64,000 bases of DNA, from the IMG/VR virus record IMGVR_UViG_3300017748_000002, positions 32,001-96,000 of that record; one strand, written 5' to 3'. Numbering within the stretch: position 1 is the stretch's first letter; each line of letters starts with the position of its first letter. The DNA is from a virus. Below are positions 1 through 64,000 of the stretch, piece after piece. The notes under the pieces were generated by a model, which was given only the letters and a program-made list of their open reading frames with translations, did not search any database and was not told where the DNA came from. Both the position numbers and the translations under genes were made by a program.

Positions 1-1253
1 AGAGTAAAGTCTTGCCCTTGCCCAGCGTTAGTGGCAAAGCGCGCAACAGTTGCTGCATCTTCTGGAGATGCTCCAGCATCTAACTGTGCCTGCTGAACTT
101 TATTAAATGTAACAGACTCATCTTCTCTTTTCTTTTGAGCCTCGGCCAGATCTTTATACATTTCAGTAGTTTTAAACCACTCACCGACTGCATAACCTAT
201 CGTTGCAATGCCAATAATAGCTCCAAGCGGTCCAGCAAACCTAAGCATGCCTCCAGCAATTTTTAATAACGTACCACCACGTGATGCTGCTGCACCTGCT
301 CCAGCCGCACCTGCTGTTCCGACTCCAGCAGATGCGGTAATTGCGGTACCCAATAATCCTAATCCTCTTAAAACAGCTGGAACTTTACCCCAGAGAAGTG
401 TTAAAGCCTTAATCCCAAGTCCTAGTGTTTTCTTTCCTAAGAATCCCATAGCTCCAAGAGTAGCACCCGGAGCTAGAACTAATCCTAATCCAGCAATCAA
501 ACCTAAAGTCTTAAATACTTTGTTCTCACCTTCGCCTATTCCAAAAAATTCAGCAATTCGCCCATTGAGTAGATCGTTAATTCCGTCTAAACCACCTTTA
601 AGAGTTTCACGAAGGAAAGTGCCGATGCTCAGCATAACACCTTTAAGGTCATCTAAGTTTGCTATATCAGCACCAAGTAAATTACCAAATGATTTACCGA
701 GTTCTAATAACTGTGCCGCAACTTCATCATCAATTAAGAATCCAGCCGCGGCACCAATTAGAGCGAATTTTTTACCAAGAAGAGAACCAAGAGCACCACC
801 TTGAATTGCTCGAGTAACTTGGTTTTTCATCTCGGCAGAAGCTTCTGGACCAAGCAAAAATCCTGCAATCTCATCAGCAAAGATGCCAACTGCAAGAGCT
901 GGAATACCACGTTTAAGAAGAACACCGGCAAGAATTCCGGGAAGAGCCATTAGAGCAGCAGGTGTCAAGAAACTACCTATTTTACCAAGCATTCCTTGAA
1001 TATTACCTAAACCTTTTTCTGCGCCACCTTTAATAGCTCCACCAGCAGCACTTAATCCACCAGCAACTCGAGAAAATCTTCCGCCTTCTCTGTCTTTCTC
1101 AAGATCTTTCAACTTAGCCATTGAAGCAGCTTTAAGTTGAGATTCTAGAGTTTTAGACAATAGATTATTCGTCGAAAGAACAGACTTCTGAGTATCTCTC
1201 AGAATTTCATTCTGCGATAATAGAGTTTCATTTACTGCTTTTAAATTTGCCAT
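1..1253 (-). CDS. Tape-measure/baseplate-hub-like protein (gp29-like), runs off the left window edge
   Basis: Open frame from ATG at 1253 (MANLKAVNETLLSQNEILRDTQKSVLSTNNLL...), Gly/Ala/Leu-rich amphipathic and hydrophobic segments, directly downstream of gp26/gp51. Missing from the ORF track because it has no stop inside the window. Confidence 0.6.
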   Translation of the reverse strand, partial: MANLKAVNETLLSQNEILRDTQKSVLSTNNLLSKTLESQLKAASMAKLKDLEKDREGGRFSRVAGGLSAAGGAIKGGAEKGLGNIQGMLGKIGSFLTPAALMALPGILAGVLLKRGIPALAVGIFADEIAGFLLGPEASAEMKNQVTRAIQGGALGSLLGKKFALIGAAAGFLIDDEVAAQLLELGKSFGNLLGADIANLDDLKGVMLSIGTFLRETLKGGLDGINDLLNGRIAEFFGIGEGENKVFKTLGLIAGLGLVLAPGATLGAMGFLGKKTLGLGIKALTLLWGKVPAVLRGLGLLGTAITASAGVGTAGAAGAGAAASRGGTLLKIAGGMLRFAGPLGAIIGIATIGYAVGEWFKTTEMYKDLAEAQKKREDESVTFNKVQQAQLDAGASPEDAATVARFATNAGQGQDFT

Positions 1254-1433
1254 CTATTGCTGCTGCTGATTCTTCTCTTTCATATGCTGTATGAGCATAT
1301 AGATTATGATTTCCCTCTCCCACGGTATCATATTATCAAGTTCAGTTAACGAATATTGGTGCTCTTGAGCTAATAAAAAATTGGTTTGATAATAATTTTC
1401 TAGAGTATCATGAGAAAGGTTTATGAAAAAAAA
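1254..1433 (-). CDS. gp51: gp51-like short baseplate hub assembly domain, probably reached by -1 frameshift from gp26
   Basis: LENYYQTNFLLAQEHQYSLTELDNMIPWEREI matches the short gp51-like ORF of environmental T4-like phages. No convincing start codon of its own before the conserved part. Confidence 0.75.
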   Translation of the reverse strand, partial: FFFINLSHDTLENYYQTNFLLAQEHQYSLTELDNMIPWEREIIIYMLIQHMKEKNQQQQ

Positions 1434-2134
1434 TCTTGCAGTCCCTCCACTACTAATGTGTTTTCTTTTTCGCATTTTTCACAATTGAATTTCTTTTGGT
1501 ATTTCATCGATGGTACATTAGAAACAAAGTCTGCAATCTTTCCGTATTGTTCATCATTCAATGACGAAATAAAATCATCGATCTCTTCAATTGTTTCATC
1601 TTTTAATATAACATTTTCTTCCTCAGTCTGAATTGCTTCCATACAATTACGAAGTGTAGCAAGTAATTGTTCAGTCTGAGTACGTTTATCGTTTAATAGA
1701 ACTCTATCACCAATGATGTCAGTGTAAGTAGGATATTTCATTTTCAATGTATATGTGTCATTGAGCTCGATAGTCATATCTTTCTTTTCAACATCAATAT
1801 TGATTTCATTTAAATTGATAGTTAGCTTATTTTCATGACCACAGTTTGTACACTTCATGATAACATCGTTAGTTTCACCAACAGACTTTGATCGGATCTG
1901 TGTAAAGATATAATCAACATCGAATGTTGCTAATTTACCAACATCAATATTTTTAACACACGCTTGAATACAATTCAAAACTGCTTTTAAAATTTGTTTT
2001 ACGTCTTTTGATTCATATGAAATCATAAGGACTTTCTGTTCTTTTACTAAGAATGGCCTGAAGCCAACAGAGTGTCCAGTCGAAGGTACCGTCAATTCAT
2101 ACTCAGGTACATCATTTAGTCGCGGTAGTGCCAT
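1421..2134 (-). CDS. gp26: Baseplate hub assembly protein (T4 gp26-like)
   Basis: MALPRL..P.YELTVPSTG..V.FRPFLVKEQK, IRSKSVGE, two CxxC pairs, C-terminal EGLQDFF; GGAG RBS upstream. Confidence 0.9.
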   Translation of the reverse strand: MALPRLNDVPEYELTVPSTGHSVGFRPFLVKEQKVLMISYESKDVKQILKAVLNCIQACVKNIDVGKLATFDVDYIFTQIRSKSVGETNDVIMKCTNCGHENKLTINLNEINIDVEKKDMTIELNDTYTLKMKYPTYTDIIGDRVLLNDKRTQTEQLLATLRNCMEAIQTEEENVILKDETIEEIDDFISSLNDEQYGKIADFVSNVPSMKYQKKFNCEKCEKENTLVVEGLQDFFS

Positions 2135-2144
2135 AATTTACTCC

Positions 2145-2774
2145 TTAAAGGCCATATCCAAGAGAAAGCTGACCAGCTGGTACTCTTTCCCAAAATCTAT
2201 AAGACATCGTAACACTGAATGTTACAAATCCGTCTTGATCATTATTATAGTCAATTTGACTCAATGTTGTCGGAAATGCGTCAACTAGCGCACAAGAATA
2301 AGTTGAAATCTGCGGGTTCATTCCAAGTGGTAGAGATATACGACCAAATGGAATAGGGTTTGCTAATTGGTGAATGGTAACTCTCTTCTTATATTCAGTC
2401 GGATAATTGACAACGTTCTTGTCCTGATTTCCGGGAGAAGTATCATGCATTGTTGCAATCCAGCTTTCAAAATAATTACGAATCGGAAGTGTTGAAGTCT
2501 CCATGAATTGAAGAGTCACATCATCCATAGCATAACCATACATTACTTTTTGCTGTTCGATACCAACTCGACGTTCATGAGTCAACATTTGTTTGCCCGG
2601 AAGAGTTGCGTTTGTACAAAGAATATTTCGTTGTGCTGAACCAAGAGCACCTGTGATTGCTCCAAGTACTCCGGTGCCACCGCCAATTGATGGTAAACTA
2701 ACCATGAACTTGTTTGTACGAGCCAGTCCTAGTCCAGCAGTGATAGCTAATTTTAATGTGTCTACGCTGCTCAT
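2145..2774 (-). CDS. gp54: Baseplate tail-tube initiator (gp54-like, tail-tube fold)
   Basis: GLARTNKF, LC..ATLPG, YFESW, DAFPT, FSVTMSYR.W motifs of the gp19/gp54 family; position next to gp2. Confidence 0.7.
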   Translation of the reverse strand: MSSVDTLKLAITAGLGLARTNKFMVSLPSIGGGTGVLGAITGALGSAQRNILCTNATLPGKQMLTHERRVGIEQQKVMYGYAMDDVTLQFMETSTLPIRNYFESWIATMHDTSPGNQDKNVVNYPTEYKKRVTIHQLANPIPFGRISLPLGMNPQISTYSCALVDAFPTTLSQIDYNNDQDGFVTFSVTMSYRFWERVPAGQLSLGYGL

Positions 2775-3340
2775 CCTCTTAACTTCTTCCTCGAATCTCT
2801 ATAAACTGAATTAGCTCTTGCTTTATTCCAATCTGCCATTGGAAGGAATGTAGCGATTTCCCATTCAGGTTTGTCAACTAGAGCAAATCTGCTTTTGACA
2901 TGTTTGAACAAATAATGCTTCATTGCTGGTGCAATATATTTCTGTGGAATTTTTGCGTTATCATTTCCTAGTATTACGTCAAGAAGTTTGGCTCTGAGAG
3001 TTGGTGGCAAATAATGTAGATTCAATCCATAGAATCCACCTTTTGCCGGGCCCATCATAATGATCAGAGGAAATCCATCATAATATGGTAGAGTGTCTTT
3101 ATGCTTTGGATCATAGAAGTACATGTACATATTTCCAAGCAATCCAGTTTTAGTTATCGGTTTATTCCTAAGATCTAATGCATCGTCTTGCATAATCTTA
3201 TTGCGGTTACCGACGGTTCTGCCTCGGAACATTTCGCGTGCTTTGTTCCGAAACCACTCAATAGATTGCTTTGTCCGGGGTGTAATACCAGCGCGGAACG
3301 CTTCAATCTCGAGTTCTCTAAATAAACTTTCTCCTGCCAT
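2771..3340 (-). CDS. gp2: DNA end protector protein
   Basis: MY.YFYDPKHKDTLPYYD.FPL, GLNLHYLPP.LR, EWEIATFLP motifs. Confidence 0.92.
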   Translation of the reverse strand: MAGESLFRELEIEAFRAGITPRTKQSIEWFRNKAREMFRGRTVGNRNKIMQDDALDLRNKPITKTGLLGNMYMYFYDPKHKDTLPYYDGFPLIIMMGPAKGGFYGLNLHYLPPTLRAKLLDVILGNDNAKIPQKYIAPAMKHYLFKHVKSRFALVDKPEWEIATFLPMADWNKARANSVYRDSRKKLRG

Positions 3341-3345
3341 ACGTG

Positions 3346-3353
3346 TATTTATA
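3346..3353 (-). promoter_or_regulatory. T4-type late promoter TATAAATA
   Basis: Exact TATAAATA on the minus strand, 5 nt upstream of the gp2 ATG. Confidence 0.7.
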
Positions 3354-3354
3354 A

Positions 3355-3852
3355 CTATTTCTTGCGTCTTTTATAAGGCTTCAACGGCTTTAATTTACCG
3401 GGAACTTTCTTCAAGGGTTTAGACATAATCCCCATTGACGTTAATGTTTCTTCGGTCCAGATTTGAAACTCCCATTTACGATCTTTACAAAACGATTGAG
3501 CAGCTTCCCACTTATTCATATTCTTTACATAAGTGACTGCCTCATTTATGTATTGCCTTTGGTTTTTTCCGGTTTTCTTGGGCGGGGCTGTTTCTTTTGC
3601 TGGCTTGATTTCGACGAGGACTGTTTTGTTTTCAAAGACAATCTTGATATCGGGGAAATAGCGGTGATACTTTTTATCGACGTCATAGTAGTATGGAATC
3701 ACAATCTCTTCGGATGACCACTTCTTTACTTTTGGATTTCTGTCGAGCCATTTAAATGTGTCTCTTTCCCACAACGATCTATATACTACGTTGTTTGGAT
3801 CACCAGCGTACTTCTTTTTATTCTCTACAGTGTATCTTCCAGAATAGGCCAT
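3355..3852 (-). CDS. gp4: Head completion nuclease (TnsA-like PD-(D/E)xK)
   Basis: MAYSGRY...KY.GDP.NVVYRSLWER, WSSEEIVIPY, HRYFPD, VEIKP..ET, N.NKWEAA. Confidence 0.93.
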   Translation of the reverse strand: MAYSGRYTVENKKKYAGDPNNVVYRSLWERDTFKWLDRNPKVKKWSSEEIVIPYYYDVDKKYHRYFPDIKIVFENKTVLVEIKPAKETAPPKKTGKNQRQYINEAVTYVKNMNKWEAAQSFCKDRKWEFQIWTEETLTSMGIMSKPLKKVPGKLKPLKPYKRRKK

Positions 3853-3859
3853 TTTACGT

Positions 3860-3867
3860 TATAAATA
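3860..3867 (+). promoter_or_regulatory. T4-type late promoter TATAAATA
   Basis: Exact motif in the gp4/gp48 divergent intergenic region. Confidence 0.75.
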
Positions 3868-3904
3868 CTCATGAGTTATTTGTATATCTATAGGAAAAGA
3901 ACGA

Positions 3905-4957
3905 ATGTCTTATACACTAATGGACGAGAGCTGGGCTAACCAAGGCGATCAAAGAGTCACTGGTCCCTATCAGTATCCGCTTGAAAGAAACCAGCTCCTT
4001 ACACGAATCTCATTTCAAGCAATGAAAATACTACCACCCGAGTTTAGCGTTAATTATAATGCTAGTGAGACATATACAGCCGGACCGCCAAATCAAATAA
4101 GAACTAAAGAATCTGGAAATATTACTTCAACTGGGTTAAAAATGCGGTCTATCCCTGGTGAAAAAGCGCTTATTCATGTTCCTATTAGTTTTCAAGTAAA
4201 TGATGGATTCAACTATAGTGGTGCAGAACTTGGAGCGTTTGGTGGTGCTATTACAAATGTTCTAAATCAAGGTGGATCAGTTGGTCAGGCTGCGATGGAA
4301 GGTTTAAAAGAAACCGGCCAAAGTTTTCTTTCGCTATTAAGCGCATTCGGTGGGTCTGAACAAGAACTTGGTAGACTCGGTATTGCTCGATTAGCAAGAG
4401 GTTTACCCGTTGGATCTCAGGCTGTACAGGTTGGTGCTAGAGTTTCAGTAAATCCAAATGCACGTACCGCATTTCAGAATGTTAACATCCGTGAATTTAA
4501 CTTTGCTTTCAAGTTTCTTCCAACAAGTTTTGAAGAGTCTAAACAAGTCAAAGCAATTATTAATTTCTTCAGGTGGCATTCGTATCCTGAGTTAATTGGT
4601 GATCCTAACTTTGCGGTTGGTTATGAATACCCAAATATGTTTAGAATTAAACTGCAATACACCGGTGATGGAAGTCCAAAAAATATTGGCACTCCTATTA
4701 AGCTGTGTTATTGTAAGTCAATTAGTACTACATATAATCCAACATCTACAACTGTATTCTCCGATGGTTCACCAACAGAGATTGATATGAACGTTACATT
4801 TGCAGAATACAAAGCACAGTCAAGAAACGATGTCTTTTTGCAAGACAATGTTTCGTATTACGATTTTGAAGGTGTGGCTGATGAGAATGAAGTACTTGCT
4901 CCACCAGCTGAAGGACCTCGACAGCGTACTGCTGCTGATACACCGGAGGGATTATAA
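3905..4957 (+). CDS. gp48: Baseplate tail tube cap
   Basis: VNPN...FQNVNIREFNFAFKFLP.S.EE...V..II.FFR...YPE, YP.MF.I, DGSPTEIDM.VTF.E. Confidence 0.88.
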   Translation: MSYTLMDESWANQGDQRVTGPYQYPLERNQLLTRISFQAMKILPPEFSVNYNASETYTAGPPNQIRTKESGNITSTGLKMRSIPGEKALIHVPISFQVNDGFNYSGAELGAFGGAITNVLNQGGSVGQAAMEGLKETGQSFLSLLSAFGGSEQELGRLGIARLARGLPVGSQAVQVGARVSVNPNARTAFQNVNIREFNFAFKFLPTSFEESKQVKAIINFFRWHSYPELIGDPNFAVGYEYPNMFRIKLQYTGDGSPKNIGTPIKLCYCKSISTTYNPTSTTVFSDGSPTEIDMNVTFAEYKAQSRNDVFLQDNVSYYDFEGVADENEVLAPPAEGPRQRTAADTPEGL

Positions 4958-5688
4958 TGTCTAATTTCTTTAAGTCTTTTCCAATTATTGATTATAAGTT
5001 TGGTGAAAACGAAGCTACAGACAAGTTTGAAAATATATCTGTGTATGCCAACATTGTTGATCAAGTAATGAACAACGTTGCTGCTTATACTGAATATTAC
5101 GCTCTTCCAGAAGATAGGCCAGATACAGTATCTGAAAAATTATATGGAACTCCAAATTATCATTGGACTTTTTATTTAACGAATGAAGATGTTCGCTCAA
5201 CTGGTTGGCCATTGTCGCCTCGTCAATTGTTCAATCAAATTACTCAATTATATCCTAGGCGTGTGATTACAACTCGAACTAAATTAACAGACAAGTTTAA
5301 AGTAGGTCAAACAATTACTGGTAGCACTTCGGCAGCGACTGCAACAATTGCACAAAGAAATCTTAATTTTGGTCAATTATTTCTCGAGGACGTGAGTGGT
5401 TCATTTCTTGTTGGTGAGAATATTAATAGTGTAAATACCGATAATGTTACTGAAACAATTGTAGCAACCAGCTTTGAGTTTCAGTATAATACTGCTCATC
5501 ATTACGAAAACGCTGAAGGCCATATTGTTGATATAGATCCTGAAGTTGGACCGGGAGCTCTTTTAACTGAAGTAACTTGGTATCAGCGTTTAGAAAGACT
5601 GAATGACGCGAAAAGGCAAATGAAAGTTATTAAACCATCAATCATTCGTGAAGTCGCTAGATCGTTTAGAGATACTGTTGGAACATAA
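4957..5688 (+). CDS. gp53: Baseplate wedge subunit
   Basis: FF..FP.IDY, DRPD.VS.KLYG.P.YHW.F.L.N, WPLS, HHYEN, ND.KR..KVIKP. Confidence 0.88.
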   Translation: MSNFFKSFPIIDYKFGENEATDKFENISVYANIVDQVMNNVAAYTEYYALPEDRPDTVSEKLYGTPNYHWTFYLTNEDVRSTGWPLSPRQLFNQITQLYPRRVITTRTKLTDKFKVGQTITGSTSAATATIAQRNLNFGQLFLEDVSGSFLVGENINSVNTDNVTETIVATSFEFQYNTAHHYENAEGHIVDIDPEVGPGALLTEVTWYQRLERLNDAKRQMKVIKPSIIREVARSFRDTVGT

Positions 5689-7043
5689 TGCCTCCTATTG
5701 AAAGAACAAAATCATCGTTTGAACTCGACCAGGTGTTGCTTGAATCTGAGCGACTGCCAAAATCTGTTGACCTGAAAAGAGTCGTTACTGATTTAGATAT
5801 ATTTGAACACCTTGATAAACCATATCTTACTGCAGAAATGTCTATAGCCGATCAGACAAATCTTTACGAAACTGCTGGTATAATTGGCGGTGAAAGAATT
5901 ACAATTACTATTACGTCGGCCAAAGATGATGTTTCTGTACCAATCACCAATCATTTTTACGTTACTAAAGCAAAAGTAATTTATGCTAATGATGATTCAC
6001 AACTTGTAATCTTTAGTCTTATTGAAGACATTGCTTTCATATCAAACTTATATAACGTCAATCGACATTATTCTGGTAAGTGCGGAAACATTATTGAAAA
6101 AATAGCAAAGCAATATTTCAAAGAACAACTGAGCTCAGACGAACCACTTAGCCAACTAAAAAATGAAAATCAAAATTTACACTTGATTGTTCCAAATATG
6201 GATCCATTAGAAGCTATGCAATGGGTGCGAAATAGAGCAACAACAGTTGAAGGATTTCCGTTCTATCTGCATTCGTCTTTGACAAAGGATAGTTTGTTTT
6301 TTAGAGATCTTGGTACACTCTTAACTCAACCAGTGATTAATCCAATTGAACGCTTTAGAATTGACAAAGCTTCTCTTGATTCTCCAAGTAATAAAATGAT
6401 TATTAATCATAAATTTGAGTCATTTCAAAATATTGTAACCATGATTGCAAAAGGCTTAATTGGATCTAGTTATCGTTATATCGACACTACACAAGAAACC
6501 AGTCGGACTTTTTCTTTTGATGTGAGAAGAGATCTATACGATGTGCTGATTGAAAAAGGATTTATGGCTGGCCAAGAAAATCCAGAGTTCTCGACATTAT
6601 ACAAAGTTAATGAAAAATCATTTAACGAATATAGAAGTAGAGACATCACACGAATTGGTGGATCTAACTCTCAACGTAATTTCTTTTGGAATGATGACCA
6701 AGAACACACATGGGACAATGGCTATTCAGAATCAAAAACTGCAGCTGGTTACAAACAGGTTGTAATTTCATGTGTAATGGATGACATCATCAAGAGAGCT
6801 CCTTTTACTATGATTGTTGATGGAATCAACTTTATTGACGGTGATAAACATTCAACAATTGGAAATAATATTGCTGTTGAATTTCCAAAGGCAACTGCTG
6901 ACAGAGATACAGGATCAAATCAAATAGATACAAGAAGGTCAGGCAATTATTTGATTTTTGCTTGTCGGCATATGTTTAAGAAAGAAAAATATGAAGTGTC
7001 TCTTTCATGCGTAAAGATGGGAGATTTGAGACAGAATGACTAG
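5688..7043 (+). CDS. Baseplate hub protein (gp27-like)
   Basis: Position between gp53 and gp5; LDIFEHLDKPYLTA, GGERITI, IVPNM.P, SGNYLI...RH.F motifs typical of hub proteins. Confidence 0.65.
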   Translation: MPPIERTKSSFELDQVLLESERLPKSVDLKRVVTDLDIFEHLDKPYLTAEMSIADQTNLYETAGIIGGERITITITSAKDDVSVPITNHFYVTKAKVIYANDDSQLVIFSLIEDIAFISNLYNVNRHYSGKCGNIIEKIAKQYFKEQLSSDEPLSQLKNENQNLHLIVPNMDPLEAMQWVRNRATTVEGFPFYLHSSLTKDSLFFRDLGTLLTQPVINPIERFRIDKASLDSPSNKMIINHKFESFQNIVTMIAKGLIGSSYRYIDTTQETSRTFSFDVRRDLYDVLIEKGFMAGQENPEFSTLYKVNEKSFNEYRSRDITRIGGSNSQRNFFWNDDQEHTWDNGYSESKTAAGYKQVVISCVMDDIIKRAPFTMIVDGINFIDGDKHSTIGNNIAVEFPKATADRDTGSNQIDTRRSGNYLIFACRHMFKKEKYEVSLSCVKMGDLRQND

Positions 7044-8040
7044 TTTATACAAACAATTTTATGGTGACGGAACAAGATGGTTTATAGGTGAAGTGACATC
7101 TATTAAAGATCCTCTTCAACTCGGTCGAGTGAGAGTTCAGATTGAAGGTATTCATCACGACAATAGTAATCTAATACCGCGGCACAGGTTACCTTGGGCG
7201 CAATGTTTAGTGCCTATCACTGAAGGTGGTACGAATGGATATGGAAATAATCTAGGAATTCAAGTTGGTGCTAGAGTTTTCGGTGTTTTCCTTGATGGCA
7301 CAGATTCTCAATTACCGTTAGTTATGGGTACGTTGCCTAAATTTGAAAATACTACAAATGCTGATGGTACAATCAATCTTGCAAGAAACAATAGTGACGT
7401 ACAGAATAAATCAACAAATGTTTTAGCAACTGGAACAAATACATTAGTTGCTCGAAAAGTTTCAAACCAGACTGATCCAGTAAAAATTGCAAAAGATGCA
7501 AATTCTCGTGGAGGTGAAGAGCCGTTTGACGAACCGGATTCTCCATACAACACAATATATCCAATGAACTACGTCCATGAAACTCCTCGTGGAAATGTAA
7601 TTGAAATTGATGATTCTCATGATAGCGATGGTGATGGTAATATTACCGACTATTCACGTATTCACATTTATCATCGTTCAGGTTCCTTTGTTGAAATGCA
7701 CCCGAATGGAGATGTGGTCACTCACCACAAGAACGGATTCAAAGCAGTACATGGTAATGACAAGGTTTATATTACCGGTGATTTAGATATTACAGTCAAC
7801 GGTAACATGAATGTTAATGTCAAAGGAAATCTTACAGAAAATATTACTGGTAGCATGGATACAAATGTAACAAAAGATATTACTACTGACGGCAAAACTA
7901 TTAACTTGAATAATGGAAGTAAAGAAACAGATGGTGCTGCACGATTAAATGATACAACTGTTGATAATGATACTGAAATCAATGGAAATGACGCTGGTGT
8001 AATTACAAGCAGTTCTCAGACAGTATTCATTGGAGACTAG
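7036..8040 (+). CDS. gp5: Baseplate central spike (gp5-like, OB-fold plus beta-helix, no lysozyme domain)
   Basis: WFIGEV..IKDPLQLGRVRV, LPWAQ, VFGVFLDG..SQLP.VMG, YP.N.V.ET..G.VIE.DD, RIHIYHRSGSFVEMHPNG, then V.G beta-helix repeats. Confidence 0.9.
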   Translation: MTSLYKQFYGDGTRWFIGEVTSIKDPLQLGRVRVQIEGIHHDNSNLIPRHRLPWAQCLVPITEGGTNGYGNNLGIQVGARVFGVFLDGTDSQLPLVMGTLPKFENTTNADGTINLARNNSDVQNKSTNVLATGTNTLVARKVSNQTDPVKIAKDANSRGGEEPFDEPDSPYNTIYPMNYVHETPRGNVIEIDDSHDSDGDGNITDYSRIHIYHRSGSFVEMHPNGDVVTHHKNGFKAVHGNDKVYITGDLDITVNGNMNVNVKGNLTENITGSMDTNVTKDITTDGKTINLNNGSKETDGAARLNDTTVDNDTEINGNDAGVITSSSQTVFIGD

Positions 8041-8048
8041 TATAAATA
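8041..8048 (+). promoter_or_regulatory. T4-type late promoter TATAAATA
   Basis: Exact motif between gp5 and gp25. Confidence 0.75.
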
Positions 8049-8066
8049 GGTTCAAAGGAATTATAA

Positions 8067-8507
8067 ATGGCACGTCAATTTGCAGTAGAAGATGGTAATT
8101 TACAAACACGCTCTATAGTAACGTCTCGTACAGTTAATTATAAAGATGTTGACTTGACGTTTTCCAAAAAAGCGAATAACGATATCTTCAAAAAAGAAGA
8201 TGCCGCAGCTGTAAAACAAGCAGTAAAAAATATATTAATGACGAATCCTGGTGAAAAACCATTTCGTCCTTTTTACGGCGCTGGTCTAAATCGATTTCTT
8301 TTTGAATTAAGCGAAGGCTTAGAAGAAGACGAAATACAAGATGCTGTGGCTGAAGCTATTAGTAGAGACGAACCAAGAGCTGCGTTGCTCGGAGTTAAAT
8401 CTACTGTTGATGCAGACAATAATTCTATTAGAGTTCGTGTAGCATTTAGAGTACTGAACACTAGCGCAGTCGAAGAAATTTCAATTGATCTCACGAGGTT
8501 AAGATAA
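8067..8507 (+). CDS. gp25: Baseplate wedge subunit / sheath initiator
   Basis: YKDVDLTF, AVKQAVKNILMTNPGEKPFRP.YG..L...LFE, EPRA, L.RLR end. Confidence 0.93.
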   Translation: MARQFAVEDGNLQTRSIVTSRTVNYKDVDLTFSKKANNDIFKKEDAAAVKQAVKNILMTNPGEKPFRPFYGAGLNRFLFELSEGLEEDEIQDAVAEAISRDEPRAALLGVKSTVDADNNSIRVRVAFRVLNTSAVEEISIDLTRLR

Positions 8508-10345
8508 TGGCAATTATCACATCATCAAGTCTTGATTTTGATACAATCAAACAAGCGTTAAAAACGAAACTACAAGCATCGAGCGAATTTGCTGACTACG
8601 ACTTTGAAGGCGCTGGCTTGTCTAACATTCTTGATGTATTGGCTTATAATACACACTTGAACGGCCTTGTTGCAAACATTGCTATCAATGAAACATTTTT
8701 AAATTCTGCTCAACTTCGTTCTTCAGTTGTATCTCATGCTGAAACAATTGGTTATTATCCTCATTCAAAAACTGCATCTCTTGCTACAATATCTGCTTCA
8801 GTTGCAACTTCAGACACTGTAACTGCTCAAGCAACTCTTCCAGCAAATACTACTTTCACTGGCACAATTGGTGACACATCATATACTTTCCAGACTCTTG
8901 AAGCATTTACTGCCGCCAACGATGGGGCCGGAAACTTTGCATTTCTTAATTCTTCTGGTACTGCATCTTTGTCAATCAAAGAAGGTACACTAAAAACTAA
9001 AACGTTTATTGTTGGTGATTCTACTGAAGAGCAAGTTTATATCATTCCTGATACTGAGCTTGATAAGAATACTATGAAAGTAGATGTATTTGATACAACT
9101 ACATCATCATCTTTTACGTCATACTCGAATGTTGAAAATACTGTAAGAATTGAATCAACCTCAACCATTTTCATTGTTCGTGAAACACCGAATGGCTTTT
9201 TTGAATTGATCTTTGGTGAAGGAAATGTTCTTGGTAAATCTCCAAGTGCTGGTAATAAAATTGTAGTTACGTATCTTGCAAGTAACGCTGCAGATGCAAA
9301 TGGTATTTCTACATTTACAGCAGACGACGATATTAGAATTAATGGAAGTGATTATACACTGAATGTTACAACTCTTACCGCATCAGCGGCAGGTGATGAT
9401 AAAGAATCAATTACTTCGATTAAAAGAAACGCTCCACTTGTTTTTGCTTCTCAACAAAGACTTGTAACTGCTGATGACTATAAAGCAATTATCGGCCAAC
9501 GATTTAACTCACTGATTAGTGATGTTATATCTTGGGGTGGTGAAGACAATGTTCCAGCAATCTATGGACGCACTTATGTCTCAATCAATTTCTTTGAGAA
9601 TATTCCAGAAGATATTCAGACTGCAACAAAGAATACAATCGCTACTACTATCTCAGAAAACTTGGCAGTCATGTCGATTGATACAGTCTTCGCTGATCCA
9701 GCTTTTACTTTTATTGAACTCAGAGTTAAATTTGACTTTGATCCAGAATTGACTAATGTTACTCTTGACACAACACAAAATAATATCAAATCAGCTGTTG
9801 CATCTTATTTCACTGAAAATCTTGGTATGTTCAATAAATCATTTAGACAATCTGGTTTAATTACTGCTATCGATGCTCTTTCTCCAGCAATTTTAAACTC
9901 GTCAATGACCGTGAAAGCTCAAAGAAGATTTGCTCCTACATTGAACACAGTTGGTAATTATACTGTTGATTTTCCAATGCCTATTGCTGCTCCAGATGAT
10001 GTTAACTTTGTTCTTACTTCTTCGTCAGTTACATACGATGGCAAAACCAGCGTTTTAAGAAATAGACTATCATCAACTACTATTGAAGTCTTTGATACTA
10101 TCAATGGTGTTGTGGTAGAGGATAACGTAGGATCCTACAATAAAGATACTGGAGTTATTACTTTCACTGGCTTTGGTTCTAAACTTTCTGCTTATGTTGG
10201 TGATGCTATTAAAATATCAGTCACACCGGCAAATCAACAAACAATTAAACCTTTGAGAAACTATATTCTTGATATTGATTTGAGCCTCACGACTGCTTCA
10301 GGTACGATTGATAACGATAACACTACAACTTCATTGACAGTATAA
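8507..10345 (+). CDS. gp6: Baseplate wedge subunit
   Basis: LDFD.IK..LK..L....EF.DYDFEG..LS.ILDVLAYNTH.N, SAQLRSSVVSHA, ESI.SIK.NAP..FASQ.RLVTA.DY, WGGEDN.P..YG. Confidence 0.95.
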   Translation: MAIITSSSLDFDTIKQALKTKLQASSEFADYDFEGAGLSNILDVLAYNTHLNGLVANIAINETFLNSAQLRSSVVSHAETIGYYPHSKTASLATISASVATSDTVTAQATLPANTTFTGTIGDTSYTFQTLEAFTAANDGAGNFAFLNSSGTASLSIKEGTLKTKTFIVGDSTEEQVYIIPDTELDKNTMKVDVFDTTTSSSFTSYSNVENTVRIESTSTIFIVRETPNGFFELIFGEGNVLGKSPSAGNKIVVTYLASNAADANGISTFTADDDIRINGSDYTLNVTTLTASAAGDDKESITSIKRNAPLVFASQQRLVTADDYKAIIGQRFNSLISDVISWGGEDNVPAIYGRTYVSINFFENIPEDIQTATKNTIATTISENLAVMSIDTVFADPAFTFIELRVKFDFDPELTNVTLDTTQNNIKSAVASYFTENLGMFNKSFRQSGLITAIDALSPAILNSSMTVKAQRRFAPTLNTVGNYTVDFPMPIAAPDDVNFVLTSSSVTYDGKTSVLRNRLSSTTIEVFDTINGVVVEDNVGSYNKDTGVITFTGFGSKLSAYVGDAIKISVTPANQQTIKPLRNYILDIDLSLTTASGTIDNDNTTTSLTV

Positions 10346-10346
10346 A

Positions 10347-11312
10347 ATGGCTATTAGCGCAATAGATAAAAATAGAAGAGACCCTACTCTTTTTACTTCA
10401 AAAGTAGATCAGGTTTTACCTGAGTACTTTCAAGAAGATAATTCTAAACTCATTTCTCTTCTTGAAGAATATTATAAAAGTCTTGATAGTGACAATGGAA
10501 CTATTAACTTTTCTGAAAAAATACGTGATGTTTTTGCAGCAAGAGATATTGCAGAAACTGATGATACATACTTAGATCAATTGATTGGTGAGATTGGTAA
10601 CGGATTAAAAGCATCTAGTTTCTTCGATCAACCTCGCTTAATGGCTCGTCTTCTTGCACGATTTTATCAAGCAAAAGGTACACGAAACTCTGCTGAAGGT
10701 TTCTTTCGTGGATTCTTTAACGAAGAAGCTGAAATCATTTACCCAAAGAAAGATCTTTTTATTGTAGGTGAATCACAACTTGGATTTGATTCTCAGAAAA
10801 GATTGATAGATAATCGTAGGTTCCAAGTTCTTTCAATTTTAGTTCGATCAGGTCTTTCTGTATCTGACTATGAAAATTTATATAAGAAGTTTGTACACCC
10901 GGCTGGTTTCCACTTTGCTGGTGATGTTGTGTCTGTTGGAAGTGCTTCTTTTACTCCGACAGTTACTACACATGATCCACTTGAAGTTCCAGAGCTCGCA
11001 GCGATTTACTTGTCAGAAGTAGAACTTGCACCTAGAACTTTATTCGGTGAAACAACTCTTCTATATGATTCAAGTGATGGTACTCAATTCCGTGTTGATA
11101 CTATTCAACAAGAATTACTTTACTACACAGTTGATTCAGATCTTACAGCTAGTGTCTGGGGTAAATACTATGACGACATTAAAACAATTCTCAATCCGAA
11201 TTCGTTTACATTTGATGATAGTGCTACATCCGGCCGCCCAGACTTTGCAATGACTGTAGAAACTATGGATAATGACTACTTTACTCGCATTTCATCTGAC
11301 TCTGCGATATAA
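10347..11312 (+). CDS. Baseplate wedge subunit (short gp7-like)
   Basis: VLPEYF, FYQAKGT..S...FFR.FFNEE.EI.YPK, KKFVHPAGF motifs; follows gp6. Confidence 0.7.
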   Translation: MAISAIDKNRRDPTLFTSKVDQVLPEYFQEDNSKLISLLEEYYKSLDSDNGTINFSEKIRDVFAARDIAETDDTYLDQLIGEIGNGLKASSFFDQPRLMARLLARFYQAKGTRNSAEGFFRGFFNEEAEIIYPKKDLFIVGESQLGFDSQKRLIDNRRFQVLSILVRSGLSVSDYENLYKKFVHPAGFHFAGDVVSVGSASFTPTVTTHDPLEVPELAAIYLSEVELAPRTLFGETTLLYDSSDGTQFRVDTIQQELLYYTVDSDLTASVWGKYYDDIKTILNPNSFTFDDSATSGRPDFAMTVETMDNDYFTRISSDSAI

Positions 11313-11315
11313 ATA
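11308..11315 (+). promoter_or_regulatory. T4-type late promoter TATAAATA
   Basis: Exact motif overlapping the stop of the gp7-like gene. Confidence 0.72.
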
Positions 11316-11336
11316 ACCATTATAGGATTTAGATAA

Positions 11337-12158
11337 ATGGCAAGACAAAATATCAATACTGGCAGTACTGCGAATGACGGAACTGGTGATACGCTGAAAG
11401 CTGCTGGTACAAAAATTAATACTAACTTCGTTGAGCTCTATAGCTTTTTAGGTGGTGGAGATAGCAATAACCTGTCTTCACAAGTAACATTTGAAGATAG
11501 TGCGGTAGTATTTGAAGGTGCTACTGCAGACGCTCATGAAACTCGACTGGTTGCAAGTAATGTAACTGCTGATGTCAAAATTACTTTGCCAGACTCTGAT
11601 GGTATTGTAACGTTGAATGGTGCTACTCAGACTTTGTCAAACAAAACAATAAGTACACCTATCATTAATCGACCTCAGATTTTACATTGTATCAACGATT
11701 CATCAGGTAACCCGTTTATTAACTTTACTCGATCGGCGTCGTCTGTTAACCAGATTACAGTTATTAATGCTGCAGCTTCTGGTAAACCTCAAATCAATGC
11801 AACTGGTACAGACGGTAACATTAATCTAAACATTAACGCTAAAGGTACTGGATCGGTTGAAGTAAGTAAGGTTGCTTACGAATCGGTTACAATTACTTCG
11901 AACGGTACTGCATCAACGGCAGCTTCATATATTATATGTAATAAAGGTTCAGCTCTTGCTGTTGCATTGGCAGATGGAACGACAACTGGTGAATATAAAA
12001 TCTTTACAAACAAAGGAGCCGGGACTGCAACAATTACGCCTACAAGTTTTGGCACTAATACTAGTTTCGCAATTGCTCAAAATGAAGGAGCACAATGCAT
12101 ATGGGATGGTTCCAACTGGTTCCTCGTAGGCAATCAATCAGTAACAACGGTGGTATAA
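11337..12158 (+). CDS. Baseplate wedge tail-fibre connector (gp9/gp10 N-terminal family)
   Basis: MARQNINTGSTANDGTGDTL..AG.KIN.NF.ELY is the T4 gp9/gp10-type N-terminus. Confidence 0.78.
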   Translation: MARQNINTGSTANDGTGDTLKAAGTKINTNFVELYSFLGGGDSNNLSSQVTFEDSAVVFEGATADAHETRLVASNVTADVKITLPDSDGIVTLNGATQTLSNKTISTPIINRPQILHCINDSSGNPFINFTRSASSVNQITVINAAASGKPQINATGTDGNINLNINAKGTGSVEVSKVAYESVTITSNGTASTAASYIICNKGSALAVALADGTTTGEYKIFTNKGAGTATITPTSFGTNTSFAIAQNEGAQCIWDGSNWFLVGNQSVTTVV

Positions 12159-12159
12159 T

Positions 12160-13539
12160 ATGGCAGCAATTGTAACAGACGCGCTTAAACATCAAATCGC
12201 GCTTAATTTCTTCACTGAAGTCACAAGCACAACTGACTCAAATGAGTACTTTATTGGCATCGGTAAGACAGACACTTATGATTCATCTGACACTACTGCT
12301 ACTCCACTTAGCCATCAATTCGATTCTCGTATATCTCGCGGTAATCTTGAATCAATTAAGAAAATTACTGCAACTTCTTTTGTCGCGACAAGACATAACT
12401 GGTCTTCAGGTACAACATATTCTGCTTGGAATGATAAACAAGTAGGTTATCCAACACAACCATACTATGTACTGACCGAAGATAACGAAGTTTATATCTG
12501 TATTCAACAAAGCCAGAGTGCAACCGGTTCTGCAAACCCATCAACAGTCAAGCCATCTTATAGCGCCGCTGGTGCGAGTGTCTCGTCTGTATTTGAAACT
12601 TCTGATGGTTATCGTTGGAAGTATCTCTATTCTATCTCAGCTGGTGAAGCTACTAACTTCTTGACTGCTGGATTTTTTCCAACACAAAAAGTTCTAGTTG
12701 ATTCTGGTGCAGCCACTGCTTTCCAACTTCTACAGTTGAACGTTCAAAACTTTTCAACTGGTGGACAGATTCTTGGAGCAGAAATCGTAGATGGTGGTTC
12801 AGGTTATACTTCTGCACCAACAATCGCTTTCCGCGGAAACGGTGCGGGAGCTGCAGCTAGTGCTACAATCTCTGGTGGTCGTATTGTAAAAGTTACTATG
12901 GACAATGAATCTGCTGGTATGGGTTCAGGATATGATTATAGCTCAATCTCGCTCTCAGGCGGTGGAGGAACTGGTGGTTCATTAAGACCAATCATTGGTC
13001 CACGTGATGGCTTTGGATTTGATGCTCGTAAAGATTTGAAATCTTCAAGTGTTTTGTCAAACGTTAAAGCTGATGGTACCGAAACTGGAACATTTAATAT
13101 CACTAACGATTACAGACAAATTCTTGTTTTGAAAAACTTAGACCTCACTGATTCTGCTTCTCCCGGTGGTAGATATTCTGGAACATCTTCAAAAGTGAAT
13201 CGCCAATTAACTCTTACAACTGATATTGCTACAACTGGATTTTCTGTTGATGAAATTATTACTGGCGGAACTTCTGGAGTAACTGCATTTGTTGATGAAG
13301 TTGACTCAAATAGTGGTTTCACTATTCGATTCCATCAAAACGAAAAGACTCAAAACGGTCACTTCCAAAATTCAGAAGCATTAACTGGTAACTTAGGTGG
13401 ATCAGGTACAGTTGATAGTGGCAACCTCTTTAGTCCTGTTGATATTTACTCTGGAGATTTGTTATACATAGAGAATAGAGCAAGAATTGTTCGATCTTCG
13501 TCTCAAACCGAAGACCTTAAAGTTATATTGACGGTGTAA
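12160..13539 (+). CDS. gp8: Baseplate wedge subunit
   Basis: R.NWSSGTTY, YYVLTED.EVYICI, DGY.WKYLY, SGDLLYIENR..I.RSS.QTEDLKVIL. Confidence 0.88.
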   Translation: MAAIVTDALKHQIALNFFTEVTSTTDSNEYFIGIGKTDTYDSSDTTATPLSHQFDSRISRGNLESIKKITATSFVATRHNWSSGTTYSAWNDKQVGYPTQPYYVLTEDNEVYICIQQSQSATGSANPSTVKPSYSAAGASVSSVFETSDGYRWKYLYSISAGEATNFLTAGFFPTQKVLVDSGAATAFQLLQLNVQNFSTGGQILGAEIVDGGSGYTSAPTIAFRGNGAGAAASATISGGRIVKVTMDNESAGMGSGYDYSSISLSGGGGTGGSLRPIIGPRDGFGFDARKDLKSSSVLSNVKADGTETGTFNITNDYRQILVLKNLDLTDSASPGGRYSGTSSKVNRQLTLTTDIATTGFSVDEIITGGTSGVTAFVDEVDSNSGFTIRFHQNEKTQNGHFQNSEALTGNLGGSGTVDSGNLFSPVDIYSGDLLYIENRARIVRSSSQTEDLKVILTV

Positions 13540-13542
13540 AGA

Positions 13543-16500
13543 ATGGCAACTACATTTACCACTACTACGTTCGGAACTACATATAAGGACGATTTTAAAG
13601 ACTCTGATAATTACCATCGGATACTCTTTAACGCTGGTCGAGCTTTGCAAGCACGTGAGCTTACGCAAATGCAGACAATCATCCAAACTGAGATTCAGCG
13701 GATGGGATCAAACATCTTCAAAGAAGGTGGTAAAGTAAATGGCGGTAACCTTACACTCAACAATTTAGAATTTATCAAGCTCACTTCAGGAGCTCTTCCA
13801 GCAGCTGCTAGTGATGTAGTTGGTGAAACATTTACTGATGGCGATGGCATTAAAGTCAAAGTCATTAAGGCTGTTGAAGCTACCGGTTCTGACCCGGATA
13901 CAATCTATGTAGAATATACTAGCACGTCAAGCGGTACAGCTGGCGCATCGGCTGTTCGTTGTTCGAATGGTGGTACACTAACTCATGATGGTGGTTCTCT
14001 CGATGCACTTACAATTGCTTCTGCAGACGCAACTGGTCAAGGCTTAGAAGCTTCAATTACTTCTGGTTCTTTTTATGTACAAGGCCACTTTGTTTTCGTC
14101 AAACAACAATCCGCATTTGTGAATAAGTATTCAAAGACTGGCACAAAAGAACTTGGATTTAAGCTTGTACAAGATATTGTTACAGCAACTGATGATAACG
14201 ATCTTTTTGATAACCAAGGCGCGGCTCCAAACAACGCAGCACCTGGTGCAGATCGATATCGGATTAGCCTTACTCTGAGTACTCGTGACTTATTAGCTGC
14301 TTCAGACAACTTTGTTTTCCTTTGTAAAATCATAAATGACAAAATCGGTAAACAAGTAACGGTTAATAGTTCTTATAACATTATTCGCGATTTCATGGCG
14401 CTAAGAACTAAAGAAGAATCAGGCGACTATATTGTAAAGAATTTTGTAGCAAAGTTTGAACCACTCAATGATTCAAATCTTAGCTTGGATGTAAGTAATG
14501 GTTTAGCATATGTTGATGGTTATCGAATTGATATTCCAGCCGAAGACATTACTGTACCAAAGGCTCAGACAACTCAAGCAGAGAATGGTGATACTGTAAT
14601 TCCTCGTTATGGTAACTATGTTCTTTTTGATTCAAACTACAATCTACCAGAAAATCACGCTAGATCAAATCTTTTTGACGGCGTACATGATTCAGCTGGA
14701 GCTGTTCCAAATCATATTGGATACGCAAGAATTCGTGGTTATGAAGAAGACGGAGCAGACCATAGAGCTTATCTCTATGATATTCAAATGAATTCTGGCC
14801 AAAACTTTGCGAACACTGCTTCAATTGGAACTGGTGCTAATGAATATCTCGCTGTAAAACAAGTAAGTGGTCGAGCAGTTATTCAAGGTACTGCTGACAA
14901 TAATTTGTTATTCCCTCTTAGTTATGCTCGTCCATCAACTATTGCCTATACATCTTCAAACGATATTACGCTTCAAAAGAAATATACAGTAACAACAAAC
15001 GCTAGTGGTGTTCTTGCTTCTAACCAAGTTATATCTGGTGGTGATACATTCACAAGTTCTACTTCTTGGGTTGCAACAGATACTTCTGGAAAAGTCGCAA
15101 GTCTTACATTTAATATTACTCTTGGTTCGCCAGCTGGTACTGAATTCAATATTACTGGTGGCGGTGGCAATACTAGAACATACGACATTTACGCTTTACA
15201 AGTTCACAAAGGTCCAAGTAACTTCTCGGCTAAGACAAAGTCTCTTGCTGCTCAACAGACTCTTACTTTGAACATGCAAAATGACTTAGATTCAGACGGA
15301 AATGGTACTCAATTCTTATCATTGAGAAAAGCAGATATCTATAAAGTTGAAGGAATTAATTTAGGTTCTACAAGTGGAGCTGATTTAACAAACTTCTTTA
15401 CTGTCGATAATGGTCAACGAGATAACTTTTATGGCATCGGCCGATTAATAAAGAATAGTGGTGTTGGTAATCTTCCAAACGGTAACGCAGTTGTCCAATT
15501 CAGATACTTTACACACAGCACATCAGGTACTCATTTCGATATAACATCTTATCCATCTGGAGATAGTGTTGGATACGATGGGATTCAAGATTACCGTCAA
15601 CAGGATGGTAATACTGTTAGCTTAAGAAATGTTCTTGATTTCCGCCCAGTGGCTGGTATTCTTGCAGATTCAGATGGTACAATGAGATACACATTTGACT
15701 CAGCCGGTAACGGTAGCCAAATTACTCCGTTGCTTCCAGCAAATCAAAACGCTTTTGATATTAATCCAACATATTATCTTACTCGTAAAGATCGACTCGT
15801 TGTTGCAACAAAAGATGAAAATCTAGATCGTTATCCACAAGCTGGCGAGCTTCGTTATATTCAAGGTGAACCAGCTCTTACTGGTGCAAAACTTCCAGCT
15901 GTACCAGATGGATCTTTAGAAATCTATCAGTTTACTTTGAATCCATTTACAATCCATGAATCTGATTTATCAAGTCGTTATGTTGAAGCTAAACGATTTA
16001 CAATGGCAGATATCGGTAATCTTGAGAAAAGAATTGATGATCTTCAAGATTTGACTGTGTTAAGTTTACTTGAAAATGCCACCGAAGCATTAACGATTGT
16101 TGATTCGGCCGGTAATGAAAGAACAAAAGCTGGATTCATTGCTGATCCATTTGATAATTTCAATTTTTCAGATGTTGAAAGAGACGAATATAGAGCATTT
16201 ATTCATGAACGTAGTGGTGTACTACATCCTCAAGCAATGTCAAATGTCATTCGTCTTCTATACGATTCTGCTAATTCTACTAGCACTACACGTGGAGTTT
16301 TCAGACCGTCAGGCGATATCTTGACTTTGTCTGTAGATTCAAGCCATGTGTTTATTGATCAACCATTAGCGACTGAAACAGAAAATGTTAACCCATTTGC
16401 GGTATTCTCTGGTGAAGGTCATATCACGTTATCACCAAGATCTGATACGTGGTACGAACGCCGTCAAGCACCTGATGCAATTGTAGATGGTGGAACTATT

Positions 16501-16656
16501 AGAAAAGTTAGAATTATCCGCATCAATGGCGGTGGCGGCGGTGATGATAACGGCGGCCGGGATAACGGTGATATTGGACGCGATCCATCTGGTACAGCTG
16601 GTGCTGGCCAATTTGGAGGTGGCGGTCCTACTGGTATGTCGGATTGGGGTGATTAA
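13543..16656 (+). CDS. Large virion structural protein, VrlC/DUF4815-like, N-terminal part
   Basis: YKDDF..S.NYHRILF..GRALQARELTQMQTIIQ, APGADRY.I.L, RT.EESGDY.V..F, KRFTM.DIG.LEKRI, K.GFI.D.F, NVNPFAV. Confidence 0.8.
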   Translation: MATTFTTTTFGTTYKDDFKDSDNYHRILFNAGRALQARELTQMQTIIQTEIQRMGSNIFKEGGKVNGGNLTLNNLEFIKLTSGALPAAASDVVGETFTDGDGIKVKVIKAVEATGSDPDTIYVEYTSTSSGTAGASAVRCSNGGTLTHDGGSLDALTIASADATGQGLEASITSGSFYVQGHFVFVKQQSAFVNKYSKTGTKELGFKLVQDIVTATDDNDLFDNQGAAPNNAAPGADRYRISLTLSTRDLLAASDNFVFLCKIINDKIGKQVTVNSSYNIIRDFMALRTKEESGDYIVKNFVAKFEPLNDSNLSLDVSNGLAYVDGYRIDIPAEDITVPKAQTTQAENGDTVIPRYGNYVLFDSNYNLPENHARSNLFDGVHDSAGAVPNHIGYARIRGYEEDGADHRAYLYDIQMNSGQNFANTASIGTGANEYLAVKQVSGRAVIQGTADNNLLFPLSYARPSTIAYTSSNDITLQKKYTVTTNASGVLASNQVISGGDTFTSSTSWVATDTSGKVASLTFNITLGSPAGTEFNITGGGGNTRTYDIYALQVHKGPSNFSAKTKSLAAQQTLTLNMQNDLDSDGNGTQFLSLRKADIYKVEGINLGSTSGADLTNFFTVDNGQRDNFYGIGRLIKNSGVGNLPNGNAVVQFRYFTHSTSGTHFDITSYPSGDSVGYDGIQDYRQQDGNTVSLRNVLDFRPVAGILADSDGTMRYTFDSAGNGSQITPLLPANQNAFDINPTYYLTRKDRLVVATKDENLDRYPQAGELRYIQGEPALTGAKLPAVPDGSLEIYQFTLNPFTIHESDLSSRYVEAKRFTMADIGNLEKRIDDLQDLTVLSLLENATEALTIVDSAGNERTKAGFIADPFDNFNFSDVERDEYRAFIHERSGVLHPQAMSNVIRLLYDSANSTSTTRGVFRPSGDILTLSVDSSHVFIDQPLATETENVNPFAVFSGEGHITLSPRSDTWYERRQAPDAIVDGGTIRKVRIIRINGGGGGDDNGGRDNGDIGRDPSGTAGAGQFGGGGPTGMSDWGD

Positions 16657-16690
16657 TAAATGAAAAAGACAAATATAACGGAGTGTCATA

Positions 16691-18766
16691 ATGTCTAACG
16701 TTGATATTCGCAGAGAAAAAATTGGAACGGAAATCGTTGATGTGTCGTTCATTCCTTTCATGCGTGGCAGAAAAGTTTTCTTTAAGGCACAAGGCCTTCG
16801 CCCTAACACTCGGTATTTTCCGTACTTTGGTAAGAAAGCGATTGATGATTACACACGTGAAGAAACAACGTTTAAATCATTTGCAGAACGTCAGGATGAT
16901 AATTCAAACGTTTTCCAAAAAGCACTTGCGCACCCTGATGGATCTACAAATCTAATTTCTGACGCTTCAGGTGTCATCATTGGTTCATTTGTTATTCCTA
17001 GCAGAGATAATTTTAAGTTTAGAACTGGTACTCGCGAATTTAAACTGGTAGATGTATCCGGTGCAGGTACTGATGAGTCCCAAGCTATTAGTACTGCTAG
17101 AGTTCCTTTTACTTCAACTGGTATTTTACAAACATATCAAGATACTGTTCGTGTTACAAGAATTGTTACAACAACACAGATTATTCGAAGAGATCCTCTT
17201 GCTCAATCATTCTTTGTAGATGCTGTTGAAAATAAGAATGGCATTTTTATAACAAAGATTAGAGCATATTTTGCAACAAAGTCAACTGGTGTTCCGGTTC
17301 AAATGCAAATCCGGCCAGTTGTCGCTGGTGTTCCATCAAATCAACCTTTACCAGATGCTTCTAAATTTTTAGATCCAGCTAGTATTAATATTCCAACTGA
17401 TGCGTCTGATCTCAATAATATTCGTTCACATGGTACAGACTTTGAATTTGATGAGCCAGTTTATCTAGAGCCAAATAAAGAATATGCCTTTGTTATTTTG
17501 GCAGATAGCGTTGATTATACTGTTTTTGTCGCAAAGACATATGAATTCTTGATTGGTTCAACCGAAGCAAGAGTTAATAAGCAACCTACTCTTGGTTCTT
17601 TGTTTATGTCTCAAAACTCTTCAACTTGGTCGCCAGATCAAGATCGTGATATGATGTTTCAGATATATCGCGCAGAGTTTGCAAGTTCTGGTTCAGCGTT
17701 GTTCACCAATGCTACAGACATACGTGAATTAACAAATGATAATCAACTTCTTGCTGATTCAGGTGGAACTGAATGTACAGTGTTTATGGTTGGCCACGGT
17801 CTCGCAAAGAACGATAAAGTCTTTATCTCTGGTGTATCAGACGCAGATGTAAGTGGCGCGTTTAGTTTTGCCAATTCCGTTACTGGATCAAGAACAATCA
17901 CAAAGGTAGATCATACCGGATTTACTTTTGCCGCTGACTCAAACGCTCAAGGATCTCTCTTTGTCGGTGGTGATGGCATGATCGTTACTCGTAACATGAT
18001 GTACGATAGATTCAGACCAAGTGTTCAAACGCTATTACCCGGAGCCGATACAACTCTTTCTGCTACGGCAAAATTAGTAAGTGGTTCTTCATACGCTGGA
18101 AATAGAAACACAAATCCAACATATACAAAAGACGGTGCATATACACCTATTACATTGAATGAAAATAACTTTTTAACAGCACCTTGTATTGTTTTAAACG
18201 ATTCAAATGCAGTTGTTCATAGCTTGTCTGGCGCCTCATTCGATATGAAAGTCGATTTTGCTACATCAGACACAAAAGTTTCACCAATTATCGATCTACA
18301 AAGATCTGATTTGATAATGCGTGAAAACATTATTGACAAACAGGATAATTCAGCTACAAGTGGATTCAATGTTCCAATTCGATTTGTTGATGAAACTGAT
18401 GCTAGTCTTGGTTCACATGCTGCGAAACACATTACAACACCAGTTACTCTTGAAGAACCAGCTGTTGGTTTGAGCATTAAGTTTGGTGCTAATCGTCCAT
18501 CCGCTGCAGGATTTAGAGTATACTTTAAGACTGGTACACCAGATGATAACCTTGATGATCTATCATACACTGAGTTAAGTGAAGTCACAAGCAATCCAGC
18601 TGATGAACAAGTTACAGTATTCCGTGAGTACGAATATCTTGCTGGTGGTGATGTTGGTAACCTTGATTCATTTACTCAATTCCAAGTAAAGATTGTTATG
18701 ACTTCAACAAATTCATCTAAAGTTCCTGCTATTACAGACTTAAGAGTGATTGCTCTAGTAACATGA
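16691..18766 (+). CDS. Large virion structural protein, VrlC/DUF4815-like, C-terminal part
   Basis: IPFMR.R.V.F...GLRPNTR, FRTGTREFKL, DPLAQSF, F.FDEPVYL, LGSLF.SQN.STW, SPIIDL.R, F.EYEY, F..FQVKIVM.S.NSSKVP.I.DLRVIAL; own GGAG RBS. Confidence 0.8.
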   Translation: MSNVDIRREKIGTEIVDVSFIPFMRGRKVFFKAQGLRPNTRYFPYFGKKAIDDYTREETTFKSFAERQDDNSNVFQKALAHPDGSTNLISDASGVIIGSFVIPSRDNFKFRTGTREFKLVDVSGAGTDESQAISTARVPFTSTGILQTYQDTVRVTRIVTTTQIIRRDPLAQSFFVDAVENKNGIFITKIRAYFATKSTGVPVQMQIRPVVAGVPSNQPLPDASKFLDPASINIPTDASDLNNIRSHGTDFEFDEPVYLEPNKEYAFVILADSVDYTVFVAKTYEFLIGSTEARVNKQPTLGSLFMSQNSSTWSPDQDRDMMFQIYRAEFASSGSALFTNATDIRELTNDNQLLADSGGTECTVFMVGHGLAKNDKVFISGVSDADVSGAFSFANSVTGSRTITKVDHTGFTFAADSNAQGSLFVGGDGMIVTRNMMYDRFRPSVQTLLPGADTTLSATAKLVSGSSYAGNRNTNPTYTKDGAYTPITLNENNFLTAPCIVLNDSNAVVHSLSGASFDMKVDFATSDTKVSPIIDLQRSDLIMRENIIDKQDNSATSGFNVPIRFVDETDASLGSHAAKHITTPVTLEEPAVGLSIKFGANRPSAAGFRVYFKTGTPDDNLDDLSYTELSEVTSNPADEQVTVFREYEYLAGGDVGNLDSFTQFQVKIVMTSTNSSKVPAITDLRVIALVT

Positions 18767-18984
18767 TGAAACAACAAGTACAAGGGATGAACGGCTGGGT
18801 AAGAGATATACGTACTGGAGCCGTTATAAATACAAATACGAAAGATATAGCAAAAGCTAGGCATCGTAAAAAGGTTTGGAAAGAACAACAGGAAGAACTT
18901 GAAATACTTCGTAATGATGTTGCTATGATGAAACAAATGATGCAACAGATTTTAGAGGATAAAGATGGCTCAAACAACAATTAA
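18763..18984 (+). CDS. Small hypothetical protein with coiled-coil C-terminus
   Basis: VRD..TGAVINT followed by a heptad-like segment; overlaps both neighbours (translational coupling). Confidence 0.65.
   Translation: MMKQQVQGMNGWVRDIRTGAVINTNTKDIAKARHRKKVWKEQQEELEILRNDVAMMKQMMQQILEDKDGSNNN
18825..18832 (+). promoter_or_regulatory. T4-type late promoter TATAAATA (intragenic)
   Basis: Exact motif about 130 nt upstream of the 18965 fibre-like gene. Confidence 0.5.
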
Positions 18985-19552
18985 TCTATCAGATCCTATT
19001 GCAACTTGGGTAACTAAGTCGAATGAAATGGGAGCCGATATTGGAGATCTAGCGACGCTAAGTGATTCAGCCGCGACGCTTGTTCATGCCATTAACGCCA
19101 TAGATTCAGATATTGGTAATCGAGCATCACTTACTACTCCGGCGGTTGACTTAGTAACTGCTATAAATAATCTTGCGAATACGTTCTTTGAGGTAACAGA
19201 TTCTGCTGATATTAAGAATTACTTTGTTAGTACTTCAGGTATTGGTGGCATTACGTTTGATAGCGGATCCGGTGGATCGCGTGGATCATTTACTCTTGTG
19301 AATGATGCAATTAACGCATCTAAGATTCAAGATTTTGCTGTCCAACAAGAACACTTTAATGATAGCTCTGTTCCAAGTCGAGCATTTAGAGCTCAGGTAG
19401 TTTCTAATTCGGCCTTAGCTGATTCTGCGGTATCATTTCACAAAATTCAAAGTGGAGCAATCAAATCGACTAACTTTGCTTCAACAACTAAATTAGAAAT
19501 TAAAAATTCAGCGGGAACAACGCTTAAAACAATGTACGGACCTGGAGTTTAA
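18965..19552 (+). CDS. Short fibre/whisker-like virion protein
   Basis: INLSD.I.TW..K.N and LV.AIN repeats typical of trimeric fibre N-termini; GAGG RBS; six Asp-Ser dipeptides. Confidence 0.6.
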   Translation: MAQTTINLSDPIATWVTKSNEMGADIGDLATLSDSAATLVHAINAIDSDIGNRASLTTPAVDLVTAINNLANTFFEVTDSADIKNYFVSTSGIGGITFDSGSGGSRGSFTLVNDAINASKIQDFAVQQEHFNDSSVPSRAFRAQVVSNSALADSAVSFHKIQSGAIKSTNFASTTKLEIKNSAGTTLKTMYGPGV

Positions 19553-19554
19553 TA

Positions 19555-20502
19555 ATGACAGTATTTCCACTTAAATATGATGGCAGTGATTCGCTGCAAG
19601 ATATGACTGATGCTGAACTTGAAAGAGTCACGTATTACACACAAGCAGCATACGCTGCAGTTTTGAGTGCTAATGGAATCGGATACGTTTTTGCTGGATC
19701 AGGCGAAACGGATATCGGTTCTGCGTCAGACACTAGTTCTACACAACAAACGAACGGCACTAGAAAACTTACTAACTCTGGTACTACTCAAGGTTACCCA
19801 GGCTATCCAGGGACTGGTACAGAAACAGACGCAACATACGATTACCGTCAAAACAGATCTTCACCGACTGCTGTTTCGGCTGCGGTGTTTAACGAACACG
19901 GCCCAGTGTATTATGATTCTGGAAGTGATCATATCATTCCATTTACTACCGAAGCTCAAATTGCTGATGTGATCACTAATCAAGCGATTACAAATATGAG
20001 AACTGGTGATGAGGTTGGTTCTTATAGAGTATCAACATCTACTCCTTCAAACGGAGGAGCTGGAACATGGACTGATAAAGGTACATTCTTCGCAGATACT
20101 ACTTATTCAGCTGGTACAACAACATATAAGCTTTGGGTAAAAACTGCGTTAGATAGTATTCCCGGATCAGATACGTTTCCTCTTAACCTTGAAGGTGCTG
20201 GCACAACTGGTCAGTTACAACAAGCTGAGATTACAGCTGCTAGCGGGCTGGTACAAAACGTCTTGTTACCTTCTCTGCAGCGTAAAATGTCAAGTGGTCT
20301 ATACTACACAGTGGCTACATCAACATCTGGAGAGACTCGTGGAACATTCACAAACACTCGTCAAACTGGAACAACAAATTCACAGTCTCTCGGAGTAGAT
20401 ACAATTGGCGGTGTTTACGGTACGTTTTATCGGTCTATAAGTAGTCCATCAGGCAGTGCCTCAACAGTAACAACATATTATTTTAATATGATCCCTGCAT
20501 AA
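19555..20502 (+). CDS. Hypothetical virion-associated protein (Thr/Ser/Gly-rich)
   Basis: Long ORF coupled to the fibre-like gene, with structural-protein composition. Confidence 0.6.
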   Translation: MTVFPLKYDGSDSLQDMTDAELERVTYYTQAAYAAVLSANGIGYVFAGSGETDIGSASDTSSTQQTNGTRKLTNSGTTQGYPGYPGTGTETDATYDYRQNRSSPTAVSAAVFNEHGPVYYDSGSDHIIPFTTEAQIADVITNQAITNMRTGDEVGSYRVSTSTPSNGGAGTWTDKGTFFADTTYSAGTTTYKLWVKTALDSIPGSDTFPLNLEGAGTTGQLQQAEITAASGLVQNVLLPSLQRKMSSGLYYTVATSTSGETRGTFTNTRQTGTTNSQSLGVDTIGGVYGTFYRSISSPSGSASTVTTYYFNMIPA

Positions 20503-20512
20503 GGAATATGAA

Positions 20513-21043
20513 ATGAAAACAAGAGACGGAAGATTAGTCAATGCTCGATTTACAGATACAGATAATACGCTGATCAGAGCAGAATTTAAAAATTATGAAA
20601 ACGATGGTGCTGTAACTATTGCGCACCATGCATTTAATCCTGAAAATAAAATTGTTCATGAAATTTTACAAGAGTTTTCTCCAGAAGATCTTGAGAGAAA
20701 CTACGTAGAATTTAATAAAGAAGAATCAATTCGCGTAGCTTACTTTAACAAGTTCGCCGAAAGATTTGATGAGATTGTTGACTATCTTGATTCCGGCGTT
20801 GCACCTCAAGCACCGGCCGAAGAAAAGCCAATTAATCTTACATCAATTAAAGAAATTGGAAATAATGCTGAAGAATTCTTTAAACTGAAACTTGAAGTAT
20901 TTGAACTTGAAGAAGTAAAAAATTCAAAGAATCGCAAATGGAAAGCGAGTATGCGAAAGGCAACTACCAGCCTCGAACTTCTCTCGTTACTTTATGAGGT
21001 GTATTCGACCCTTGAAAATGAAGAAGGCGAACGTCTGGATTAA
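20513..21043 (+). CDS. Hypothetical protein
   Basis: AAGGA RBS, 176 aa, charged helical C-terminus; last gene before the enzyme island. Confidence 0.65.
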   Translation: MKTRDGRLVNARFTDTDNTLIRAEFKNYENDGAVTIAHHAFNPENKIVHEILQEFSPEDLERNYVEFNKEESIRVAYFNKFAERFDEIVDYLDSGVAPQAPAEEKPINLTSIKEIGNNAEEFFKLKLEVFELEEVKNSKNRKWKASMRKATTSLELLSLLYEVYSTLENEEGERLD

Positions 21044-21632
21044 ACTCTTCTCCAAGAAACAGGTACTCTCCAGGATAGCGCAAGTTAGCGTCTAAAATAA
21101 AGTTATTGTTATACTGAGCCCACTTATTCCAATTAGTCATCCAAGTTTCGGGTAAGAATTTAAGCTTCAGTCTTTCTTTTACAGAGTCTTCTACAAAATA
21201 CTGTTCACCATTAACGGGGCCGCAAGTGGTCCCGTTTTTGATATAATACTCCATCCAATATTCAGAATCCGACACAAATTTATCATAGATGTATTTACAA
21301 TCTTTTGGATAATACTTTTGAAATCCACCTTGTAGTCTATAATTTAATTCTGGATCTACATCATCCCACCAACAATATGCTCCAATAAACTCACCGCGTT
21401 CGATCGGATAATTTATCGCATCCATATAATCATTGATAAAGCTCATATCTATATCAATAACTACGACTGGTTCGTCGATATCTAAAGACATTGGAACTAA
21501 CTTATTCCATTGTGCTTTTCCAATAGTCTCTTCACGAATCCAATTTACGTTTGGTATTTTTGAATCAATGTACTCTTCGTATTCTGGGCCGTATTTGTCG
21601 CCAGTACGGACAGCGTAGACTCGTGGTTCCAT
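20964..21632 (-). CDS. GT-A-like glycosyltransferase
   Basis: VRTGDKYGPEY N-terminus, W.KL, DID (DxD) motif, GEQ.FV, HF near C-terminus; paralog of 25005-25697. Confidence 0.7.
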   Translation of the reverse strand: MEPRVYAVRTGDKYGPEYEEYIDSKIPNVNWIREETIGKAQWNKLVPMSLDIDEPVVVIDIDMSFINDYMDAINYPIERGEFIGAYCWWDDVDPELNYRLQGGFQKYYPKDCKYIYDKFVSDSEYWMEYYIKNGTTCGPVNGEQYFVEDSVKERLKLKFLPETWMTNWNKWAQYNNNFILDANLRYPGEYLFLGEEFNPDVRLLHFQGSNTPHKVTREVRGW

Positions 21633-22138
21633 AGTTCGTCCTTCGCATGATTGTATAGTGTGATTGGCATTTTACCACCATCCCACAAATATGAATCACA
21701 TACTTTATCGTAAGTATTATATTCTATTTCTTTGTATAAAAACTCGTCAATGCCTTTATTATATTTTACCATATAATAGTCAGGATCTTCAGCAAACTTA
21801 TCATGAATATGCGAGTGATCTCCTGACCAAGACATGATAGAACTATTCAATGGTGTATGAAAAGGCTGCCTCCACCATGCGTGAAGAAGAGTAAATTTAT
21901 CACGCCAAAGATGATCGATAGTGCCCCCAATAAAAACGTCGAGATCAAAATACAGGTATTGTCCGGTTTTAAAAAGATCAAACAGGCGAAGCTTATCATA
22001 CACACCACCGTATAAAATATCGTCAACAACAGATAGTCTATCATATTGAGCTCCTATGTTATCTAGCATATATTCTATATTGTGTATCCAATATGATTGT
22101 CCATACGCTGGTGGTGTGTTGAGTAATACTATTTCCAT
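21545..22138 (-). CDS. GT-A-like glycosyltransferase
   Basis: KL.LF, LYFDLDV (DxD), LNSSIMSW, GIDEFL motifs. Confidence 0.72.
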   Translation of the reverse strand: MEIVLLNTPPAYGQSYWIHNIEYMLDNIGAQYDRLSVVDDILYGGVYDKLRLFDLFKTGQYLYFDLDVFIGGTIDHLWRDKFTLLHAWWRQPFHTPLNSSIMSWSGDHSHIHDKFAEDPDYYMVKYNKGIDEFLYKEIEYNTYDKVCDSYLWDGGKMPITLYNHAKDELWNHESTLSVLATNTAQNTKSTLIQKYQT

Positions 22139-23052
22139 TTTTCAACCATCGTGTCGAGTTTACAATGACAAGAAATAATATCACAAGTATACGGATCAGC
22201 CGGTAATCTCCACACTGTATTAACGTTTCCAAGTGGCAAGTCAGCTCCAGCACAACATCTTCGAATAGTACCATCTGCTTCAACAGATAAGCTTTTAATA
22301 CCAGCCATACATTTCCATCCACGGAAATCTACTTCTTTGTTAGCGATCATATCAGGATGAGCTCGTTCTTCTCCATCGATATAGATTTTCCAAGGATACG
22401 GCCAGTTAACTTTTAATGGCAAGCATCTTTTCTCTCTCGATTGAGTGATCCACTTAATTTGTTCAGGACTATAATCCATTAGCTTACCATCGCCTTGAAT
22501 ACTTACTCGAGTCAATTTAGCATTCACATCAACAGTAGCTTTACTTTCTATAATTCTTTCAACTAACTTTTGAGCTCTATCGAAATTTTCAGGAGTCACT
22601 TGTAAATTAGCGACAATCTCTCCTTTTGATTGCATTGCTTGAATTACGTCAAAGAAATGATCATCGTCAGCAAACTCATAATGCCAACTGAATACAATGT
22701 AAGCATTAAGATCTTCAGGCCATTGATTCCAATATCGTAAAGTGCGACTTCCATTTGTACAAATTTCAATAATTCTATTTGGAGAGTTAATCTTTTTACA
22801 GAATTCGTCAAACTTTGGCATGAGTGTTGGTTCACCACCTAACAAGGATACTAACATATACTCATTATTCTTTTCAAAGTCGTTGAGAAGATCTACATAG
22901 TTTTCCCAGTCAGCTGGCCATCTGTTTTTTCCGCCATAATGATATGGATGACAATAGCTACACTTATAATTACACACGTCATGAAGCATGATATTTACAA
23001 TGCCGCAATCTGGATTGTTGTTTGTAATTCTCATACGATTATCTATTTCCAT
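22129..23052 (-). CDS. Radical SAM enzyme with C-terminal twitch-like Cys domain (subfamily B)
   Basis: CNYKCSYC, GGEPT, TNGSR, W.C.AG...DG.I.RC...C....C.C. Confidence 0.9.
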   Translation of the reverse strand: MEIDNRMRITNNNPDCGIVNIMLHDVCNYKCSYCHPYHYGGKNRWPADWENYVDLLNDFEKNNEYMLVSLLGGEPTLMPKFDEFCKKINSPNRIIEICTNGSRTLRYWNQWPEDLNAYIVFSWHYEFADDDHFFDVIQAMQSKGEIVANLQVTPENFDRAQKLVERIIESKATVDVNAKLTRVSIQGDGKLMDYSPEQIKWITQSREKRCLPLKVNWPYPWKIYIDGEERAHPDMIANKEVDFRGWKCMAGIKSLSVEADGTIRRCCAGADLPLGNVNTVWRLPADPYTCDIISCHCKLDTMVEKWK

Positions 23053-23930
23053 TTAGTTAGTATAGTTTCAAGCCGACAGGTACAAGGTTTATGAGTATCA
23101 CAAATGATCGGATCTTTCGGAAGCTCAAAATACGTATTAATATTTCCTAAGCTACCACCTACTTGTTTTGTGCATCGCCATATTTCGCCATTGGTGTGTA
23201 CATAAATTCTATCAAGGCCAGCATTACATTTCCACCCTTGAAACCAATAGTTTTCTGATGCTATCATTTCTGATAATTTGCCGGCACTACACTCGAGTGG
23301 TAAAACAAAGTTTGGACCTGATTGAGTATTATTCCAATAATGAGATTGAATCCATTTTTTCTGTTCATCAGTATATTCAAAATAGTCAGGTCCGTCGATC
23401 ACGACTCGAGTAAACTTTGGAATTGCTTCTACTCTTAATTTTTTTTCTACTATTCTATGGTATAGTGCTTGTCCTCTTTCGTAATTATCTGGAGTCAATA
23501 AGAATGTAGCCACACACATAGCTTTGTCTTGCATGATCTCGAGAACATCAAGGTAATGGTCGTCATCTGCTTCTTCATGGTGCCAACTAAAGAGAGCAGT
23601 TGCTGTATGTTTTGGTAAGCTTTCCCAGTACCGCTTTGTTCTACTTCCATTAGTAGCGTATTCAATGTACGTACGATCATCACTAATATAATCTATAAAG
23701 TCATGAAACTTTGGCCATAAAGTTGGCTCACCACCGAGAATCTGAACATACACATATTTCTTTTTTTCTTTGATCTCGTCAATTAGATCAAGGTATCCAT
23801 CCCACTTAGTAGGCCAACGGTACGACCCATCGCGATGTTCATCACTACAATAGCTACAATTAAAATTGCAGACATTATGGACAAACAACGAGACAATACA
23901 GCAATCTGGATTTGAGTTAATTATTTCCAT
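23043..23930 (-). CDS. Radical SAM enzyme with C-terminal twitch-like Cys domain (subfamily B)
   Basis: CNFNCSYC, GGEPT, TNGSR, WKCNAG...NG.I.RC...C.....C.C; tandem paralog of 22129-23052. Confidence 0.9.
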   Translation of the reverse strand: MEIINSNPDCCIVSLFVHNVCNFNCSYCSDEHRDGSYRWPTKWDGYLDLIDEIKEKKKYVYVQILGGEPTLWPKFHDFIDYISDDRTYIEYATNGSRTKRYWESLPKHTATALFSWHHEEADDDHYLDVLEIMQDKAMCVATFLLTPDNYERGQALYHRIVEKKLRVEAIPKFTRVVIDGPDYFEYTDEQKKWIQSHYWNNTQSGPNFVLPLECSAGKLSEMIASENYWFQGWKCNAGLDRIYVHTNGEIWRCTKQVGGSLGNINTYFELPKDPIICDTHKPCTCRLETILTKWK

Positions 23931-24556
23931 TTGCCGAGTATCATGTACCTCGTATATTGATCTGGAGTACCTTCATTAAATCTCTTCTTACCACCATAGA
24001 GTTCTTTGACATCAGCCTGAGCTGCGAGCTCTTGACCGGTCTTGACACAGTTAATATGGTCTGGTTCGTTTGTCTTGTCATTTGACTGTAGAGCTAAAAG
24101 AGTACGCTCAGGTTCTTCATAATACTCTTTTGTTGTGTTCATATTCCACATATGCTCACATGAAGTATTTATTACTAAATGTGTACGTCTTTTTTCTGTA
24201 TAAGTAAAGTAGTCCTGATTAAAAATACGTACGTTGTCATAACCAAAAAGATCACAATACTTCCAAATCATTTTACACGCCCATGAGTCAATCTCAAAAA
24301 TATCGATCTCACGAATTTGAATATTCCACTCATCCATTAGAAATTGAATAAGAGGAAACCCATACCATCCACCAATGATTTCTACACGAAACTTTCCGTT
24401 CTCATCTCTCGGAATCTGAACGTTTGGTAAACCTTCATAAACCAGCCACTCTTTACACTTAATCTGGTTTGGATGCAAAGAATCTATCCAACGATCTAAC
24501 ATAAATGAATGATTGTGACGAAGCCATTTCATCATTTCAGCATATTCAAGTTGCAT
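23921..24556 (-). CDS. Class I SAM-dependent methyltransferase-like protein
   Basis: IIGGWYG glycine loop, FEID acidic motif II, LVINTSCEHM, QSN, RYMILG; GGAGGG RBS. Confidence 0.7.
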   Translation of the reverse strand: MQLEYAEMMKWLRHNHSFMLDRWIDSLHPNQIKCKEWLVYEGLPNVQIPRDENGKFRVEIIGGWYGFPLIQFLMDEWNIQIREIDIFEIDSWACKMIWKYCDLFGYDNVRIFNQDYFTYTEKRRTHLVINTSCEHMWNMNTTKEYYEEPERTLLALQSNDKTNEPDHINCVKTGQELAAQADVKELYGGKKRFNEGTPDQYTRYMILGKWK

Positions 24557-24586
24557 ATACTACCCTCCGGATTAAATTCTTACTTT

Positions 24587-24616
24587 ATTATACACCATTT
24601 ATGTTCTCCCGTAAAC
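24587..24616 (-). promoter_or_regulatory. Sigma70-type (T4 early-like) promoter
   Basis: Minus strand reads GTTTACG-17 nt-TATAAT (hexamer TTTACG 24615-24610, TATAAT 24592-24587), 30 nt upstream of the methyltransferase ATG. Confidence 0.6.
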
Positions 24617-25012
24617 AATAAAATGAGTTTTCTGCTCACTTATTATTTCAAACGAATCGTATATTTCTTTGACATTATACCATCCAACTAGATCTTCGAC
24701 AGATTCAACTGGACAACAATCTCCGTTATGCTTTTCGTTATCACCGATGAGTAGTACATCTCCTTCGAGTGTAATAGGATATGTTTTTTCGCAGTTAGCA
24801 TGAACAACTAAATCAGCATTAAGATCTACGTCGTCAAACACGAAATCCTTGTTAATAAAGATAGGGCTATTCATGAATTTTGGATCGTAGTCAATTCCTT
24901 TTACGTTGATACCACATGATGCTAACTTATGTAGAAAATCTTTTCGAGCATTGCATGCTAAGAATATGATAGAATCATAGTTAAAGTATATCGATTCAAA
25001 TTTATCAATCAT
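24599..25012 (-). CDS. Small methyltransferase-like protein (divergent paralog of 23921-24556)
   Basis: GIDYDP, DLVVHANCEKTYP similar to LVINTSCEHM, GDN....DCCPV.S.EDL similar to SND....DHINCV....EL; likely start ATG 25012. Confidence 0.5.
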   Translation of the reverse strand: MIDKFESIYFNYDSIIFLACNARKDFLHKLASCGINVKGIDYDPKFMNSPIFINKDFVFDDVDLNADLVVHANCEKTYPITLEGDVLLIGDNEKHNGDCCPVESVEDLVGWYNVKEIYDSFEIISEQKTHFIVYGRT

Positions 25013-25697
25013 AGCTTTTCCATAATTTAACTGTATCTTTGTCAGCCTCGTCGAGCTCGTATGACTCCTCCACGATACCTTTGTTCCTCGCAATATGGGA
25101 TGTATTGAAAATAGAAATCTTTCCTTTTAACTCGAATCCTTGCCGATTATAATTTGTCACAAACCCTTCATCCCAGAACTTGAGACGATTATTTCTATGG
25201 TGTTGATAAAAGAGATATTTATCTAGAGACTTATATGTCCACTCAATCTTCTTCCAATTGTCATTAGTAAACTGAATAAGCCACTCAGGATTGTTGAACT
25301 TTACAAAAGAACTATTGACATGACAAGAACCGCCTTTACCATACCAAAGTAAAGATCGCTCGCGATAATCATTCCAATAGTTCCAAATCATGGTAAAATC
25401 GTTATCATTTTCAATGTCTGTAATATCGTCATGAATTAGCACGTCTAAATCAAGCCACACACCCTTCTCGTGTTTTTCCATAAGAATCAACTTCTCATAG
25501 GTAAACACACGATCCGTATCAAATTTTCTTAATGATTTGATATTTTTTACCTTTACTTCTTCGCGTAACATGTTATAATTATCTGTATAGCATGTTAATG
25601 TAAAGGGTTTTTTATAGTGCTTTTTGAGGCCGCCGTACAGCCGATTTACGTATTCGGGACCGTACTTGTCGCCCCATTTCAGTGTATAGAAATCCAT
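25005..25697 (-). CDS. GT-A-like glycosyltransferase
   Basis: LKWGDKYGPEYVNRLY..L, TCYTD, WLDLDV (DxD), VNSS; start ATG 25697 with GAGG RBS. Confidence 0.78.
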   Translation of the reverse strand: MDFYTLKWGDKYGPEYVNRLYGGLKKHYKKPFTLTCYTDNYNMLREEVKVKNIKSLRKFDTDRVFTYEKLILMEKHEKGVWLDLDVLIHDDITDIENDNDFTMIWNYWNDYRERSLLWYGKGGSCHVNSSFVKFNNPEWLIQFTNDNWKKIEWTYKSLDKYLFYQHHRNNRLKFWDEGFVTNYNRQGFELKGKISIFNTSHIARNKGIVEESYELDEADKDTVKLWKSYD

Positions 25698-25705
25698 TAT
25701 AAATA
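25698..25705 (+). promoter_or_regulatory. T4-type late promoter TATAAATA at the head of the rightward arm of the enzyme island
   Basis: Exact motif 32 nt upstream of the first plus-strand radical SAM gene. Confidence 0.75.
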
Positions 25706-25737
25706 CCTCGTGTAACACTATATATAAAGGTTTCATT

Positions 25738-27162
25738 ATGAGCGTAGATGATCAGTTCCCCTCCTCCACTTTTTGTGCTTTACCGTGGATGCATCTTTCT
25801 ACTAGACCAAATGGTCATATGAGAGTATGTTGTACTGCGAATGCTTCAGGCGTCGCAGTAAACGCGAGCTCTACCAATAAGACTGTTTCAGAGTCTGGTG
25901 TACTTCGTAATGATGACGGTAAACCATCAAATCTCGCCACCACCGGTTTGATGGAATCGTGGAATAACGAATATATGCGTGGCGTTAGAAGGATGATGTT
26001 AAATGGAGAACAACCAAGCTCCTGTACAAAATGTTATAAAGAAGAAGAAGCTGGCCACATTTCTAAAAGAATCTGGGAAACTCGTAAGTGGATCAAAGAC
26101 CAAGGCGGGATTGAACCAATTATCGAAGGCACAGCAGAAGATGGATCAGTGGCTCCAAGAATACGCTATATCGACCTTCGCCTTGGCAGTAAGTGTCAGC
26201 TTGCATGCGTTATGTGCTCTCCTCATGATTCAAGTAATTGGGTAAAAGAACATAAAAAGATTTACCCTACACTTGAAAACAACAATCTGAAAAAGTCAAT
26301 GGCTTGGGAAAAAGAATCCGGCAAGTTAGCTTGGTCAGGTGGATCCTACAATTGGCATAAGAAGAATCCAAAGTTCTGGGATGAACTATACGAAACACTT
26401 CCGCATCTACGTCAATTGTACTTTGCTGGTGGTGAGCCACTCATTATGGATGAGCACTACATGTTGCTTGAGAAATGTATTGAAGATGGATTAGCACCAG
26501 ACATTGAATTACGTTATAACTCAAATGGTATTGAGTGGCGTGATGACTTGTTTGATCTATGGTCAAAGTTTCGTAATGTTATCTTTCACTTCAGTGTAGA
26601 TGACATTGAGATGAGAAATCATTTCATTCGGTATCCATCTAACTGGGAAGTTATTACAGGTTCAATTCAAAAGATGGATGATTATCCACACGGCAATCTT
26701 ACATTGACAACAGCCACAACAATTATGGCACTTAATATTATGTACATGCCAGAATTTATTAAATGGAAACTTGAATCAAACTTTAAGTTACTCAACAAAT
26801 GGCCAAATGGTGCCGGCATTTTCAATTGTCATCTTGCTTATTGGCCACCACAACTCAACGTAAAAGTTTTGCCTGAATGGTTTAAACAAGAAGTCAGACA
26901 GAAATATGAAGAAGAGTTGTATCCATATCTAGAAGAAAACTGGCAAAAATGCACAGGAGTAGAAGCTACTGACTATGATACATGGCGCAATTCCGAATAT
27001 GGAATCAATAGACTAGAAGGACTACTTACTTTTATGGAAGCTGAAGATTGGTCTGAAAGATTACCTGAAACTGCTGAATGGTGTTATAAAGTAGGAAAAG
27101 AAAGATTCCTTGATTTCAATGAAGTCTTTCCAGATCTCGATTGGTTGGAGTGGTATAAATGA
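25738..27162 (+). CDS. Radical SAM enzyme with N-terminal twitch domain (subfamily A)
   Basis: FCALPW..L..RPNG..RVCC...WN...R..ML.GE..SCTKCY.EE before CQLACVMC; AGGEPL. Confidence 0.92.
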   Translation: MSVDDQFPSSTFCALPWMHLSTRPNGHMRVCCTANASGVAVNASSTNKTVSESGVLRNDDGKPSNLATTGLMESWNNEYMRGVRRMMLNGEQPSSCTKCYKEEEAGHISKRIWETRKWIKDQGGIEPIIEGTAEDGSVAPRIRYIDLRLGSKCQLACVMCSPHDSSNWVKEHKKIYPTLENNNLKKSMAWEKESGKLAWSGGSYNWHKKNPKFWDELYETLPHLRQLYFAGGEPLIMDEHYMLLEKCIEDGLAPDIELRYNSNGIEWRDDLFDLWSKFRNVIFHFSVDDIEMRNHFIRYPSNWEVITGSIQKMDDYPHGNLTLTTATTIMALNIMYMPEFIKWKLESNFKLLNKWPNGAGIFNCHLAYWPPQLNVKVLPEWFKQEVRQKYEEELYPYLEENWQKCTGVEATDYDTWRNSEYGINRLEGLLTFMEAEDWSERLPETAEWCYKVGKERFLDFNEVFPDLDWLEWYK

Positions 27163-28481
27163 GTACGTTTTGTCCATTAGCTTGGAACTCAATTAATTTA
27201 AGAAATAATGGTGATCTTCGGATTTGTTGTAATACCAACAGCTATAGTCCGAAGAAAGGTATCATGCGTAAAGAAGATGGTACACCGTATAACGCTGGTC
27301 GTGACGATTTAAATGAAGCACGTAATGCTGAGATTGTAAAGGACGTTCGTGTTTCAATGATGAAAGGCGAATGGAATCCTGAATGTGAACGTTGCCGCCA
27401 AGAAGAAGTGAATGGTATTAGATCAAGGAGAGAATATGAATCAGAAGATTGGGACCTTACGCTTGAAGAGGCTATGGAAAAAACTAACGAGGACGGATCC
27501 ATTGATCCTACTGATTTTGATATCGAGTTTTTCGATATTCGTTACGGCAATTTCTGCAACCTTAAATGCCGTATGTGCGGGCCCACCGACAGTCACATGT
27601 GGTATTCAGATCATGTCGCCCTTTACAATACCACCAAGTATAAAGATACTCACGATCTCATCCAACTGACTAAGAATGAAAAAGGTAAATGGTCTACAGA
27701 CCAGTATGACTGGTTTAAGAACTCAAACTTCTATTGGAATAACTTCGAGAAACATACTGGTAAAGCAAAGAAACTTTACATTGTAGGTGGTGAACCACTC
27801 ATCATTGAAGAACACTTTGAATCACTTGAAAGATTGATTGCTGCGGGTAGAGCCAAAGACATTCAGATTGAATACAACAGTAACCTGACTAACGTTACTG
27901 ACCGCATCATGAAGATATGGGAAGAGTTTAAACAGGTTCGTATTGGTGTTTCAATCGATGGTTATGCTGATGTGTTTGAATATCAAAGAACACCAGCTAA
28001 GTGGAAGTCTGTTTATAAAAACATGAAAAAACTAAACGACAATCCGAATATTAATTTAAAGGGTTGGTTTGCTTTTACAGTAACTCCGTTTAATGTATTT
28101 CATTTGCCTGAGTTTATGAAATGGAAACTTGAAGAATCTGGACTCACACGGTATAATCCTATCACTGGTCCACGTCCTATTATTACTCAACATATGTGTC
28201 ATTCACCAAAGTATTACAATGTGAAAGTTCTACCGCAAATGTTGAAGGATGAAGTCTGTGATACATACCAGGAGTACATTGATTGGGTAATGGATTCAAA
28301 TCATTCTGATCATGTGAAAAAGAAATTTATTGAGATACTCGATGGTATTATGGATTTTATGAATTCCGAAGATTTTGCAACAGACCATTTGCAAGAGTTT
28401 ATTGACCATACAAAGAAACTTGATTTGATACGTGGCCAGAATATTTTAGATGTAGTGCCACAATACGAGGGATTATTTTGA
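27159..28481 (+). CDS. Radical SAM enzyme with N-terminal twitch domain (subfamily A)
   Basis: FCPLAW...NGDLRICC...CERC..EE; CNLKCRMC; GGEPL; SIDG. Confidence 0.92.
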   Translation: MSTFCPLAWNSINLRNNGDLRICCNTNSYSPKKGIMRKEDGTPYNAGRDDLNEARNAEIVKDVRVSMMKGEWNPECERCRQEEVNGIRSRREYESEDWDLTLEEAMEKTNEDGSIDPTDFDIEFFDIRYGNFCNLKCRMCGPTDSHMWYSDHVALYNTTKYKDTHDLIQLTKNEKGKWSTDQYDWFKNSNFYWNNFEKHTGKAKKLYIVGGEPLIIEEHFESLERLIAAGRAKDIQIEYNSNLTNVTDRIMKIWEEFKQVRIGVSIDGYADVFEYQRTPAKWKSVYKNMKKLNDNPNINLKGWFAFTVTPFNVFHLPEFMKWKLEESGLTRYNPITGPRPIITQHMCHSPKYYNVKVLPQMLKDEVCDTYQEYIDWVMDSNHSDHVKKKFIEILDGIMDFMNSEDFATDHLQEFIDHTKKLDLIRGQNILDVVPQYEGLF

Positions 28482-29428
28482 AACAGGTAGCACAAAGAAT
28501 TAGTTGGAGAACACCTGAGACTCCGTTTGCCGTTCAATGGTACATGACACCAAGATGTAATTTTGATTGTGTCTACTGTATGCCATGGGATCCGGATAAT
28601 AAGTGGTCATACTATCATGACGATAAATCTAAACCACCAACATTTGATATAATGAAAACTTACGTAGATAAGATTATTGCTCATAGGGGAAATCATATTG
28701 AATGGGGTCTTGGCGGTGGCGAACCAACTGTTATTAAAGATCTTCCAAAGCTAGTAAAATATATTCGAAAAACAGATCCGTATGACTTGACAATTTGTAC
28801 AAATGGATCTTTACCAGAAAAGAAGCTTTTAAAATTATATGAAGATCTTGACGGTATGGTTATGTCATTACACATGGACTATGTTTCAAAGAATCCAGAT
28901 GAATATATCGAGAAATTGATTGCTCTCGAAGAACAACGTAGACCTGACCAAAGTTTGACAGCACGGTTTATTGTCAATCCTCTTCATATGGAATTGATCG
29001 ATAATATGTACCAAGAACTCATGATGGCTAGTATTAATAAGATCGATTTTCGAAATGTAAAGCTATTCAACGGTGAATCATTTTATAGTAATGAGCAAAT
29101 TAAAGTGATGGAATCATGGTACGACGAGTATGGTAAACAGACATCTAATATCATTCAAACGTTTGAAGATGGATCTGAAAAAGAAGTTAATTATGAATTA
29201 ATCACTTTGAATAATGAACATTCATACACTGGTTGGTCATGTATGGCTGGTATCGAACAATGCAATATTGATCCACTTGGAAGAGTCTCGGTTGGTAATT
29301 GTGCAGTTGGAGGATCTATTGGTAATTTAAATGATAATGATTTTACTTTCCCAACTGCACCTGTGACATGTACTAAACAATGGTGTTTAGATTATTGCGA
29401 TATTCGTACGACAAAATGGAAACCTTAA
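28478..29428 (+). CDS. Radical SAM enzyme with C-terminal twitch-like domain (subfamily B)
   Basis: CNFDCVYC, GGGEPT, TNGS, WSCMAG...NC...C....C...CD. Confidence 0.9.
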   Translation: MKQVAQRISWRTPETPFAVQWYMTPRCNFDCVYCMPWDPDNKWSYYHDDKSKPPTFDIMKTYVDKIIAHRGNHIEWGLGGGEPTVIKDLPKLVKYIRKTDPYDLTICTNGSLPEKKLLKLYEDLDGMVMSLHMDYVSKNPDEYIEKLIALEEQRRPDQSLTARFIVNPLHMELIDNMYQELMMASINKIDFRNVKLFNGESFYSNEQIKVMESWYDEYGKQTSNIIQTFEDGSEKEVNYELITLNNEHSYTGWSCMAGIEQCNIDPLGRVSVGNCAVGGSIGNLNDNDFTFPTAPVTCTKQWCLDYCDIRTTKWKP

Positions 29429-30615
29429 ACTATTCTCAAACATTCTGTCCGATGCCTTTCAATCATTCTTATATCGGACCTGAGCAAATTAAAAAACCTT
29501 GCTCGCGATTTCTATTTCCGGAAATTGACCATGACAACTATGATCAATTCATTAAAGAACTTCAACAGTACAAGTTAAAAGGTGAAAGACATCCGGGTTG
29601 CCGTAAGTGTTGGGAAGAAGAAGATGCTGGTCGAAAAAGATCACTAAGGCAAATTCATCTTGAAGTCGGTGGATTTAACTATCCATTAGTACACGATCTA
29701 GATCCTCATGATCCAAAAATTCGTTGGCTTGAATTAGCATTTTCAAATCGTTGTAATATTCGCTGTCGTATGTGTGGTCCTTTCTACTCAACAAACTGGT
29801 TTAAAGATTGGGTAGCAGTAAATGAATATGCTTTTGGTGTACCGGGTGTAGGTAAAAAGAAAGAAGACATTGAAACATGGTTAGCAACAAATGGTAATAA
29901 ACCACAAGGGTTTGACATATCGGAATTAGATGAGCATATCCCACATTTACGTATGGTAAAGATGACTGGTGGAGAGCCGTTCATCATTCCGGAATATCAA
30001 CAAATTCTAGAACGTATTGATGAGATTGGTAACGCCGAAGGTATGTGGTTGAACTATAGTACTAACCTTACAGTCCGTCCAAAGAAAAGACTCAAAGAAC
30101 TCTGGCAAAAATACGAAAAGATAATGTTTGCTGCTTCGCTTGATGGAGTAGGGCATTTCCAAGAATACCAAAGATATCCGACTCAATGGTGTGACGTGAA
30201 ACAAGTGATGGATGATCTAATGGAGATTCCTAATTCTTGGGTTGGAGTCAGATCAACTATTACGATCTATAATGTTCTCAACATGTCAGGTATTGCTAAC
30301 TGGTTTGCTGAGCAAGAAGATAAATATCATGGATTCAGCGAAGACAGTTGGTTGAATTTTGTAGCTGTGTCTGAGCCAAATTTCTTATCAATCACCGTTT
30401 TACCAAAGTGGGCTAAAGATATGGTAGCTGAAAGATTATCATGGTCTGCACCATCAAGAAAAGTCCAAGATAATTTTGATCAAATAATCAATTATATGTA
30501 CAACCAAGATAATTCACACCTTCTTCCAAAATTCAAAGATTACACGAATAAATTAGATGCTGTTCGTAATGAAAGTTTTAAAGAAGTCAACCCTGAATTT
30601 GCGAGTCTAGTATGA
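29416..30615 (+). CDS. Radical SAM enzyme with N-terminal twitch domain (subfamily A)
   Basis: FCPMPF...KPCS...CRKCWEEE; CNIRCRMC; TGGEPF; SLDG; likely start ATG 29416. Confidence 0.9.
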   Translation: METLNYSQTFCPMPFNHSYIGPEQIKKPCSRFLFPEIDHDNYDQFIKELQQYKLKGERHPGCRKCWEEEDAGRKRSLRQIHLEVGGFNYPLVHDLDPHDPKIRWLELAFSNRCNIRCRMCGPFYSTNWFKDWVAVNEYAFGVPGVGKKKEDIETWLATNGNKPQGFDISELDEHIPHLRMVKMTGGEPFIIPEYQQILERIDEIGNAEGMWLNYSTNLTVRPKKRLKELWQKYEKIMFAASLDGVGHFQEYQRYPTQWCDVKQVMDDLMEIPNSWVGVRSTITIYNVLNMSGIANWFAEQEDKYHGFSEDSWLNFVAVSEPNFLSITVLPKWAKDMVAERLSWSAPSRKVQDNFDQIINYMYNQDNSHLLPKFKDYTNKLDAVRNESFKEVNPEFASLV

Positions 30616-31517
30616 AATACGAAGAGTTATCATTTGACGATCTAGGAACTAAACGGCAAAGGCCGATGTTTTTAAGTACCTTTACTCAATTTCGTGCTAG
30701 CATGAATATGAGAACATACCCACATGATCCTCATGCTTATACAAAACACTTCTTAAATGAAATTGATATGTGGATTCATGCTCATAAATGGGTTCAGTAT
30801 AGAGGATTAGAACGCTTTCCAATACGTGAAGCCATACATGGAACGACTCATACACTTGATGAATTGCATTATCTACATAAAGGAAAGATTTGTGTGTTTG
30901 ACGGTGAATACAGATATCACGAAAGATTGCTTGGTTGGAAATTAAAAAAGATAAAAGCTGCTGATGAAATTTCGTTTGGTGATGTTCTTGTAGTATCATA
31001 TCCATCGTGTATTACTACAAATTATCTTCCAGATTTTGATGAAGTTCTTGATCATTGCTATAAAATAAATGTGCCAGTTCATATTGATGGAGCTTGGTTT
31101 GGTCAGTGTCGAAACTTTTATTTTAATGCTAGCCATCCAGCAATTCAATCAGTGTCTGTATCTTTATCGAAAGCTCTTGGTATGGGATCAAATAGAATTG
31201 GTATTCGTTACAGCCGAGAAAAAGTCGCAGGTCCTATTTCTATTATGAATGACTATAATTATTGTAATGTGTCTGATATGTGGATCGGTGTTGAAATGAT
31301 GAAATACTATGGTCCTGATTTTTGGTGGAAAAATTATACACCGTTGTATCAAAAAGTGTGTAAAGACTTTGGTTTAGAAGAATGCCACTCAATTCATCTT
31401 GGCAAAGGTGATACATATTATGGAATACGTACACCACTTCGATTGTTAATTGAAGGTAAGTACGATGAGCGTGGAACTGATAGAGGATTAAATGACATCG
31501 AAAGAAACGAAAAATAG
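30612..31517 (+). CDS. PLP-dependent enzyme (fold type I, aminotransferase-like)
   Basis: HIDGAW (PLP-binding Asp), SLSKALG (Schiff-base Lys), RIG.R. Confidence 0.7.
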   Translation: MKYEELSFDDLGTKRQRPMFLSTFTQFRASMNMRTYPHDPHAYTKHFLNEIDMWIHAHKWVQYRGLERFPIREAIHGTTHTLDELHYLHKGKICVFDGEYRYHERLLGWKLKKIKAADEISFGDVLVVSYPSCITTNYLPDFDEVLDHCYKINVPVHIDGAWFGQCRNFYFNASHPAIQSVSVSLSKALGMGSNRIGIRYSREKVAGPISIMNDYNYCNVSDMWIGVEMMKYYGPDFWWKNYTPLYQKVCKDFGLEECHSIHLGKGDTYYGIRTPLRLLIEGKYDERGTDRGLNDIERNEK

Positions 31518-32034
31518 AATCATTGATAATCCATTTGACATGGATACAATTGACATGATTCTTGAAAATACTCAAGATGAGCGTAGATACCTCGGTAAAG
31601 AAAAAAAGAACTGGGTACGAAGATTACCTGAAGCTGCTCAAGAATATATGAATAGACAGATGGATTGTTTCCAAGGTCGGTGGGTCTTTGAATACTTTCA
31701 TTCTGATGTCAATGTTTTATATCATACCGACACTATCCCTGGTAATGATGGTGATCTTGGTTGTATTGTTCCGATTGATTGGAGTGGTCATCAACCAGCA
31801 ACTCTTATGTACAAATGGTGGTCAGATCGAAGAGTAATATATGCTGGGTCAAATCAAGTTCGATATGAAGACACTGGTGAATTAGAATACTTACATTTAG
31901 GTTATCATTCAGTTGATATGATTTTTGAATGGGATAGAGAGAAAGCGCTTATATTCGATTGTAAGCAATTACATTCAGCTCGAAAGTTTAATCAAAGCGC
32001 TTGGAAGGATTTTTTAATTGGATTCGTTGTCTAA
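31492..32034 (+). CDS. 2OG-Fe(II) oxygenase-like protein
   Basis: HTD (HxD), beta-strand core, distal LIFD..QLHS and terminal K..L.GF. Confidence 0.55.
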   Translation: MTSKETKNRIIDNPFDMDTIDMILENTQDERRYLGKEKKNWVRRLPEAAQEYMNRQMDCFQGRWVFEYFHSDVNVLYHTDTIPGNDGDLGCIVPIDWSGHQPATLMYKWWSDRRVIYAGSNQVRYEDTGELEYLHLGYHSVDMIFEWDREKALIFDCKQLHSARKFNQSAWKDFLIGFVV

Positions 32035-33205
32035 GACAGTATGTATGCTTCCATGGGAATCTTTTACTGTGACGATGAAGAATACGATTCGTCCTTGTTG
32101 TAGATTTCCTACTCAAGAAGCAGTAGGTATGCAAGATTATGAGAATGCTTTTCGTCAATTACGAGAAGACATGTTAGCTGGAAAACAAGATCCACGTTGT
32201 TCAAAGTGTTTTGAAGAAGAGGCAAGCGGTAATCCAAGTATGCGTACCGCTGCTAATGAGTTTCACGGTTTTGATTTTAAGAAAGAGCATCTTACTTCAG
32301 ACTTTCGTAAACTAACTCATATTGAATTAAGCCTAGACAATACTTGTAATCTACAATGCCGAATGTGTTCTAGTCAATTCTCGTCTAAGCTTCTGAAAAG
32401 AGATCAATGGTTAGTCAACAGCCATGAGCATCTCGATTTTCACGTGGCTAAAGTTCAAAAGTCAAGATACGAAACGTTGAAAGATCTCAAGGTTGATTGG
32501 TCTGAGCTTCGTAGTGTAAAACTACTTGGTGGTGAACCATTTCTTTCTCCCAACTTTCTAGACTTCTTGTATTTTCTTGATATGAGAACGGATATCTCAA
32601 ATGTTCAACTCGAGATCGTAACCAATTGTACTACTCAATTGACTGAAGAAATAGTCGAGATTCTCAATCAATTTAAGTTTATTCGATTGTCTGGTAGCTT
32701 TGATGGATTACCAAAACATAGCGCATATCAAAGAGTCGGATCTATTTGGCATAGAGGTCTAGATAATTTTATTGAATACGGTGAACTACTTACCAATTGT
32801 AGATCTACTATACACCAAACATTTACTGTTCTTAATGTAAGTCATTTAGATGAGGCACTCTCTTTATATAAACCTCATTGCGATACTCAATCTTGGTCAT
32901 ATGACGATTATCAATTCTCTTTCTTACACGCTCCCGATTGGTTTGAAGACTGGGTATTGTCAAGAAATAATAATCAGAAGCTTCGTAATATTTTTAAGAA
33001 ACGTAAGTATGATCATATTAAATGGCATAGATTACTTCACACCATACAAGTATTTGATGATTATCATGGAACAAGTCTGAAAGAAGCGAACCCGGAATTA
33101 GCTGAAGCGTTGCGTATAAATACCAAACGATATGTGGATGCACACATACGACCTGAAACTCGTGATTGTTATTACTGTGATTTAGTAGATGAAAAAATAT
33201 TATAA
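32018..33205 (+). CDS. Radical SAM enzyme with N-terminal twitch domain (subfamily A)
   Basis: VCMLPW...IRPCC...CSKCFEEE; CNLQCRMC; GGEPF; SFDG. Confidence 0.9.
   Translation: MDSLSKTVCMLPWESFTVTMKNTIRPCCRFPTQEAVGMQDYENAFRQLREDMLAGKQDPRCSKCFEEEASGNPSMRTAANEFHGFDFKKEHLTSDFRKLTHIELSLDNTCNLQCRMCSSQFSSKLLKRDQWLVNSHEHLDFHVAKVQKSRYETLKDLKVDWSELRSVKLLGGEPFLSPNFLDFLYFLDMRTDISNVQLEIVTNCTTQLTEEIVEILNQFKFIRLSGSFDGLPKHSAYQRVGSIWHRGLDNFIEYGELLTNCRSTIHQTFTVLNVSHLDEALSLYKPHCDTQSWSYDDYQFSFLHAPDWFEDWVLSRNNNQKLRNIFKKRKYDHIKWHRLLHTIQVFDDYHGTSLKEANPELAEALRINTKRYVDAHIRPETRDCYYCDLVDEKIL
33115..33122 (+). promoter_or_regulatory. T4-type late promoter TATAAATA inside the island
   Basis: Exact motif 66 nt upstream of the FkbM-like gene. 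Confidence 0.55.
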
Positions 33206-33857
33206 TATTAGAGTTCTGAACGATCTTCTACAAAAGAAATTAGAACATCGCTGGAATAAAGATGATGAATTTTATTGGGGTGGCAAGGCTGGTCAAAAGC
33301 TATCTTATCATATAGATTTACTTTCTTTCCATTATATGTATCTTTATGATTTTGATTTTGGTTCGTATGTAGATGTTGGAGCTTTGCAATGCAGTGAAAC
33401 ATTTTTTGAATTGTTTGATGAATGTCACTTATTCGAACCAAATCCACTTTATAGCAAAGAACTTAGAAAATGTGATAATGTAAATCTTTACGAAATGGCT
33501 CTTACAGACAAAAAAAGTAAAGCAACACTATATATCGGAGACGGAACATCTACGTTAAATGGTAAATATGTTGAAGACAATGAAGATTTTTTTAAGCATG
33601 AAATAGTAGTAACTACTAATATTTTAGATAACTACGATTTTAAAGTAGATTTTCTTAAAATAGATACTGATGGTAGTGACGCAGATGTTATTACAGGTGG
33701 TGAAAAAATAATAGCAAAAGAAAAACCACTTATCTTTATTGAGCATTTTATGAATAAAGATTCAGTAGAACGTGAATGTCTATTTGATAATGGATTTGTT
33801 GAAATATCTGGACAAACAAAAAGTAATAAATTTTATGTACACAGTGAACGACTATGA
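33189..33857 (+). CDS. FkbM-family methyltransferase
   Basis: YVDVGA, FEPNP, ALTD, LKIDTDGSD..VI.GG...I....P.IFIE. Confidence 0.8.
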   Translation: MKKYYNIRVLNDLLQKKLEHRWNKDDEFYWGGKAGQKLSYHIDLLSFHYMYLYDFDFGSYVDVGALQCSETFFELFDECHLFEPNPLYSKELRKCDNVNLYEMALTDKKSKATLYIGDGTSTLNGKYVEDNEDFFKHEIVVTTNILDNYDFKVDFLKIDTDGSDADVITGGEKIIAKEKPLIFIEHFMNKDSVERECLFDNGFVEISGQTKSNKFYVHSERL

Positions 33858-35035
33858 AATGTAAACTTGCTTGGAGCCATTTAGATTTTAAACCCGGTGG
33901 TTATGCCCCGTGTTATAGATTCAAACTACATAATGGACATCAATTTGGTAGTGTACCAGAAATGCCTGATGTTAATTCATCAGAGTGGAAACGTGTACGC
34001 GAACAATTGATGAATGATGAATGGCCAGCCGAATGTATAGATTGTAGGATCCAAGAAGAAAATGGAATCAAATCGTACAGACAAAGATCCGAAGATCTAC
34101 TGGTTTCAGAACCAGATTATAATAACACGGAAGTCGTCGTCCGAGACCTCCAGCTCAAACTCAACAGAGCATGCAACTATTCATGCCGGCATTGCACGGT
34201 TGCTTCTAACTCTAACTTTATTAAAGTCGGAAAGAAAAACCCGAAAGTAGGGCAGAAGCTTTGGGATGATCACCACTTCGATCACGTGATCGAAAGACAC
34301 GATCATCAGATTGATATTCCAACACCTGAAGTTATTGACCATCTCTTTGAAAATGTATTACCAACAGTAGAACGCATTGAATTCTCTGGTGGTGAGCCGT
34401 TCTTTCATGTTGAGATGTATCGGTTTCTTGAAAGAATGATTGCAGATCCAAAGATTGATACGAGCAAAATCACTCTTGTTTACAATACAAACATGTCAAT
34501 TACTAAATTTAAGAATTATGACATTGTTAAATTATGGGAACACTTCAACCGAGCTGATATTACTGTCAGTATGGACGGAACCGGAGATCTATTTAATTAC
34601 TTTAGACAAGGCGGTGACTATGAAACTGTCATAGAAAATATTCATGATATGTTGAATAGAACAGACAAAGTTGAAAAGCTTCTTTTAGTTTGTACTACCA
34701 CAGCTTATCATGCTTTTTATATGAATGAAATTAGTAATGATTTATTTCATCTCAAAGAAGATTTAGAAAGACACTATGGAGTTGAAGTCAAGTATAGAAC
34801 CACTTTTGTACATTGGCCTGAAGGACTTGATATTGTGAACTTAGCAGAAGACACAAAGAAAGAGATTCTACAAAACTTATCTTATAACGATTTTACTCGT
34901 GAATTTGAAATGAGACTTCAAGGCAAGAGAACAATTCCAGAAGAAACATTCAAAGAAATTGTCAAACTACAAGATCAACTTTATAATAGGGATGCGAGTG
35001 AATTAGCTCCAAAGATTTTCGATTATGTCTACTAA
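33854..35035 (+). CDS. Radical SAM enzyme with N-terminal twitch domain (subfamily A)
   Basis: KCKLAW.HL...PGG.APCY...CIDC..QE; CNYSCRHC; SGGEPF; SMDG. Confidence 0.9.
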   Translation: MKCKLAWSHLDFKPGGYAPCYRFKLHNGHQFGSVPEMPDVNSSEWKRVREQLMNDEWPAECIDCRIQEENGIKSYRQRSEDLLVSEPDYNNTEVVVRDLQLKLNRACNYSCRHCTVASNSNFIKVGKKNPKVGQKLWDDHHFDHVIERHDHQIDIPTPEVIDHLFENVLPTVERIEFSGGEPFFHVEMYRFLERMIADPKIDTSKITLVYNTNMSITKFKNYDIVKLWEHFNRADITVSMDGTGDLFNYFRQGGDYETVIENIHDMLNRTDKVEKLLLVCTTTAYHAFYMNEISNDLFHLKEDLERHYGVEVKYRTTFVHWPEGLDIVNLAEDTKKEILQNLSYNDFTREFEMRLQGKRTIPEETFKEIVKLQDQLYNRDASELAPKIFDYVY

Positions 35036-35900
35036 AAAATTACTTATTGCAGTAGGTGATAGTTTTACTGATCCAAAATTATATTCGTTCATTCCTAAGG
35101 TCTGGCCAGAATATGTTGCAGAATTGGCAGACTGGGATCACATTAATCTAGGGAAAGGTGGAGCGTCTAATTATTACATTTTCAATAAAGCAATTGACGC
35201 AATTGAAAAGTACAGTGATAGAGATATTGTAGTCATTGCTAACTGGTCTGACGTTTTACGCATTAATTTGTTTGATGTTACAAGCGGAATGTTGGAAGGC
35301 GAAGAAGAGCTCATTCAAAGATTTGAATCGAAAGTAAAAGATAAAGGTGTTAACGTTACAGATATGCGAAAATATCTTAGTCGAACTCTACAACTTACTA
35401 GTACAATATCTCAATCTATTGATGAGTCAAGAGAAAGAGATACCACTTTATCTGATATCTACTTTAAAGTAGTAGATTATACACTACGAACTATGTATCT
35501 TCTAGAAGAATATTGTGCTTTAAGAGGAATAGAATTTTATCATTTTTCTAGTATAACTCCGCTGCCAGATGAGACTTTTATTGGAGCAATGACGTCACAT
35601 CCAAAACATACTTATGAGTTTGAGTCTGAAATTAAAGAAATAGAAAAAGGATCTACAAGAATTAAGAATGAAAGTGTATGGTATAATAAACTATTGGAAA
35701 GCAAAAAATATATTGGCTTTTCTTGGGATGCTCACCACTATGTTAAACAACAAGATTTAATGGTGAGTAAAAACGATCATCACCCTAATGCTAAAGGTCA
35801 TGAGCATTTAGGAAATATCATACACAATTTTGTTATTTCTAGAGAAGTAGAACCATTAAACGTGAAAAAATTTGAGAGGCCTATATATGTCTATGATTAA
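35025..35900 (+). CDS. SGNH/GDSL-like esterase or acyltransferase
   Basis: VGDSFT (block I), NLGKGGASN (block II), DHHPN.KGH (block V). Confidence 0.75.
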   Translation: MSTKKLLIAVGDSFTDPKLYSFIPKVWPEYVAELADWDHINLGKGGASNYYIFNKAIDAIEKYSDRDIVVIANWSDVLRINLFDVTSGMLEGEEELIQRFESKVKDKGVNVTDMRKYLSRTLQLTSTISQSIDESRERDTTLSDIYFKVVDYTLRTMYLLEEYCALRGIEFYHFSSITPLPDETFIGAMTSHPKHTYEFESEIKEIEKGSTRIKNESVWYNKLLESKKYIGFSWDAHHYVKQQDLMVSKNDHHPNAKGHEHLGNIIHNFVISREVEPLNVKKFERPIYVYD

Positions 35901-36618
35901 GATTCCAGTACAAACAGAAAATGTAATAATAAGATTGTCAGGTGGAGCCGATAGCGCTTTACTCTTATGGATGATTTGCGATGAGTGGACTAAGGTAAAA
36001 AAGCCTTTGACTGTTTGGCCAATTACGGTAGTTCATGGTGTACGTAATTGGCAAAATTATCACGCTCAACAAGTCTATGACTGGATGCAAGATCACTGGA
36101 AATATGCTAACGTAAGGTTTGCTCCTATACAATCAATGATGTGCTTAGATCCGGGTGGTAAACCAAATAGTAAGAATGCGAACAATTATGTCGATTACCA
36201 AGAAAATCTAATTGATGATACGGTAAAACAAATTGGCGAATATACTCAAGTTTTTAATGGTGTAACTGCGAATCCACCTGAAGAGATTGGCCAAAAACAC
36301 TGGGGATCATCGGACGTGTTCGGTGAAGAAGTTTGGGAATGCCGAGAAAAACATCGTGATTGGACATGCAGAGAATCAAAACCTCAAGTTGATGACGATG
36401 AAGCTAGAAATATATTACACTGCTGTCCTTTTGTCCAACACCACAAAGGTCATATTGCAGAGCTATACTGGAGACATGACTTAACTAATACCTTGCTTCC
36501 ATTGACTCGGTCGTGTGAAGGATGGGATTATATGACAAAAGGTTTCTCAGAAGAGTGTGGAGAATGCTGGTGGTGTATGGAAAGAGACTGGGCATTTAAT
36601 AAGCATGGAGAAAAATAA
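35887..36618 (+). CDS. QueC-like PP-loop ATP pyrophosphatase
   Basis: LSGGADSA PP-loop; C-terminal TRSC...CGECWWC.ER zinc site. Confidence 0.75.
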   Translation: MSMIKIPVQTENVIIRLSGGADSALLLWMICDEWTKVKKPLTVWPITVVHGVRNWQNYHAQQVYDWMQDHWKYANVRFAPIQSMMCLDPGGKPNSKNANNYVDYQENLIDDTVKQIGEYTQVFNGVTANPPEEIGQKHWGSSDVFGEEVWECREKHRDWTCRESKPQVDDDEARNILHCCPFVQHHKGHIAELYWRHDLTNTLLPLTRSCEGWDYMTKGFSEECGECWWCMERDWAFNKHGEK

Positions 36619-37357
36619 GACAGTTATATTTCAGTTCGAGTTTGATCATAAAAAAGAAAATCCTCGAGTTCCTGATATTAGGTTAAAGATAGAGACTCAG
36701 TTTGTAATTGACACGTGTATTGAATCTGTGAGAGATTACGCAGACAAACATGGTTATGACTATTGTTTAATTACAGATCCTCATCCGAACTCACCAGATG
36801 ATAAGCCATACTATGACAGAGACTTTACTTCTGAATGGTTATATTGGTTAGGAGATCTTTCAGAAAAATACGATGATATTATTGTAGTTGATACTGACGT
36901 ATATGTTGTTAATGACGAACATCCATTTCCACTAGACAATACTGGATATTTTTGTTATGCGCTTAACATGAGCGCAGATAATCATTTCTTGAATGGAAAA
37001 AGTCTTAAAAAAATACAAGAATCTCTTGGGCAATCTAAAATAATGTTTACTAATTCCGGAGTAGTAAAGTTAGATAAAAAGACTGCTAAAAAAATAAATG
37101 ATTGGTTTATTTCAAATAGAGACGACAACTACGAAATGGTAACATCGCATGAAATACACTATAGTGATCAGGTTCATATTTTAAAATATTTAATTGAGAA
37201 TCCAGAAGATTTTAATCCAACGATGCCAAGACCGTTCAATTACATTCCAGACACAGAGATAAAGAAAGATCCTGAAGCTTATTTTTATCATTTAACAGAT
37301 CCACAAGATACACCATTGTATGAAATGCTATGTACAGTATTAAAAAAGTACACCTAG
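36605..37357 (+). CDS. GT-A-like glycosyltransferase (GT8/GT34-like)
   Basis: SVRDYADKHGYDY, VVDTDV (DxD), NSGVV, SDQ, FYH. Confidence 0.68.
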   Translation: MEKNKTVIFQFEFDHKKENPRVPDIRLKIETQFVIDTCIESVRDYADKHGYDYCLITDPHPNSPDDKPYYDRDFTSEWLYWLGDLSEKYDDIIVVDTDVYVVNDEHPFPLDNTGYFCYALNMSADNHFLNGKSLKKIQESLGQSKIMFTNSGVVKLDKKTAKKINDWFISNRDDNYEMVTSHEIHYSDQVHILKYLIENPEDFNPTMPRPFNYIPDTEIKKDPEAYFYHLTDPQDTPLYEMLCTVLKKYT

Positions 37358-38316
37358 AACCAACTCAACTTTGTCAAGCAATGTGTCCAATGTGTGACCG
37401 AGTAACGCTTGATGGTGAGTTGAATCATCGTGTAAACAACACATCGCTTTCTATTCAAGATGTAAAAAATATCTTTTCAAAAGAATTTATTCAACAACTA
37501 GATGAAATGTACATGTGTGGTAACCTCGGCGATCCGATGTTAGCACCTGACTGTCTCGAGATCTTTGAATATTTTCGTGAAGCCAATCCAAACATCTATC
37601 TGTCTATGAATACAAATGGTGGAGCTCGTAAGCCAGAGTTTTGGAAGAACCTAGCAAATCTAACAAGTCATGTTACATTCTCAATAGATGGGCTTGAAGA
37701 CACAAATGGGGTTTACAGAAAAGGCGTAATATGGTATAATATAATTAACAATGTGAAGGAGTTTATCAATGCCGGTGGAAAAGCAAAATGGGACTATCTG
37801 GTCTTTGAACACAACGAACATCAAATCGAATTGGCAGAACAATTATCAAAAGAACTTGGATTTGTGGAATTCCGTCCAAAAACCACGAATCGTTATGACA
37901 AAGAAAGACCAGCATGGCAGACTTACTGGCGAGGAAAACAGCGAGAAGTCTTAAAGCCGCCAAAGCAAGAGAAATACCAAAGTGAAGTAGTGAACAACCC
38001 TTTAAAGGACAGAGAACATGTTGCCATATCTCCGAAATGCGTCAAAAACAGAGAAATTTACGTGGCTGCTACAGGACACGTCTTTCCGTGTTGCTGGGCT
38101 CATACGTCGGCTGTATCGAGTCAAAATATTTCTTTGGAAGAAAGGTTGGATATCCGATCTTTAGTTGTAGAGAATAATGCTAAAGAAGTCGGAATAAATA
38201 AAGCTGTAGAATGGTTTGAAAATATTTTTGAACGATGGGATACTGATGATAAGCCGTTTGTTTGTTCGGCTAAATGTAATATGAAACAAGATACGGTAAA
38301 ACTGCAATATGTATAA
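37330..38316 (+). CDS. Radical SAM enzyme with C-terminal SPASM/twitch-like domain (subfamily C)
   Basis: CQAMCPMC, GNLGDP, TNGG, SIDGLEDTN, FEHNEHQIE, C...IYV.A.G.VFPCCW, C..KC. Confidence 0.9.
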   Translation: MYSIKKVHLEPTQLCQAMCPMCDRVTLDGELNHRVNNTSLSIQDVKNIFSKEFIQQLDEMYMCGNLGDPMLAPDCLEIFEYFREANPNIYLSMNTNGGARKPEFWKNLANLTSHVTFSIDGLEDTNGVYRKGVIWYNIINNVKEFINAGGKAKWDYLVFEHNEHQIELAEQLSKELGFVEFRPKTTNRYDKERPAWQTYWRGKQREVLKPPKQEKYQSEVVNNPLKDREHVAISPKCVKNREIYVAATGHVFPCCWAHTSAVSSQNISLEERLDIRSLVVENNAKEVGINKAVEWFENIFERWDTDDKPFVCSAKCNMKQDTVKLQYV

Positions 38317-39373
38317 CGTGAAAATGATACACTTCGAACCAACTCAAATGTGTCAGGCTTCTTGTCCTATGTGTGATAGGAATAAGAATGGCGGAGAAGT
38401 CAATCAACATTTAAAAGACGAGTCAATGACTTTGGAAGGTTTTCAGAAAGCCTTTTCACCAGAGTTCTTGGCACAACTTGAAACATTTTATTTCTGCGGT
38501 AATCATGGTGATCCAATCTTTGCTCCAGAAATGTTAGAGATAGCGGAGTATGTACGTGAGTGTAGTCCTGATATTCATATGTTTGTTACTACTAATGGTG
38601 GTGCTCGTAAACCTGAATGGTGGGAACGACTAGCCCCTATTGTAGACTTTGTCAACTTTTCGGTTGATGGCTTACAAGATACAAATCACTTCTATCGCCA
38701 AGGTGTAAAGTGGGATCATGTTGAAGAAAACATGTCTGCCTTCTGTGATGCTGGTGGTCATGCTAAATGGACATTTCTTGTATTCAACTATAACGAACAC
38801 CAAATTGAACAAGCTCGTATGTTTTCTAAGATTATTGGTGTAAAAGACTTTATAGTTAAAAAGTCAGGCCGATACATTAACACAGCTAATCTACAAAAGA
38901 AAGATGATCATCAAGCTGTTTTTCGTGGCCAAGACTCTATGCGATTATCTCCTCCAAAGAATCCAAAATATAGAAATAAAGCTATTGACGAGGACTATGA
39001 TAAGATCGTAGAAAAGTTTGGTTCAATGGACAACTTTATTGATGTTGCTGAGATCAAACCTAAGTGTATGCAGAAAAATGAGATCTATGTTTCGGCTGAA
39101 GGTTTAGTCTTTCCATGTTGCTGGTTAGCTGGCCAAGTCTATAAATGGTGGAGACCAGTTGAAGACTCACAAGAATATAAAGTGATTATGTCAACTGGAG
39201 GTTTTGAAAAGATTAACGTTCACTATACTCCACTTGAAAACATTATGGAAGGTGACTTCTTTGCAACAGTTAAGAATAGTTGGGATATTCATGGTGTTGG
39301 TCAAGGGCGAATGAAAACGTGTGGAACAAAATGTAATGTAGGATTTGATCCCTTCTTAGCGCAATGGACATGA
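38309..39373 (+). CDS. Radical SAM enzyme with C-terminal SPASM/twitch-like domain (subfamily C)
   Basis: CQASCPMC, GNHGDP, TNGG, SVDGL, NEHQIE, FPCCW, C..KC. Confidence 0.9.
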   Translation: MYNVKMIHFEPTQMCQASCPMCDRNKNGGEVNQHLKDESMTLEGFQKAFSPEFLAQLETFYFCGNHGDPIFAPEMLEIAEYVRECSPDIHMFVTTNGGARKPEWWERLAPIVDFVNFSVDGLQDTNHFYRQGVKWDHVEENMSAFCDAGGHAKWTFLVFNYNEHQIEQARMFSKIIGVKDFIVKKSGRYINTANLQKKDDHQAVFRGQDSMRLSPPKNPKYRNKAIDEDYDKIVEKFGSMDNFIDVAEIKPKCMQKNEIYVSAEGLVFPCCWLAGQVYKWWRPVEDSQEYKVIMSTGGFEKINVHYTPLENIMEGDFFATVKNSWDIHGVGQGRMKTCGTKCNVGFDPFLAQWT

Positions 39374-40308
39374 AAGTAGCTCAATTACAAGCCGATATTA
39401 CTACGTATTGTAATAGCCATTGTGGTGGATGTATACGAAATATTGATGGAGGAGAAACGTGTGTTGATCTAGTACATCTTCCACTTAATATCTTCAGAAA
39501 AATAAACTTTAGTGATATTGAAGTAGTATATTTTAATGGAGCTTATGGCGATTTTACAATGCACCCTGATGGTATTCAATTTATTGATTCTATTCCTGAG
39601 CACGTTGTCATTGATATTTCAACCAATGGTGGCACAAGAAATAAAGGATGGTGGCAGCTGCTGGCTAAAACACTCAGTAAATTCACAGCAAGAGTTAGCT
39701 TTGCAATCGATGGTCTATCCACAAATCATTTATACAGACGTGGAGTCGACACTGAAAAAGTTTTAGATAATGCAGAAGCATTTATTCAAGCTGGAGGAAG
39801 AGCCAGATGGAAGTATATTATGTTCGAACACAATAAGCATGAAATTGAAACTGCAAGTCAATTAGCTCGCGATATTGGATTCGAATCATTCGTAATGGTT
39901 GAATCATACAACGAAGAAATATATCAAAAGAAATATAAAAACTTTTCAGAAAGCGTTGCAAAAAGAATTCCGCTCGATGAATCGTATAATTGGAGATCAA
40001 GAAGTCTAGAATATCCTGAAGACTACGAAGATAACCACCCGTGTCGTTGGAGAAATAAAAGACGAGCTCAACTTGATGCGTGGGGTAATATATGGCAATG
40101 TTGTTACATGCCTTCGATAGCCACTCAAAAAGATACAAAAATGTTTGAAGAATTAAGCATGTTAAAGCTTGAAAATAATTTGCATTCAGATGAATACGAC
40201 AACATTCTTCAAAGTAGTTTCTTTGCTGAATTATTCGATGAACCTCTAGAAGCTTGCAAGAAATGTGAAGAGTACGATAATGAAAAAGTTAATTTTTCAA
40301 TTCTTTAA
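39364..40308 (+). CDS. Radical SAM enzyme with C-terminal SPASM/twitch-like domain (subfamily C)
   Basis: CNSHCGGC, GAYGD, TNGG, AIDGL, FEHNKHEIE, WQCCY, C.KC. Confidence 0.88.
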   Translation: MDMKVAQLQADITTYCNSHCGGCIRNIDGGETCVDLVHLPLNIFRKINFSDIEVVYFNGAYGDFTMHPDGIQFIDSIPEHVVIDISTNGGTRNKGWWQLLAKTLSKFTARVSFAIDGLSTNHLYRRGVDTEKVLDNAEAFIQAGGRARWKYIMFEHNKHEIETASQLARDIGFESFVMVESYNEEIYQKKYKNFSESVAKRIPLDESYNWRSRSLEYPEDYEDNHPCRWRNKRRAQLDAWGNIWQCCYMPSIATQKDTKMFEELSMLKLENNLHSDEYDNILQSSFFAELFDEPLEACKKCEEYDNEKVNFSIL

Positions 40309-40927
40309 AGAACAGCCTTTGTTTCATGGTGATGAACGAGATACACTCGGGGTGCAGATTGTTCCGTATTCTATTCGTACTGTTTCAAATTATGCTCAAC
40401 GAATAGGTGCTGATTATAAGTTTGTCTCAAATAGAAAATTTAACCATTTACCAAGTGTACATTCTGAAAAGCTTCAATGTCTTATGGAAACAGGATATGA
40501 CAAAGTCTTAGCTCTTGACACAGACATAATTATTCCACCAGATACAGAGATAGATATATTTAATGAATATCGGCATTCACAGCTTGCTCTTAGAGGTTCG
40601 CCAAAACATTTAGGTTTAATGTCACGAATAAACGGTGGTGTTGTTTTATGGGATAAACAAACTATTGAGTTAGTCCAACCTATGTTAAACGAACTTCTTC
40701 AGTTAAACACAAAAAGAGATTTAATGTGGCATGACGAACATTTTATTCAGAGTTGTTGGATGGAATACGATATTGGTGTGACTGGACTCAAATGGGAATG
40801 GAATCGAAACGGTGAAGAGTATCATGACTGGAAACAACCGGCGTACTTTATACACTATGGCGCTGTAACAGAAGCTCGGCTTGCTTTTGATAAAAAACAT
40901 TGGGATGACAGACTATGCGGATTTTAG
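40280..40927 (+). CDS. GT-A-like glycosyltransferase (GT8/GT34-like)
   Basis: YAQRIGADY, LALDTDI (DxD), INGGVVL, HDE, WN, FIHY. Confidence 0.68.
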   Translation: MKKLIFQFFKEQPLFHGDERDTLGVQIVPYSIRTVSNYAQRIGADYKFVSNRKFNHLPSVHSEKLQCLMETGYDKVLALDTDIIIPPDTEIDIFNEYRHSQLALRGSPKHLGLMSRINGGVVLWDKQTIELVQPMLNELLQLNTKRDLMWHDEHFIQSCWMEYDIGVTGLKWEWNRNGEEYHDWKQPAYFIHYGAVTEARLAFDKKHWDDRLCGF

Positions 40928-42237
40928 GTATTAGTGAAGGTTCACACGACGCAGCATGGACATTGGTTGAAGCAGCTACAATTGTAGAAGCTCATCATGT
41001 TGAGAGACATACTCGAGTAAAAAATGATAAGTGGTTAAACAAAGATCTTCTTCCAGAAGCTGACATTGTTGTAGGACACGAGAATAAGTATCGTGTTCGT
41101 AGTCGAAACGCAATTGCTGGTCAAGAACATCAACAAGAAAATATCGAAACAGATACTGACTATAACCACTACGACACTCATGCATGGGCTGGCTGGTCTA
41201 CTTCTTCATTTGAAGACTGTGATATTCTTTGTGTCGATGCTATTGGTGAAATGGAGACTGGCGCTGCATACACTATGCGAGATCGAGTGTTGACCAAAAC
41301 ATGGGAAATGAAATACCCAAAAAGTATTGGTCTAGCGTATTCTGCCGTGACTGCTGCTCTTGGTTATAAGCCTATGGAAGAAGAATATATTGTCATGGGT
41401 TTAGCTGCCTATGGCGAACCACTATATGACTTCGACTATCTTATGGATACCAATTGTCATAAAGGAATTGAACTGCCTAACGGAAGACCAGAAGATATTG
41501 CTGCATCAATTCAAGTATTCTATGAAAAGCAATTATTGAATCTTGTTAAAGAGTATTGCCATCACGAAAATCTAGTACTGATGGGTGGCTGCGCTTTGAA
41601 TTGTGTAGCCAATTCTAGAATCGAAGGAAAGAATATATGGATCATGCCAAATCCCGGAGATGCCGGTTCATCTCTTGGAGCAGTAGCTGCTTTTTACGAA
41701 GATAAATTAGATTGGGAGGGACCTTATCTTGGAACTAATATCGAAAATGAAATTAATCCTCGTGAGATTGCTCGATATATTGCTGAGCACGGTGTGTGTG
41801 GCGTGGCTAACGGTCGTGCTGAGTTTGGCCCTCGTGCCCTTGGTAATCGTAGCCTTCTTGCTGACCCCCGTCGCGATGTTAAAGACACGGTCAACGAAAT
41901 CAAAAGAAGACAAAAATTTAGACCCTTTGCACCGGCCATCTTGGAAGAATGTGCCGAGCAGTTTTTTGAAGGACCAATGAATGAGTACATGCAATTTGTG
42001 GCAAAAGCTAAACATGATTATAAGTCCGTCACTCATGTGGATGGGACGGCAAGAGTACAAATAGTCAGACAAAAGACTTATGGATCTCAGATTCGAAAGA
42101 TCCTTGAAGAATTTACTGATATTACTGGTTGTCCGATGTTATTGAATACAAGTCTCAATATTAAAGGAGAACCAATGGTTGATAGTTGGGAACACGCAGA
42201 AGAATGGATGAAAAAATACAACGTAAACGTCTTTTAA
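40915..42237 (+). CDS. O-carbamoyltransferase (NodU/CmcH/TobZ family)
   Basis: ILGISEG.HDAA, DAIGE, EY.VMGLAAYG, GGCALNCVAN, GDAGSSLGA, EFGPRALGNRSLLADP, FRPFAP, HVDGTARVQ, LLNTSLN.KGEP.V. Confidence 0.95.
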   Translation: MRILGISEGSHDAAWTLVEAATIVEAHHVERHTRVKNDKWLNKDLLPEADIVVGHENKYRVRSRNAIAGQEHQQENIETDTDYNHYDTHAWAGWSTSSFEDCDILCVDAIGEMETGAAYTMRDRVLTKTWEMKYPKSIGLAYSAVTAALGYKPMEEEYIVMGLAAYGEPLYDFDYLMDTNCHKGIELPNGRPEDIAASIQVFYEKQLLNLVKEYCHHENLVLMGGCALNCVANSRIEGKNIWIMPNPGDAGSSLGAVAAFYEDKLDWEGPYLGTNIENEINPREIARYIAEHGVCGVANGRAEFGPRALGNRSLLADPRRDVKDTVNEIKRRQKFRPFAPAILEECAEQFFEGPMNEYMQFVAKAKHDYKSVTHVDGTARVQIVRQKTYGSQIRKILEEFTDITGCPMLLNTSLNIKGEPMVDSWEHAEEWMKKYNVNVF

Positions 42238-43031
42238 TTACCGGCGGATGTAGCCACTCAGATAGCAACTATAGTGTTTATAAAAGCCGTAATATCAAGA
42301 CGTGGCCAGAACTCGTAGCTAGTCAATTAAACTGTGATTTAATAAATGTTGCTAAAAAGGGCATGGGAAATGACTATATCAGCGGTGCCTTAATGGATGC
42401 TGTGATGGATAATAAAGATCGTGATATTGTAGTTATGATCTTGTGGACATCCGGTGATAGGTGCAATCTATTCGACGTCGGTACGTTATGGCATCAAAGA
42501 GAAACGCTAGCATATCATGAAAAACGAAAATTAGAACCCGGACCTGATGGACCTGTTCCGGGAGAAGCCGATGCATCGTTTGAAGATGCTGTTTGGCCAT
42601 ATAGTGATGATTGGTTTTATATTGATGAAAAAACCTTAAATCATAATTTAAGATCTATATGGACTATTGATCATCTTTGTAGGACGTTAAGAATACCTAT
42701 ATATCATAGACAAGCATATTCATTAGTTAATTCTATCACGTACACCGGCATGTATCATTATGAAGGCCAATACACCGATCTAGAAATAAAAATGAATCAG
42801 CTCGAGAGGCAGCATAAACTTCTTCAAGCAGTACCGAAGAGTAGATGGTACATTGATTATCGTGATTGGCGTAATGGATTTAAAATTGGTAATATGCCAC
42901 AGATGTGGATTAACGATGGAACGAATGGAGAACCTGTTGATGGCCATCCAAATCAAAGAGGGCATGAATGGATAGCAAAAGACTTCTTATCACTGCAGGA
43001 TGCAGCTTTACAGAACCAACGTTCTATTTAG
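42204..43031 (+). CDS. SGNH-like esterase or acyltransferase (array copy 1)
   Basis: LLITGGCSHS, WPELVA, NVAKKGMGND, DRDIVVMILWT, DGHPNQRGH; likely start ATG 42204. Confidence 0.72.
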   Translation: MDEKIQRKRLLITGGCSHSDSNYSVYKSRNIKTWPELVASQLNCDLINVAKKGMGNDYISGALMDAVMDNKDRDIVVMILWTSGDRCNLFDVGTLWHQRETLAYHEKRKLEPGPDGPVPGEADASFEDAVWPYSDDWFYIDEKTLNHNLRSIWTIDHLCRTLRIPIYHRQAYSLVNSITYTGMYHYEGQYTDLEIKMNQLERQHKLLQAVPKSRWYIDYRDWRNGFKIGNMPQMWINDGTNGEPVDGHPNQRGHEWIAKDFLSLQDAALQNQRSI

Positions 43032-43729
43032 AAAAAAATATCCTTCCTTGGCCGAATATTATTGCTGATGGAGTAGGATTTGATATTTTAAATGTTGGCA
43101 GAGGTGGAGCAGGACAAGACTATATTTCAAATGCGGTTATCGATGCAGTGATGGAAAATCAAGATCGAGATCCAATTGTCATGGTGCTTTGGTCAGAGTT
43201 TTCTAGAATTAATCTATATGATTTTTGTACAAAATGGGTATCAACAAATAGCAGAGTTCTTGATACAATTCCTAAGCCTCCATCTGAAAATATGAATCCA
43301 CATGTGGGTATGACTATGAGTGAAAAAGATATTATGATAGCAAGAAATCAATTTAGAATCATGTGGAGAACTAAGAAATTTGTTGAGGATCTAGGCTTTG
43401 AGTTTTTTGCAAAGATAGGTATTAGCAGCCTCTATCAAATCATGCAGATAGCTGATGGTGGAGACAGAGAAAAACGAGCTATTCACTATGGAATGCTGAG
43501 AAAAAACATTTTAAAAGATTTTTACTTTCAGAATTCTGGTATCACTATGAAAGAACTTGAAGAAGGTTTACCGCAGCATCCAAGAGAAACTGATCCTCAA
43601 TCTTTTCTAGACACCGGAATATTTTTAGAGTGTCGACACCCAAATCAGGCAGGACACGAAATCATTGCTGATGCTTTTCTAGGAAAGTATTTAAAAGCAC
43701 ACGAACCACCGGTATTCATCTATGACTAA
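42968..43729 (+). CDS. SGNH-like esterase or acyltransferase (array copy 2)
   Basis: LLITAGCSFT, NVGRGGAGQD, DRDPIVMVLWS, CRHPNQAGH. Confidence 0.72.
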   Translation: MDSKRLLITAGCSFTEPTFYLEKNILPWPNIIADGVGFDILNVGRGGAGQDYISNAVIDAVMENQDRDPIVMVLWSEFSRINLYDFCTKWVSTNSRVLDTIPKPPSENMNPHVGMTMSEKDIMIARNQFRIMWRTKKFVEDLGFEFFAKIGISSLYQIMQIADGGDREKRAIHYGMLRKNILKDFYFQNSGITMKELEEGLPQHPRETDPQSFLDTGIFLECRHPNQAGHEIIADAFLGKYLKAHEPPVFIYD

Positions 43730-44639
43730 AAAACTTCTTATCACTGGCGGATGTAGTAATACTACGCAGAAATATTGGGCCTATACTGAAAAGTCAATTA
43801 TCGTTTGGCCAACAATTGTAGCACAAGATATGGACTGGGATCTATTAAATCTTGGAATTGCTGGTTCATCTAATGATAGTATTGAAAATTCTGTGTATGA
43901 CGCTGTTTTAGAGAATCAAGATAGAGACATTGTTGTAATGATGTTCTGGACAGAACCGTGTAGAGGCACATGGTGGGATCTAGATCATTATCAATTACAC
44001 GGTACACGAGACAGATATACTCTTTGGTCTGGTGTTGAAAAGAAGTATCCAGAAATCGATCATGTTGAATTTTGTCGAAGATTTGACCAGCTTGATGATT
44101 GGAGCTTTTTAGCTTGGTTGAAAGACAGAAGTTACTTTCCAAACAATTGGGCAAAAGAACCATTTGACCAACATCTCAAATACATGTATCTAATTCAAGA
44201 TATTATGAAAAGACATTTATTGTCATTAGCATATAACGACGACAGGATGTTAGAAGTCGATGCACAGATGGTAGACTTCAGTCTCAGATCTATGGTTCGT
44301 CTAAAAGGTTTTCTCGATTCACTAAAAATACCAACCGTTCATAAGTATAGTTTATCAATGACAGAAACTATGCCTTGGTCGTATCCTCATTGGAAAGATG
44401 ATCCATTAGACATTAAAGAAAAAGCAATGATGATGAGAAGAAAAGAAGGTCTTCAACGGCATTGTAGTAAACATCCACGTATTAAAGAAATGGGAATGTC
44501 TCGCAAAGATTGGCAAAATGGTTGGTGCGATTTTAATAAGAGAGAACAAGGATATTTACTTGACTGCGGTCACCCTAATCAAAAAGGACAGAACCTTATA
44601 GCTGATGAGTTTATCGAATGCGTAAACTCCTTATTGTAG
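43722..44639 (+). CDS. SGNH-like esterase or acyltransferase (array copy 3)
   Basis: LLITGGCSNT, NLGIAGSSND, DRDIVVMMFWT, CGHPNQKGQ. Confidence 0.72.
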   Translation: MTKKLLITGGCSNTTQKYWAYTEKSIIVWPTIVAQDMDWDLLNLGIAGSSNDSIENSVYDAVLENQDRDIVVMMFWTEPCRGTWWDLDHYQLHGTRDRYTLWSGVEKKYPEIDHVEFCRRFDQLDDWSFLAWLKDRSYFPNNWAKEPFDQHLKYMYLIQDIMKRHLLSLAYNDDRMLEVDAQMVDFSLRSMVRLKGFLDSLKIPTVHKYSLSMTETMPWSYPHWKDDPLDIKEKAMMMRRKEGLQRHCSKHPRIKEMGMSRKDWQNGWCDFNKREQGYLLDCGHPNQKGQNLIADEFIECVNSLL

Positions 44640-45505
44640 GCGGAGACAGTAATACAGATTCTACGTATACAGAAAACGTAAAGAACAACATTTTTTCATG
44701 GCCACATTCTGTCGCGGACAAAATGGATTGGGACTTGCTAAACGTTGCTCAAATGGGACGTTCTAATGAGTCAATAGAGAATAGAGTTTATGACGCTGTT
44801 GTAGAGAATCAAGACAGAGATATTGTCGTGATGGTTTTATGGTCTCAATCGATCAGGCAATCACCGTTTGATCTTTTTAATATTATATTTACAAACGACA
44901 AAAGACAATTCAACGAATTTCAGACTTCTAAATTTCTAACAAATTTTCCGGGAATGGATATTGAAAAGTGGGAAGATATTCTTTTTATTGAAAATAATAA
45001 TTTAAGCTATAATAAATGGATTGAAACAAGAGAATATTTGCCAAAGTCTGCAGATTATAATCAGCCATATGATTTACAGACTAAACATACGTATATACTA
45101 GAACAAATACTTAAATTCAAATTTCAAGATACCGATGATGTGTATCATCTTGATGAAAAGATTTTACACTTCAATCTCAGATCTATGAGAAGATTAAAAC
45201 TTTTTCTTGACAGCTTAGGTATTCGTAGTATATTTAAGTCTGGGCTTTCAGTGACTCGTAGCATTCCAGGAATGTTTTCTCCTTGGATTCAAGATCATGA
45301 TCTAAAGCAAAAAACACTCAATATAAAAAGGCTAAATAGATTGAATAGTGTTTGTAAAGAAAAGTTAGATTTTGAATTAAGTGATTGGGAAGAAGGATTA
45401 ATCTGGGCTTTGAGTAAGCACGGTCATGTGATGGAATGTAACCATCCAACTCAAACTGGTCATGAAATAATTGCTAAGGAATTTATAAAATGCGCAAACT
45501 ATTAA
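44618..45505 (+). CDS. SGNH-like esterase or acyltransferase (array copy 4)
   Basis: LLIVGGDSNT, NVAQMGRSNE, DRDIVVMVLWS, CNHPTQTGH. Confidence 0.72.
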   Translation: MRKLLIVGGDSNTDSTYTENVKNNIFSWPHSVADKMDWDLLNVAQMGRSNESIENRVYDAVVENQDRDIVVMVLWSQSIRQSPFDLFNIIFTNDKRQFNEFQTSKFLTNFPGMDIEKWEDILFIENNNLSYNKWIETREYLPKSADYNQPYDLQTKHTYILEQILKFKFQDTDDVYHLDEKILHFNLRSMRRLKLFLDSLGIRSIFKSGLSVTRSIPGMFSPWIQDHDLKQKTLNIKRLNRLNSVCKEKLDFELSDWEEGLIWALSKHGHVMECNHPTQTGHEIIAKEFIKCANY

Positions 45506-46317
45506 TTGTTGGCGGATGTAGTTGGTCTAATCCGAACGAAGAATGCTATCACGTTGCTGGGATCGATAAGATCTGGCCTGAAATGGTAGCAGAATTTCTT
45601 GACATGGATTTAATTAACGTATCAGAAGGTGGAGCTGGAAACGATTATATTTACGGTCAGACATTAGATGCTATCGAAGAAAACAAAAATCGTGATATTG
45701 TCGTTATGGCTCTTTGGTCGCAGGCAATCCGAATGGTGCCATTTGATTTACCGATCGGTCAATTTACATTTGGTGTTCATACTCCAATGTTGGTACCGCC
45801 TATTGGTCCGCTCAAAGAAGATATTCAAGAAAGATTTAGAGATCTTTTTTGGTTACACGTTTATGATCAGGATGCTCCGATGCATCTTCAATTAACAAAG
45901 GAAGAATTCTGGACAAAAATTGCGAATGTTTCTCTTCGAAATATTTACATGCTTGATCACTACTGTAAAACAAGAGATATTCCTATTCTTCATCACCGTG
46001 CTCTTCATACTCTTGCTGGCATTGAATGGTTATTGAAAAAGCAAATCAATTTTCAATTGAGAAAACAAGTCTTTGATGCTTGCCAAAACAATCAATATTA
46101 TCAGAAGATTCAAAAATTTAAAAATATCGTAGGACATCCAAATTTCTTTGAACCGGGTTCTAGTTGTTTTGATCTCTACGAAAAATATTACATTACACCA
46201 CAAGAAAAACACCCAAATACACAAGGGCATATGTTAATTGCTAACAGTTTTGTAAACAAATATATAGAACTATACGAAGAAAGATCTACATCAGAACCGA
46301 GTTTTGTCTATGAATGA
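45490..46317 (+). CDS. SGNH-like esterase or acyltransferase (array copy 5)
   Basis: LLIVGGCSWS, NVSEGGAGND, NRDIVVMALWS, EKHPNTQGH. Confidence 0.72.
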   Translation: MRKLLIVGGCSWSNPNEECYHVAGIDKIWPEMVAEFLDMDLINVSEGGAGNDYIYGQTLDAIEENKNRDIVVMALWSQAIRMVPFDLPIGQFTFGVHTPMLVPPIGPLKEDIQERFRDLFWLHVYDQDAPMHLQLTKEEFWTKIANVSLRNIYMLDHYCKTRDIPILHHRALHTLAGIEWLLKKQINFQLRKQVFDACQNNQYYQKIQKFKNIVGHPNFFEPGSSCFDLYEKYYITPQEKHPNTQGHMLIANSFVNKYIELYEERSTSEPSFVYE

Positions 46318-47410
46318 TTTGAAATGGAGTCAATACGACTTCACAAAAATACCTTTTAATGATATTGTAAGTGTCGGCCAACGCACGATGATGTATCGTG
46401 ACTTGTTTACAGTGAGTTGGTTGCTCGGTCGATTCTGTAATTATTCTTGTTCATATTGTTGGCCATACGCATCAAGTCGTGAAAAAGACCATAGGCCAAT
46501 TGATTTGATTCTTATGACAATTGACGAGATTAAAAGACAATCTCGCAAGAATGAATATAATTCTTTTCATTTTAGTTTTAGTGGCGGTGAACCTACGTTC
46601 CATCCACAATATTTAGAAATTATGGAATACCTTGCTGATGATGTTCCTAACTGTAACTATCATTCAGTCCATATGACTTCTAATATTTCTCGTAAGATGA
46701 AGTGGTTTGAAGAATATGCTAAAATATGTTCGCGGTTTAATCGATCAAGTATCACAGCTTCATGCCATAGAGAACATGTTAATACCCAAGAAAAAGTTGC
46801 AGAGTTCGCTGACAAGCTTGAATACTGCCAATCACAAGACATCCAAGTAACTATTAACCAAGTGATGCTACCAGACAAATTTGAGCAGTGTTGGGAAGAC
46901 GCACTATATTTCCACGAAAGAGGTATCAATGTTACTCTTAAACCTCAGTCTGATCCTACTGCCAGTTTTATTGTTGATGGATATACTGAATCAATGCTTG
47001 AAAAATTACGTAACGGCATGCCTCAAAGAGGATTTACCGACATCAAAAAACAAATTACCAGACCGAGACCGAACGTCGAATTAGATCTTCGTTATGAAAC
47101 AACTGGTGTTCCACAACATATGCAAGTTGAACTTGAAGATTCAAAAGGACAAAAATATTATATGGATCAAGCTGAACGGTTCAACACATTCGAGTTTAAT
47201 AAATTTGAAGGTTGGAATTGTGAATCCGGATATAGATCTATTATAATCAGAGAACCGGACGGATCTATAAAAAGATCTTACTCGTGTAATGATGAGCCAC
47301 TTGGTTATATTCAATCTGGGTTTAAATTATTCGATAAACCAATGCCGTGTATCACAAAAACATGTGTTTCTTCTGCAGATTCTAAGATCCCAAAGAAGAA
47401 AATTGTATAA
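46310..47410 (+). CDS. Radical SAM enzyme with C-terminal twitch-like domain (subfamily B)
   Basis: CNYSCSYC, SGGEPT, W.C.SG...DG.I.RSYSC...PC....CVSSAD; ATG 46310. Confidence 0.9.
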   Translation: MNDLKWSQYDFTKIPFNDIVSVGQRTMMYRDLFTVSWLLGRFCNYSCSYCWPYASSREKDHRPIDLILMTIDEIKRQSRKNEYNSFHFSFSGGEPTFHPQYLEIMEYLADDVPNCNYHSVHMTSNISRKMKWFEEYAKICSRFNRSSITASCHREHVNTQEKVAEFADKLEYCQSQDIQVTINQVMLPDKFEQCWEDALYFHERGINVTLKPQSDPTASFIVDGYTESMLEKLRNGMPQRGFTDIKKQITRPRPNVELDLRYETTGVPQHMQVELEDSKGQKYYMDQAERFNTFEFNKFEGWNCESGYRSIIIREPDGSIKRSYSCNDEPLGYIQSGFKLFDKPMPCITKTCVSSADSKIPKKKIV

Positions 47411-47413
47411 ATA
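47406..47413 (+). promoter_or_regulatory. T4-type late promoter TATAAATA
   Basis: Exact motif at the right boundary of the island. Confidence 0.75.
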
Positions 47414-47465
47414 ACCGTATAGAGGCAGGGTCGCAAGACCGACAAGGAACTCATTGGAGTAGTTC

Positions 47466-47816
47466 ATGGCTGAGTACGAAGAATTCACAATTGACCAAGG
47501 CAGCGATGTGGCTATTGAGCTAGAGCTCGTAGATCACACAGGCGCGAAAAAAGACTTGGTTGGCCATACCGTAACAGCTTCAATGAAGAAAAGTTATAGC
47601 GATAGTTCTGGGGAAGCAACCAACTTCACTTCTATCGTTTCAACTCCATCTACTTCCGGAGTTGTTAACCTCAGCCTCACTAGCACTCAAACCTCGGCGT
47701 TAAACAAAGGCCGGTATGTATATGATGTAGAACTTTCTTTTGTCGATAGTAGCTCGACTACAATTACAGAAAGAATTCTTGAAGGCCGGATCCAGGTTAC
47801 GCCATCTGTAACATAA
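47466..47816 (+). CDS. Small Ig-like virion protein (fibre adaptor-like)
   Basis: F.IDQGSD, LSLT.TQT.AL..GRYVYDVEL, RILEG.I.VTPSVT pattern common beside fibre genes in T4-like phages. Confidence 0.7.
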   Translation: MAEYEEFTIDQGSDVAIELELVDHTGAKKDLVGHTVTASMKKSYSDSSGEATNFTSIVSTPSTSGVVNLSLTSTQTSALNKGRYVYDVELSFVDSSSTTITERILEGRIQVTPSVT

Positions 47817-47825
47817 GGATCGAAT

Positions 47826-50800
47826 ATGGCCAGCACTAGACGGACATACGTAAAACGTATATCGATTGGGCGCCCTATTGCAAGTGTCAATCAGGCAGCA
47901 TCCGGTGTTGTATCTGCGCAATCGAGGGCTGCTGGTCAAATACTAATAAATGACGCAAGCACTAATCTTTTCCAAGCAGGTGATTTAATTGCTGGTCACG
48001 GTATTAACAAAGTTTTTGATTCTACCGGCCGGTCACTTTCGCTTGCTCTTGATTCTTCCGATCTTAAATCTATAATCGATTCTAACTACGTTGCTTTTGT
48101 GATGGGACAGGACGTTGATCGTGTCTTTGTTGATTCAGCATACGTTGAACAAAATTCTCTTGATTCCGAAAGAACATTATCGTTACTTGATTCTGAGCTT
48201 AAGAATTGGACTACAAGTATAATTCCATACTATGATAGCCAATTAGATCTTGGTAGTCCAACTAATAAGTGGCGTAAACTATATCTTTCTGGTAATACTA
48301 TTGTTCTTGGTGGTTTAAACCTTGGAGATCAAGGTGGAACATTTGCTGTTACAGATTCAGCCGGTGTTGTAGCTGCATACGATCTTACAGGTAATACCAC
48401 AAATGATCTAGCAGAAGGTAGTAATAATTTATATTATACAAGAGCTCGATTTGATTCTGCTCTTGGTGATGATGTATCAACAGCCACTATTCGTAGTTAC
48501 TTCTCGTCTATTGATTCTGGCGGTGATGGTGCTTTCTCATACGATTCAACAAATGGTGTATTCACTTATCGCGGACCAAGTGCTGCAGAAGTCAGAGCGC
48601 ATTTCTCGGCTCAAGGTGATCTATCATACGATTCTTCGACTGGCGTATTTAGCTTTGATGTTGAGCAAGTTTATACTCAAGCAAACTTTGAATCTGATCT
48701 CAGTCTAGCTGTTGCTGGTGGAACTGGTATCACTTATGATTCTTCCACTCAAACAATTAGTATTACAAACACTGGTGTAGGTGCTGGAACTTATGGTTCA
48801 TCAACTCTTATTCCGGTCTTTACTGTCAATGCTCAAGGTCAATTAGATTCTGTTGGTGAAGTCTTAGTTGCTGGAGTGACTGGAGTATCTTGGGATTCAA
48901 GTGTTGAACAACTTACAATATCAACTGCAGATGGTGGATCATTTGTTGCAACCGTCAATGGGTTCAATAACCTTCAGGCAGATTCCGCTTCAATTACAAA
49001 TGTATCTGGTACCTCTGCGAATTATGCTACAATTAATGCGACAACTGGTACTATCAGTCAGCTCTCTGTTGATTCTGCTCATATTGGTGTTATTGACAAC
49101 AACACTTTAAGAACAAATTCTCTTGATGCAGATTCAGGCGTTGTAACTAATATCTCTGGTACAAATCTGAATTATGGCGCTGGTCATGTAAGTCAACTCA
49201 CTTCAGATTCAGCTAGATTGGCAATTATTACTACTCCTAATCTTACTGCAGATTCTGGTGTTGTTACTAATATCTCAGGTACTTCATTAAATTATGGAAC
49301 TGGTAACTTTACAAGTGCTACTGCGGATGGTTTAACAGTCAATGGAGTATCAAATCTAGATTCAACAAATGTTGACGGATCTCTTTATGTTACTGGAAAC
49401 CTTACTGTACAAGGTACAACCACAACTGTTAATTCGACAACTGTAACTATAAACGATAAAAATATTGTCGTAGCAGATTCCGCTGCTGATTTAACTGCGC
49501 TAAACGGTGCTGGTTTCACTATGGGTGGAGCGAATATCACAACTCCGCCTGAAATGAAGTATGTATCAACTGGCGATTTGATTAATTTCAATAGAGCAGT
49601 TGATATTGATGGTCATGTTAATGCAGACTCTGCAACGTTTGTCAACTTAAATATTACAGGATTATCCACCCAGACAATTACTAGAGCTGCTACAGTCGAT
49701 TCAGGTACTTATGGTAGTGCTACACTCATTCCCGTAATGACTGTGAATGCTTCAGGTTTCATTGATAGTATTGGCGAGATTGCAGTTGCCGGTGTTTCAG
49801 GAGTTTCATGGGATTCTGGAAACGAGCAGCTCACAATTAACACCGCTGATGGTGGATCATTTGTAACAACAATTAACGGATTCGATTCAGCACAGATTAC
49901 GAATCTATCTGGTACTGCATTAAATTACGCTCAAGTTCTTTCAGATTCAGCCAAAGTTATTGATATATCTGGTACTACTTTGAATTATGGTACTGGGCAA
50001 ATCAGTCAATTAACGGTTGATTCTGGTACGTTTACTACATTAGCAATTAATGGTGTAACAGTTGATTCTGATTGGGTAACGTCATTAGCTAAGAATTTTG
50101 AAGGTGATATTACAATCACCGAAACTGTTAGTGGTTCTACAGCAGCACCAACTCTTACTCTCTTTAAAGATAATAGCTCACCATCAGATTCTGATATATT
50201 AGGTGAAATTGCTTTCAAAGGTCACGACAGCGCTGGTAATGCTGAAGTATACGCCAACATTAGAGGTGTTATTGGCGATGCTACTAATGGTCAAGAAGAA
50301 GGAATTCTAGAACTTTCGGTAATTGATTCGTCTCAGCTGAAAGCTGTTGCTCGTATCACACCTAGTAGTGTTGATATTAGTAGCGCTCATGTGAATGTTA
50401 CAGCTGGCGATTTATTCGTCAACGGCAACACTGATATATCTGGTGACTTATCATTAAAAGATGAATTTGTTGATTCATCATGGGTAGCAGCTCGAGCGAC
50501 TGTTCTTACTGCATCTCAGTTTAGCATAACAAACGTTGATGGTGGCCCTGATTTTGGTCCGAACGTACTTCTTGATAGAAATAGTGCTTCTCCTCAGGCA
50601 AATGATGACCTTGCAAAAATTACCTTTAGAGGTAGAAATTCTGCAGATTCAAACTTAGATTATGCTGCAATTGAATCAATGATTGCTGATCCTACCGCTA
50701 ATACTGAAGACGGTTCACTAAGGTTTTTAATCGCTCAAAATGGTTTCAATCGTCTTAAAGCAACTATTGATAACACGGGATTTGTATTAGGTCCACAAGA

Positions 50801-51119
50801 AAAAATAATCTTTAGCACAGATTCGTATACACAAAGTGTCGCACCTGGTTCTTATACAAGCAATCATGCGCTTCTTTTACCAGATTCGTCTGGTACGCTT
50901 TTGACTAGAGATTTTGTCACAACTCTGATTGACTCAGCATACGTTGGAGCTCGTCAAGGCGCAACTGGTCTTCTTCTTAATATTAAAGATAGAGACTCAA
51001 ATGTAACAGAAGTTGTAATTACACAGGCAGCAACAGTTGTATCTGGTGCTCCTATTGGGTTTGGTAATACCATACAAGTATTGCTCGAAGATAGTTCAGC
51101 TTTTACTATCGGTCTTTAA
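47826..51119 (+). CDS. Long tail-fibre-like protein, extremely Asp-Ser rich
   Basis: [41 protein letters not shown] repeats, two C-terminal receptor-like modules; about 40 DS dipeptides. Confidence 0.8.
48783..49883 (+). repeat. Internal duplication in the fibre gene (about 61-aa module at 48783-48965 and 49701-49883, plus short DS...ISGT.LNY repeats)
   Basis: [60 protein letters not shown] versus [60 protein letters not shown]. Confidence 0.85.
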
Positions 51120-51121
51120 TG

Positions 51122-51129
51122 TATAAATA
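51122..51129 (+). promoter_or_regulatory. T4-type late promoter TATAAATA
   Basis: Exact motif between the two fibre genes. Confidence 0.75.
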
Positions 51130-51158
51130 GAACAAAGGTAACTTAAAGGAATCAAAAA

Positions 51159-52502
51159 ATGGCAGATCGTATTCCACTCGTGATTGAAGGCTCTCAGATT
51201 AGAGAGATTTCAAATGGTGATCGAATTGATATTAGCGGAAACGCTTTACAAGTCGGTGGTCATATTACACCAGATACAGATTCATCGTATGACATTGGTA
51301 CTTCATCTCTAAAATTTAGAGATATTTACTTATCGTCTGGCACTATTCACCTTGGTGGTGTTAAGTTACGTGCTGATGGAAATAAGTTATCGATACAAGA
51401 TAGCACAGGATCAACCGCAGGTATTACAGCCGCAACACTCGGCACATTAGGAACTGATGATCTTGCTGAAGGTTCAACTAATCTCTTTACTACAGCTGCT
51501 CGGACACGAAGTCATCTTCAAGTAACAGATGCTGGTGGTGATGGTTCTTTTGCCTTTGATTCTGCCTCAGGTAAATTTACATACACCGGACCAAGCGCTG
51601 CTGAAGCAAGAGCACATCTAAATGTTGCAACTGGTACTGGATTAGGAAGTTTAGCTTACGATTCAGCCCGAGGTCAATTTACATTGACTGGAATAACACA
51701 AGCTAATGTTATGTCAACCATGCAAGCAGGCACTGGAGTGGGTATCGATTCTGCCAGCGGTACACTTTCTATTGGTCAGGCTGTAGGAACAACTGACTCA
51801 GTAACATTTGCTGGTTTATACTCTTCAGGTAACGTAGTTCTTGGTGGTAACCTTACAGTTAACGGAACAACTACAACAGTTAATGCAACAAATAGTTTAA
51901 TTGCTGATCCTTTGATTGAATTGAATACAGGTGCAGGTTCGAATGCCAACGATCTTGGATTTGTATTTGAACGTGGTTCAACTGGAGATAACGCAGCATT
52001 AATTTGGGATGAGTCAGAAGACAAGTTTAAGATAGGTACAACCACTGCGACCGGTGCTTCAACTGGCAATATGACAGTTACAACAGGATCCTTAATAGCC
52101 AATCTTGTTGGTAACGTAACAGGTAACGTATCTGGTTCGGCTGGTTCTGCAACTGGTAACGCTGCTACTGCAACAGCATTAGCAACCGCTAGAGCAATTG
52201 CTCTCAGTGGCGATGTTGTTGGTACTGCAGACTTTGATGGTACTGCGGGTATCAGTATTAGCACCACAATACAAGCAAATAGTGTTGCTCTTGGAACTGA
52301 TACAACTGGTAACTATGTTGGTACGATTACTGGTGGAACAGGCATTACTTCAAGTGGAGCAACTTCTGGTGAAGGTATCGCTCATACGATTTCAATAACA
52401 GCTGGATCAATTAGTTCAACTCAACTGGCCAGTGCTTCTACTTTGACAATTAAGAATACTTCTGGAACTGTACTCAAGACAGTAATTGGAGCCGGTAGCT
52501 AA
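51159..52502 (+). CDS. Tail-fibre-like protein
   Basis: Shares modules with 47826-51119 (TDDLAEGSTNL, GGDGSF.FDS..GKFTYTGPSAAEARAH, GNLTVNGTTTTVN); GNVTGNV and ATATALATAR.I fibre repeats. Confidence 0.8.
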   Translation: MADRIPLVIEGSQIREISNGDRIDISGNALQVGGHITPDTDSSYDIGTSSLKFRDIYLSSGTIHLGGVKLRADGNKLSIQDSTGSTAGITAATLGTLGTDDLAEGSTNLFTTAARTRSHLQVTDAGGDGSFAFDSASGKFTYTGPSAAEARAHLNVATGTGLGSLAYDSARGQFTLTGITQANVMSTMQAGTGVGIDSASGTLSIGQAVGTTDSVTFAGLYSSGNVVLGGNLTVNGTTTTVNATNSLIADPLIELNTGAGSNANDLGFVFERGSTGDNAALIWDESEDKFKIGTTTATGASTGNMTVTTGSLIANLVGNVTGNVSGSAGSATGNAATATALATARAIALSGDVVGTADFDGTAGISISTTIQANSVALGTDTTGNYVGTITGGTGITSSGATSGEGIAHTISITAGSISSTQLASASTLTIKNTSGTVLKTVIGAGS

Positions 52503-53257
52503 TGGCTAATCCTAACTCTAGGACAACTCTGATCGATTACTGTAAGCGCCGACTCGGTGACCCAGTTATCGAGATCAACGTTGATGAAGATCAAGTTGAA
52601 GATAGAGTTGACGAAGCAATACAGTATTATCAAGAGTTTCATTCTGATGCGACTTATCGTGGATATTTGCAACATCAATTAACATCTACTGATATTACGA
52701 ATAAGTATGTCGAAGTTACTAATGATGTTCACTTTGTTTCTAGAGTGTTTCCATTTATCTCAAGTACTACATCATCGAAAAGCTTATTCAATCTTCGATA
52801 CCAAATGCACTTATCAGAATTAACTGATATGTCTCAGTTTGCTGGTGATATTGCTTATTACGAACAAATCCAACAATATCTTTCTCTTCTTGACCAAACA
52901 CTCAATGGCCAAGCGATGGTTGATTTTTCTCGTAAACAAAACAGAATTTATATTCATGGCCATATTGAAGACTTAGATATTACGGCTGGAGATTATCTTG
53001 TAGCTGAAGTCTATTATACTGTGGCTCCAAATACTCACACATCGGTTTATAACGACATGTGGCTAAAAGAATATACAACTGCGCTGATTAAGCAACAATG
53101 GGGTATGAATCTAATGAAATTTGAGGGAATGCAACTTCCCGGCGGTGTTATTCTAAATGGTAGACAACTTTTTGATGATGCGACCGGCGAAATTCAGGAT
53201 CTCAGAGAAAGGATTAGACTAGAACACGAAATGCCAGCTGATTTCTTTGTGGGGTAA
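52502..53257 (+). CDS. gp13: Neck protein
   Basis: LIDYC.RRLG.PVIEINVDEDQVEDRVDEA, WLKEY.TALIK.QWG.NL.KF.G.QLPGGV.LNG. Confidence 0.95.
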   Translation: MANPNSRTTLIDYCKRRLGDPVIEINVDEDQVEDRVDEAIQYYQEFHSDATYRGYLQHQLTSTDITNKYVEVTNDVHFVSRVFPFISSTTSSKSLFNLRYQMHLSELTDMSQFAGDIAYYEQIQQYLSLLDQTLNGQAMVDFSRKQNRIYIHGHIEDLDITAGDYLVAEVYYTVAPNTHTSVYNDMWLKEYTTALIKQQWGMNLMKFEGMQLPGGVILNGRQLFDDATGEIQDLRERIRLEHEMPADFFVG

Positions 53258-53260
53258 TAA

Positions 53261-54178
53261 ATGGCTCGAAATTTATACATTAGAGACAACGTAAGGTCTG
53301 AGCAAAACCTATACGAAGATATCGTTATTGAGTCTCTCAAAATCTATGGGCAAGACGTGTTTTATCTTCCTCGAGATACTGTCTATGAAGACAGAGTCTT
53401 TGGAGATGAGATTCCTGCGCGCTATAATTCAAGCTATAAAATAGAAATGTATATCGATAACCTTGAAGGATTCGACGGAGAAGGAGATTTATTTACTCGC
53501 TTCGGAGTTGAAATCCGCGATGAGGCTACTTTTGTTGTGTCTAGGCGTAGATGGCGTAGCACTATTAGTATGTTTGATAACGAGATCAATAGTGAAAGAC
53601 CAAGAGAAGGTGATCTCATTTATCTTCCACTTTCTAATTCTATGTTTCAAATCACACATGTCGAGCATGAAACACCGTTCTATCAATTAGCGAATCTTCC
53701 AGTTTATAAATGCAGAGCACAACTCTTTGAATATAACGATGAAGACTTTGATACAAGTGTTGATGTTATTGATGATATTGAGCGGCAAGGTGCTTATCAA
53801 TATACTCTTACACTCGACTCGGCAAGTGCGTATACTTTACCGGGTCAAACAGTATCACAGACTCTTTCAAGTGGAGTGACTATTAGCGGCGAAGTAATTC
53901 GATATTCTGATAGCGATGGAATTCTATACGTTGGCCACGTCGGTTCAGACGATGGATTATACCACAACTTCTACGTATCTGATTCTGCAGGATCTAAACT
54001 TACGATTAGTGGTAGAACTAACCTTGCGATTGGTGATTCTGATCTTACAGTCACTGCAATAGGCGAAGTCAATACTATATCAGAAAACGAACAAAATGCT
54101 GATTTTGGCGCAGCCGGAGATGATTTCCTCGACTTTAGTGAAGCAAATCCGTTTGGTGATATATCGGGGAATGACTAA
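53261..54178 (+). CDS. gp14: Neck protein
   Basis: EQNLYED.VIESLKIYGQDV.YLPR, KIEMY, RP.EGDLIYLP, VEHE.PFYQL, FLDFSEANPFG. Confidence 0.95.
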   Translation: MARNLYIRDNVRSEQNLYEDIVIESLKIYGQDVFYLPRDTVYEDRVFGDEIPARYNSSYKIEMYIDNLEGFDGEGDLFTRFGVEIRDEATFVVSRRRWRSTISMFDNEINSERPREGDLIYLPLSNSMFQITHVEHETPFYQLANLPVYKCRAQLFEYNDEDFDTSVDVIDDIERQGAYQYTLTLDSASAYTLPGQTVSQTLSSGVTISGEVIRYSDSDGILYVGHVGSDDGLYHNFYVSDSAGSKLTISGRTNLAIGDSDLTVTAIGEVNTISENEQNADFGAAGDDFLDFSEANPFGDISGND

Positions 54179-54441
54179 TGGCAGATGATTTTTTTGATTT
54201 TGGTTTCACGGCAGTTGACGAAGATGAACTGCAATCTGTACAAGACGCACAAAAAGTTGTTGGTGATACTCAAGTTGAAGCTAAAACAACACAAGAAAAA
54301 CTGGATAAATTATATAACGCGGTTGTACCTTTATTGAACAACTTAAAGAAAAACCCAGAAAAGGAGTATATCCTCTGGCCTGATAGATTAACGAAAGTTG
54401 AAGCTTTTGAAGATCATTTGCAAAAGATATATAAAAGCTAA
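54178..54441 (+). CDS. Small hypothetical protein
   Basis: DFFDFGFTAVDEDEL ... LL.NLKKNPEKEYILWPDR; coupled between gp14 and gp15. Confidence 0.75.
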   Translation: MADDFFDFGFTAVDEDELQSVQDAQKVVGDTQVEAKTTQEKLDKLYNAVVPLLNNLKKNPEKEYILWPDRLTKVEAFEDHLQKIYKS

Positions 54442-55232
54442 TGTTTGGTGGGCACTTTTATCACGAAAAGACTAGAAAGGCAGTTGCTATCTTTGGCAAA
54501 CTGTTTAATAACATCTATGTGCTTCGTAAAGACGGCAGTGGAAATGGAACGTCTCAAGTAAAAGTTCCTCTTGCTTATGCGCCAAAATCAAAATATCTAG
54601 ATAGAATTCGTGAAAATCCTGACCTTGATACAAATACAAAGGTTGCAATTAAATTACCACGAATGTCTTTTGAAATTACAGCTATCACGTATGATAATCA
54701 AAGACAAATTTCTAAGATTAATAACATCTCGAAGTTTGGTACTGACGTTAGTAATAGAAATAAGATTTTTACTGGTGTTCCGTATTTCTTATCATTTCAA
54801 TTAAACATATACGCAAAAACTCAAGATGATGCTCTTCAAATGGTTGAGCAAATCTTACCAACTTTTAATCCTCAGTATACTGTAACAATGAGACCCTTTC
54901 CTGAGTTTACTGACATTAAAGAAGATGTTCCTATTACAATCACAGGCGTAAGTTTTCAAGATGATTTTGAATCAGAGCTCGGAGCTCGTAGAACAATCCT
55001 CTATACTCTTGATTTCGAAATGAGAGTTACCTATTATAGAAGTATTGGTACTTCGGCTGTTATTCGCGATTCAAGAGCTAAGATCTTTGGAATTCAAAAT
55101 GGTCTTGCTGATTCAGACATGAGACTAGAAACATTGAGAGTTACTCCTGACTCAGATGGTATAAATATACTTTACGATTCAGACTTTGGATTTACAACTA
55201 CGTTCTATGGAGCGGACAGCGATGCCCCATGA
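54441..55232 (+). CDS. gp15: Tail sheath stabilizer / completion protein
   Basis: MFG.HFYH...RK.V..FG.LFN, KVPLAYAPK.K.L, LPRMSFEI, QDDALQ.VEQILP.F.P. Confidence 0.95.
   Translation: MFGGHFYHEKTRKAVAIFGKLFNNIYVLRKDGSGNGTSQVKVPLAYAPKSKYLDRIRENPDLDTNTKVAIKLPRMSFEITAITYDNQRQISKINNISKFGTDVSNRNKIFTGVPYFLSFQLNIYAKTQDDALQMVEQILPTFNPQYTVTMRPFPEFTDIKEDVPITITGVSFQDDFESELGARRTILYTLDFEMRVTYYRSIGTSAVIRDSRAKIFGIQNGLADSDMRLETLRVTPDSDGINILYDSDFGFTTTFYGADSDAP
55160..55167 (+). promoter_or_regulatory. T4-type late promoter TATAAATA
   Basis: Exact motif at the end of gp15, upstream of gp16. Confidence 0.65.
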
Positions 55233-55578
55233 TAAAGATAATGCTAAGAATGATTACGATTATTCTCGTGAAACATACTATGAATTAATTGAAAAGGGTA
55301 AAGACGCTCTTGAAAGTATGATTGAAGTAGCTAGAGAATCAGAACATCCTCGAGCTTACGAAGTATTAGCCACTCTAATTAAAAATGTTTCAGACGTTAA
55401 CGACAAGCTAATGGACGTTAATAAGAAACAAAAAGATCTTGACCAAAAGGATGAAGTAAAGCAAGTTGAAAATCAGCAAAACAATTTCTATTTAGGATCT
55501 ACTGCCGATGTTCAACGAATGCTTCAAGGTGATATAATTGATGTTGAACCCACTAAAGACGTACTTAGGGAATCCTAA
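55222..55578 (+). CDS. gp16: Terminase small subunit
   Basis: DYDYSR..YY.LIEKG, ARESEHPRAYEV, NN.Y.GSTA; likely start ATG 55222. Confidence 0.92.
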   Translation: MPHDKDNAKNDYDYSRETYYELIEKGKDALESMIEVARESEHPRAYEVLATLIKNVSDVNDKLMDVNKKQKDLDQKDEVKQVENQQNNFYLGSTADVQRMLQGDIIDVEPTKDVLRES

Positions 55579-57127
55579 TCTTAAGCGAGACGGTGTTCAA
55601 GAACAATGGACTCCTGAAAAGCTTAGAGAATATAAGAGATGTATGGATGATCCTGTATATTTCGCTGAGACGTATATAAAAGTAATTTCACTTGATCAAG
55701 GTTTAGTATCATTTAAGCTATATCCTTATCAACAAGACATGTTTGAGCATTTTAATGAGCATCGGTTTAACATTGTACTGGCTTGCAGACAATCGGGAAA
55801 ATCAATATCCGCGTGTGCCTACCTGCTCTGGTATGCGCTGTTTCATCCGGAAAAAACTGTTGCAATCCTCGCAAACAAAGGAGCCACTGCCAGGGAAATG
55901 CTCGGCAGGATCACGCTTATGCTGGAGAACTTACCGTTCTTTCTTCAACCCGGATCAAAAGCTGTCAACAAAGGCTCTCTTGAGTTTGCTAATAATTCTC
56001 GAATCATTACTGCTGCGACCTCTGGGTCTTCTATTCGTGGTCTATCCATCAATTTGCTTTACCTTGATGAGTTTGCTTTCGTAGAAAGAGCATCTGAGTT
56101 TTATACGTCAACATATCCGGTGGTATCTGCTGGTAAAGATACTAAAGTCATTATAACGTCAACGGCTAATGGTATCGGCAATATGTTCTATAAAATATGG
56201 GAAGGTGCAGAGCAAAAAGTCAATGAATTTAATTCTTTCAGAGTCGACTGGTGGGATGTTCCGGGACGAGATAAAGAATGGAAAGCACAAACAATTGCTA
56301 ACACTAGTCAATTGCAGTTTGATCAAGAATTCGGTAATACATTCTTCGGCACTGGTGATACCTTAATCGGTGCAGAAGCTCTTATGAAATTAAGAGCATC
56401 AAATCCAAAAGAGTATTTTGAAGGCGGAGATTTTCTTGTCTATAAACAACCTGTCAAGAAGCATGAATATATTATAACTGTTGATGTTGGAAAGGGAAGA
56501 GGTCAGGACTATTCTACATTTAACGTAATCGATATTAGCGTGGCGCCGTTTGAACAGGTTGCTGTGTACCGCAACAATACTATCTCGCCTTTGCTCTTCC
56601 CTAATATTATATATAAGTACGCAAAAATCTACAACAATGGTTATGTAATTGTAGAATCTAACGACCAAGGATCGTTAGTTGCTAATGGTCTATACCATGA
56701 ATTAGAATATGAAAATGTCCATGTAGAGTCTGCAATTAAGTCAAATGCCATTGGTGTTACAATGACTCGAAAAGTCAAAAGGCTTGGATGTTCGGGTTTA
56801 AAAGACATCTTAGAAAATAATAAATTAAATGTAGTAGATGAAGAAACTATACTAGAAATATCTACTTTTGTAGCAAGAGGCCAATCATACGAAGCATCGG
56901 ATGGGAATCATGATGACTTAGTTATGACGCTAGTTATGTTTGGATATTTTGCTCAGACTCAATTTTTCTCAGACATGACAGATATTGACTTAAAACAAAT
57001 GTTGTTTGAAGATAGAATGAAACAAATTGAAGACGATATTGTACCATTTGGATTTGTTGATGATGGTTCAGATTATATAGAATCAATCGAAAAACCTGAT
57101 TGGGTAGTTGAATTTGATGAAATTTAA
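55541..57127 (+). CDS. gp17: Terminase large subunit
   Basis: YLGNPNLK, RQSGKS Walker A, LYLDEFAF Walker B, ITSTANG, VDVG.GRGQDYS, HDDLVM. Confidence 0.97.
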   Translation: MLNPLKTYLGNPNLKRDGVQEQWTPEKLREYKRCMDDPVYFAETYIKVISLDQGLVSFKLYPYQQDMFEHFNEHRFNIVLACRQSGKSISACAYLLWYALFHPEKTVAILANKGATAREMLGRITLMLENLPFFLQPGSKAVNKGSLEFANNSRIITAATSGSSIRGLSINLLYLDEFAFVERASEFYTSTYPVVSAGKDTKVIITSTANGIGNMFYKIWEGAEQKVNEFNSFRVDWWDVPGRDKEWKAQTIANTSQLQFDQEFGNTFFGTGDTLIGAEALMKLRASNPKEYFEGGDFLVYKQPVKKHEYIITVDVGKGRGQDYSTFNVIDISVAPFEQVAVYRNNTISPLLFPNIIYKYAKIYNNGYVIVESNDQGSLVANGLYHELEYENVHVESAIKSNAIGVTMTRKVKRLGCSGLKDILENNKLNVVDEETILEISTFVARGQSYEASDGNHDDLVMTLVMFGYFAQTQFFSDMTDIDLKQMLFEDRMKQIEDDIVPFGFVDDGSDYIESIEKPDWVVEFDEI

Positions 57128-57132
57128 TTTTA

Positions 57133-57182
57133 TATAAATATATCATATAGTGAACAGAACCGTATTATGAAACTTATAAATA
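57133..57182 (+). promoter_or_regulatory. Two tandem T4-type late promoters (57133-57140 and 57175-57182)
   Basis: Two exact TATAAATA motifs upstream of gp18. Confidence 0.75.
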
Positions 57183-57201
57183 GAACCTCAAGAGGGAACT
57201 C

Positions 57202-58983
57202 ATGGCACTTTTCGCACCATCACAATCCCCTGCAGTTGTTGTCAAAGAAGTAGATCTGACTGGCGGCGTGCCAAATGTTCAGACTTCTACTGGCGCATAT
57301 GTAGGTAAGTTTAAGTGGGGTCCGGTAGACAAAGCGACCTTGGTAGCTAACGAAGAAGAACTCGTTGGTACTTTTGGATCGCCAGATACCTCCCACAACA
57401 TCAATTTCCATGACGCAGCGTATTTCCTGCGTTATTCAAACGCTCTTCAACTTGTCAGAGTTGTAGATGCTACTGCAAAGAATGCTGCAGCGACAACCGG
57501 TCAAACATCCGCATTTGTCCATACTGCAGTAACTAATCCCGTTGTTAAAAATTTAGATAATTTTAACGCTCAGATTACTGCACTTGATTCCGATGGCCAC
57601 ACTTTTGTAGCTCGGTTTCCTGGAGTGCTTGGCAACTCATTGAGAGTTTCAGTATGTCCACCATCTCTGAATGATTCAGCGTTTAATGGTTGGACTTACA
57701 AAGGCTCTTTTGATGCTGCTCCATCAACATCAGACTGGGCAGTTGCTAGGGACGCTTCTGATGATGAACTACACGTTGCAGTTGTTGACGTAAATGGTTC
57801 ATTCAGTGGAACTAAAGGGACAGTTCTTGAAACATATCCTTTCCTTTCAGTTGCATCTGACGCAAAAAGCGTTGAAGACGGGACTGCACTCTACATCAAA
57901 GATGTAATCAACAGTCGTTCATCGTACGTACACTTTGTAGACTTTGATTCCAACTTTACAAACTTTGGTAGTGCTGGTACAGCTACTACATCTGGAACAC
58001 CTAAGTCGTTCTTAGGAACTGCTGTAGAAACTTCGGCTACTACTAACTTTGAATTTGATTCTGGCCTCGATGCAGGAACTCTAACAACTTCAAATTATCT
58101 AAGTGGTTTCGACCTCTTCGAAGATAAAGATCAAATTGAAGTTGATTTCTTGATTGCTCCGGGCATGGGATCTGCTGGTAACCAAACTACAGTTACTAAT
58201 GATCTGATCTCTACTGCGAACGCTCGTAAAGATTGTATCGTTGTTACTTCTCCTGCGAGAAGCGACGTCGTAAATCAAACCAACGAAGCTACGATCACAT
58301 CAAATATTACTACAACAACTGGAACATTTACCCGGTCAAGCTATTCTGTGGTAAACGGTAACTACCTTAAAGTATACGATAAGTACAATGACGTATACAT
58401 TGAGATTCCTGCTAGCTCTTCGGTTGCTGGTCTTATGGCCGAAACTGATAGAGTTGCAGCTCCTTGGTTCTCACCAGCTGGTACTCGGAGAGGATTACTT
58501 CTTGGTGTAACTTCGGTTAATTACAATCCGAACAAAACACGCCGAGACACTCTTTACAAAGCCGGTGTTAACCCGATTGTGAATCTTCCCGGTCAAGGAA
58601 TTTTACTTTACGGCGATAAAACAGCATTGAATAGACCATCTGCTTTTGATCGCATCAACGTAAGACGTTTGTTCCTTACACTTGAAAGAGCAATTGAAAG
58701 AGCTGCTCAAAACGTACTCTTTGAATTCAACGATGAGTTTACTCGCGCTGAGTTCGTAAATATTATCGAGCCTGTACTTCGCGATGTCAAAGGACGCCGT
58801 GGTATTACAGACTTCCGGATTATTGCTGATGAATCAGTAAATACTCCTGCAGTTGTTGATCGTAACGAGTTTATTGCTAACATCTTTATCAAGCCTGCTC
58901 GCTCGATTAACTACATCACTCTTAACTTTGTCGCTGTCCGTACCGGAGTTTCTTTTGAAGAAGTTACCGGTCAGGCATTTTAA
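57202..58983 (+). CDS. gp18: Tail sheath protein
   Basis: SPAVVVKEVDLT, FKWGP, PWFSPAG..RG, GDKT, AFDRINVRRLF, IFIKPARSINYI.LNFVA.RTGV.FEE. Confidence 0.97.
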   Translation: MALFAPSQSPAVVVKEVDLTGGVPNVQTSTGAYVGKFKWGPVDKATLVANEEELVGTFGSPDTSHNINFHDAAYFLRYSNALQLVRVVDATAKNAAATTGQTSAFVHTAVTNPVVKNLDNFNAQITALDSDGHTFVARFPGVLGNSLRVSVCPPSLNDSAFNGWTYKGSFDAAPSTSDWAVARDASDDELHVAVVDVNGSFSGTKGTVLETYPFLSVASDAKSVEDGTALYIKDVINSRSSYVHFVDFDSNFTNFGSAGTATTSGTPKSFLGTAVETSATTNFEFDSGLDAGTLTTSNYLSGFDLFEDKDQIEVDFLIAPGMGSAGNQTTVTNDLISTANARKDCIVVTSPARSDVVNQTNEATITSNITTTTGTFTRSSYSVVNGNYLKVYDKYNDVYIEIPASSSVAGLMAETDRVAAPWFSPAGTRRGLLLGVTSVNYNPNKTRRDTLYKAGVNPIVNLPGQGILLYGDKTALNRPSAFDRINVRRLFLTLERAIERAAQNVLFEFNDEFTRAEFVNIIEPVLRDVKGRRGITDFRIIADESVNTPAVVDRNEFIANIFIKPARSINYITLNFVAVRTGVSFEEVTGQAF

Positions 58984-59002
58984 TCTAAGGAGGATTTAAC
59001 CA

Positions 59003-59542
59003 ATGGCACTAGGTAGTGTAGACGAATTTAAGTCAAGGCTGACCGGCGGTGGTGCTCGCGGTAACCTCTTTCAGGTTACTCTTGCCAATCCACGTGGCGG
59101 TTTAGGTGTTGATCTGGATGTTGACTTCGCGTCATTTATGTGTGAGACAGCCCAGCTTCCGGCTTCAACGGTAGGAACAATTGTGATTCCTTTCCGTGGA
59201 CGCCAGTTAAAAGTTGCTGGTGATCGTACATTCGATGCTTGGACAATAACAGTCATCAACGACACAGAGTTTAAGATCAGGAACGCAATGGAGCGTTGGA
59301 TGAATGCCATCGCAAACCATGCAGATGCCGGTGGTACACAGGCACCTGATGTTTACTTTACTGATCTTAAGGTTGATCAATTTGATCGTGAAGAAAATGT
59401 CATTAAGACATACACGTTCAAAGACGCTTGGCCTTCAGAGGTAGCTCCAATTGATCTCAGCTATGGTGATAATGATACAATCGAAAGATTCTCTATCACA
59501 TGGCAGTATCAATACTGGACATCAAACACCACTGATAATTAA
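59003..59542 (+). CDS. gp19: Tail tube protein
   Basis: GGGAR.NLF.V, LPAS.VG.I.IPFRGR.LK.AGDRTF..WTITV.ND..F.IR.A.E.W. Confidence 0.96.
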   Translation: MALGSVDEFKSRLTGGGARGNLFQVTLANPRGGLGVDLDVDFASFMCETAQLPASTVGTIVIPFRGRQLKVAGDRTFDAWTITVINDTEFKIRNAMERWMNAIANHADAGGTQAPDVYFTDLKVDQFDREENVIKTYTFKDAWPSEVAPIDLSYGDNDTIERFSITWQYQYWTSNTTDN

Positions 59543-59550
59543 TAATATAT

Positions 59551-59582
59551 AGAAGGAGCAGGAAAAGCTTGCTCCTTCTTTT
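59551..59582 (+). terminator. Probable Rho-independent terminator after gp19
   Basis: AGAAGGAGCA (59551-60) pairs with TGCTCCTTCT (59570-79), followed by a short T run. Confidence 0.6.
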
Positions 59583-59595
59583 ATAAGGAATTAAC

Positions 59596-61092
59596 ATGGC
59601 AGAAAACAATCGCGGATTTAGATTATTTGGTTTCGAAATCAAAAGAAATACGCCTGAAGAAGATCCAAAAAAGGCTGCTTCGATTGTCCCCGCGCGAGAT
59701 GAAGATGGTGCTGGTTATGTAACAGCATCCGGATCTCATTATGGCCAATATATTAATCTAGATGGAACCGACGCTAAAGACAACCACTCTCTTATCATGA
59801 AATATCGTGGAGTTGCGATGCATCCAGAAGTTGATGCAGCAATTGAAGATATTGTAAATGAAGCAATTGTCGGTGGTGAAGATCCAATTACTATTGACAT
59901 GGATAACTTGGACGTTTCTGACGGAATCAAAAAACAAATCAAAGATGAATTTGATGGTATTTGTTCAATGCTTAGTTTTAATGAGCTTGGACACGATATG
60001 TTTAGACGTTGGTACGTAGATGGTAGAATCTATCATCACCTTGTTGTTGATGAGACAAATCTAAAAAAAGGTATTGTAGACATTCGGCCGATCGATGCTG
60101 CTCGGATTCGTAAAGTCAAACAAGTTAAAAAGAAAAAAGATCCAGCAACTGGGGCTGATCTGATTGAAAATGTAGATGAGTATTTTATCTATCAAGAAAA
60201 GCCAGGAGCTCAGACTTCAGGCGTTAAACTTTCTCTTGATTCTGTCTCATACGTTACTTCTGGTCTTCTTGATGAAACTAGACGTAAAGTATTATCCTAC
60301 ATTCACAAATCACTGAAGCCAATCAATCAGTTAAGAATGATGGAAGACTCTTTGGTCATCTATCGCTTAGCTCGTGCTCCAGAGCGTCGTATCTTCTATA
60401 TTGATGTTGGTAACTTACCACGTGGTAAAGCCGAACAATATATGAAAGACATCATGACACGCTATCGTAATAAGCTTGTCTATGACGCAGCGACCGGTGA
60501 AATTAAAGACGATCGTAAACATCAATCATTACTTGAAGATTTTTGGCTTCCACGTCGTGAAGGTGGTAAAGGTACTGAGATCTCAACTCTACCGGGTGGT
60601 GATAACCTCGGTCAGATTGATGACATTGTTTACTTTCAAAAGAAACTCTATCGTGCTTTGAATGTTCCAATTAATCGTTTAGAACAAGAATCACAATTTA
60701 GCCTCGGTAGATCAAGTGAAATTTCTCGTGATGAGCTTAAGTTTCAGAAGTTTATTGATAGACTACGTTCTCGGTTTAGTCACCTCTTTATGGGTATTCT
60801 CAAAACTCAACTTATTCTCAAAGGTATCGTGACTGACCAAGACTGGGTTGACATGAAAGAAGACATTCTTGTCAACTTCATGAGAGATAACCACTTTACA
60901 GAATTAAAAGAAACAGAACTTTTAAGAGAAAGAATTCAAACACTAGACCAAATGTCTAATTATATTGGTGAATATTTCTCGAAAGAATGGGTAATGAAAA
61001 ACGTTCTAATGTTCTCTGATGATGATATTGAACAACTTGCAAAACAGGCTGGTGATGAAGAACAGCCACAAGGAGAAAATGAAAATGAGTGA
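59596..61092 (+). CDS. gp20: Portal vertex protein
   Basis: HPEVD.AIEDIVNEAI, WYVDGR, NQLRMMEDSLVIYR..RAPERRIFYIDVGNLP..KAEQY, EDFWLPRREGG.GTEI.TLPGG. Confidence 0.97.
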   Translation: MAENNRGFRLFGFEIKRNTPEEDPKKAASIVPARDEDGAGYVTASGSHYGQYINLDGTDAKDNHSLIMKYRGVAMHPEVDAAIEDIVNEAIVGGEDPITIDMDNLDVSDGIKKQIKDEFDGICSMLSFNELGHDMFRRWYVDGRIYHHLVVDETNLKKGIVDIRPIDAARIRKVKQVKKKKDPATGADLIENVDEYFIYQEKPGAQTSGVKLSLDSVSYVTSGLLDETRRKVLSYIHKSLKPINQLRMMEDSLVIYRLARAPERRIFYIDVGNLPRGKAEQYMKDIMTRYRNKLVYDAATGEIKDDRKHQSLLEDFWLPRREGGKGTEISTLPGGDNLGQIDDIVYFQKKLYRALNVPINRLEQESQFSLGRSSEISRDELKFQKFIDRLRSRFSHLFMGILKTQLILKGIVTDQDWVDMKEDILVNFMRDNHFTELKETELLRERIQTLDQMSNYIGEYFSKEWVMKNVLMFSDDDIEQLAKQAGDEEQPQGENENE

Positions 61093-61390
61093 AGTTGAAA
61101 CACAAGAACCTGAAATTGAAGAAAATCCACTAGCAGGTCTAGTACAAGCTGCATTGGATAAAGATTATAATAAGGCTAATGAACTTTTTGGCCAAGCTAT
61201 TACTGTTAAACTTGATGACATTATAGATCAAGAAAAAATTAAAGTTTCTGATCAATTGTTTAATGGAGCAGAAGAAGAACAGGAGGAAGAGCCAGATGAA
61301 GATACTGACGATTCTGAAGATGATTCTGAAGTGGAAGATACTGAAGCTGAAGATGATGTGGATGCTGATGAAGAAAATTCTTCTGAGTAG
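61085..61390 (+). CDS. Acidic prohead core protein (gp67-like)
   Basis: Between portal and protease, very acidic C-terminus; start ATG 61085 with GGAG RBS. Confidence 0.65.
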   Translation: MSEVETQEPEIEENPLAGLVQAALDKDYNKANELFGQAITVKLDDIIDQEKIKVSDQLFNGAEEEQEEEPDEDTDDSEDDSEVEDTEAEDDVDADEENSSE

Positions 61391-61403
61391 AAAATAATAA
61401 AGT

Positions 61404-61411
61404 TATAAATA
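61404..61411 (+). promoter_or_regulatory. T4-type late promoter TATAAATA
   Basis: Exact motif upstream of gp21. Confidence 0.75.
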
Positions 61412-61445
61412 TATAAGAATGAATGAAACAAAAGGTTTGTGTAAA

Positions 61446-62102
61446 ATGAAATTAATTTCCGAATTTACAGACATTCAAATCGGTTACGAAGTTATCACCG
61501 AAGAAAAAAGTGGTAAGAAAAAATACGTGATTGAAGGTGTTTTCGCGCAAGCCGATAAAAAGAATAGAAACGGTCGAGTATATCCACGCGGAGTAATGGA
61601 ATCAGCAATCGGTAAATATAACGATGTGCAAGTTTCTAAAGGCCGCGCAGTTGGTGAATTGAATCACCCTGAAGGACCGACCGTTAACTTAGATAAAGTT
61701 TCTCATAAGATCGAATCTCTTCAATTTGAAAGAAACGATGTTATGGGCAAAGCCACAGTATTGGATACACCTATGGGACAGATTGTTAAAGGTCTTCTCG
61801 ATGGAGGTGTTCAGCTGGGCGTTTCGACTCGTGGTATGGGAAGTTTGACGCAACAAAATGGCGCAATGATCGTCAAAGACGATTTTATGCTTAACGCTAT
61901 TGATATAGTACAAGATCCATCGGCACCGTCTGCATTTGTTAATGGGATTATGGAAGGTGTAGATTGGGTTTGGCATAACGGCATTATTGAGGCAAGAACT
62001 ATTGAAAAAATGGAGACTGAAATTAAGAAAGCTCCACGTGCTGATCTCTATGAGACACAGGTTCGTGAGTTCAAGAATTTCCTCTCGTTACTCAAAACTT
62101 AG
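61446..62102 (+). CDS. gp21: Prohead protease
   Basis: MKLI.E, IEG.F.QA..KNRNGR.YP, GELNHP, GVSTRGMGSL, DIVQDPSAP.AFV.GIMEG. Confidence 0.96.
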   Translation: MKLISEFTDIQIGYEVITEEKSGKKKYVIEGVFAQADKKNRNGRVYPRGVMESAIGKYNDVQVSKGRAVGELNHPEGPTVNLDKVSHKIESLQFERNDVMGKATVLDTPMGQIVKGLLDGGVQLGVSTRGMGSLTQQNGAMIVKDDFMLNAIDIVQDPSAPSAFVNGIMEGVDWVWHNGIIEARTIEKMETEIKKAPRADLYETQVREFKNFLSLLKT

Positions 62103-62123
62103 ATAAAATAAGGAGTCAATAAA

Positions 62124-63167
62124 ATGACTGATCAAGAAAATCTCGATCAAGATGTTGAACTCCATGATGACGAGACTGTCATGGAAATGTCTGATCACGA
62201 ATCAGATTCAGTAAAAAGTGCTGATTCTGCCGCAGACGCTTCTGGTAATGCACCAAAGCGTACCGGCGACCAAACAAAGCAAGAACCAATGCCAAAGACC
62301 AAAGCGGCTCTTATGGCTGCTATGATGCATAACATGGGAAAGATGGATAAGAAATCTCTCCAAGCTATGTATGGCAAGCATAAAGAAATGTATCACAACG
62401 AAGATATCGACGTTGACGGTGAAGTAATTGCCGAAGCTCCAAAAGCAGAAATTGCTTATGAAGCTAACTTCGACGACGATCTTAACGCATTGGTATCTGA
62501 AGAAGCAACTCTTTCAGATGAGTTCAAAGACAAAGCATCTACAATCTTTGAAGCTGCTATTAAGTCTAAGCTCTCAGCTGAAGTTGATCGTTTGGAAGAA
62601 AAGTACAACGAAGAACTTGCTGAAGAAATCTCAACAACCAAAGCTGATCTTGTAGAAAAGGTAGATTCATATCTTAACTACGTTGTAGAAAAGTGGTTGG
62701 AAGATAACAAGGTAGCTGTTCAAGCTGGCCTTCGTACAGAAATCGCTGAAAAGTTCATGAACAACTTGAAAGAATTGTTTGTTGAATCTTACATCGATGT
62801 ACCAGAGTCTAAAGTAGACCTAGTTGACGAACTTGCTAGTGAAGTTGATGAGCTCGAAGAGCAACTCAATAACTCTACAGGTAAAATCATCGAAATGACC
62901 GAGGAGCTGGAAAGCTTTAAGCGTGATGCGGTTATCCGTGAAGCGTCTAAAGACCTTGCAGAAACTCAGGTAGAAAAACTCAAGTCTCTTGTAGCTGATA
63001 TCGACTTCAATGAAAGCTTTGCTAACAAAGTCAATACAGTAAAAGAGTCTTACTTCAATAAACCGGCAACTACTGAAGCCGTTACAGAAGAAGATGATAC
63101 CTTTGAGGTTGAAGCTTCAGACGTAATGGGTAAATACCTTAGTGCCATCAAAAAGCAATCGAAATAA
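62124..63167 (+). CDS. gp22: Prohead scaffolding (core) protein
   Basis: LS.EFK.KA.TIFEAA, VDSYL.YVVE.W...N..A, F..SYI.VPE.KVD, KESYF. Confidence 0.93.
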   Translation: MTDQENLDQDVELHDDETVMEMSDHESDSVKSADSAADASGNAPKRTGDQTKQEPMPKTKAALMAAMMHNMGKMDKKSLQAMYGKHKEMYHNEDIDVDGEVIAEAPKAEIAYEANFDDDLNALVSEEATLSDEFKDKASTIFEAAIKSKLSAEVDRLEEKYNEELAEEISTTKADLVEKVDSYLNYVVEKWLEDNKVAVQAGLRTEIAEKFMNNLKELFVESYIDVPESKVDLVDELASEVDELEEQLNNSTGKIIEMTEELESFKRDAVIREASKDLAETQVEKLKSLVADIDFNESFANKVNTVKESYFNKPATTEAVTEEDDTFEVEASDVMGKYLSAIKKQSK

Positions 63168-63183
63168 TAGGGAGTCCTAAACG

Positions 63184-64000
63184 ATGCAAAACGTAGTATC
63201 TTACGATAATCTCGTAGAAAAGTGGGCACCGGTTCTCAATGAAGAAGCTGCCGGATCCATTAAAGACAATCACCGGAAAGCTGTTACTGCAGCTATCTTG
63301 GAAAACCAAGAGCGCGCCCTCCACGAAGAAGGCCTGCTTGAAACAACTTCAACTGGCGACGCTGCAAAGTGGAATCCAGTACTGATCGCACTCGTACGTC
63401 GCGCAATGCCTAACCTCGTTGCTTACGACATCTGTGGCGTTCAGCCAATGTCTGGTCCAACTGGTTTGATCTTCGCAATGAAGGCAGCTTACCAAAAGAC
63501 CAAAGCTGGCCAAGCAAGTGGCGACGAAGCTCTCTTCAACGAAGCTGCTGTCGGTTACTCAGGCGACTCAAGCACAACTGGTAACGGAACACGCGGACCA
63601 TCTGGTCTTGCTGGTACATTAGACGGTGACGGTGACTCAACAATCCTTGACTCCGCCACAGACCACGTACCATATACCGGTGATGCTTACACAGCTGCTG
63701 AAGGCGAAGTACTCGGCGGATCAGGCCAAGAAGAACTGGCTCCAATGGGCTTCACCATCGAGAAGGCAACAGTTACTGCAAAGACACGTGCTCTACGCGC
63801 TAACTACACCCTCGAACTTGCACAGGATCTGAAAGCTATCCACGGTCTGGATGCTGAAACAGAACTGGCAAACATCCTTTCAACTGAAATTCTGGCTGAA
63901 ATCAACCGTGAAGTTGTTCGTACAATCAACGCACAAGCTAAGATTGGTGCCCGTCAGACTTCTAACCAGACACTGGGTGTCTTCGATCTGGCAACAGACG
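63184..64000 (+). CDS. gp23: Major capsid protein, runs off the right window edge
   Basis: Translated by hand: EKWAPVL, LVRRAMPNLVAYDICGVQPMSGPTGLIFAM, KTRAL.A.YTLELAQDLKAIHGLDAETELANILSTEILAEINREV. Confidence 0.97.
   Translation, partial: MQNVVSYDNLVEKWAPVLNEEAAGSIKDNHRKAVTAAILENQERALHEEGLLETTSTGDAAKWNPVLIALVRRAMPNLVAYDICGVQPMSGPTGLIFAMKAAYQKTKAGQASGDEALFNEAAVGYSGDSSTTGNGTRGPSGLAGTLDGDGDSTILDSATDHVPYTGDAYTAAEGEVLGGSGQEELAPMGFTIEKATVTAKTRALRANYTLELAQDLKAIHGLDAETELANILSTEILAEINREVVRTINAQAKIGARQTSNQTLGVFDLATD

Follow-up and report, generated by a model that had tools for sequence, protein, structure and literature searches.

A hypervariable island of tailoring-enzyme genes beside the fibre genes of an uncultured marine T4-like phage, read as a candidate sugar-building and sugar-editing pathway

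Introduction

Passages of PMC7029224 already describe host recognition clusters of pelagimyophages in which glycosyltransferases are combined with radical SAM cassettes, and a passage of PMC5332604 mentions a T4-like genome with 12 radical SAM genes. The first-pass annotation of the DNA studied here had stated that no pathway with its enzyme complement was described. This stands with regard to function, for which the literature searched holds no such pathway, but not with regard to the gene set, which to judge from these passages is in print.

The cultured Pelagibacter phage Mosig carries, in the corresponding position next to its tail fibres, a related island that likewise has two arms. Its depositors annotated a UDP-Ara4N-type aminotransferase, an epimerase, a carbamoyltransferase and three 'MoaA-like' enzymes therein. 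Mosig shares homologues of g02 (47% identity, E 9e-35), g24, g05, g25 (25%, E 2.5e-16), g12, g20 and g10 with the island described below, and g01 matches a Mosig ORF at 25% identity (E 1e-7). Most radical SAM enzymes of the SPASM/twitch class modify peptides or proteins; the anaerobic sulfatase maturase and the RiPP maturases are radical SAM enzymes that modify protein or peptide side chains.

Here, we analyse a window of 64,000 nt (IMGVR_UViG_3300017748_000002, positions 32,001 to 96,000; all coordinates are window-based) from a 123-kb contig that is 73% complete by CheckV. The phage is marine and T4-like, i.e., Kyanoviridae-like.

Results

The island is a 26-kb block of exactly 30 ORFs (g01 to g30) at 20964-47410 of this uncultured phage. 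Seven ORFs form a leftward arm (- strand, 20964-25736) and 23 a divergent rightward arm (+ strand, 25738-47410). The ORFs overlap at 27/29 junctions and are separated by 42 nt and 1 nt at the other two, so the earlier description of two almost gap-free arms holds. The same applies to the reported position between baseplate/fibre and fibre/neck genes: upstream we find the baseplate genes gp6 and gp8, a VrlC-like gene and fibre genes, and downstream a fibre-assembly gene, two fibre genes, gp13, gp14, gp15, TerL, sheath, tube and portal. The first gene past the island (47466..47816, +) encodes the chaperone-like fibre-assembly protein (phrog_3304, L-shaped tail fiber protein assembly, E 6.8e-16). 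None of the 30 island proteins (0/30) reaches a hydrophobic 19-residue window of 1.6; the control, a membrane ORF from bacteria, scored 2.47. In family scans, none of the 30 ORFs was recognised as a gene for nucleotide-sugar synthesis (dehydratase, nucleotidyltransferase). Taken as a whole, the data support a real, dense and co-oriented set of tailoring enzymes.

All 12 genes annotated as radical SAM at first pass are confirmed as such, since each carries a CxxxCxxC motif and matches Pfam Radical_SAM, 11/12 at or above the cut-off of 29.5 bits. The exception is g11 (29380..30615, +), which stays below it (27.9 bits) and is recognised by NCBIfam NF033640 (N_Twi_rSAM) with 292.7 bits (cut-off 170 bits). 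This N-terminal-twitch model is also passed by the + strand genes g08 (25738..27162; 399.9 bits), g09 (27159..28481; 373.2 bits), g14 (32018..33205; 208.6 bits) and g16 (33854..35035; 222.0 bits). Auxiliary-cluster Cys motifs are present in 12/12 enzymes, i.e., in an N-terminal domain of these five and in a C-terminal one of the other seven. In the C-terminal type, CxxxCxxC begins between residues 15 and 45, too close to the N-terminus for a recognition domain to precede it.

Two of the C-terminal-type genes are on the - strand: g03 (22129..23052; Pfam Radical_SAM 44.2 bits), with CNYKCSYC at residue 27, 13 Cys and a Cys-rich, SPASM/twitch-like C-terminal part, has no counterpart in the relatives L001 and L003, and g04 (23043..23930; 47.7 bits; CNFNCSYC at residue 21) is its paralogue. 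One blastp cluster joins both with g10 (28478..29428, +; 52.5 bits; g30 type) and g30 itself (46304..47410, +; 54.9 bits). The remaining three are g21 (38309..39373, +; 46.9 bits) and two genes of its type, g20 (37330..38316, +; 39.6 bits; CQAMCPMC at residue 15) and g22 (39364..40308, +; 32.8 bits; SPASM match E 0.0056). Weak NCBIfam and PDB matches of the island's radical SAM enzymes are mostly to peptide maturases (PapB, SkfB, cyclopropylglycine synthase 8vpo).

Five genes had been called GT-A-like glycosyltransferases, none of which (0/5) reaches a Pfam GT cut-off. The call is borne out for g02 (21545..22138, -) and g07 (25005..25736, -), which carry DxD motifs and match the PHROG glycosyltransferase family phrog_1962 (E 5.2e-5 and 4.2e-7), and for g23 (40265..40927, +), a GT-A-fold, GT8/GT34-like protein by its ESM Atlas neighbours (TM 0.83-0.84). 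The clusters closest to it in the Atlas consist of viral nucleotide-diphospho-sugar transferases; GT8 is assigned to 11-57% of their members and GT34 to 48-84%. The calls for g01 and g19 rest on weak pairwise similarity and DxD motifs. That is, g01 (20964..21632, -) has GDKYGPEY and DxD motifs in common with g07 and orthologues of 66-70% identity in L001 and L003, with no match in Pfam, PHROG or NCBIfam, while g19 (36557..37357, +) is linked only to g23 (BLASTP E 6e-4, across a DTD motif). A combined profile of all five (A3) shows GT8-like similarity. The true start of g07 is likely an ATG at 25697, which would give MDFYTLKWGDKYG, resembling g01.

Among three supposed methyltransferases, two are upheld. 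The FkbM-family enzyme g15 (33189..33857, +) passes Pfam Methyltransf_21 (43.7 bits, cut-off 22.7) and TIGR01444 (FkbM; 42.1 bits, cut-off 37.7). For g05 (23921..24556, -), the AF2 model (pLDDT 87.3) has a class I SAM-methyltransferase fold, with Foldseek matches to many SAM methyltransferases (E ~2e-7, TM 0.5-0.62); its family comprises 202 ORFs in 95 loci. The third, g06 (24599..25093, -), has no match in Pfam, PHROGs, NCBIfam or PDB and was dropped as a methyltransferase; it is a conserved protein with orthologues in L001, L003 and L011.

The six SGNH-like genes, all on the + strand, align with invariant Ser, Gly and His, as expected from their annotation. G-C-S replaces G-D-S in 4/6, namely g25 (42186..43031), g26 (42968..43729), g27 (43722..44639) and g29 (45490..46317), while G-D-S is kept in g28 (44618..45505) and g17 (35025..35900; Lipase_GDSL_2 E 0.002, below cut-off). 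The AF2 model of g29 (pLDDT 88.7) has the SGNH fold and matches TesA (E 2.6e-5), acetyl-xylan esterases and GDSL lipases in Foldseek. Equally clear is g24 (40915..42237, +), a short (440 aa) O-carbamoyltransferase of the NodU/CmcH family, for which a NodU/TobZ type had been proposed: it matches Carbam_trans_C with 166.5 bits and Carbam_trans_N with 125.5 bits (E 5e-49 and 4e-36), and its PDB relatives are GdmN (E 7e-42), NovN (1e-41) and TobZ (3e-23).

Two further assignments are retained as weak calls. The supposed QueC-like protein g18 (35872..36618, +) is a PP-loop ATPase with an SGGADS motif (SGGxDS PP-loop) and a C-terminal Cys cluster, whose family occurs in 50 loci; its C-terminus is QueC-like at a marginal 24.5 bits (cut-off 22, not passed by any single stretch), and ATP_bind_3 stays at 20.1 bits, under its cut-off of 27. 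The supposed PLP enzyme g12 (30612..31517, +), from a family in 30 loci, resembles fold-type-I aminotransferases (profile to 3if2, E 2e-4) and has an invariant S184-L-S-K187 (SxSK lysine) and D159. In contrast, we do not maintain a 2OG-Fe(II)-like g13 (31492..32034, +), which has no match in Pfam, PHROG or NCBIfam and is surrounded in the Atlas by hypothetical proteins of viruses; in one of these clusters, 27% of the members contain DUF6445.

A T4-type late-promoter motif, TATAAATA, is found at 25698..25705 (+) within the 40-nt divergent spacer, 32 nt ahead of the g08 ATG, which agrees with the claimed late promoter at the start of the 23-gene arm. The window contains 14 copies, 13/14 on the + strand, compared to 5.8 expected. 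A second copy of interest is at 47406-47413, near the fibre-assembly gene. Among relatives, L003, L007, L009 and L010 have the exact motif in the 150 nt that precede their g08 orthologue, and the variant NATAAATA occupies this promoter position in L001 and L011; the background in this comparison is 0.046 per kb. A motif search of the window gave no late-promoter motif for the leftward arm.

This phage is not alone in having such an island. The core, i.e., g05, g21, g08 and g30, recurs: at least 597 IMG/VR contigs contain relatives of g08, and some of these contigs probably belong to ~360-kb phages. In ~180-kb fragments of larger phages, the core and the portal gene are ~46 kb apart. Of 80 viral loci, 70 contain an ORF that matches g21 better than any other island gene. 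Orthologues of g30, the most conserved core gene, are 54-78% identical in viral loci, 88-91% in 8 close relatives and 54-63% in Bdellovibrionota. Here and in 8/8 close relatives, the island is flanked by VrlC/fibre and fibre/neck genes, and its gene content differs among them.

Bdellovibrionota MAGs contain g08 homologues of 48-53% identity, and on the locus map 28/32 such loci have a chromosomal g21-g08-g30 core. One of them (L110) is flanked by rpoD, dnaG, yqeY and a gene for a tadA-like deaminase. Loci of the Bacteriovoracaceae type have GT2 glycosyltransferases immediately after the core, in two clusters (6 and 7 loci) whose representatives reach Pfam E ~1e-21. Some bacterial core loci also hold a carbamoyltransferase and a small membrane protein.

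A candidate target, and no more than that, is a 1097-aa, Asp-Ser-rich, fibre-like protein (47826..51119, +), parts of which match tail fibre proteins of cyanophages in tblastn. It has 40 DS (10.6 expected), 7 SD and 0 DT (9.9 expected). The DS-rich fibre is real and conserved in relatives, with 41-47 DS in each orthologue (8/8 relatives). DS sites outlast average residues, i.e., 27-38/40 are common to orthologues at 47-73% identity; internal repeat units of the fibre account for much of the DS. Among 2288 ORFs of at least 150 aa, only the 9 orthologous fibres are enriched at p<1e-8. Co-occurrence of this fibre with this island type, which the first-pass annotation had put forward as a check, is found in 9/9 genomes of a single clade. 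It does not extend further: Mosig has a related island without a DS-rich fibre, and no strongly DS-rich ORF lies within 10 kb of the core in any of the 80 viral or 32 Bdellovibrionota loci. The proposed role of the Asp-Ser motif as acceptor thus finds no independent support.

Discussion

Sugar-related chemistry is the best-supported reading of the island. It draws on the GT8/GT34-like transferases, the TobZ/NovN-type g24, the FkbM-type g15, the SGNH proteins and the GT2 genes by the core in Bdellovibrionota. Starting from directly observed features (family and fold assignments, gene order, the late-promoter motif, core conservation, no membrane proteins), we infer every chemical step, the sugar substrate and, most of all, the target. 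We tentatively consider the island a hypervariable cytoplasmic pathway for building and editing a sugar (glycan) in a phage 'host recognition cluster', with its product probably on the virion fibre or baseplate, and give this somewhat less than an even chance.

In such a pathway, the 23-gene arm would be transcribed late from TATAAATA at 25698, alongside virion genes. The GT-A-fold proteins g23 and g19 and the leftward g01, g02 and g07 would transfer sugars from host nucleotide-sugars to an acceptor. The 12 radical SAM enzymes with auxiliary-cluster domains may then edit the added sugars by hydrogen abstraction, possible outcomes being ketone oxidation, epimerisation, deoxygenation, C-methylation or C-C bond formation. 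A keto intermediate could be aminated by g12 and a carboxylate activated by g18, while g24 would carbamoylate hydroxyls, g15 and g05 would methylate, and the six SGNH paralogues may add or remove acyl groups. The end product would most probably reside on the adjacent fibre or baseplate proteins.

Some points speak against sugars. The island enzymes appear related to tested enzymes at superfamily level at closest, the SPASM/twitch class and the weak NCBIfam matches would point mostly to peptide maturases, and the set seems to include no nucleotide-sugar synthesis gene, with weak glycosyltransferase calls for 2/5.

Sugars may also be built for another destination. If nucleotide-sugars or glycans were exported by host machinery, the O-chain or capsule could be changed, e.g., as a superinfection block. 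We regard such remodelling of the host envelope as unlikely. It would fit the GT8-like similarity of g23 and of profile A3, the GT2 genes (in some loci with carbamoyltransferase and small membrane protein) adjoining the bacterial core, a gene content that varies among close relatives as in O-antigen loci, and passages of PMC7029224 that assign GT8-rich pelagimyophage host recognition clusters to O-chain modification. On the other hand, membrane segments are found in 0/30 proteins, among which there is also no family match for a lipid-carrier transferase, flippase, polymerase or ligase, and the long arm has a late promoter, when a surface change before lysis seems of little use. Direct modification of fibre side chains without a glycan is improbable. 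Here, the SPASM/twitch enzymes would epimerise, cross-link or oxidise residues, e.g., of Asp-Ser, in the manner of the anaerobic sulfatase maturase or RiPP maturases, and other enzymes would finish the adduct. The auxiliary-cluster motifs typical of peptide- and protein-modifying enzymes (12/12), the mostly peptide-maturase matches and the adjacent downstream fibre, with DS sites conserved above average residues and DT absent, agree with this. Yet there is no recognition domain, and the two gaps, at 42 and 1 nt, are too short to hold a precursor gene; pathways of this kind do not typically include glycosyltransferases, a carbamoyltransferase or SGNH proteins, much of the DS is owed to repeat units, and the core loci surveyed in viruses and Bdellovibrionota have no strongly DS-rich neighbour.

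An unattached, diffusible metabolite of aminoglycoside-like or cyclitol-like type, acting on host or competitors, is quite improbable, even though natural products are the substrates of TobZ, NovN and GdmN and twitch radical SAM enzymes occur in aminoglycoside pathways. A comparable cyanophage gene trio is read as 'antibiotic synthesis genes' in a passage of PMC12801897; within our island, neither a scaffold-forming enzyme nor an exporter was identified, the five glycosyltransferase-like genes suggest a polymer or conjugate, and position and timing match virion genes. Highly improbable is a decoration of phage DNA bases against restriction. The QueC-like g18 together with radical SAM enzymes recalls 7-deazaguanine pathways, a thymidylate-synthase-family gene is present elsewhere on the contig, and phage glycosyltransferases often act on DNA according to a passage of PMC7029224. 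Against this, the QueC match is marginal, neither TGT/DpdA nor QueD is found on the 123-kb contig (at 73% completeness, their absence is not proof), the island is part of the late structural module rather than of replication genes, and the core stands beside GT2 genes on Bdellovibrionota chromosomes.

For the sugar pathway, a virion target is consistent with a late promoter, fibre genes nearby and enzymes that are all soluble, which makes the virion a candidate. The location beside fibre genes is in itself weak evidence since a hypervariable region may simply tolerate insertions, and the core does not imply a virion target because it is also found on bacterial chromosomes and far from the portal in large phages. 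From the original proposal of a virion-glycan assembly line, we keep the tailoring set, the sugar chemistry and the late motif, but not the Asp-Ser acceptor. A fibre-like ORF family (phrog_19602, E 3e-10, tested on L038) is located at the left edge of 10/80 viral loci.

Layout and setting of the island

The window comes from a single 123,332-bp IMG/VR virus record with a completeness of 73% (CheckV). An earlier reading of the sequence alone (referred to here as the first-pass annotation) had described a 30-gene island with two divergent arms, and the ORF listing reproduces it: exactly 30 ORFs (g01-g30) occupy 20964-47410, i.e., seven on the minus strand (g01-g07, 20964-25736) and 23 on the plus strand (g08-g30, 25738-47410). 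Among the 29 junctions we count 27 overlaps and two gaps of 42 nt and 1 nt. Three consecutive minus-strand junctions (g02/g03, g03/g04 and g04/g05; window 21545-24556) overlap by exactly 10 nt each.

The proposed location within the structural module is borne out by PHROG scans, which place T4-type structural genes on both sides. On the left side, two VrlC-like proteins and one fibre-like protein are accompanied by baseplate wedge proteins of the gp6 and gp8 types. The right side starts with a fibre-assembly protein and two fibre-like proteins and continues with gp13, gp14 and gp15, the large terminase, and the sheath, tube, portal and scaffold proteins. The portal is closest to that of Phage C48C1 (66.5% identity) and shares 50-54% identity with those of cyanophages, the OM43 phage Melnitz and the cultured Pelagibacter phage Mosig. 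Both Mosig and C48C1 are filed in the database under Kyanoviridae.

The late-promoter motif TATAAATA occurs 14 times in the window compared to 5.8 expected occurrences, with 13/14 copies on the plus strand and mostly just 5' of structural genes. One copy (25698-25705) falls within the 40 nt that separate g08 (25738) from the likely start of g07 (25697), i.e., directly before the 23-gene arm, where a late promoter had been noted before. The motif is also present at most 150 nt 5' of the g08 orthologue in four related viral loci (L003, L007, L009, L010), and the variant NATAAATA takes this place in two others (L001, L011), given a background density of 0.046 motifs per kb in these loci. For the leftward arm, the window scan found no late-promoter motif, and a scan for sigma-70-type promoters in 20000-27000 (35 sites vs. 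26.5 ± 4.4 expected) is uninformative. None of the 30 island proteins shows a membrane segment, i.e., a mean Kyte-Doolittle value of at least 1.6 over 19 residues.

Radical SAM enzymes

All 12 genes that had been called radical SAM enzymes carry the CxxxCxxC motif and match Pfam PF04055. The gathering cut-off of this model (29.5 bits) is reached by 11/12, and the remaining gene, g11 (27.9 bits), is above the cut-off of the model NF033640 (N_Twi_rSAM, 170 bits). The latter identifies five genes, namely g08 (399.9 bits), g09 (373.2), g11 (292.7), g14 (208.6) and g16 (222.0), while the other seven score 24-52 bits and are non-members. In the five members, which match over the whole model and share 22-34% mutual identity, a Cys-rich auxiliary (twitch) domain precedes the CxxxCxxC core. 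In the other seven enzymes, which lack this N-terminal domain, the motif starts at residues 15-45. Among them, g03, g04, g10 and g30 form one blastp cluster and have Cys-rich C-terminal parts; such parts are also found in g20, g21 and g22, which at the threshold used fall into the same cluster as the five N-terminal-twitch genes.

The island shares with NF033640 the membership of five genes and their Cys-rich domain before the core, but holds five diverged paralogues in one operon, whereas the family is a catalogue entry without known substrate. We found no paper on it in the literature searched. When g08 was compared with 50,697 phage records (tblastn), only four matches were obtained, all below 31% identity and 50% coverage, such that no isolate among these records is shown to hold the N-terminal-twitch family. 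A megablast search of 24.9 kb of the island against the same records gave no match. Maturation of a RiPP was considered as a function of these enzymes and does not fit well: the only gaps (42 and 1 nt) leave no space for a precursor gene and, judged by the motif positions, the enzymes have no N-terminal room for an RRE domain.

Other enzymes of the island

The identification of g24 as a carbamoyltransferase is clear (Carbam_trans_N 125.5 bits vs. 24, Carbam_trans_C 166.5 bits vs. 27). Its solved relatives are GdmN, NovN and TobZ, compared to which it is short (440 aa vs. 576-702 aa). Since it scores below the NodU equivalog cut-off (135 bits vs. 1000), we assign it to the NodU/CmcH family but not to NodU itself. 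The six SGNH-like genes form one family, in which Ser, Gly and His are invariant across 30 aligned sequences. A confident structure model of g29 resembles TesA, acetyl-xylan esterases and GDSL lipases. The GDS of block I is replaced by GCS in 4/6 copies, the acidic residue near the His varies, and no copy reaches the Pfam cut-off.

The remaining first-pass calls held in part. From three proposed methyltransferases, g15 is an FkbM member (Pfam 43.7 bits vs. 22.7; TIGRFAM 42.1 vs. 37.7) and g05 has a class I SAM-methyltransferase fold in its predicted structure, with nothing below E 0.07 in a PDB profile search; g06 found no match in the PDB, and its methyltransferase-like call was not confirmed. 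The same applies to the 2OG-Fe(II) call for g13. Concerning the five GT-A-like genes, g02 and g07 match a PHROG glycosyltransferase family and g23 resembles viral GT8/GT34-like clusters (TM 0.83 to viral GT8-type clusters), while g01 and g19 show weak similarity and a DxD motif, which is invariant in the alignment of all five. No Pfam GT model matches any of them, PDB profiles relate them to GT8 proteins only with E 0.05-0.9, and a profile comparison of g01/g02/g07 with g19/g23 detects no relation (probability 1.3). The QueC-like g18 has a PP-loop motif, but its QueC match is marginal (24.5 bits, no single stretch above the cut-off). For g12, the resemblance to fold-type-I aminotransferases, including an invariant SxSK lysine, weakly suggests a PLP enzyme.

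Related islands in viruses

When IMG/VR was scanned for patterns of the five N-terminal-twitch paralogues, at least 597 relatives were obtained (597/599 candidate stretches), from which the best 80 loci were kept. Here, each ORF within 10 kb of the g08 orthologue was labelled by its best-matching island gene. In these best 80 of at least 597 loci, g21 accompanies g08 within 10 kb at least 70 times, g09 at least 59, g05 at least 56 and g30 at least 37 times, followed by g18 (at least 34), g11 (at least 33), g12 (at least 18) and g24 (at least 10); SGNH and GT genes are almost never found at this distance. The counts are lower bounds, since a 10-kb flank cannot reach genes further right. The recurrent frame consists of a g05-like, a g21-like and a g08-like gene, a variable run of radical SAM paralogues and a g30-like gene (54-78% identity). 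When the ORFs of 138 loci and the present genome are clustered, the N-twitch/g21 cluster comprises 697, the g05 cluster 202 and the g30 cluster 153 ORFs.

Five long contigs with this frame (137-182 kb) have a completeness of 38-51%, from which genome sizes of roughly 360 kb follow. In 3/5, a portal (32-33% identity) is found, in one case about 46 kb from the island, and the baseplate gp6 query gives a weak match in 1/5. A family that includes a fibre-like ORF (phrog_19602, E 3e-10, assessed on the viral locus L038) is located at the left edge of 10/80 loci. Within L038, Pfam provides one sub-threshold GDSL match and nothing else for ten ORFs, and PHROGs, applied to eight L038 ORFs and two others, give a fibre-like match for one ORF only. 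We further compared 19 unlabelled ORF clusters with profiles of GT, SGNH, g05, g06, g12, g13, g15 and g18 (hhalign). A probability of at least 50% is obtained for only four, i.e., cluster 14 (GT), clusters 32 and 37 (both SGNH) and cluster 11 (g13-like).

The SGNH family is rare. It occurs in 15 loci, including eight close relatives (L081-L088) in which the genes run in the order of the window: radical SAM genes come first, followed by g24, an SGNH tract of two to four genes, g30 (88-91%), the fibre-assembly gene, the Asp-Ser-rich fibre, the second fibre, gp13 and gp14. In the nearest relative, g23 and g28 are missing and a diverged gene takes the position of g19; L001 and L003 are without g03 and g04. 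Such differences among close relatives are a gradual gain and loss of cassettes, as described in the text on pelagimyophage host recognition clusters (PMC7029224).

Related islands also hold genes that are absent from the window, i.e., SDR-like, amidinotransferase-like and nitroreductase-like ones. A B12-binding radical SAM enzyme (Pfam B12-binding and Radical_SAM; cluster of L058:11398-12858) is represented by nine ORFs in eight loci. In a large-phage locus (L040:3919-7095), a g05-like region is part of a 1058-aa protein, the remainder of which has no family match.

Bacterial counterparts

Prokaryotic genomes, one per species, were scanned with the alignment of g08 orthologues, which returned 43 loci. 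By record title, 32/43 are from Bdellovibrionota-type MAGs, some of them on contigs that measure 0.25-3 Mb. The g08-like gene is accompanied by g21- and g30-like genes in 28/32 of these loci, and g05-, g09-, g12- and g24-like genes are often present as well (map count). One such cluster (L110) has rpoD, dnaG, yqeY and a gene for a tadA-like deaminase as its neighbours and is thus chromosomal. In Bacteriovoracaceae-type loci, GT2 glycosyltransferases directly follow the trio of g21-, g08- and g30-like genes (Pfam E about 1e-21 for representatives of two clusters with 6 and 7 loci). Among the other 11 loci, L096-L100 combine a phage-like gene content with low G+C, which may point to mis-binned phage contigs.

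In four Bdellovibrionales loci (L104, L105, L110, L115), a strongly hydrophobic ORF of 120-129 aa (Kyte-Doolittle maximum 2.47) is located between the g08-like and the g24-like gene, always before the carbamoyltransferase gene. It may resemble the small membrane partners of SxtI-type carbamoyltransferases.

Relation to described systems

Some mycobacteriophages are known to glycosylate virion proteins in the cytoplasm, with glycosyltransferase genes located beside structural genes. These systems have one or two glycosyltransferases and are not known to include tailoring enzymes of the radical SAM, carbamoyl, SGNH or PLP types. The island has in common with them glycosyltransferase-like genes next to structural genes, and would likewise act in the cytoplasm. 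Aminoglycoside and aminocoumarin pathways include twitch-type radical SAM enzymes (BtrN, HygY) that act on sugars or cyclitols, and O-carbamoyltransferases (TobZ, NovN) of the same family as g24. These pathways differ from the island, whose radical SAM enzymes are similar at the superfamily level only, which is without a scaffold synthase and which is set in a phage.

The closest description in print is the pelagimyophage host recognition cluster (Zaragoza-Solas et al. 2020, PMC7029224), which lies between VrlC and the neck genes and is both large and hypervariable. Position and content agree with the present island. The text of that study gives gene categories and reads the glycosyltransferases as modifiers of the host O-chain, with no function assayed; the conserved core, the N-terminal-twitch family, the SGNH array and the carbamoyltransferase are not described in it.

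Mosig EXVC030M (MT647606.1, about 55.3-73.4 kb) shares with the island the site between VrlC and tail fibre/neck genes as well as the two divergent arms. BLASTP detects homologues of g02 (47%, E 9e-35), g24 (32%, E 5e-45), g05 (32%, E 2e-13) and g25 (25%, E 2.5e-16), and further ones of g12, g20, g10, g01 and the fibre-assembly gene. According to the deposited annotation, the block encodes a UDP-Ara4N-type aminotransferase, an epimerase and a carbamoyltransferase as well as methyltransferases, oxygenases, nitroreductase-like proteins and three 'MoaA-like' enzymes. The Mosig island is smaller, with three radical SAM genes as annotated ('MoaA-like'), and differs further by its oxygenases, its nitroreductase-like genes and an aminotransferase of the DegT type. 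A tblastn search with g08 detected no N-terminal-twitch member in Mosig.

A second published genome, the marine T4-like TARA_ERS488813_N000010 (Nishimura et al. 2017, PMC5332604), carries 12 radical SAM genes and an A-type Fe-S carrier, as does the present contig; the text of that study gives only the count of Fe-S-related genes. The carrier gene of our contig is located about 12 kb beyond the right end of the window (G000:C1:108381-108644; Pfam Fe-S_biosyn 38.1 bits vs. 26.3), which is consistent with the remark in PMC5332604 that marine T4-like genomes rich in radical SAM carry Fe-S assembly genes. Also outside the window, a match to the thymidylate synthase family (G000:C1:114820-115341, E 1e-15) contains one in-frame TAA.

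Gene sets of this kind are therefore already in print, as the texts of PMC7029224 and PMC5332604 attest, and the supplements of both may list these genes; a functional study of such islands was not found in the literature searched. Particular to the window are the 12 radical SAM genes among 30, the six-copy SGNH array with its G-C-S variants, the carbamoyltransferase and a strictly linked Asp-Ser-rich fibre.

Predicted role of the island

The best-supported reading is that the island would encode a cytoplasmic, late-expressed pathway of sugar or glycan tailoring. It is based on the combination of transferase, carbamoyl, methyl, acyl and amino-group enzymes, on the GT2 neighbours of the core in bacteria, on the sugar-type annotations in Mosig and on the lack of both a precursor gene and recognition domains. 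The latter two points also bear on direct modification of proteins by the radical SAM enzymes, which we regard as quite improbable. A product released as a free metabolite would fit the family relation of g24 to TobZ and NovN, but antibiotic-like pathways differ from the island by their scaffold synthase, and we consider this option very improbable. DNA modification would be suggested by the QueC-like g18. No TGT/DpdA and no PTPS/QueD was found on the contig, i.e., the 7-deazaguanine DNA-modification set is not matched. Even though a 73% complete contig does not prove the absence of these genes, we rate this explanation as extremely remote.

As to the target of such a sugar pathway, the virion is plausible when judged from gene context. 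The late-promoter motif agrees with it, as do the fibre neighbourhood seen in several lineages and a set of all-soluble enzymes without a membrane step. That the core also resides on bacterial chromosomes shows that the chemistry itself is not virion-specific. Remodelling of the host envelope, i.e., the reading in print, would assign the glycosyltransferases to host surface glycans. A lipid-carrier glycan pathway (O-antigen or capsule type) involves a membrane-embedded initiating transferase, flippase, polymerase or ligase; the 30 proteins show no membrane segment, but host components could serve. We take envelope remodelling to be unlikely.

In the sea, T4-like phages that infect streamlined bacteria rank among the most abundant viruses, and the island makes up about a fifth of the recovered 123-kb contig. 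If its product is placed on virions, sequence-based host prediction misses a chemical layer of host recognition in the ocean. If it does not, a family of hundreds of radical SAM enzymes still awaits its substrate. Handles on the function are the conserved core (g05, g21, g08, g30), its occurrence beside GT2 genes on Bdellovibrionota chromosomes, and the cultured pair of Mosig and Pelagibacter HTCC1062 with a smaller related island.

Asp-Ser-rich fibre

The first-pass annotation had also proposed Asp-Ser (DS) dipeptides of virion proteins as acceptor sites, and a correlation of their enrichment with the island. The fibre-like protein downstream of the island (1097 aa, 47826-51119, plus strand) contains 40 DS compared to 10.6 expected, while SD is found 7 times and DT is absent (9.9 expected). 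Its eight orthologues have 41-47 DS each (10-14 expected), and of the 2288 ORFs with 150 aa or more from all loci, only these nine fibres show p<1e-8 for DS. In the alignment of the nine, 23/79 DS columns are common to all. At 47-73% identity, 27-38 of the 40 DS sites of the reference fibre are shared, and variable segments bear lineage-specific DS, too. Many sites are placed at the starts of internal repeat units (e.g., ..YDSxTGVF..) or in a hydrophobic-D-S-x-(Y/W)-V motif, for which a structural role is a sufficient explanation. For groups chosen by position, ten peripheral baseplate/fibre ORFs (10347-21043, 47466-47816, 51159-52502) show a 1.84-fold DS excess (51 vs. 27.7, p 5e-5) and a depletion of DT (0.68), compared to DS ratios of 0.97 for core structural proteins, 0.82 for island enzymes and 0.77 for the rest of the genome.

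With regard to the correlation, fibre and island co-occur within one clade only, and the comparisons lean against a general link. In a scan that returned 15 loci, no homologue of the fibre was found on a contig with an island-free upstream region; 13 have an extended fibre homologue, of which 8 are the known relatives and 5 begin close to the fibre or with it. Mosig is the only case found in which an island of this type occurs without a DS-rich fibre. The Mosig fibres are not DS-rich (4 vs. 7.8, 3 vs. 3.4 and 4 vs. 2.7 expected). C48C1, the closest portal match, has only structural genes at that site and no such island, and shows only a mild DS excess in one 1568-aa protein (31 vs. 17.7, p 0.003).

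Taken to its full extent, the sugar reading would have abundant ocean phages and predatory Bdellovibrionota share an undescribed radical-SAM toolkit for 'sugar editing', with g05, g21, g08 and g30 as its core. In the present clade, it would write a hypervariable glycan code on the Asp-Ser sites of tail-fibre proteins via radical SAM sugar chemistries not yet known, and the glycan, in addition to the sequence of the fibre, would help to set the host range or to shield the fibre. We hold this scenario as a whole to be distinctly unlikely.

In another T4-like lineage with a g08 orthologue of 69% identity, consecutive ORFs next to gp14/gp15-like genes (L004:122-3861, L005:3657-8430) contain 9-11 DS compared to 2.0-4.7 expected. 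Their SD counts are likewise high (7-11), such that they resemble a generally D/S-rich composition rather than the DS-specific bias of the fibre.

What the first reader, a model, noticed from the sequence alone, without database searches (positions are those of the whole stretch)
47826..51119. Extreme Asp-Ser bias in the long fibre: a candidate modification sequon next to the enzyme island
Seen (hand count): about 40 D-S dipeptides in 1097 aa, so about 40 of about 88 Asp are followed by Ser. I found no D-T although Thr is abundant, and only about 7 S-D. Sites are spread over unrelated domains, often after a hydrophobic residue and before A/S/G, and use varied codons, so this is not a DNA repeat. 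Established: D-(S/T) is the O-glycosylation sequon in Bacteroidota. Inference: selection for many Ser acceptor sites read by an island enzyme, giving a densely decorated fibre. Radical SAM or QueC-like chemistry directly on the Asp-Ser unit, or use of a host system, are alternatives.
Basis: partly seen in the sequence, partly recalled or inferred. Interest (0 to 1): 0.9.

Follow-up and report, generated by a model that had tools for sequence, protein, structure and literature searches.

The report
Asp-Ser-studded tail fibre, marine phage
The long tail fibre of this uncultured marine T4-like phage really does follow almost half of its aspartates with serine, but the pattern belongs to a widespread family of fibre building blocks and does not track the neighbouring radical-SAM enzyme island, so it is most likely a structural turn motif, with a sugar-tag role still unproven.

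Summary
Observation confirmed exactly: 40 DS among 88 Asp in 1097 aa (expected 10.6; z=10 against 20,000 shuffles), 0 DT, 7 SD. It is under selection. In 36 homologues, DS columns are 80% identical against 42-45% for other Asp/Ser, and Ser-to-Thr changes are rare.

The link to the adjacent island fails in both directions. G002 lacks homologues of the island's radical SAM genes, and its relatives G004/G005 hold one radical SAM gene each; all keep DS-rich fibres. G008, G009 and G010 carry orthologous islands of 15-19 radical SAM genes but have no DS-enriched protein. Homologous modules also exist without DS.

In the AlphaFold models, DS sits at hairpin turns, strand starts and helix N-caps. Best reading (0.5): a structural punctuation motif of a fibre-module family.

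Main rival (0.27): a Ser-specific modification tag read by a conserved GT25/GT25/GT8 cluster outside the window. That cluster co-occurs with DS-rich fibres, but shared ancestry confounds the pattern.

This scan has noted the same DS pattern before on other DNA (66 notes, at least 57 genomes).

The parts
47826..51119 (+). Long tail fibre, 1097 aa, 40 DS among 88 Asp. The C-terminal domains resemble the T5 L-shaped tail fibre.
   Evidence: counts. (625 homologues at E<=1e-3). (5604 representatives). (Foldseek 4uw7, E 2.9e-5). (VIA: Bd1334 fibre Z 8.8, T5 pb1 Z 8.2, T4 gp34 Z 5.2).
47466..47816 (+). LtfC-like small protein (fibre assembly/attachment), conserved directly upstream of the fibre in nearly all related loci
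   Evidence: PF23926, E 0.0014, below cut-off. (phrog_3304 'L-shaped tail fiber protein assembly', E 6.8e-16). (homologue upstream of the fibre in most loci).
51159..52502 (+). Second fibre protein, 447 aa, mild DS excess (6 of 26 Asp, z 1.8)
   Evidence: (phrog_356, phrog_7389 tail fibre).
20964..47410 (.). Enzyme island: 12 radical SAM ORFs by Pfam, an FkbM methyltransferase, a QueC/PP-loop-like protein, a carbamoyltransferase, SGNH-like paralogues and two weak GT-like ORFs. It is adjacent to the fibre, but comparative data do not tie it to the DS bias.
   Evidence: Pfam. (phrog_1962 glycosyltransferase, E 4e-7 and 5e-5). (11 PF04055 matches in G000). (decoupling from DS).
46304..47410 (+). 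Radical SAM gene immediately upstream of the LtfC-like gene and the fibre. It is 88-92% identical across the clade, whereas the fibres are only about 36-45% identical (one, L001, is 71%).
   Evidence: PF04055, E 1.6e-14.. Orthologues at 58-66% identity in phages without DS-rich proteins.
13543..16656 (+). Large DUF4815 baseplate protein, which I take to be the VrlC equivalent (left border of the host recognition cluster)
   Evidence: PF16075, E 6.6e-57. That DUF4815 marks VrlC is my inference from position, not a call result. Architecture as in PMC7029224 (passages).
53261..54178 (+). gp14-type neck protein (right border of the host recognition cluster)
   Evidence: PF11649, E 1.2e-35.

Best explanation
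The DS dipeptides are a structural punctuation motif of a large family of modules from which marine T4-like phages build fibres. The general pattern is hydrophobic-x-hydrophobic-Asp-Ser-small-x-hydrophobic. The chain leaves a buried strand, and Asp and Ser form a tight polar turn or cap (Asx-turn / ST-turn / helix N-cap type). A small residue allows the turn, and the chain then re-enters the core. Each module (IDSAYV helix starts, YDSxTGxF hairpins, [12 protein letters not shown] units, hairpins of the C-terminal domains) carries DS at a fixed register. A fibre assembled from many such modules therefore accumulates about 40 sites. The motif travels with the fibre modules, not with the neighbouring radical SAM island. 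Shown: the bias, its conservation, its independence from the island, and its position at predicted turns and caps. Inferred: the hydrogen-bonding role of Asp and Ser, and the reason why Ser rather than Thr is required (tight packing).
For: 1. The bias is family-wide. All 120 listed homologues have DS/Asp of 0.19-0.53 (median 0.37). The 134 further representatives have a median of 0.30, with DT at 0.45 of expectation.
2. The sites are conserved. Twelve DS sites are invariant in 36 sequences with 47% mean column identity. DS columns are 0.80 identical against 0.45 and 0.42 for other Asp and Ser.
3. Predicted structure. In the C-terminal model (pLDDT 71.6), 9 of 10 DS lie at hairpin turns, strand starts or helix starts, including all 4 in blocks with pLDDT of 88 or more. 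In the full-length model, 10 of 10 DS in blocks with pLDDT of 50 or more lie at such boundaries, against 45% of all residues there.
4. DS-poor homologues keep Asp or Asn at the first position. Among the 15 commonest replacement types that one search printed, plus the 8 retained DS, 38 of the 75 non-gap positions have Asp or Asn first (my tally; rarer types were not printed, so this is a minimum).
5. Independence from the island. G002 has no island radical SAM homologue, and G004 and G005 each give one PF04055 match; their fibres have DS/Asp of 0.31-0.37. G008, G009 and G010 hold orthologous islands but no DS-enriched ORF of 350 aa or more.
6. The trait follows fibre type rather than phage backbone. 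C48C1 is as close to the window (TerL 71%) as G001 and G002 (73-76%), yet its long fibre has DS/Asp of 0.09-0.15.
Against: 1. The fold of the modules does not demand DS. At the same identity to the query (0.37 against 0.40), DS-poor homologues keep 8 of 80 aligned DS sites, while DS-rich ones keep 330 of 721. CRP-207 gp46 has TN, DA and SA at three aligned DS sites, a gap at a fourth, and YNS in its own extra repeat.
2. The strict choice of Ser over Thr (0 DT; 8 Thr among 149 substitutions at DS-Ser, against 326 of 1441 at other Ser) is what an enzyme's specificity would give. Turn geometry alone does not obviously explain it.
3. DS-rich fibres co-occur with a conserved GT25/GT25/GT8/unknown cluster.
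4. Both models are monomers of a presumably trimeric fibre. The full-length one is poor (pLDDT 44.6), and 12 of 40 DS fall where it predicts no structure at all.
5. No solved structure of a DS-type module was found.
Confidence: 0.5

Rival explanations
1. DS is a Ser-specific acceptor tag for a phage-encoded modification, most likely O-glycosylation. The reader would not be the adjacent island but a conserved, syntenic four-gene cluster (GT25, GT25, GT8, unknown 233 aa) at G000:C1:22029-24690, about 55 kb upstream of the fibre and outside the window. Exposed turns of the folded fibre would be decorated in the cytoplasm before assembly.
For: The cluster was identified by Pfam (PF01755 at E 1.4e-15 and 1.4e-7; PF01501 at E 2.4e-5). 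All four genes have homologues in G001, G002, G003, G015, G017 and G018. G004 gives four GT25 family matches. The record that holds L068 and L259 has a homologue of the first GT25 gene. Those records whose fibre region was seen hold DS-enriched fibres (z 6-11 in G002, G004, G015, G017, G018 and the L068 record). GT25 is absent from the DS-poor C48C1, HTVC008M, G006, G009, G010 and G007, and C48C1 also lacks the GT8-like gene. Ser-only usage and DT avoidance fit an enzyme's specificity. Homologous modules in phages without the cluster use NS/DA/DN/NT. Earlier follow-ups of this scan reached similar leads on other genomes; these are unchecked notes, not independent evidence.
Against: Every cluster-bearing genome in which marker genes could be scored lies in one clade (TerL 73-80% to the window). 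The co-occurrence may therefore be a single inherited pair of traits. G001 and G003 have the cluster but only weak DS excess (0.22-0.24, z about 3), and G003 has large host-recognition-cluster ORFs at 0.05-0.10. G008 (DS-poor) has one GT25 hit, G013 has one, and HTVC008M has a GT8-like gene. The literature reads such GT25/GT8 genes in pelagimyophages as host LPS modification (PMC7029224, passages). The high positional conservation of DS is more typical of structural residues. No modification has been observed.
Confidence: 0.27
2. One reading: an enzyme of the adjacent island (a GT-like ORF, a radical SAM enzyme or the QueC-like ATPase) acts on the Asp-Ser unit of the fibre.
For: The island is adjacent to the fibre. 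In the close clade, all 10 loci with upstream DNA carry the island, with the radical SAM gene w46304 directly before the LtfC-like gene and the fibre. This clade has the highest DS/Asp (0.38-0.53). Two leftward ORFs weakly match a PHROG glycosyltransferase family.
Against: The two traits are decoupled in both directions. G002, G004 and G005 have DS-rich fibres and only 1-2 radical SAM genes. G001 and G002 have no tblastn homologue of any island enzyme except the carbamoyltransferase. G008, G009 and G010 have orthologues of w46304 (58-66%), w25738 (53-67%), w38309 (36-42%) and the carbamoyltransferase; G008 and G009 also have the QueC-like gene and the GT-like w25005 (39-40%). None has an ORF of 350 aa or more with DS z of 3 or above. 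Among distant DS-rich fibres, DS/Asp covers a similar range with (0.18-0.39) and without (0.19-0.36) island homologues within 10 kb upstream (my reading rows).
Confidence: 0.05
3. DS-containing loops bind divalent cations (Ca2+ or Mg2+ of seawater), stabilising the fibre. The Asp carboxylates, with Ser hydroxyls, form the sites, some of them EF-hand-like.
For: The family profile at positions 211-284 matches calmodulin EF-hand loops (E 1.9e-5, two loops aligned). One source names a homologue 'Ca2+-binding EF-hand superfamily protein' (P0011). The phages are marine.
Against: The match is weak. The loop lacks the position-3 ligand, and it has Asp-Ser at positions 11-12 where EF-hands have Glu at 12 (my reading of the alignment). 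It concerns only about 2-3 of the 40 sites, and most DS contexts are not acidic loops.
Confidence: 0.08
4. A host general O-glycosylation system of the Bacteroidota type, with sequon D-(S/T)-(A/I/L/V/M/T), decorates the fibre.
For: DS followed by A/I/L/V/M/T occurs at 17 of 40 sites.
Against: Thr is never used (0 DT, expected 9.9) although the sequon accepts it. Twenty-three of 40 third residues do not fit. That system requires export to the periplasm (PMC8550257, introduction passage), whereas virion proteins assemble in the cytoplasm (established knowledge). The nearest named relatives are Kyanoviridae, and HTVC008M infects Pelagibacter, not Bacteroidota.
Confidence: 0.02

Closest known systems
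Host recognition cluster of pelagimyophages and cyanomyophages (Zaragoza-Solas et al. 2020, PMC7029224; passages read)
   Same: [quoted passage not shown] It holds tail fibres together with glycosyltransferases and radical SAM cassettes. The window has the matching layout, if its DUF4815 protein at 13543 is the VrlC equivalent (gp14 is at 53261).
   Different: In the passages I read, the paper does not mention any Asp-Ser bias of the fibres. It reads the glycosyltransferases as modifiers of the host O-chain. The window's block is unusually rich in radical SAM genes (12 by Pfam).
T5 L-shaped tail fibre pb1 (PDB 4uw7/4uw8) with its LtfC partner; T4 gp34 C-terminal region (5nxh, 4uxg); Bdellovibrio fibres Bd1334/Bd2439 (8oml, 8ol4)
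   Same: The C-terminal domains give the best structural matches (Foldseek E 2.9e-5, probability 1.0; VIA Z 8.2-8.8). An LtfC-like gene sits directly upstream.
   Different: Sequence identity is 8-20% and TM-scores are low (0.25) because the models are monomers. No DS bias is known to me for these fibres (recalled, not tested here).
Asx-turn / ST-turn / helix N-cap motifs (general protein-structure knowledge, recalled)
   Same: Asp or Asn followed by Ser or Thr at the start of helices and in tight turns. DS here lies at predicted helix starts and hairpin turns, and DS-poor homologues keep Asp or Asn at the first position.
   Different: Ordinary capping motifs tolerate Thr, Asn or Gly. Here Ser is nearly obligatory and DT is absent.
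Bacteroidota general O-glycosylation, sequon D-(S/T)-(A/I/L/V/M/T) (PMC8550257; abstract and passages)
   Same: Asp immediately before the acceptor Ser.
   Different: Thr is never used, the third residue fits in only 17 of 40 sites, glycosylation there is periplasmic, and the host is probably not a Bacteroidota member.
SdgA/SdgB O-GlcNAcylation of staphylococcal Ser-Asp repeat adhesins (recalled; named also in earlier scan notes)
   Same: Ser next to Asp serves as the acceptor for dedicated soluble glycosyltransferases, with many sites per protein.
   Different: There the sites form long tandem SD runs of low complexity. Here they are dispersed single DS units at turns of folded modules, and no SdgB-like gene was sought or found.

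Membership tests
Bacteroidota D-(S/T)-(A/I/L/V/M/T) O-glycosylation sequon | Acceptor may be Ser or Thr after Asp | tested here: not met
   DS 40, DT 0 (expected 9.9). DT is depleted family-wide.
Bacteroidota D-(S/T)-(A/I/L/V/M/T) O-glycosylation sequon | Third residue is A, I, L, V, M or T | tested here: not met
   17 of 40 fit. S (8), G (6), N (3), E, D, Q and Y make up the rest.
Bacteroidota D-(S/T)-(A/I/L/V/M/T) O-glycosylation sequon | Substrate is exported to the periplasm (export required for glycosylation, PMC8550257) | not tested
   No signal-peptide predictor was run. Virion fibres of tailed phages assemble in the cytoplasm (established knowledge).
Pelagimyophage/cyanomyophage host recognition cluster | [quoted passage not shown] | tested here: met
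   DUF4815 protein at 13543-16656, which I take to be the VrlC equivalent; gp14 at 53261; fibres at 47826 and 51159. Layout as in PMC7029224.
Pelagimyophage/cyanomyophage host recognition cluster | T4-like (Kyanoviridae-type) core genes | tested here: met
   gp14, gp15 and TerL by Pfam. TerL is 71% identical to Phage C48C1 (Kyanoviridae), about 48% to cyanophages and 45% to HTVC008M.
T5-type L-shaped tail fibre | C-terminal domains with the pb1 fold | tested here: inconclusive
   Foldseek 4uw7 at E 2.9e-5 and probability 1.0, but TM 0.26 and rmsd 20. VIA Z 8.2. The model is a monomer.
T5-type L-shaped tail fibre | LtfC-type partner gene next to the fibre gene | tested here: met
   phrog_3304 at E 6.8e-16. 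PF23926 at E 0.0014, below its cut-off.
T5-type L-shaped tail fibre | C-terminal intramolecular chaperone removed by autoproteolysis | not tested
   No chaperone-domain family was matched in Pfam, and cleavage cannot be tested here.
EF-hand calcium-binding loop | 12-residue loop with ligands at positions 1, 3, 5 and 12 and Gly at 6 | tested here: inconclusive
   Profile match to calmodulin at E 1.9e-5. Positions 1, 5 and 6 fit; position 3 is Gly; positions 11-12 are Asp-Ser instead of x-Glu.
Ser-Asp repeat (Sdr-type) glycosylation substrates | Long tandem SD/DS dipeptide runs | tested here: not met
   DS sites are 9-58 residues apart and never in tandem runs (positions listed).

The most novel reading that the evidence does not exclude
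A clade of marine T4-like phages marks the exposed turns of its tail fibres with a strict Asp-Ser code. A conserved phage-encoded GT25/GT25/GT8 cluster, not the radical SAM island, reads that code and coats the fibre with sugars at about 40 serines per chain. This would be a virus-encoded, cytoplasmic, Ser-specific protein glycosylation system of a new kind.
Probability: 0.22. Interest if true: 0.8.

Novelty: new variant of a known kind. Interest (0 to 1): 0.45.

Why it matters
Tail fibres decide which cells a phage can attack, and these phages appear to belong to the marine T4-like group that includes pelagimyophages and cyanomyophages. A motif held at about 40 positions per chain under strong purifying selection is either a basic construction rule of a very large family of fibre modules (5604 cluster representatives match the fibre) or a modification code. 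Knowing which would help in modelling and engineering such fibres and in reading host range from metagenomes.

The negative result also matters. The radical-SAM-rich island next to the fibre needs another explanation, because orthologous islands exist far from any fibre gene in phages without DS-rich proteins.

Tried and rejected
Composition or GC bias as the cause was rejected. DS-poor fibre families sit in phages of similar GC (mostly 0.33-0.47; the window is 0.38). S-CREM2's 4971-aa fibre has 23 DS (expected 38) and 80 DT.

A recent DNA repeat as the cause was rejected. Internal repeats are only 60-94% identical and use nine different hexamers. Old repeats do, however, account for roughly half of the sites.

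Cultured relatives. tblastn of the fibre against 50,697 phage records gave 14 partial hits with at most 17% coverage. The N-terminal modules gave 10 weak hits. No cultured phage with a DS-rich fibre was found.

PHROGs gave no family for the fibre, and Pfam gave only a sub-threshold endosialidase hit. The profile search of PDB sequences found only EF-hand proteins.

The aligned-position comparison of distant fibres with and without island homologues within 10 kb (DS kept at 666 of 1520 against 276 of 860 positions) is noisy. It joins several HSPs of repeated modules, and the island-positive set includes the close clade. I use it only qualitatively.

The phyletic profile listed 26 G000 ORFs shared with G001 and G002 but not with G008, G009 or G010. 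Most simply reflect closer kinship (core identity 63% against 31-47%). Only the four-gene GT cluster was followed up.

G016 and G019 carry the GT cluster, but their records end before the fibre region, so they are uninformative.

Complex prediction was not used, because no binding claim is made. Read laying and the look-up of sequencing runs were not used. Supplementary files of papers were closed and not consulted; supplementary tables of PMC7029224 may list radical SAM or GT content per genome.

That the DS bias is not in print rests (terms 'tail fiber', 'O-glycosylation', 'bacteriophage', 'sequon'; 36 papers held at least 3 of the 4 terms, 12 were listed, none relevant by title or abstract) and on the passages of PMC7029224 returned.
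Full report
WHAT IS THERE. The ORF at 47826-51119 (+) encodes a 1097-aa protein. It lies in a T4-like phage genome: G000 is one contig of 123,332 bp, estimated 73% complete, and the window has 38% GC. The ORF sits between a large DUF4815 baseplate protein (13543-16656) and the gp14 neck, gp15 and large terminase genes (53261, 54441, 55538). If the DUF4815 protein is the VrlC equivalent, as I infer from its position, this is the 'host recognition cluster' described for pelagimyophages and cyanomyophages, which holds fibres together with glycosyltransferases and radical SAM cassettes (PMC7029224, passages).

Directly upstream of the fibre is an LtfC-like gene. Downstream is a second fibre gene. 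The C-terminal 338 residues fold with mean pLDDT 71.6. Their best structural matches are the C-terminal domains of the T5 L-shaped tail fibre (Foldseek E 2.9e-5), Bdellovibrio fibres and T4 gp34. The protein is therefore a long tail fibre. By TerL, the nearest named relatives are Phage C48C1 (71%), cyanophages (about 48%) and Pelagibacter phage HTVC008M (45%). The host is unknown.

Counts are 88 Asp, 132 Ser, 124 Thr, DS 40 (expected 10.6), DT 0 (expected 9.9) and SD 7. In 20,000 shuffles DS averaged 10.5 (sd 2.9, maximum 23), giving z=10.1. DS is the most enriched dipeptide and DT the most depleted.

The local context is hydrophobic at -3 and -1, small (A/S/G in 26 of 40) at +2, and hydrophobic at +4 and +7. 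Nine different hexamers encode the 40 sites.

About half of the sites sit at fixed registers of old internal repeats that are now only 60-94% identical in DNA, so the sites are not all independent. Their survival through that divergence shows selection at the protein level.

Of the 65 ORFs I tabulated in the window, only this one stands out (z 9.0; the next is 3.4). The 23 rightward island ORFs at 25738-47410 have 21 DS among 525 Asp (my sum rows).

THE BIAS IS A CONSERVED FAMILY TRAIT. All 120 listed homologues have DS/Asp of 0.19-0.53 (median 0.37). Near-full-length relatives down to 36% identity have 0.38-0.53, with DT far below expectation.

In an alignment of 36 such proteins (mean column identity 47%), twelve DS sites are invariant. 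Mean identity is 0.80 for the Asp and 0.79 for the Ser of DS, against 0.45 and 0.42 for the other Asp and Ser. At DS-Ser only 8 of 149 substitutions are to Thr, whereas Thr is the commonest replacement at other Ser (326 of 1441).

The modules are very widespread: 5604 cluster representatives match at E of 1e-3 or better.

THE ADJACENT ISLAND DOES NOT EXPLAIN IT. The island (20964-47410) holds 12 radical SAM ORFs by Pfam, an FkbM methyltransferase, a QueC-like protein, a carbamoyltransferase and SGNH-like paralogues. Two ORFs match a PHROG glycosyltransferase family only weakly.

In the fibre's close clade the island is always present. All 10 loci with upstream DNA have it, with the radical SAM gene w46304 at 88-92% identity, while the fibres are only about 36-45% identical (one, L001, is 71%). 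Taken alone, that looks like linkage. Whole-record comparisons break it in both directions.

(i) DS-rich fibres without the island.
- G002 (144 kb, 87% complete) and G001 (149 kb, terminal repeats, 100%) have no tblastn homologue of any island enzyme except the carbamoyltransferase.
- They have only 2 and 3 dispersed radical SAM genes.
- G002's three fibres have DS/Asp of 0.31-0.37 (z 5.6-7.3), and G001's has 0.24 (z 3.7).
- G004 and G005 (one radical SAM gene each) have fibres at 0.31-0.33 (z 7.8-8.6).

(ii) The island without DS-rich proteins.
- G008 (177 kb, 100% complete), G009 (151 kb, 90%) and G010 (233 kb) carry 15, 16 and 19 radical SAM matches.
- All three have clear orthologues of w46304 (58-66%), w25738 (53-67%), w27159 (34-46%), w38309 (36-42%) and the carbamoyltransferase.
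- G008 and G009 also have the GT-like w25005 (39-40%) and the QueC-like gene.
- No ORF of 350 aa or more reaches DS z of 3, and every ORF of at least 500 aa (G008, G009) or 700 aa (G010) has DS/Asp of 0.19 or less, the large fibre-like ones 0.07-0.13 (60 ORFs were scanned in G010).
- In G008 and G009 the islands lie far from the fibre genes.

(iii) Neither trait. C48C1 (one radical SAM gene; long fibre 0.09-0.15), HTVC008M (one; fibres 0.11-0.19), G006 (none; 0.06-0.15) and roseophage CRP-207 (fibre 2 DS of 42 Asp).

Among distant DS-rich fibres, DS/Asp covers a similar range with and without island homologues within 10 kb upstream (0.18-0.39 against 0.19-0.36; my reading rows).

WHAT DS LOOKS LIKE STRUCTURALLY. 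The full-length monomer model is poor (pLDDT 44.6). Even so, all 10 DS in blocks with pLDDT of 50 or more lie at hairpin turns, strand starts or helix starts, against 45% of all residues in those blocks.

In the better C-terminal model, 9 of 10 DS are at such positions. These include the four in regions with pLDDT of 88 or more: DS788 before a strand, and DS801, DS834 and DS941 in hairpin turns (my mapping, model residue + 759). Helix-start sites are the recurrent (I/V)DS(A/S/N)(Y/W)V motif (sites 85, 747, 883, 1036).

This is what Asx-turn, ST-turn and N-cap motifs look like (recalled general knowledge). Exposed turns are also where a modifying enzyme would act, so position alone does not decide the question.

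EVIDENCE THAT KEEPS A MODIFICATION READING ALIVE.

First, the fold does not require DS. Fourteen of 254 homologues have DS/Asp of 0.13 or less. At the same identity to the query (0.37 against 0.40), these keep only 8 of 80 aligned DS sites, while DS-rich ones keep 330 of 721. The replacements are NS, DN, DA and NT. In cultured roseophage CRP-207 the aligned module reads TN, DA and SA where the query has DS, and its own extra repeat has YNS.

Second, the strict exclusion of Thr is unusual for a capping motif.

Third, a lead from earlier notes of this scan pointed to sugar-transferase genes, and I tested it here. A syntenic four-gene cluster lies at G000:C1:22029-24690, outside the window. It comprises GT25, GT25, GT8 and an unknown 233-aa protein (Pfam).
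- All four genes have homologues in G001, G002, G003, G015, G017 and G018. G004 gives GT25 family matches, and the record holding L068 and L259 has a homologue of the first GT25 gene.
- These records hold fibres with DS z of 6-11 (G002, G004, G015, G017, G018, the L068 record) or about 3 (G001, G003).
- GT25 is absent from C48C1, HTVC008M, G006, G007, G009 and G010. C48C1 also lacks the GT8-like gene.

C48C1 is informative because it is as close to the window by TerL (71%) as G001 and G002 (73-76%).

There are counter-points. Every cluster-bearing genome in which marker genes could be scored falls in one clade (TerL 73-80%), so this may be one inherited pair of traits. G001 and G003 have the cluster with only weak DS excess. 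DS-poor G008 and G013 each have one GT25 hit, and HTVC008M has a GT8-like gene (34% identity). No genome with DS-rich fibres and no GT cluster was seen, but few could be examined.

COMPARISON WITH KNOWN SYSTEMS. The Bacteroidota sequon D-(S/T)-(A/I/L/V/M/T) shares only the Asp-before-acceptor feature. Thr is unused here, 23 of 40 third residues do not fit, and that system needs export to the periplasm (PMC8550257, passage). Staphylococcal SD-repeat glycosylation (recalled) uses tandem runs, not dispersed units. Residues 211-284 resemble EF-hand loops (E 1.9e-5). This could mean cation binding at a few sites, but it does not explain 40.

VERDICT. This scan has noted it before on other DNA (66 notes in at least 57 genomes). 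The specific interpretation, a sequon read by the adjacent island, is contradicted by genomes that have one trait without the other.

My best explanation (0.5) is a structural punctuation motif intrinsic to a fibre-module family. The main rival (0.27) is a Ser-specific tag for a different, conserved GT cluster. Only mass spectrometry or a trimer structure will decide. The function of the radical-SAM-rich island remains unexplained, and it should be studied separately from the fibre.

Noticed in passing
G000:C1:22029-24690 (outside the window, about 8-10 kb before its start; L230:10030-12691): A syntenic four-gene cluster (GT25, GT25, GT8, unknown 233 aa). All four genes are conserved in G001, G002, G003 and G015-G019. 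It is absent from the DS-poor C48C1, G006, G009 and G010.
   Followed up: partly
window 48456-48677 (fibre aa 211-284): Two helix-loop units with D-x-G-G-D-G-x-hydrophobic loops match calmodulin EF-hand loops (profile E 1.9e-5). They may be cation-binding loops in the widespread [10 protein letters not shown]...GGDG...YDS module.
   Followed up: no
window 46304-47410 and 25738-27162; G008:C1:12668-13663 and 21235-22635; G010:C1 near 38909 and 51109: The radical SAM genes w46304 and w25738 have orthologues at 58-67% (G008, G009) and 53-66% (G010) identity in distantly related phages (TerL 33-47%). At least in G008 and G009 the island lies far from the fibres. The island therefore looks like an old, mobile, conserved pathway whose product is unknown.
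   Followed up: partly
L100:11873-15958 (G002:C1:71873-75958); G001:C1 about 66.9-71 kb: A mini-cluster in phages that lack the big island: a carbamoyltransferase (43-46% identical to window 40915), an unknown 282-aa protein, a radical SAM-SPASM enzyme (319 aa) and a GT25.
   Followed up: partly
L060:3567-9854, L071:4380-10427, L069:564-6686: A DS-rich ORF of about 2000 aa (68-72 DS among 179-190 Asp, z about 11) sits directly after the portal gene rather than in the host recognition cluster.
   Followed up: no
G017:C1:25936-27123 and 34247-35488: Short ORFs with even stronger bias than the fibre: 22 DS of 38 Asp (0.58) in 396 aa, and 16 of 37 (0.43) in 414 aa.
   Followed up: no
window 54441-55232 (gp15) and 18965-19552: Mild DS excess in gp15 (5 of 22 Asp, z 3.0) and in a 195-aa ORF next to the baseplate genes (6 of 14, z 3.1). 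The numbers are too small to judge.
   Followed up: no
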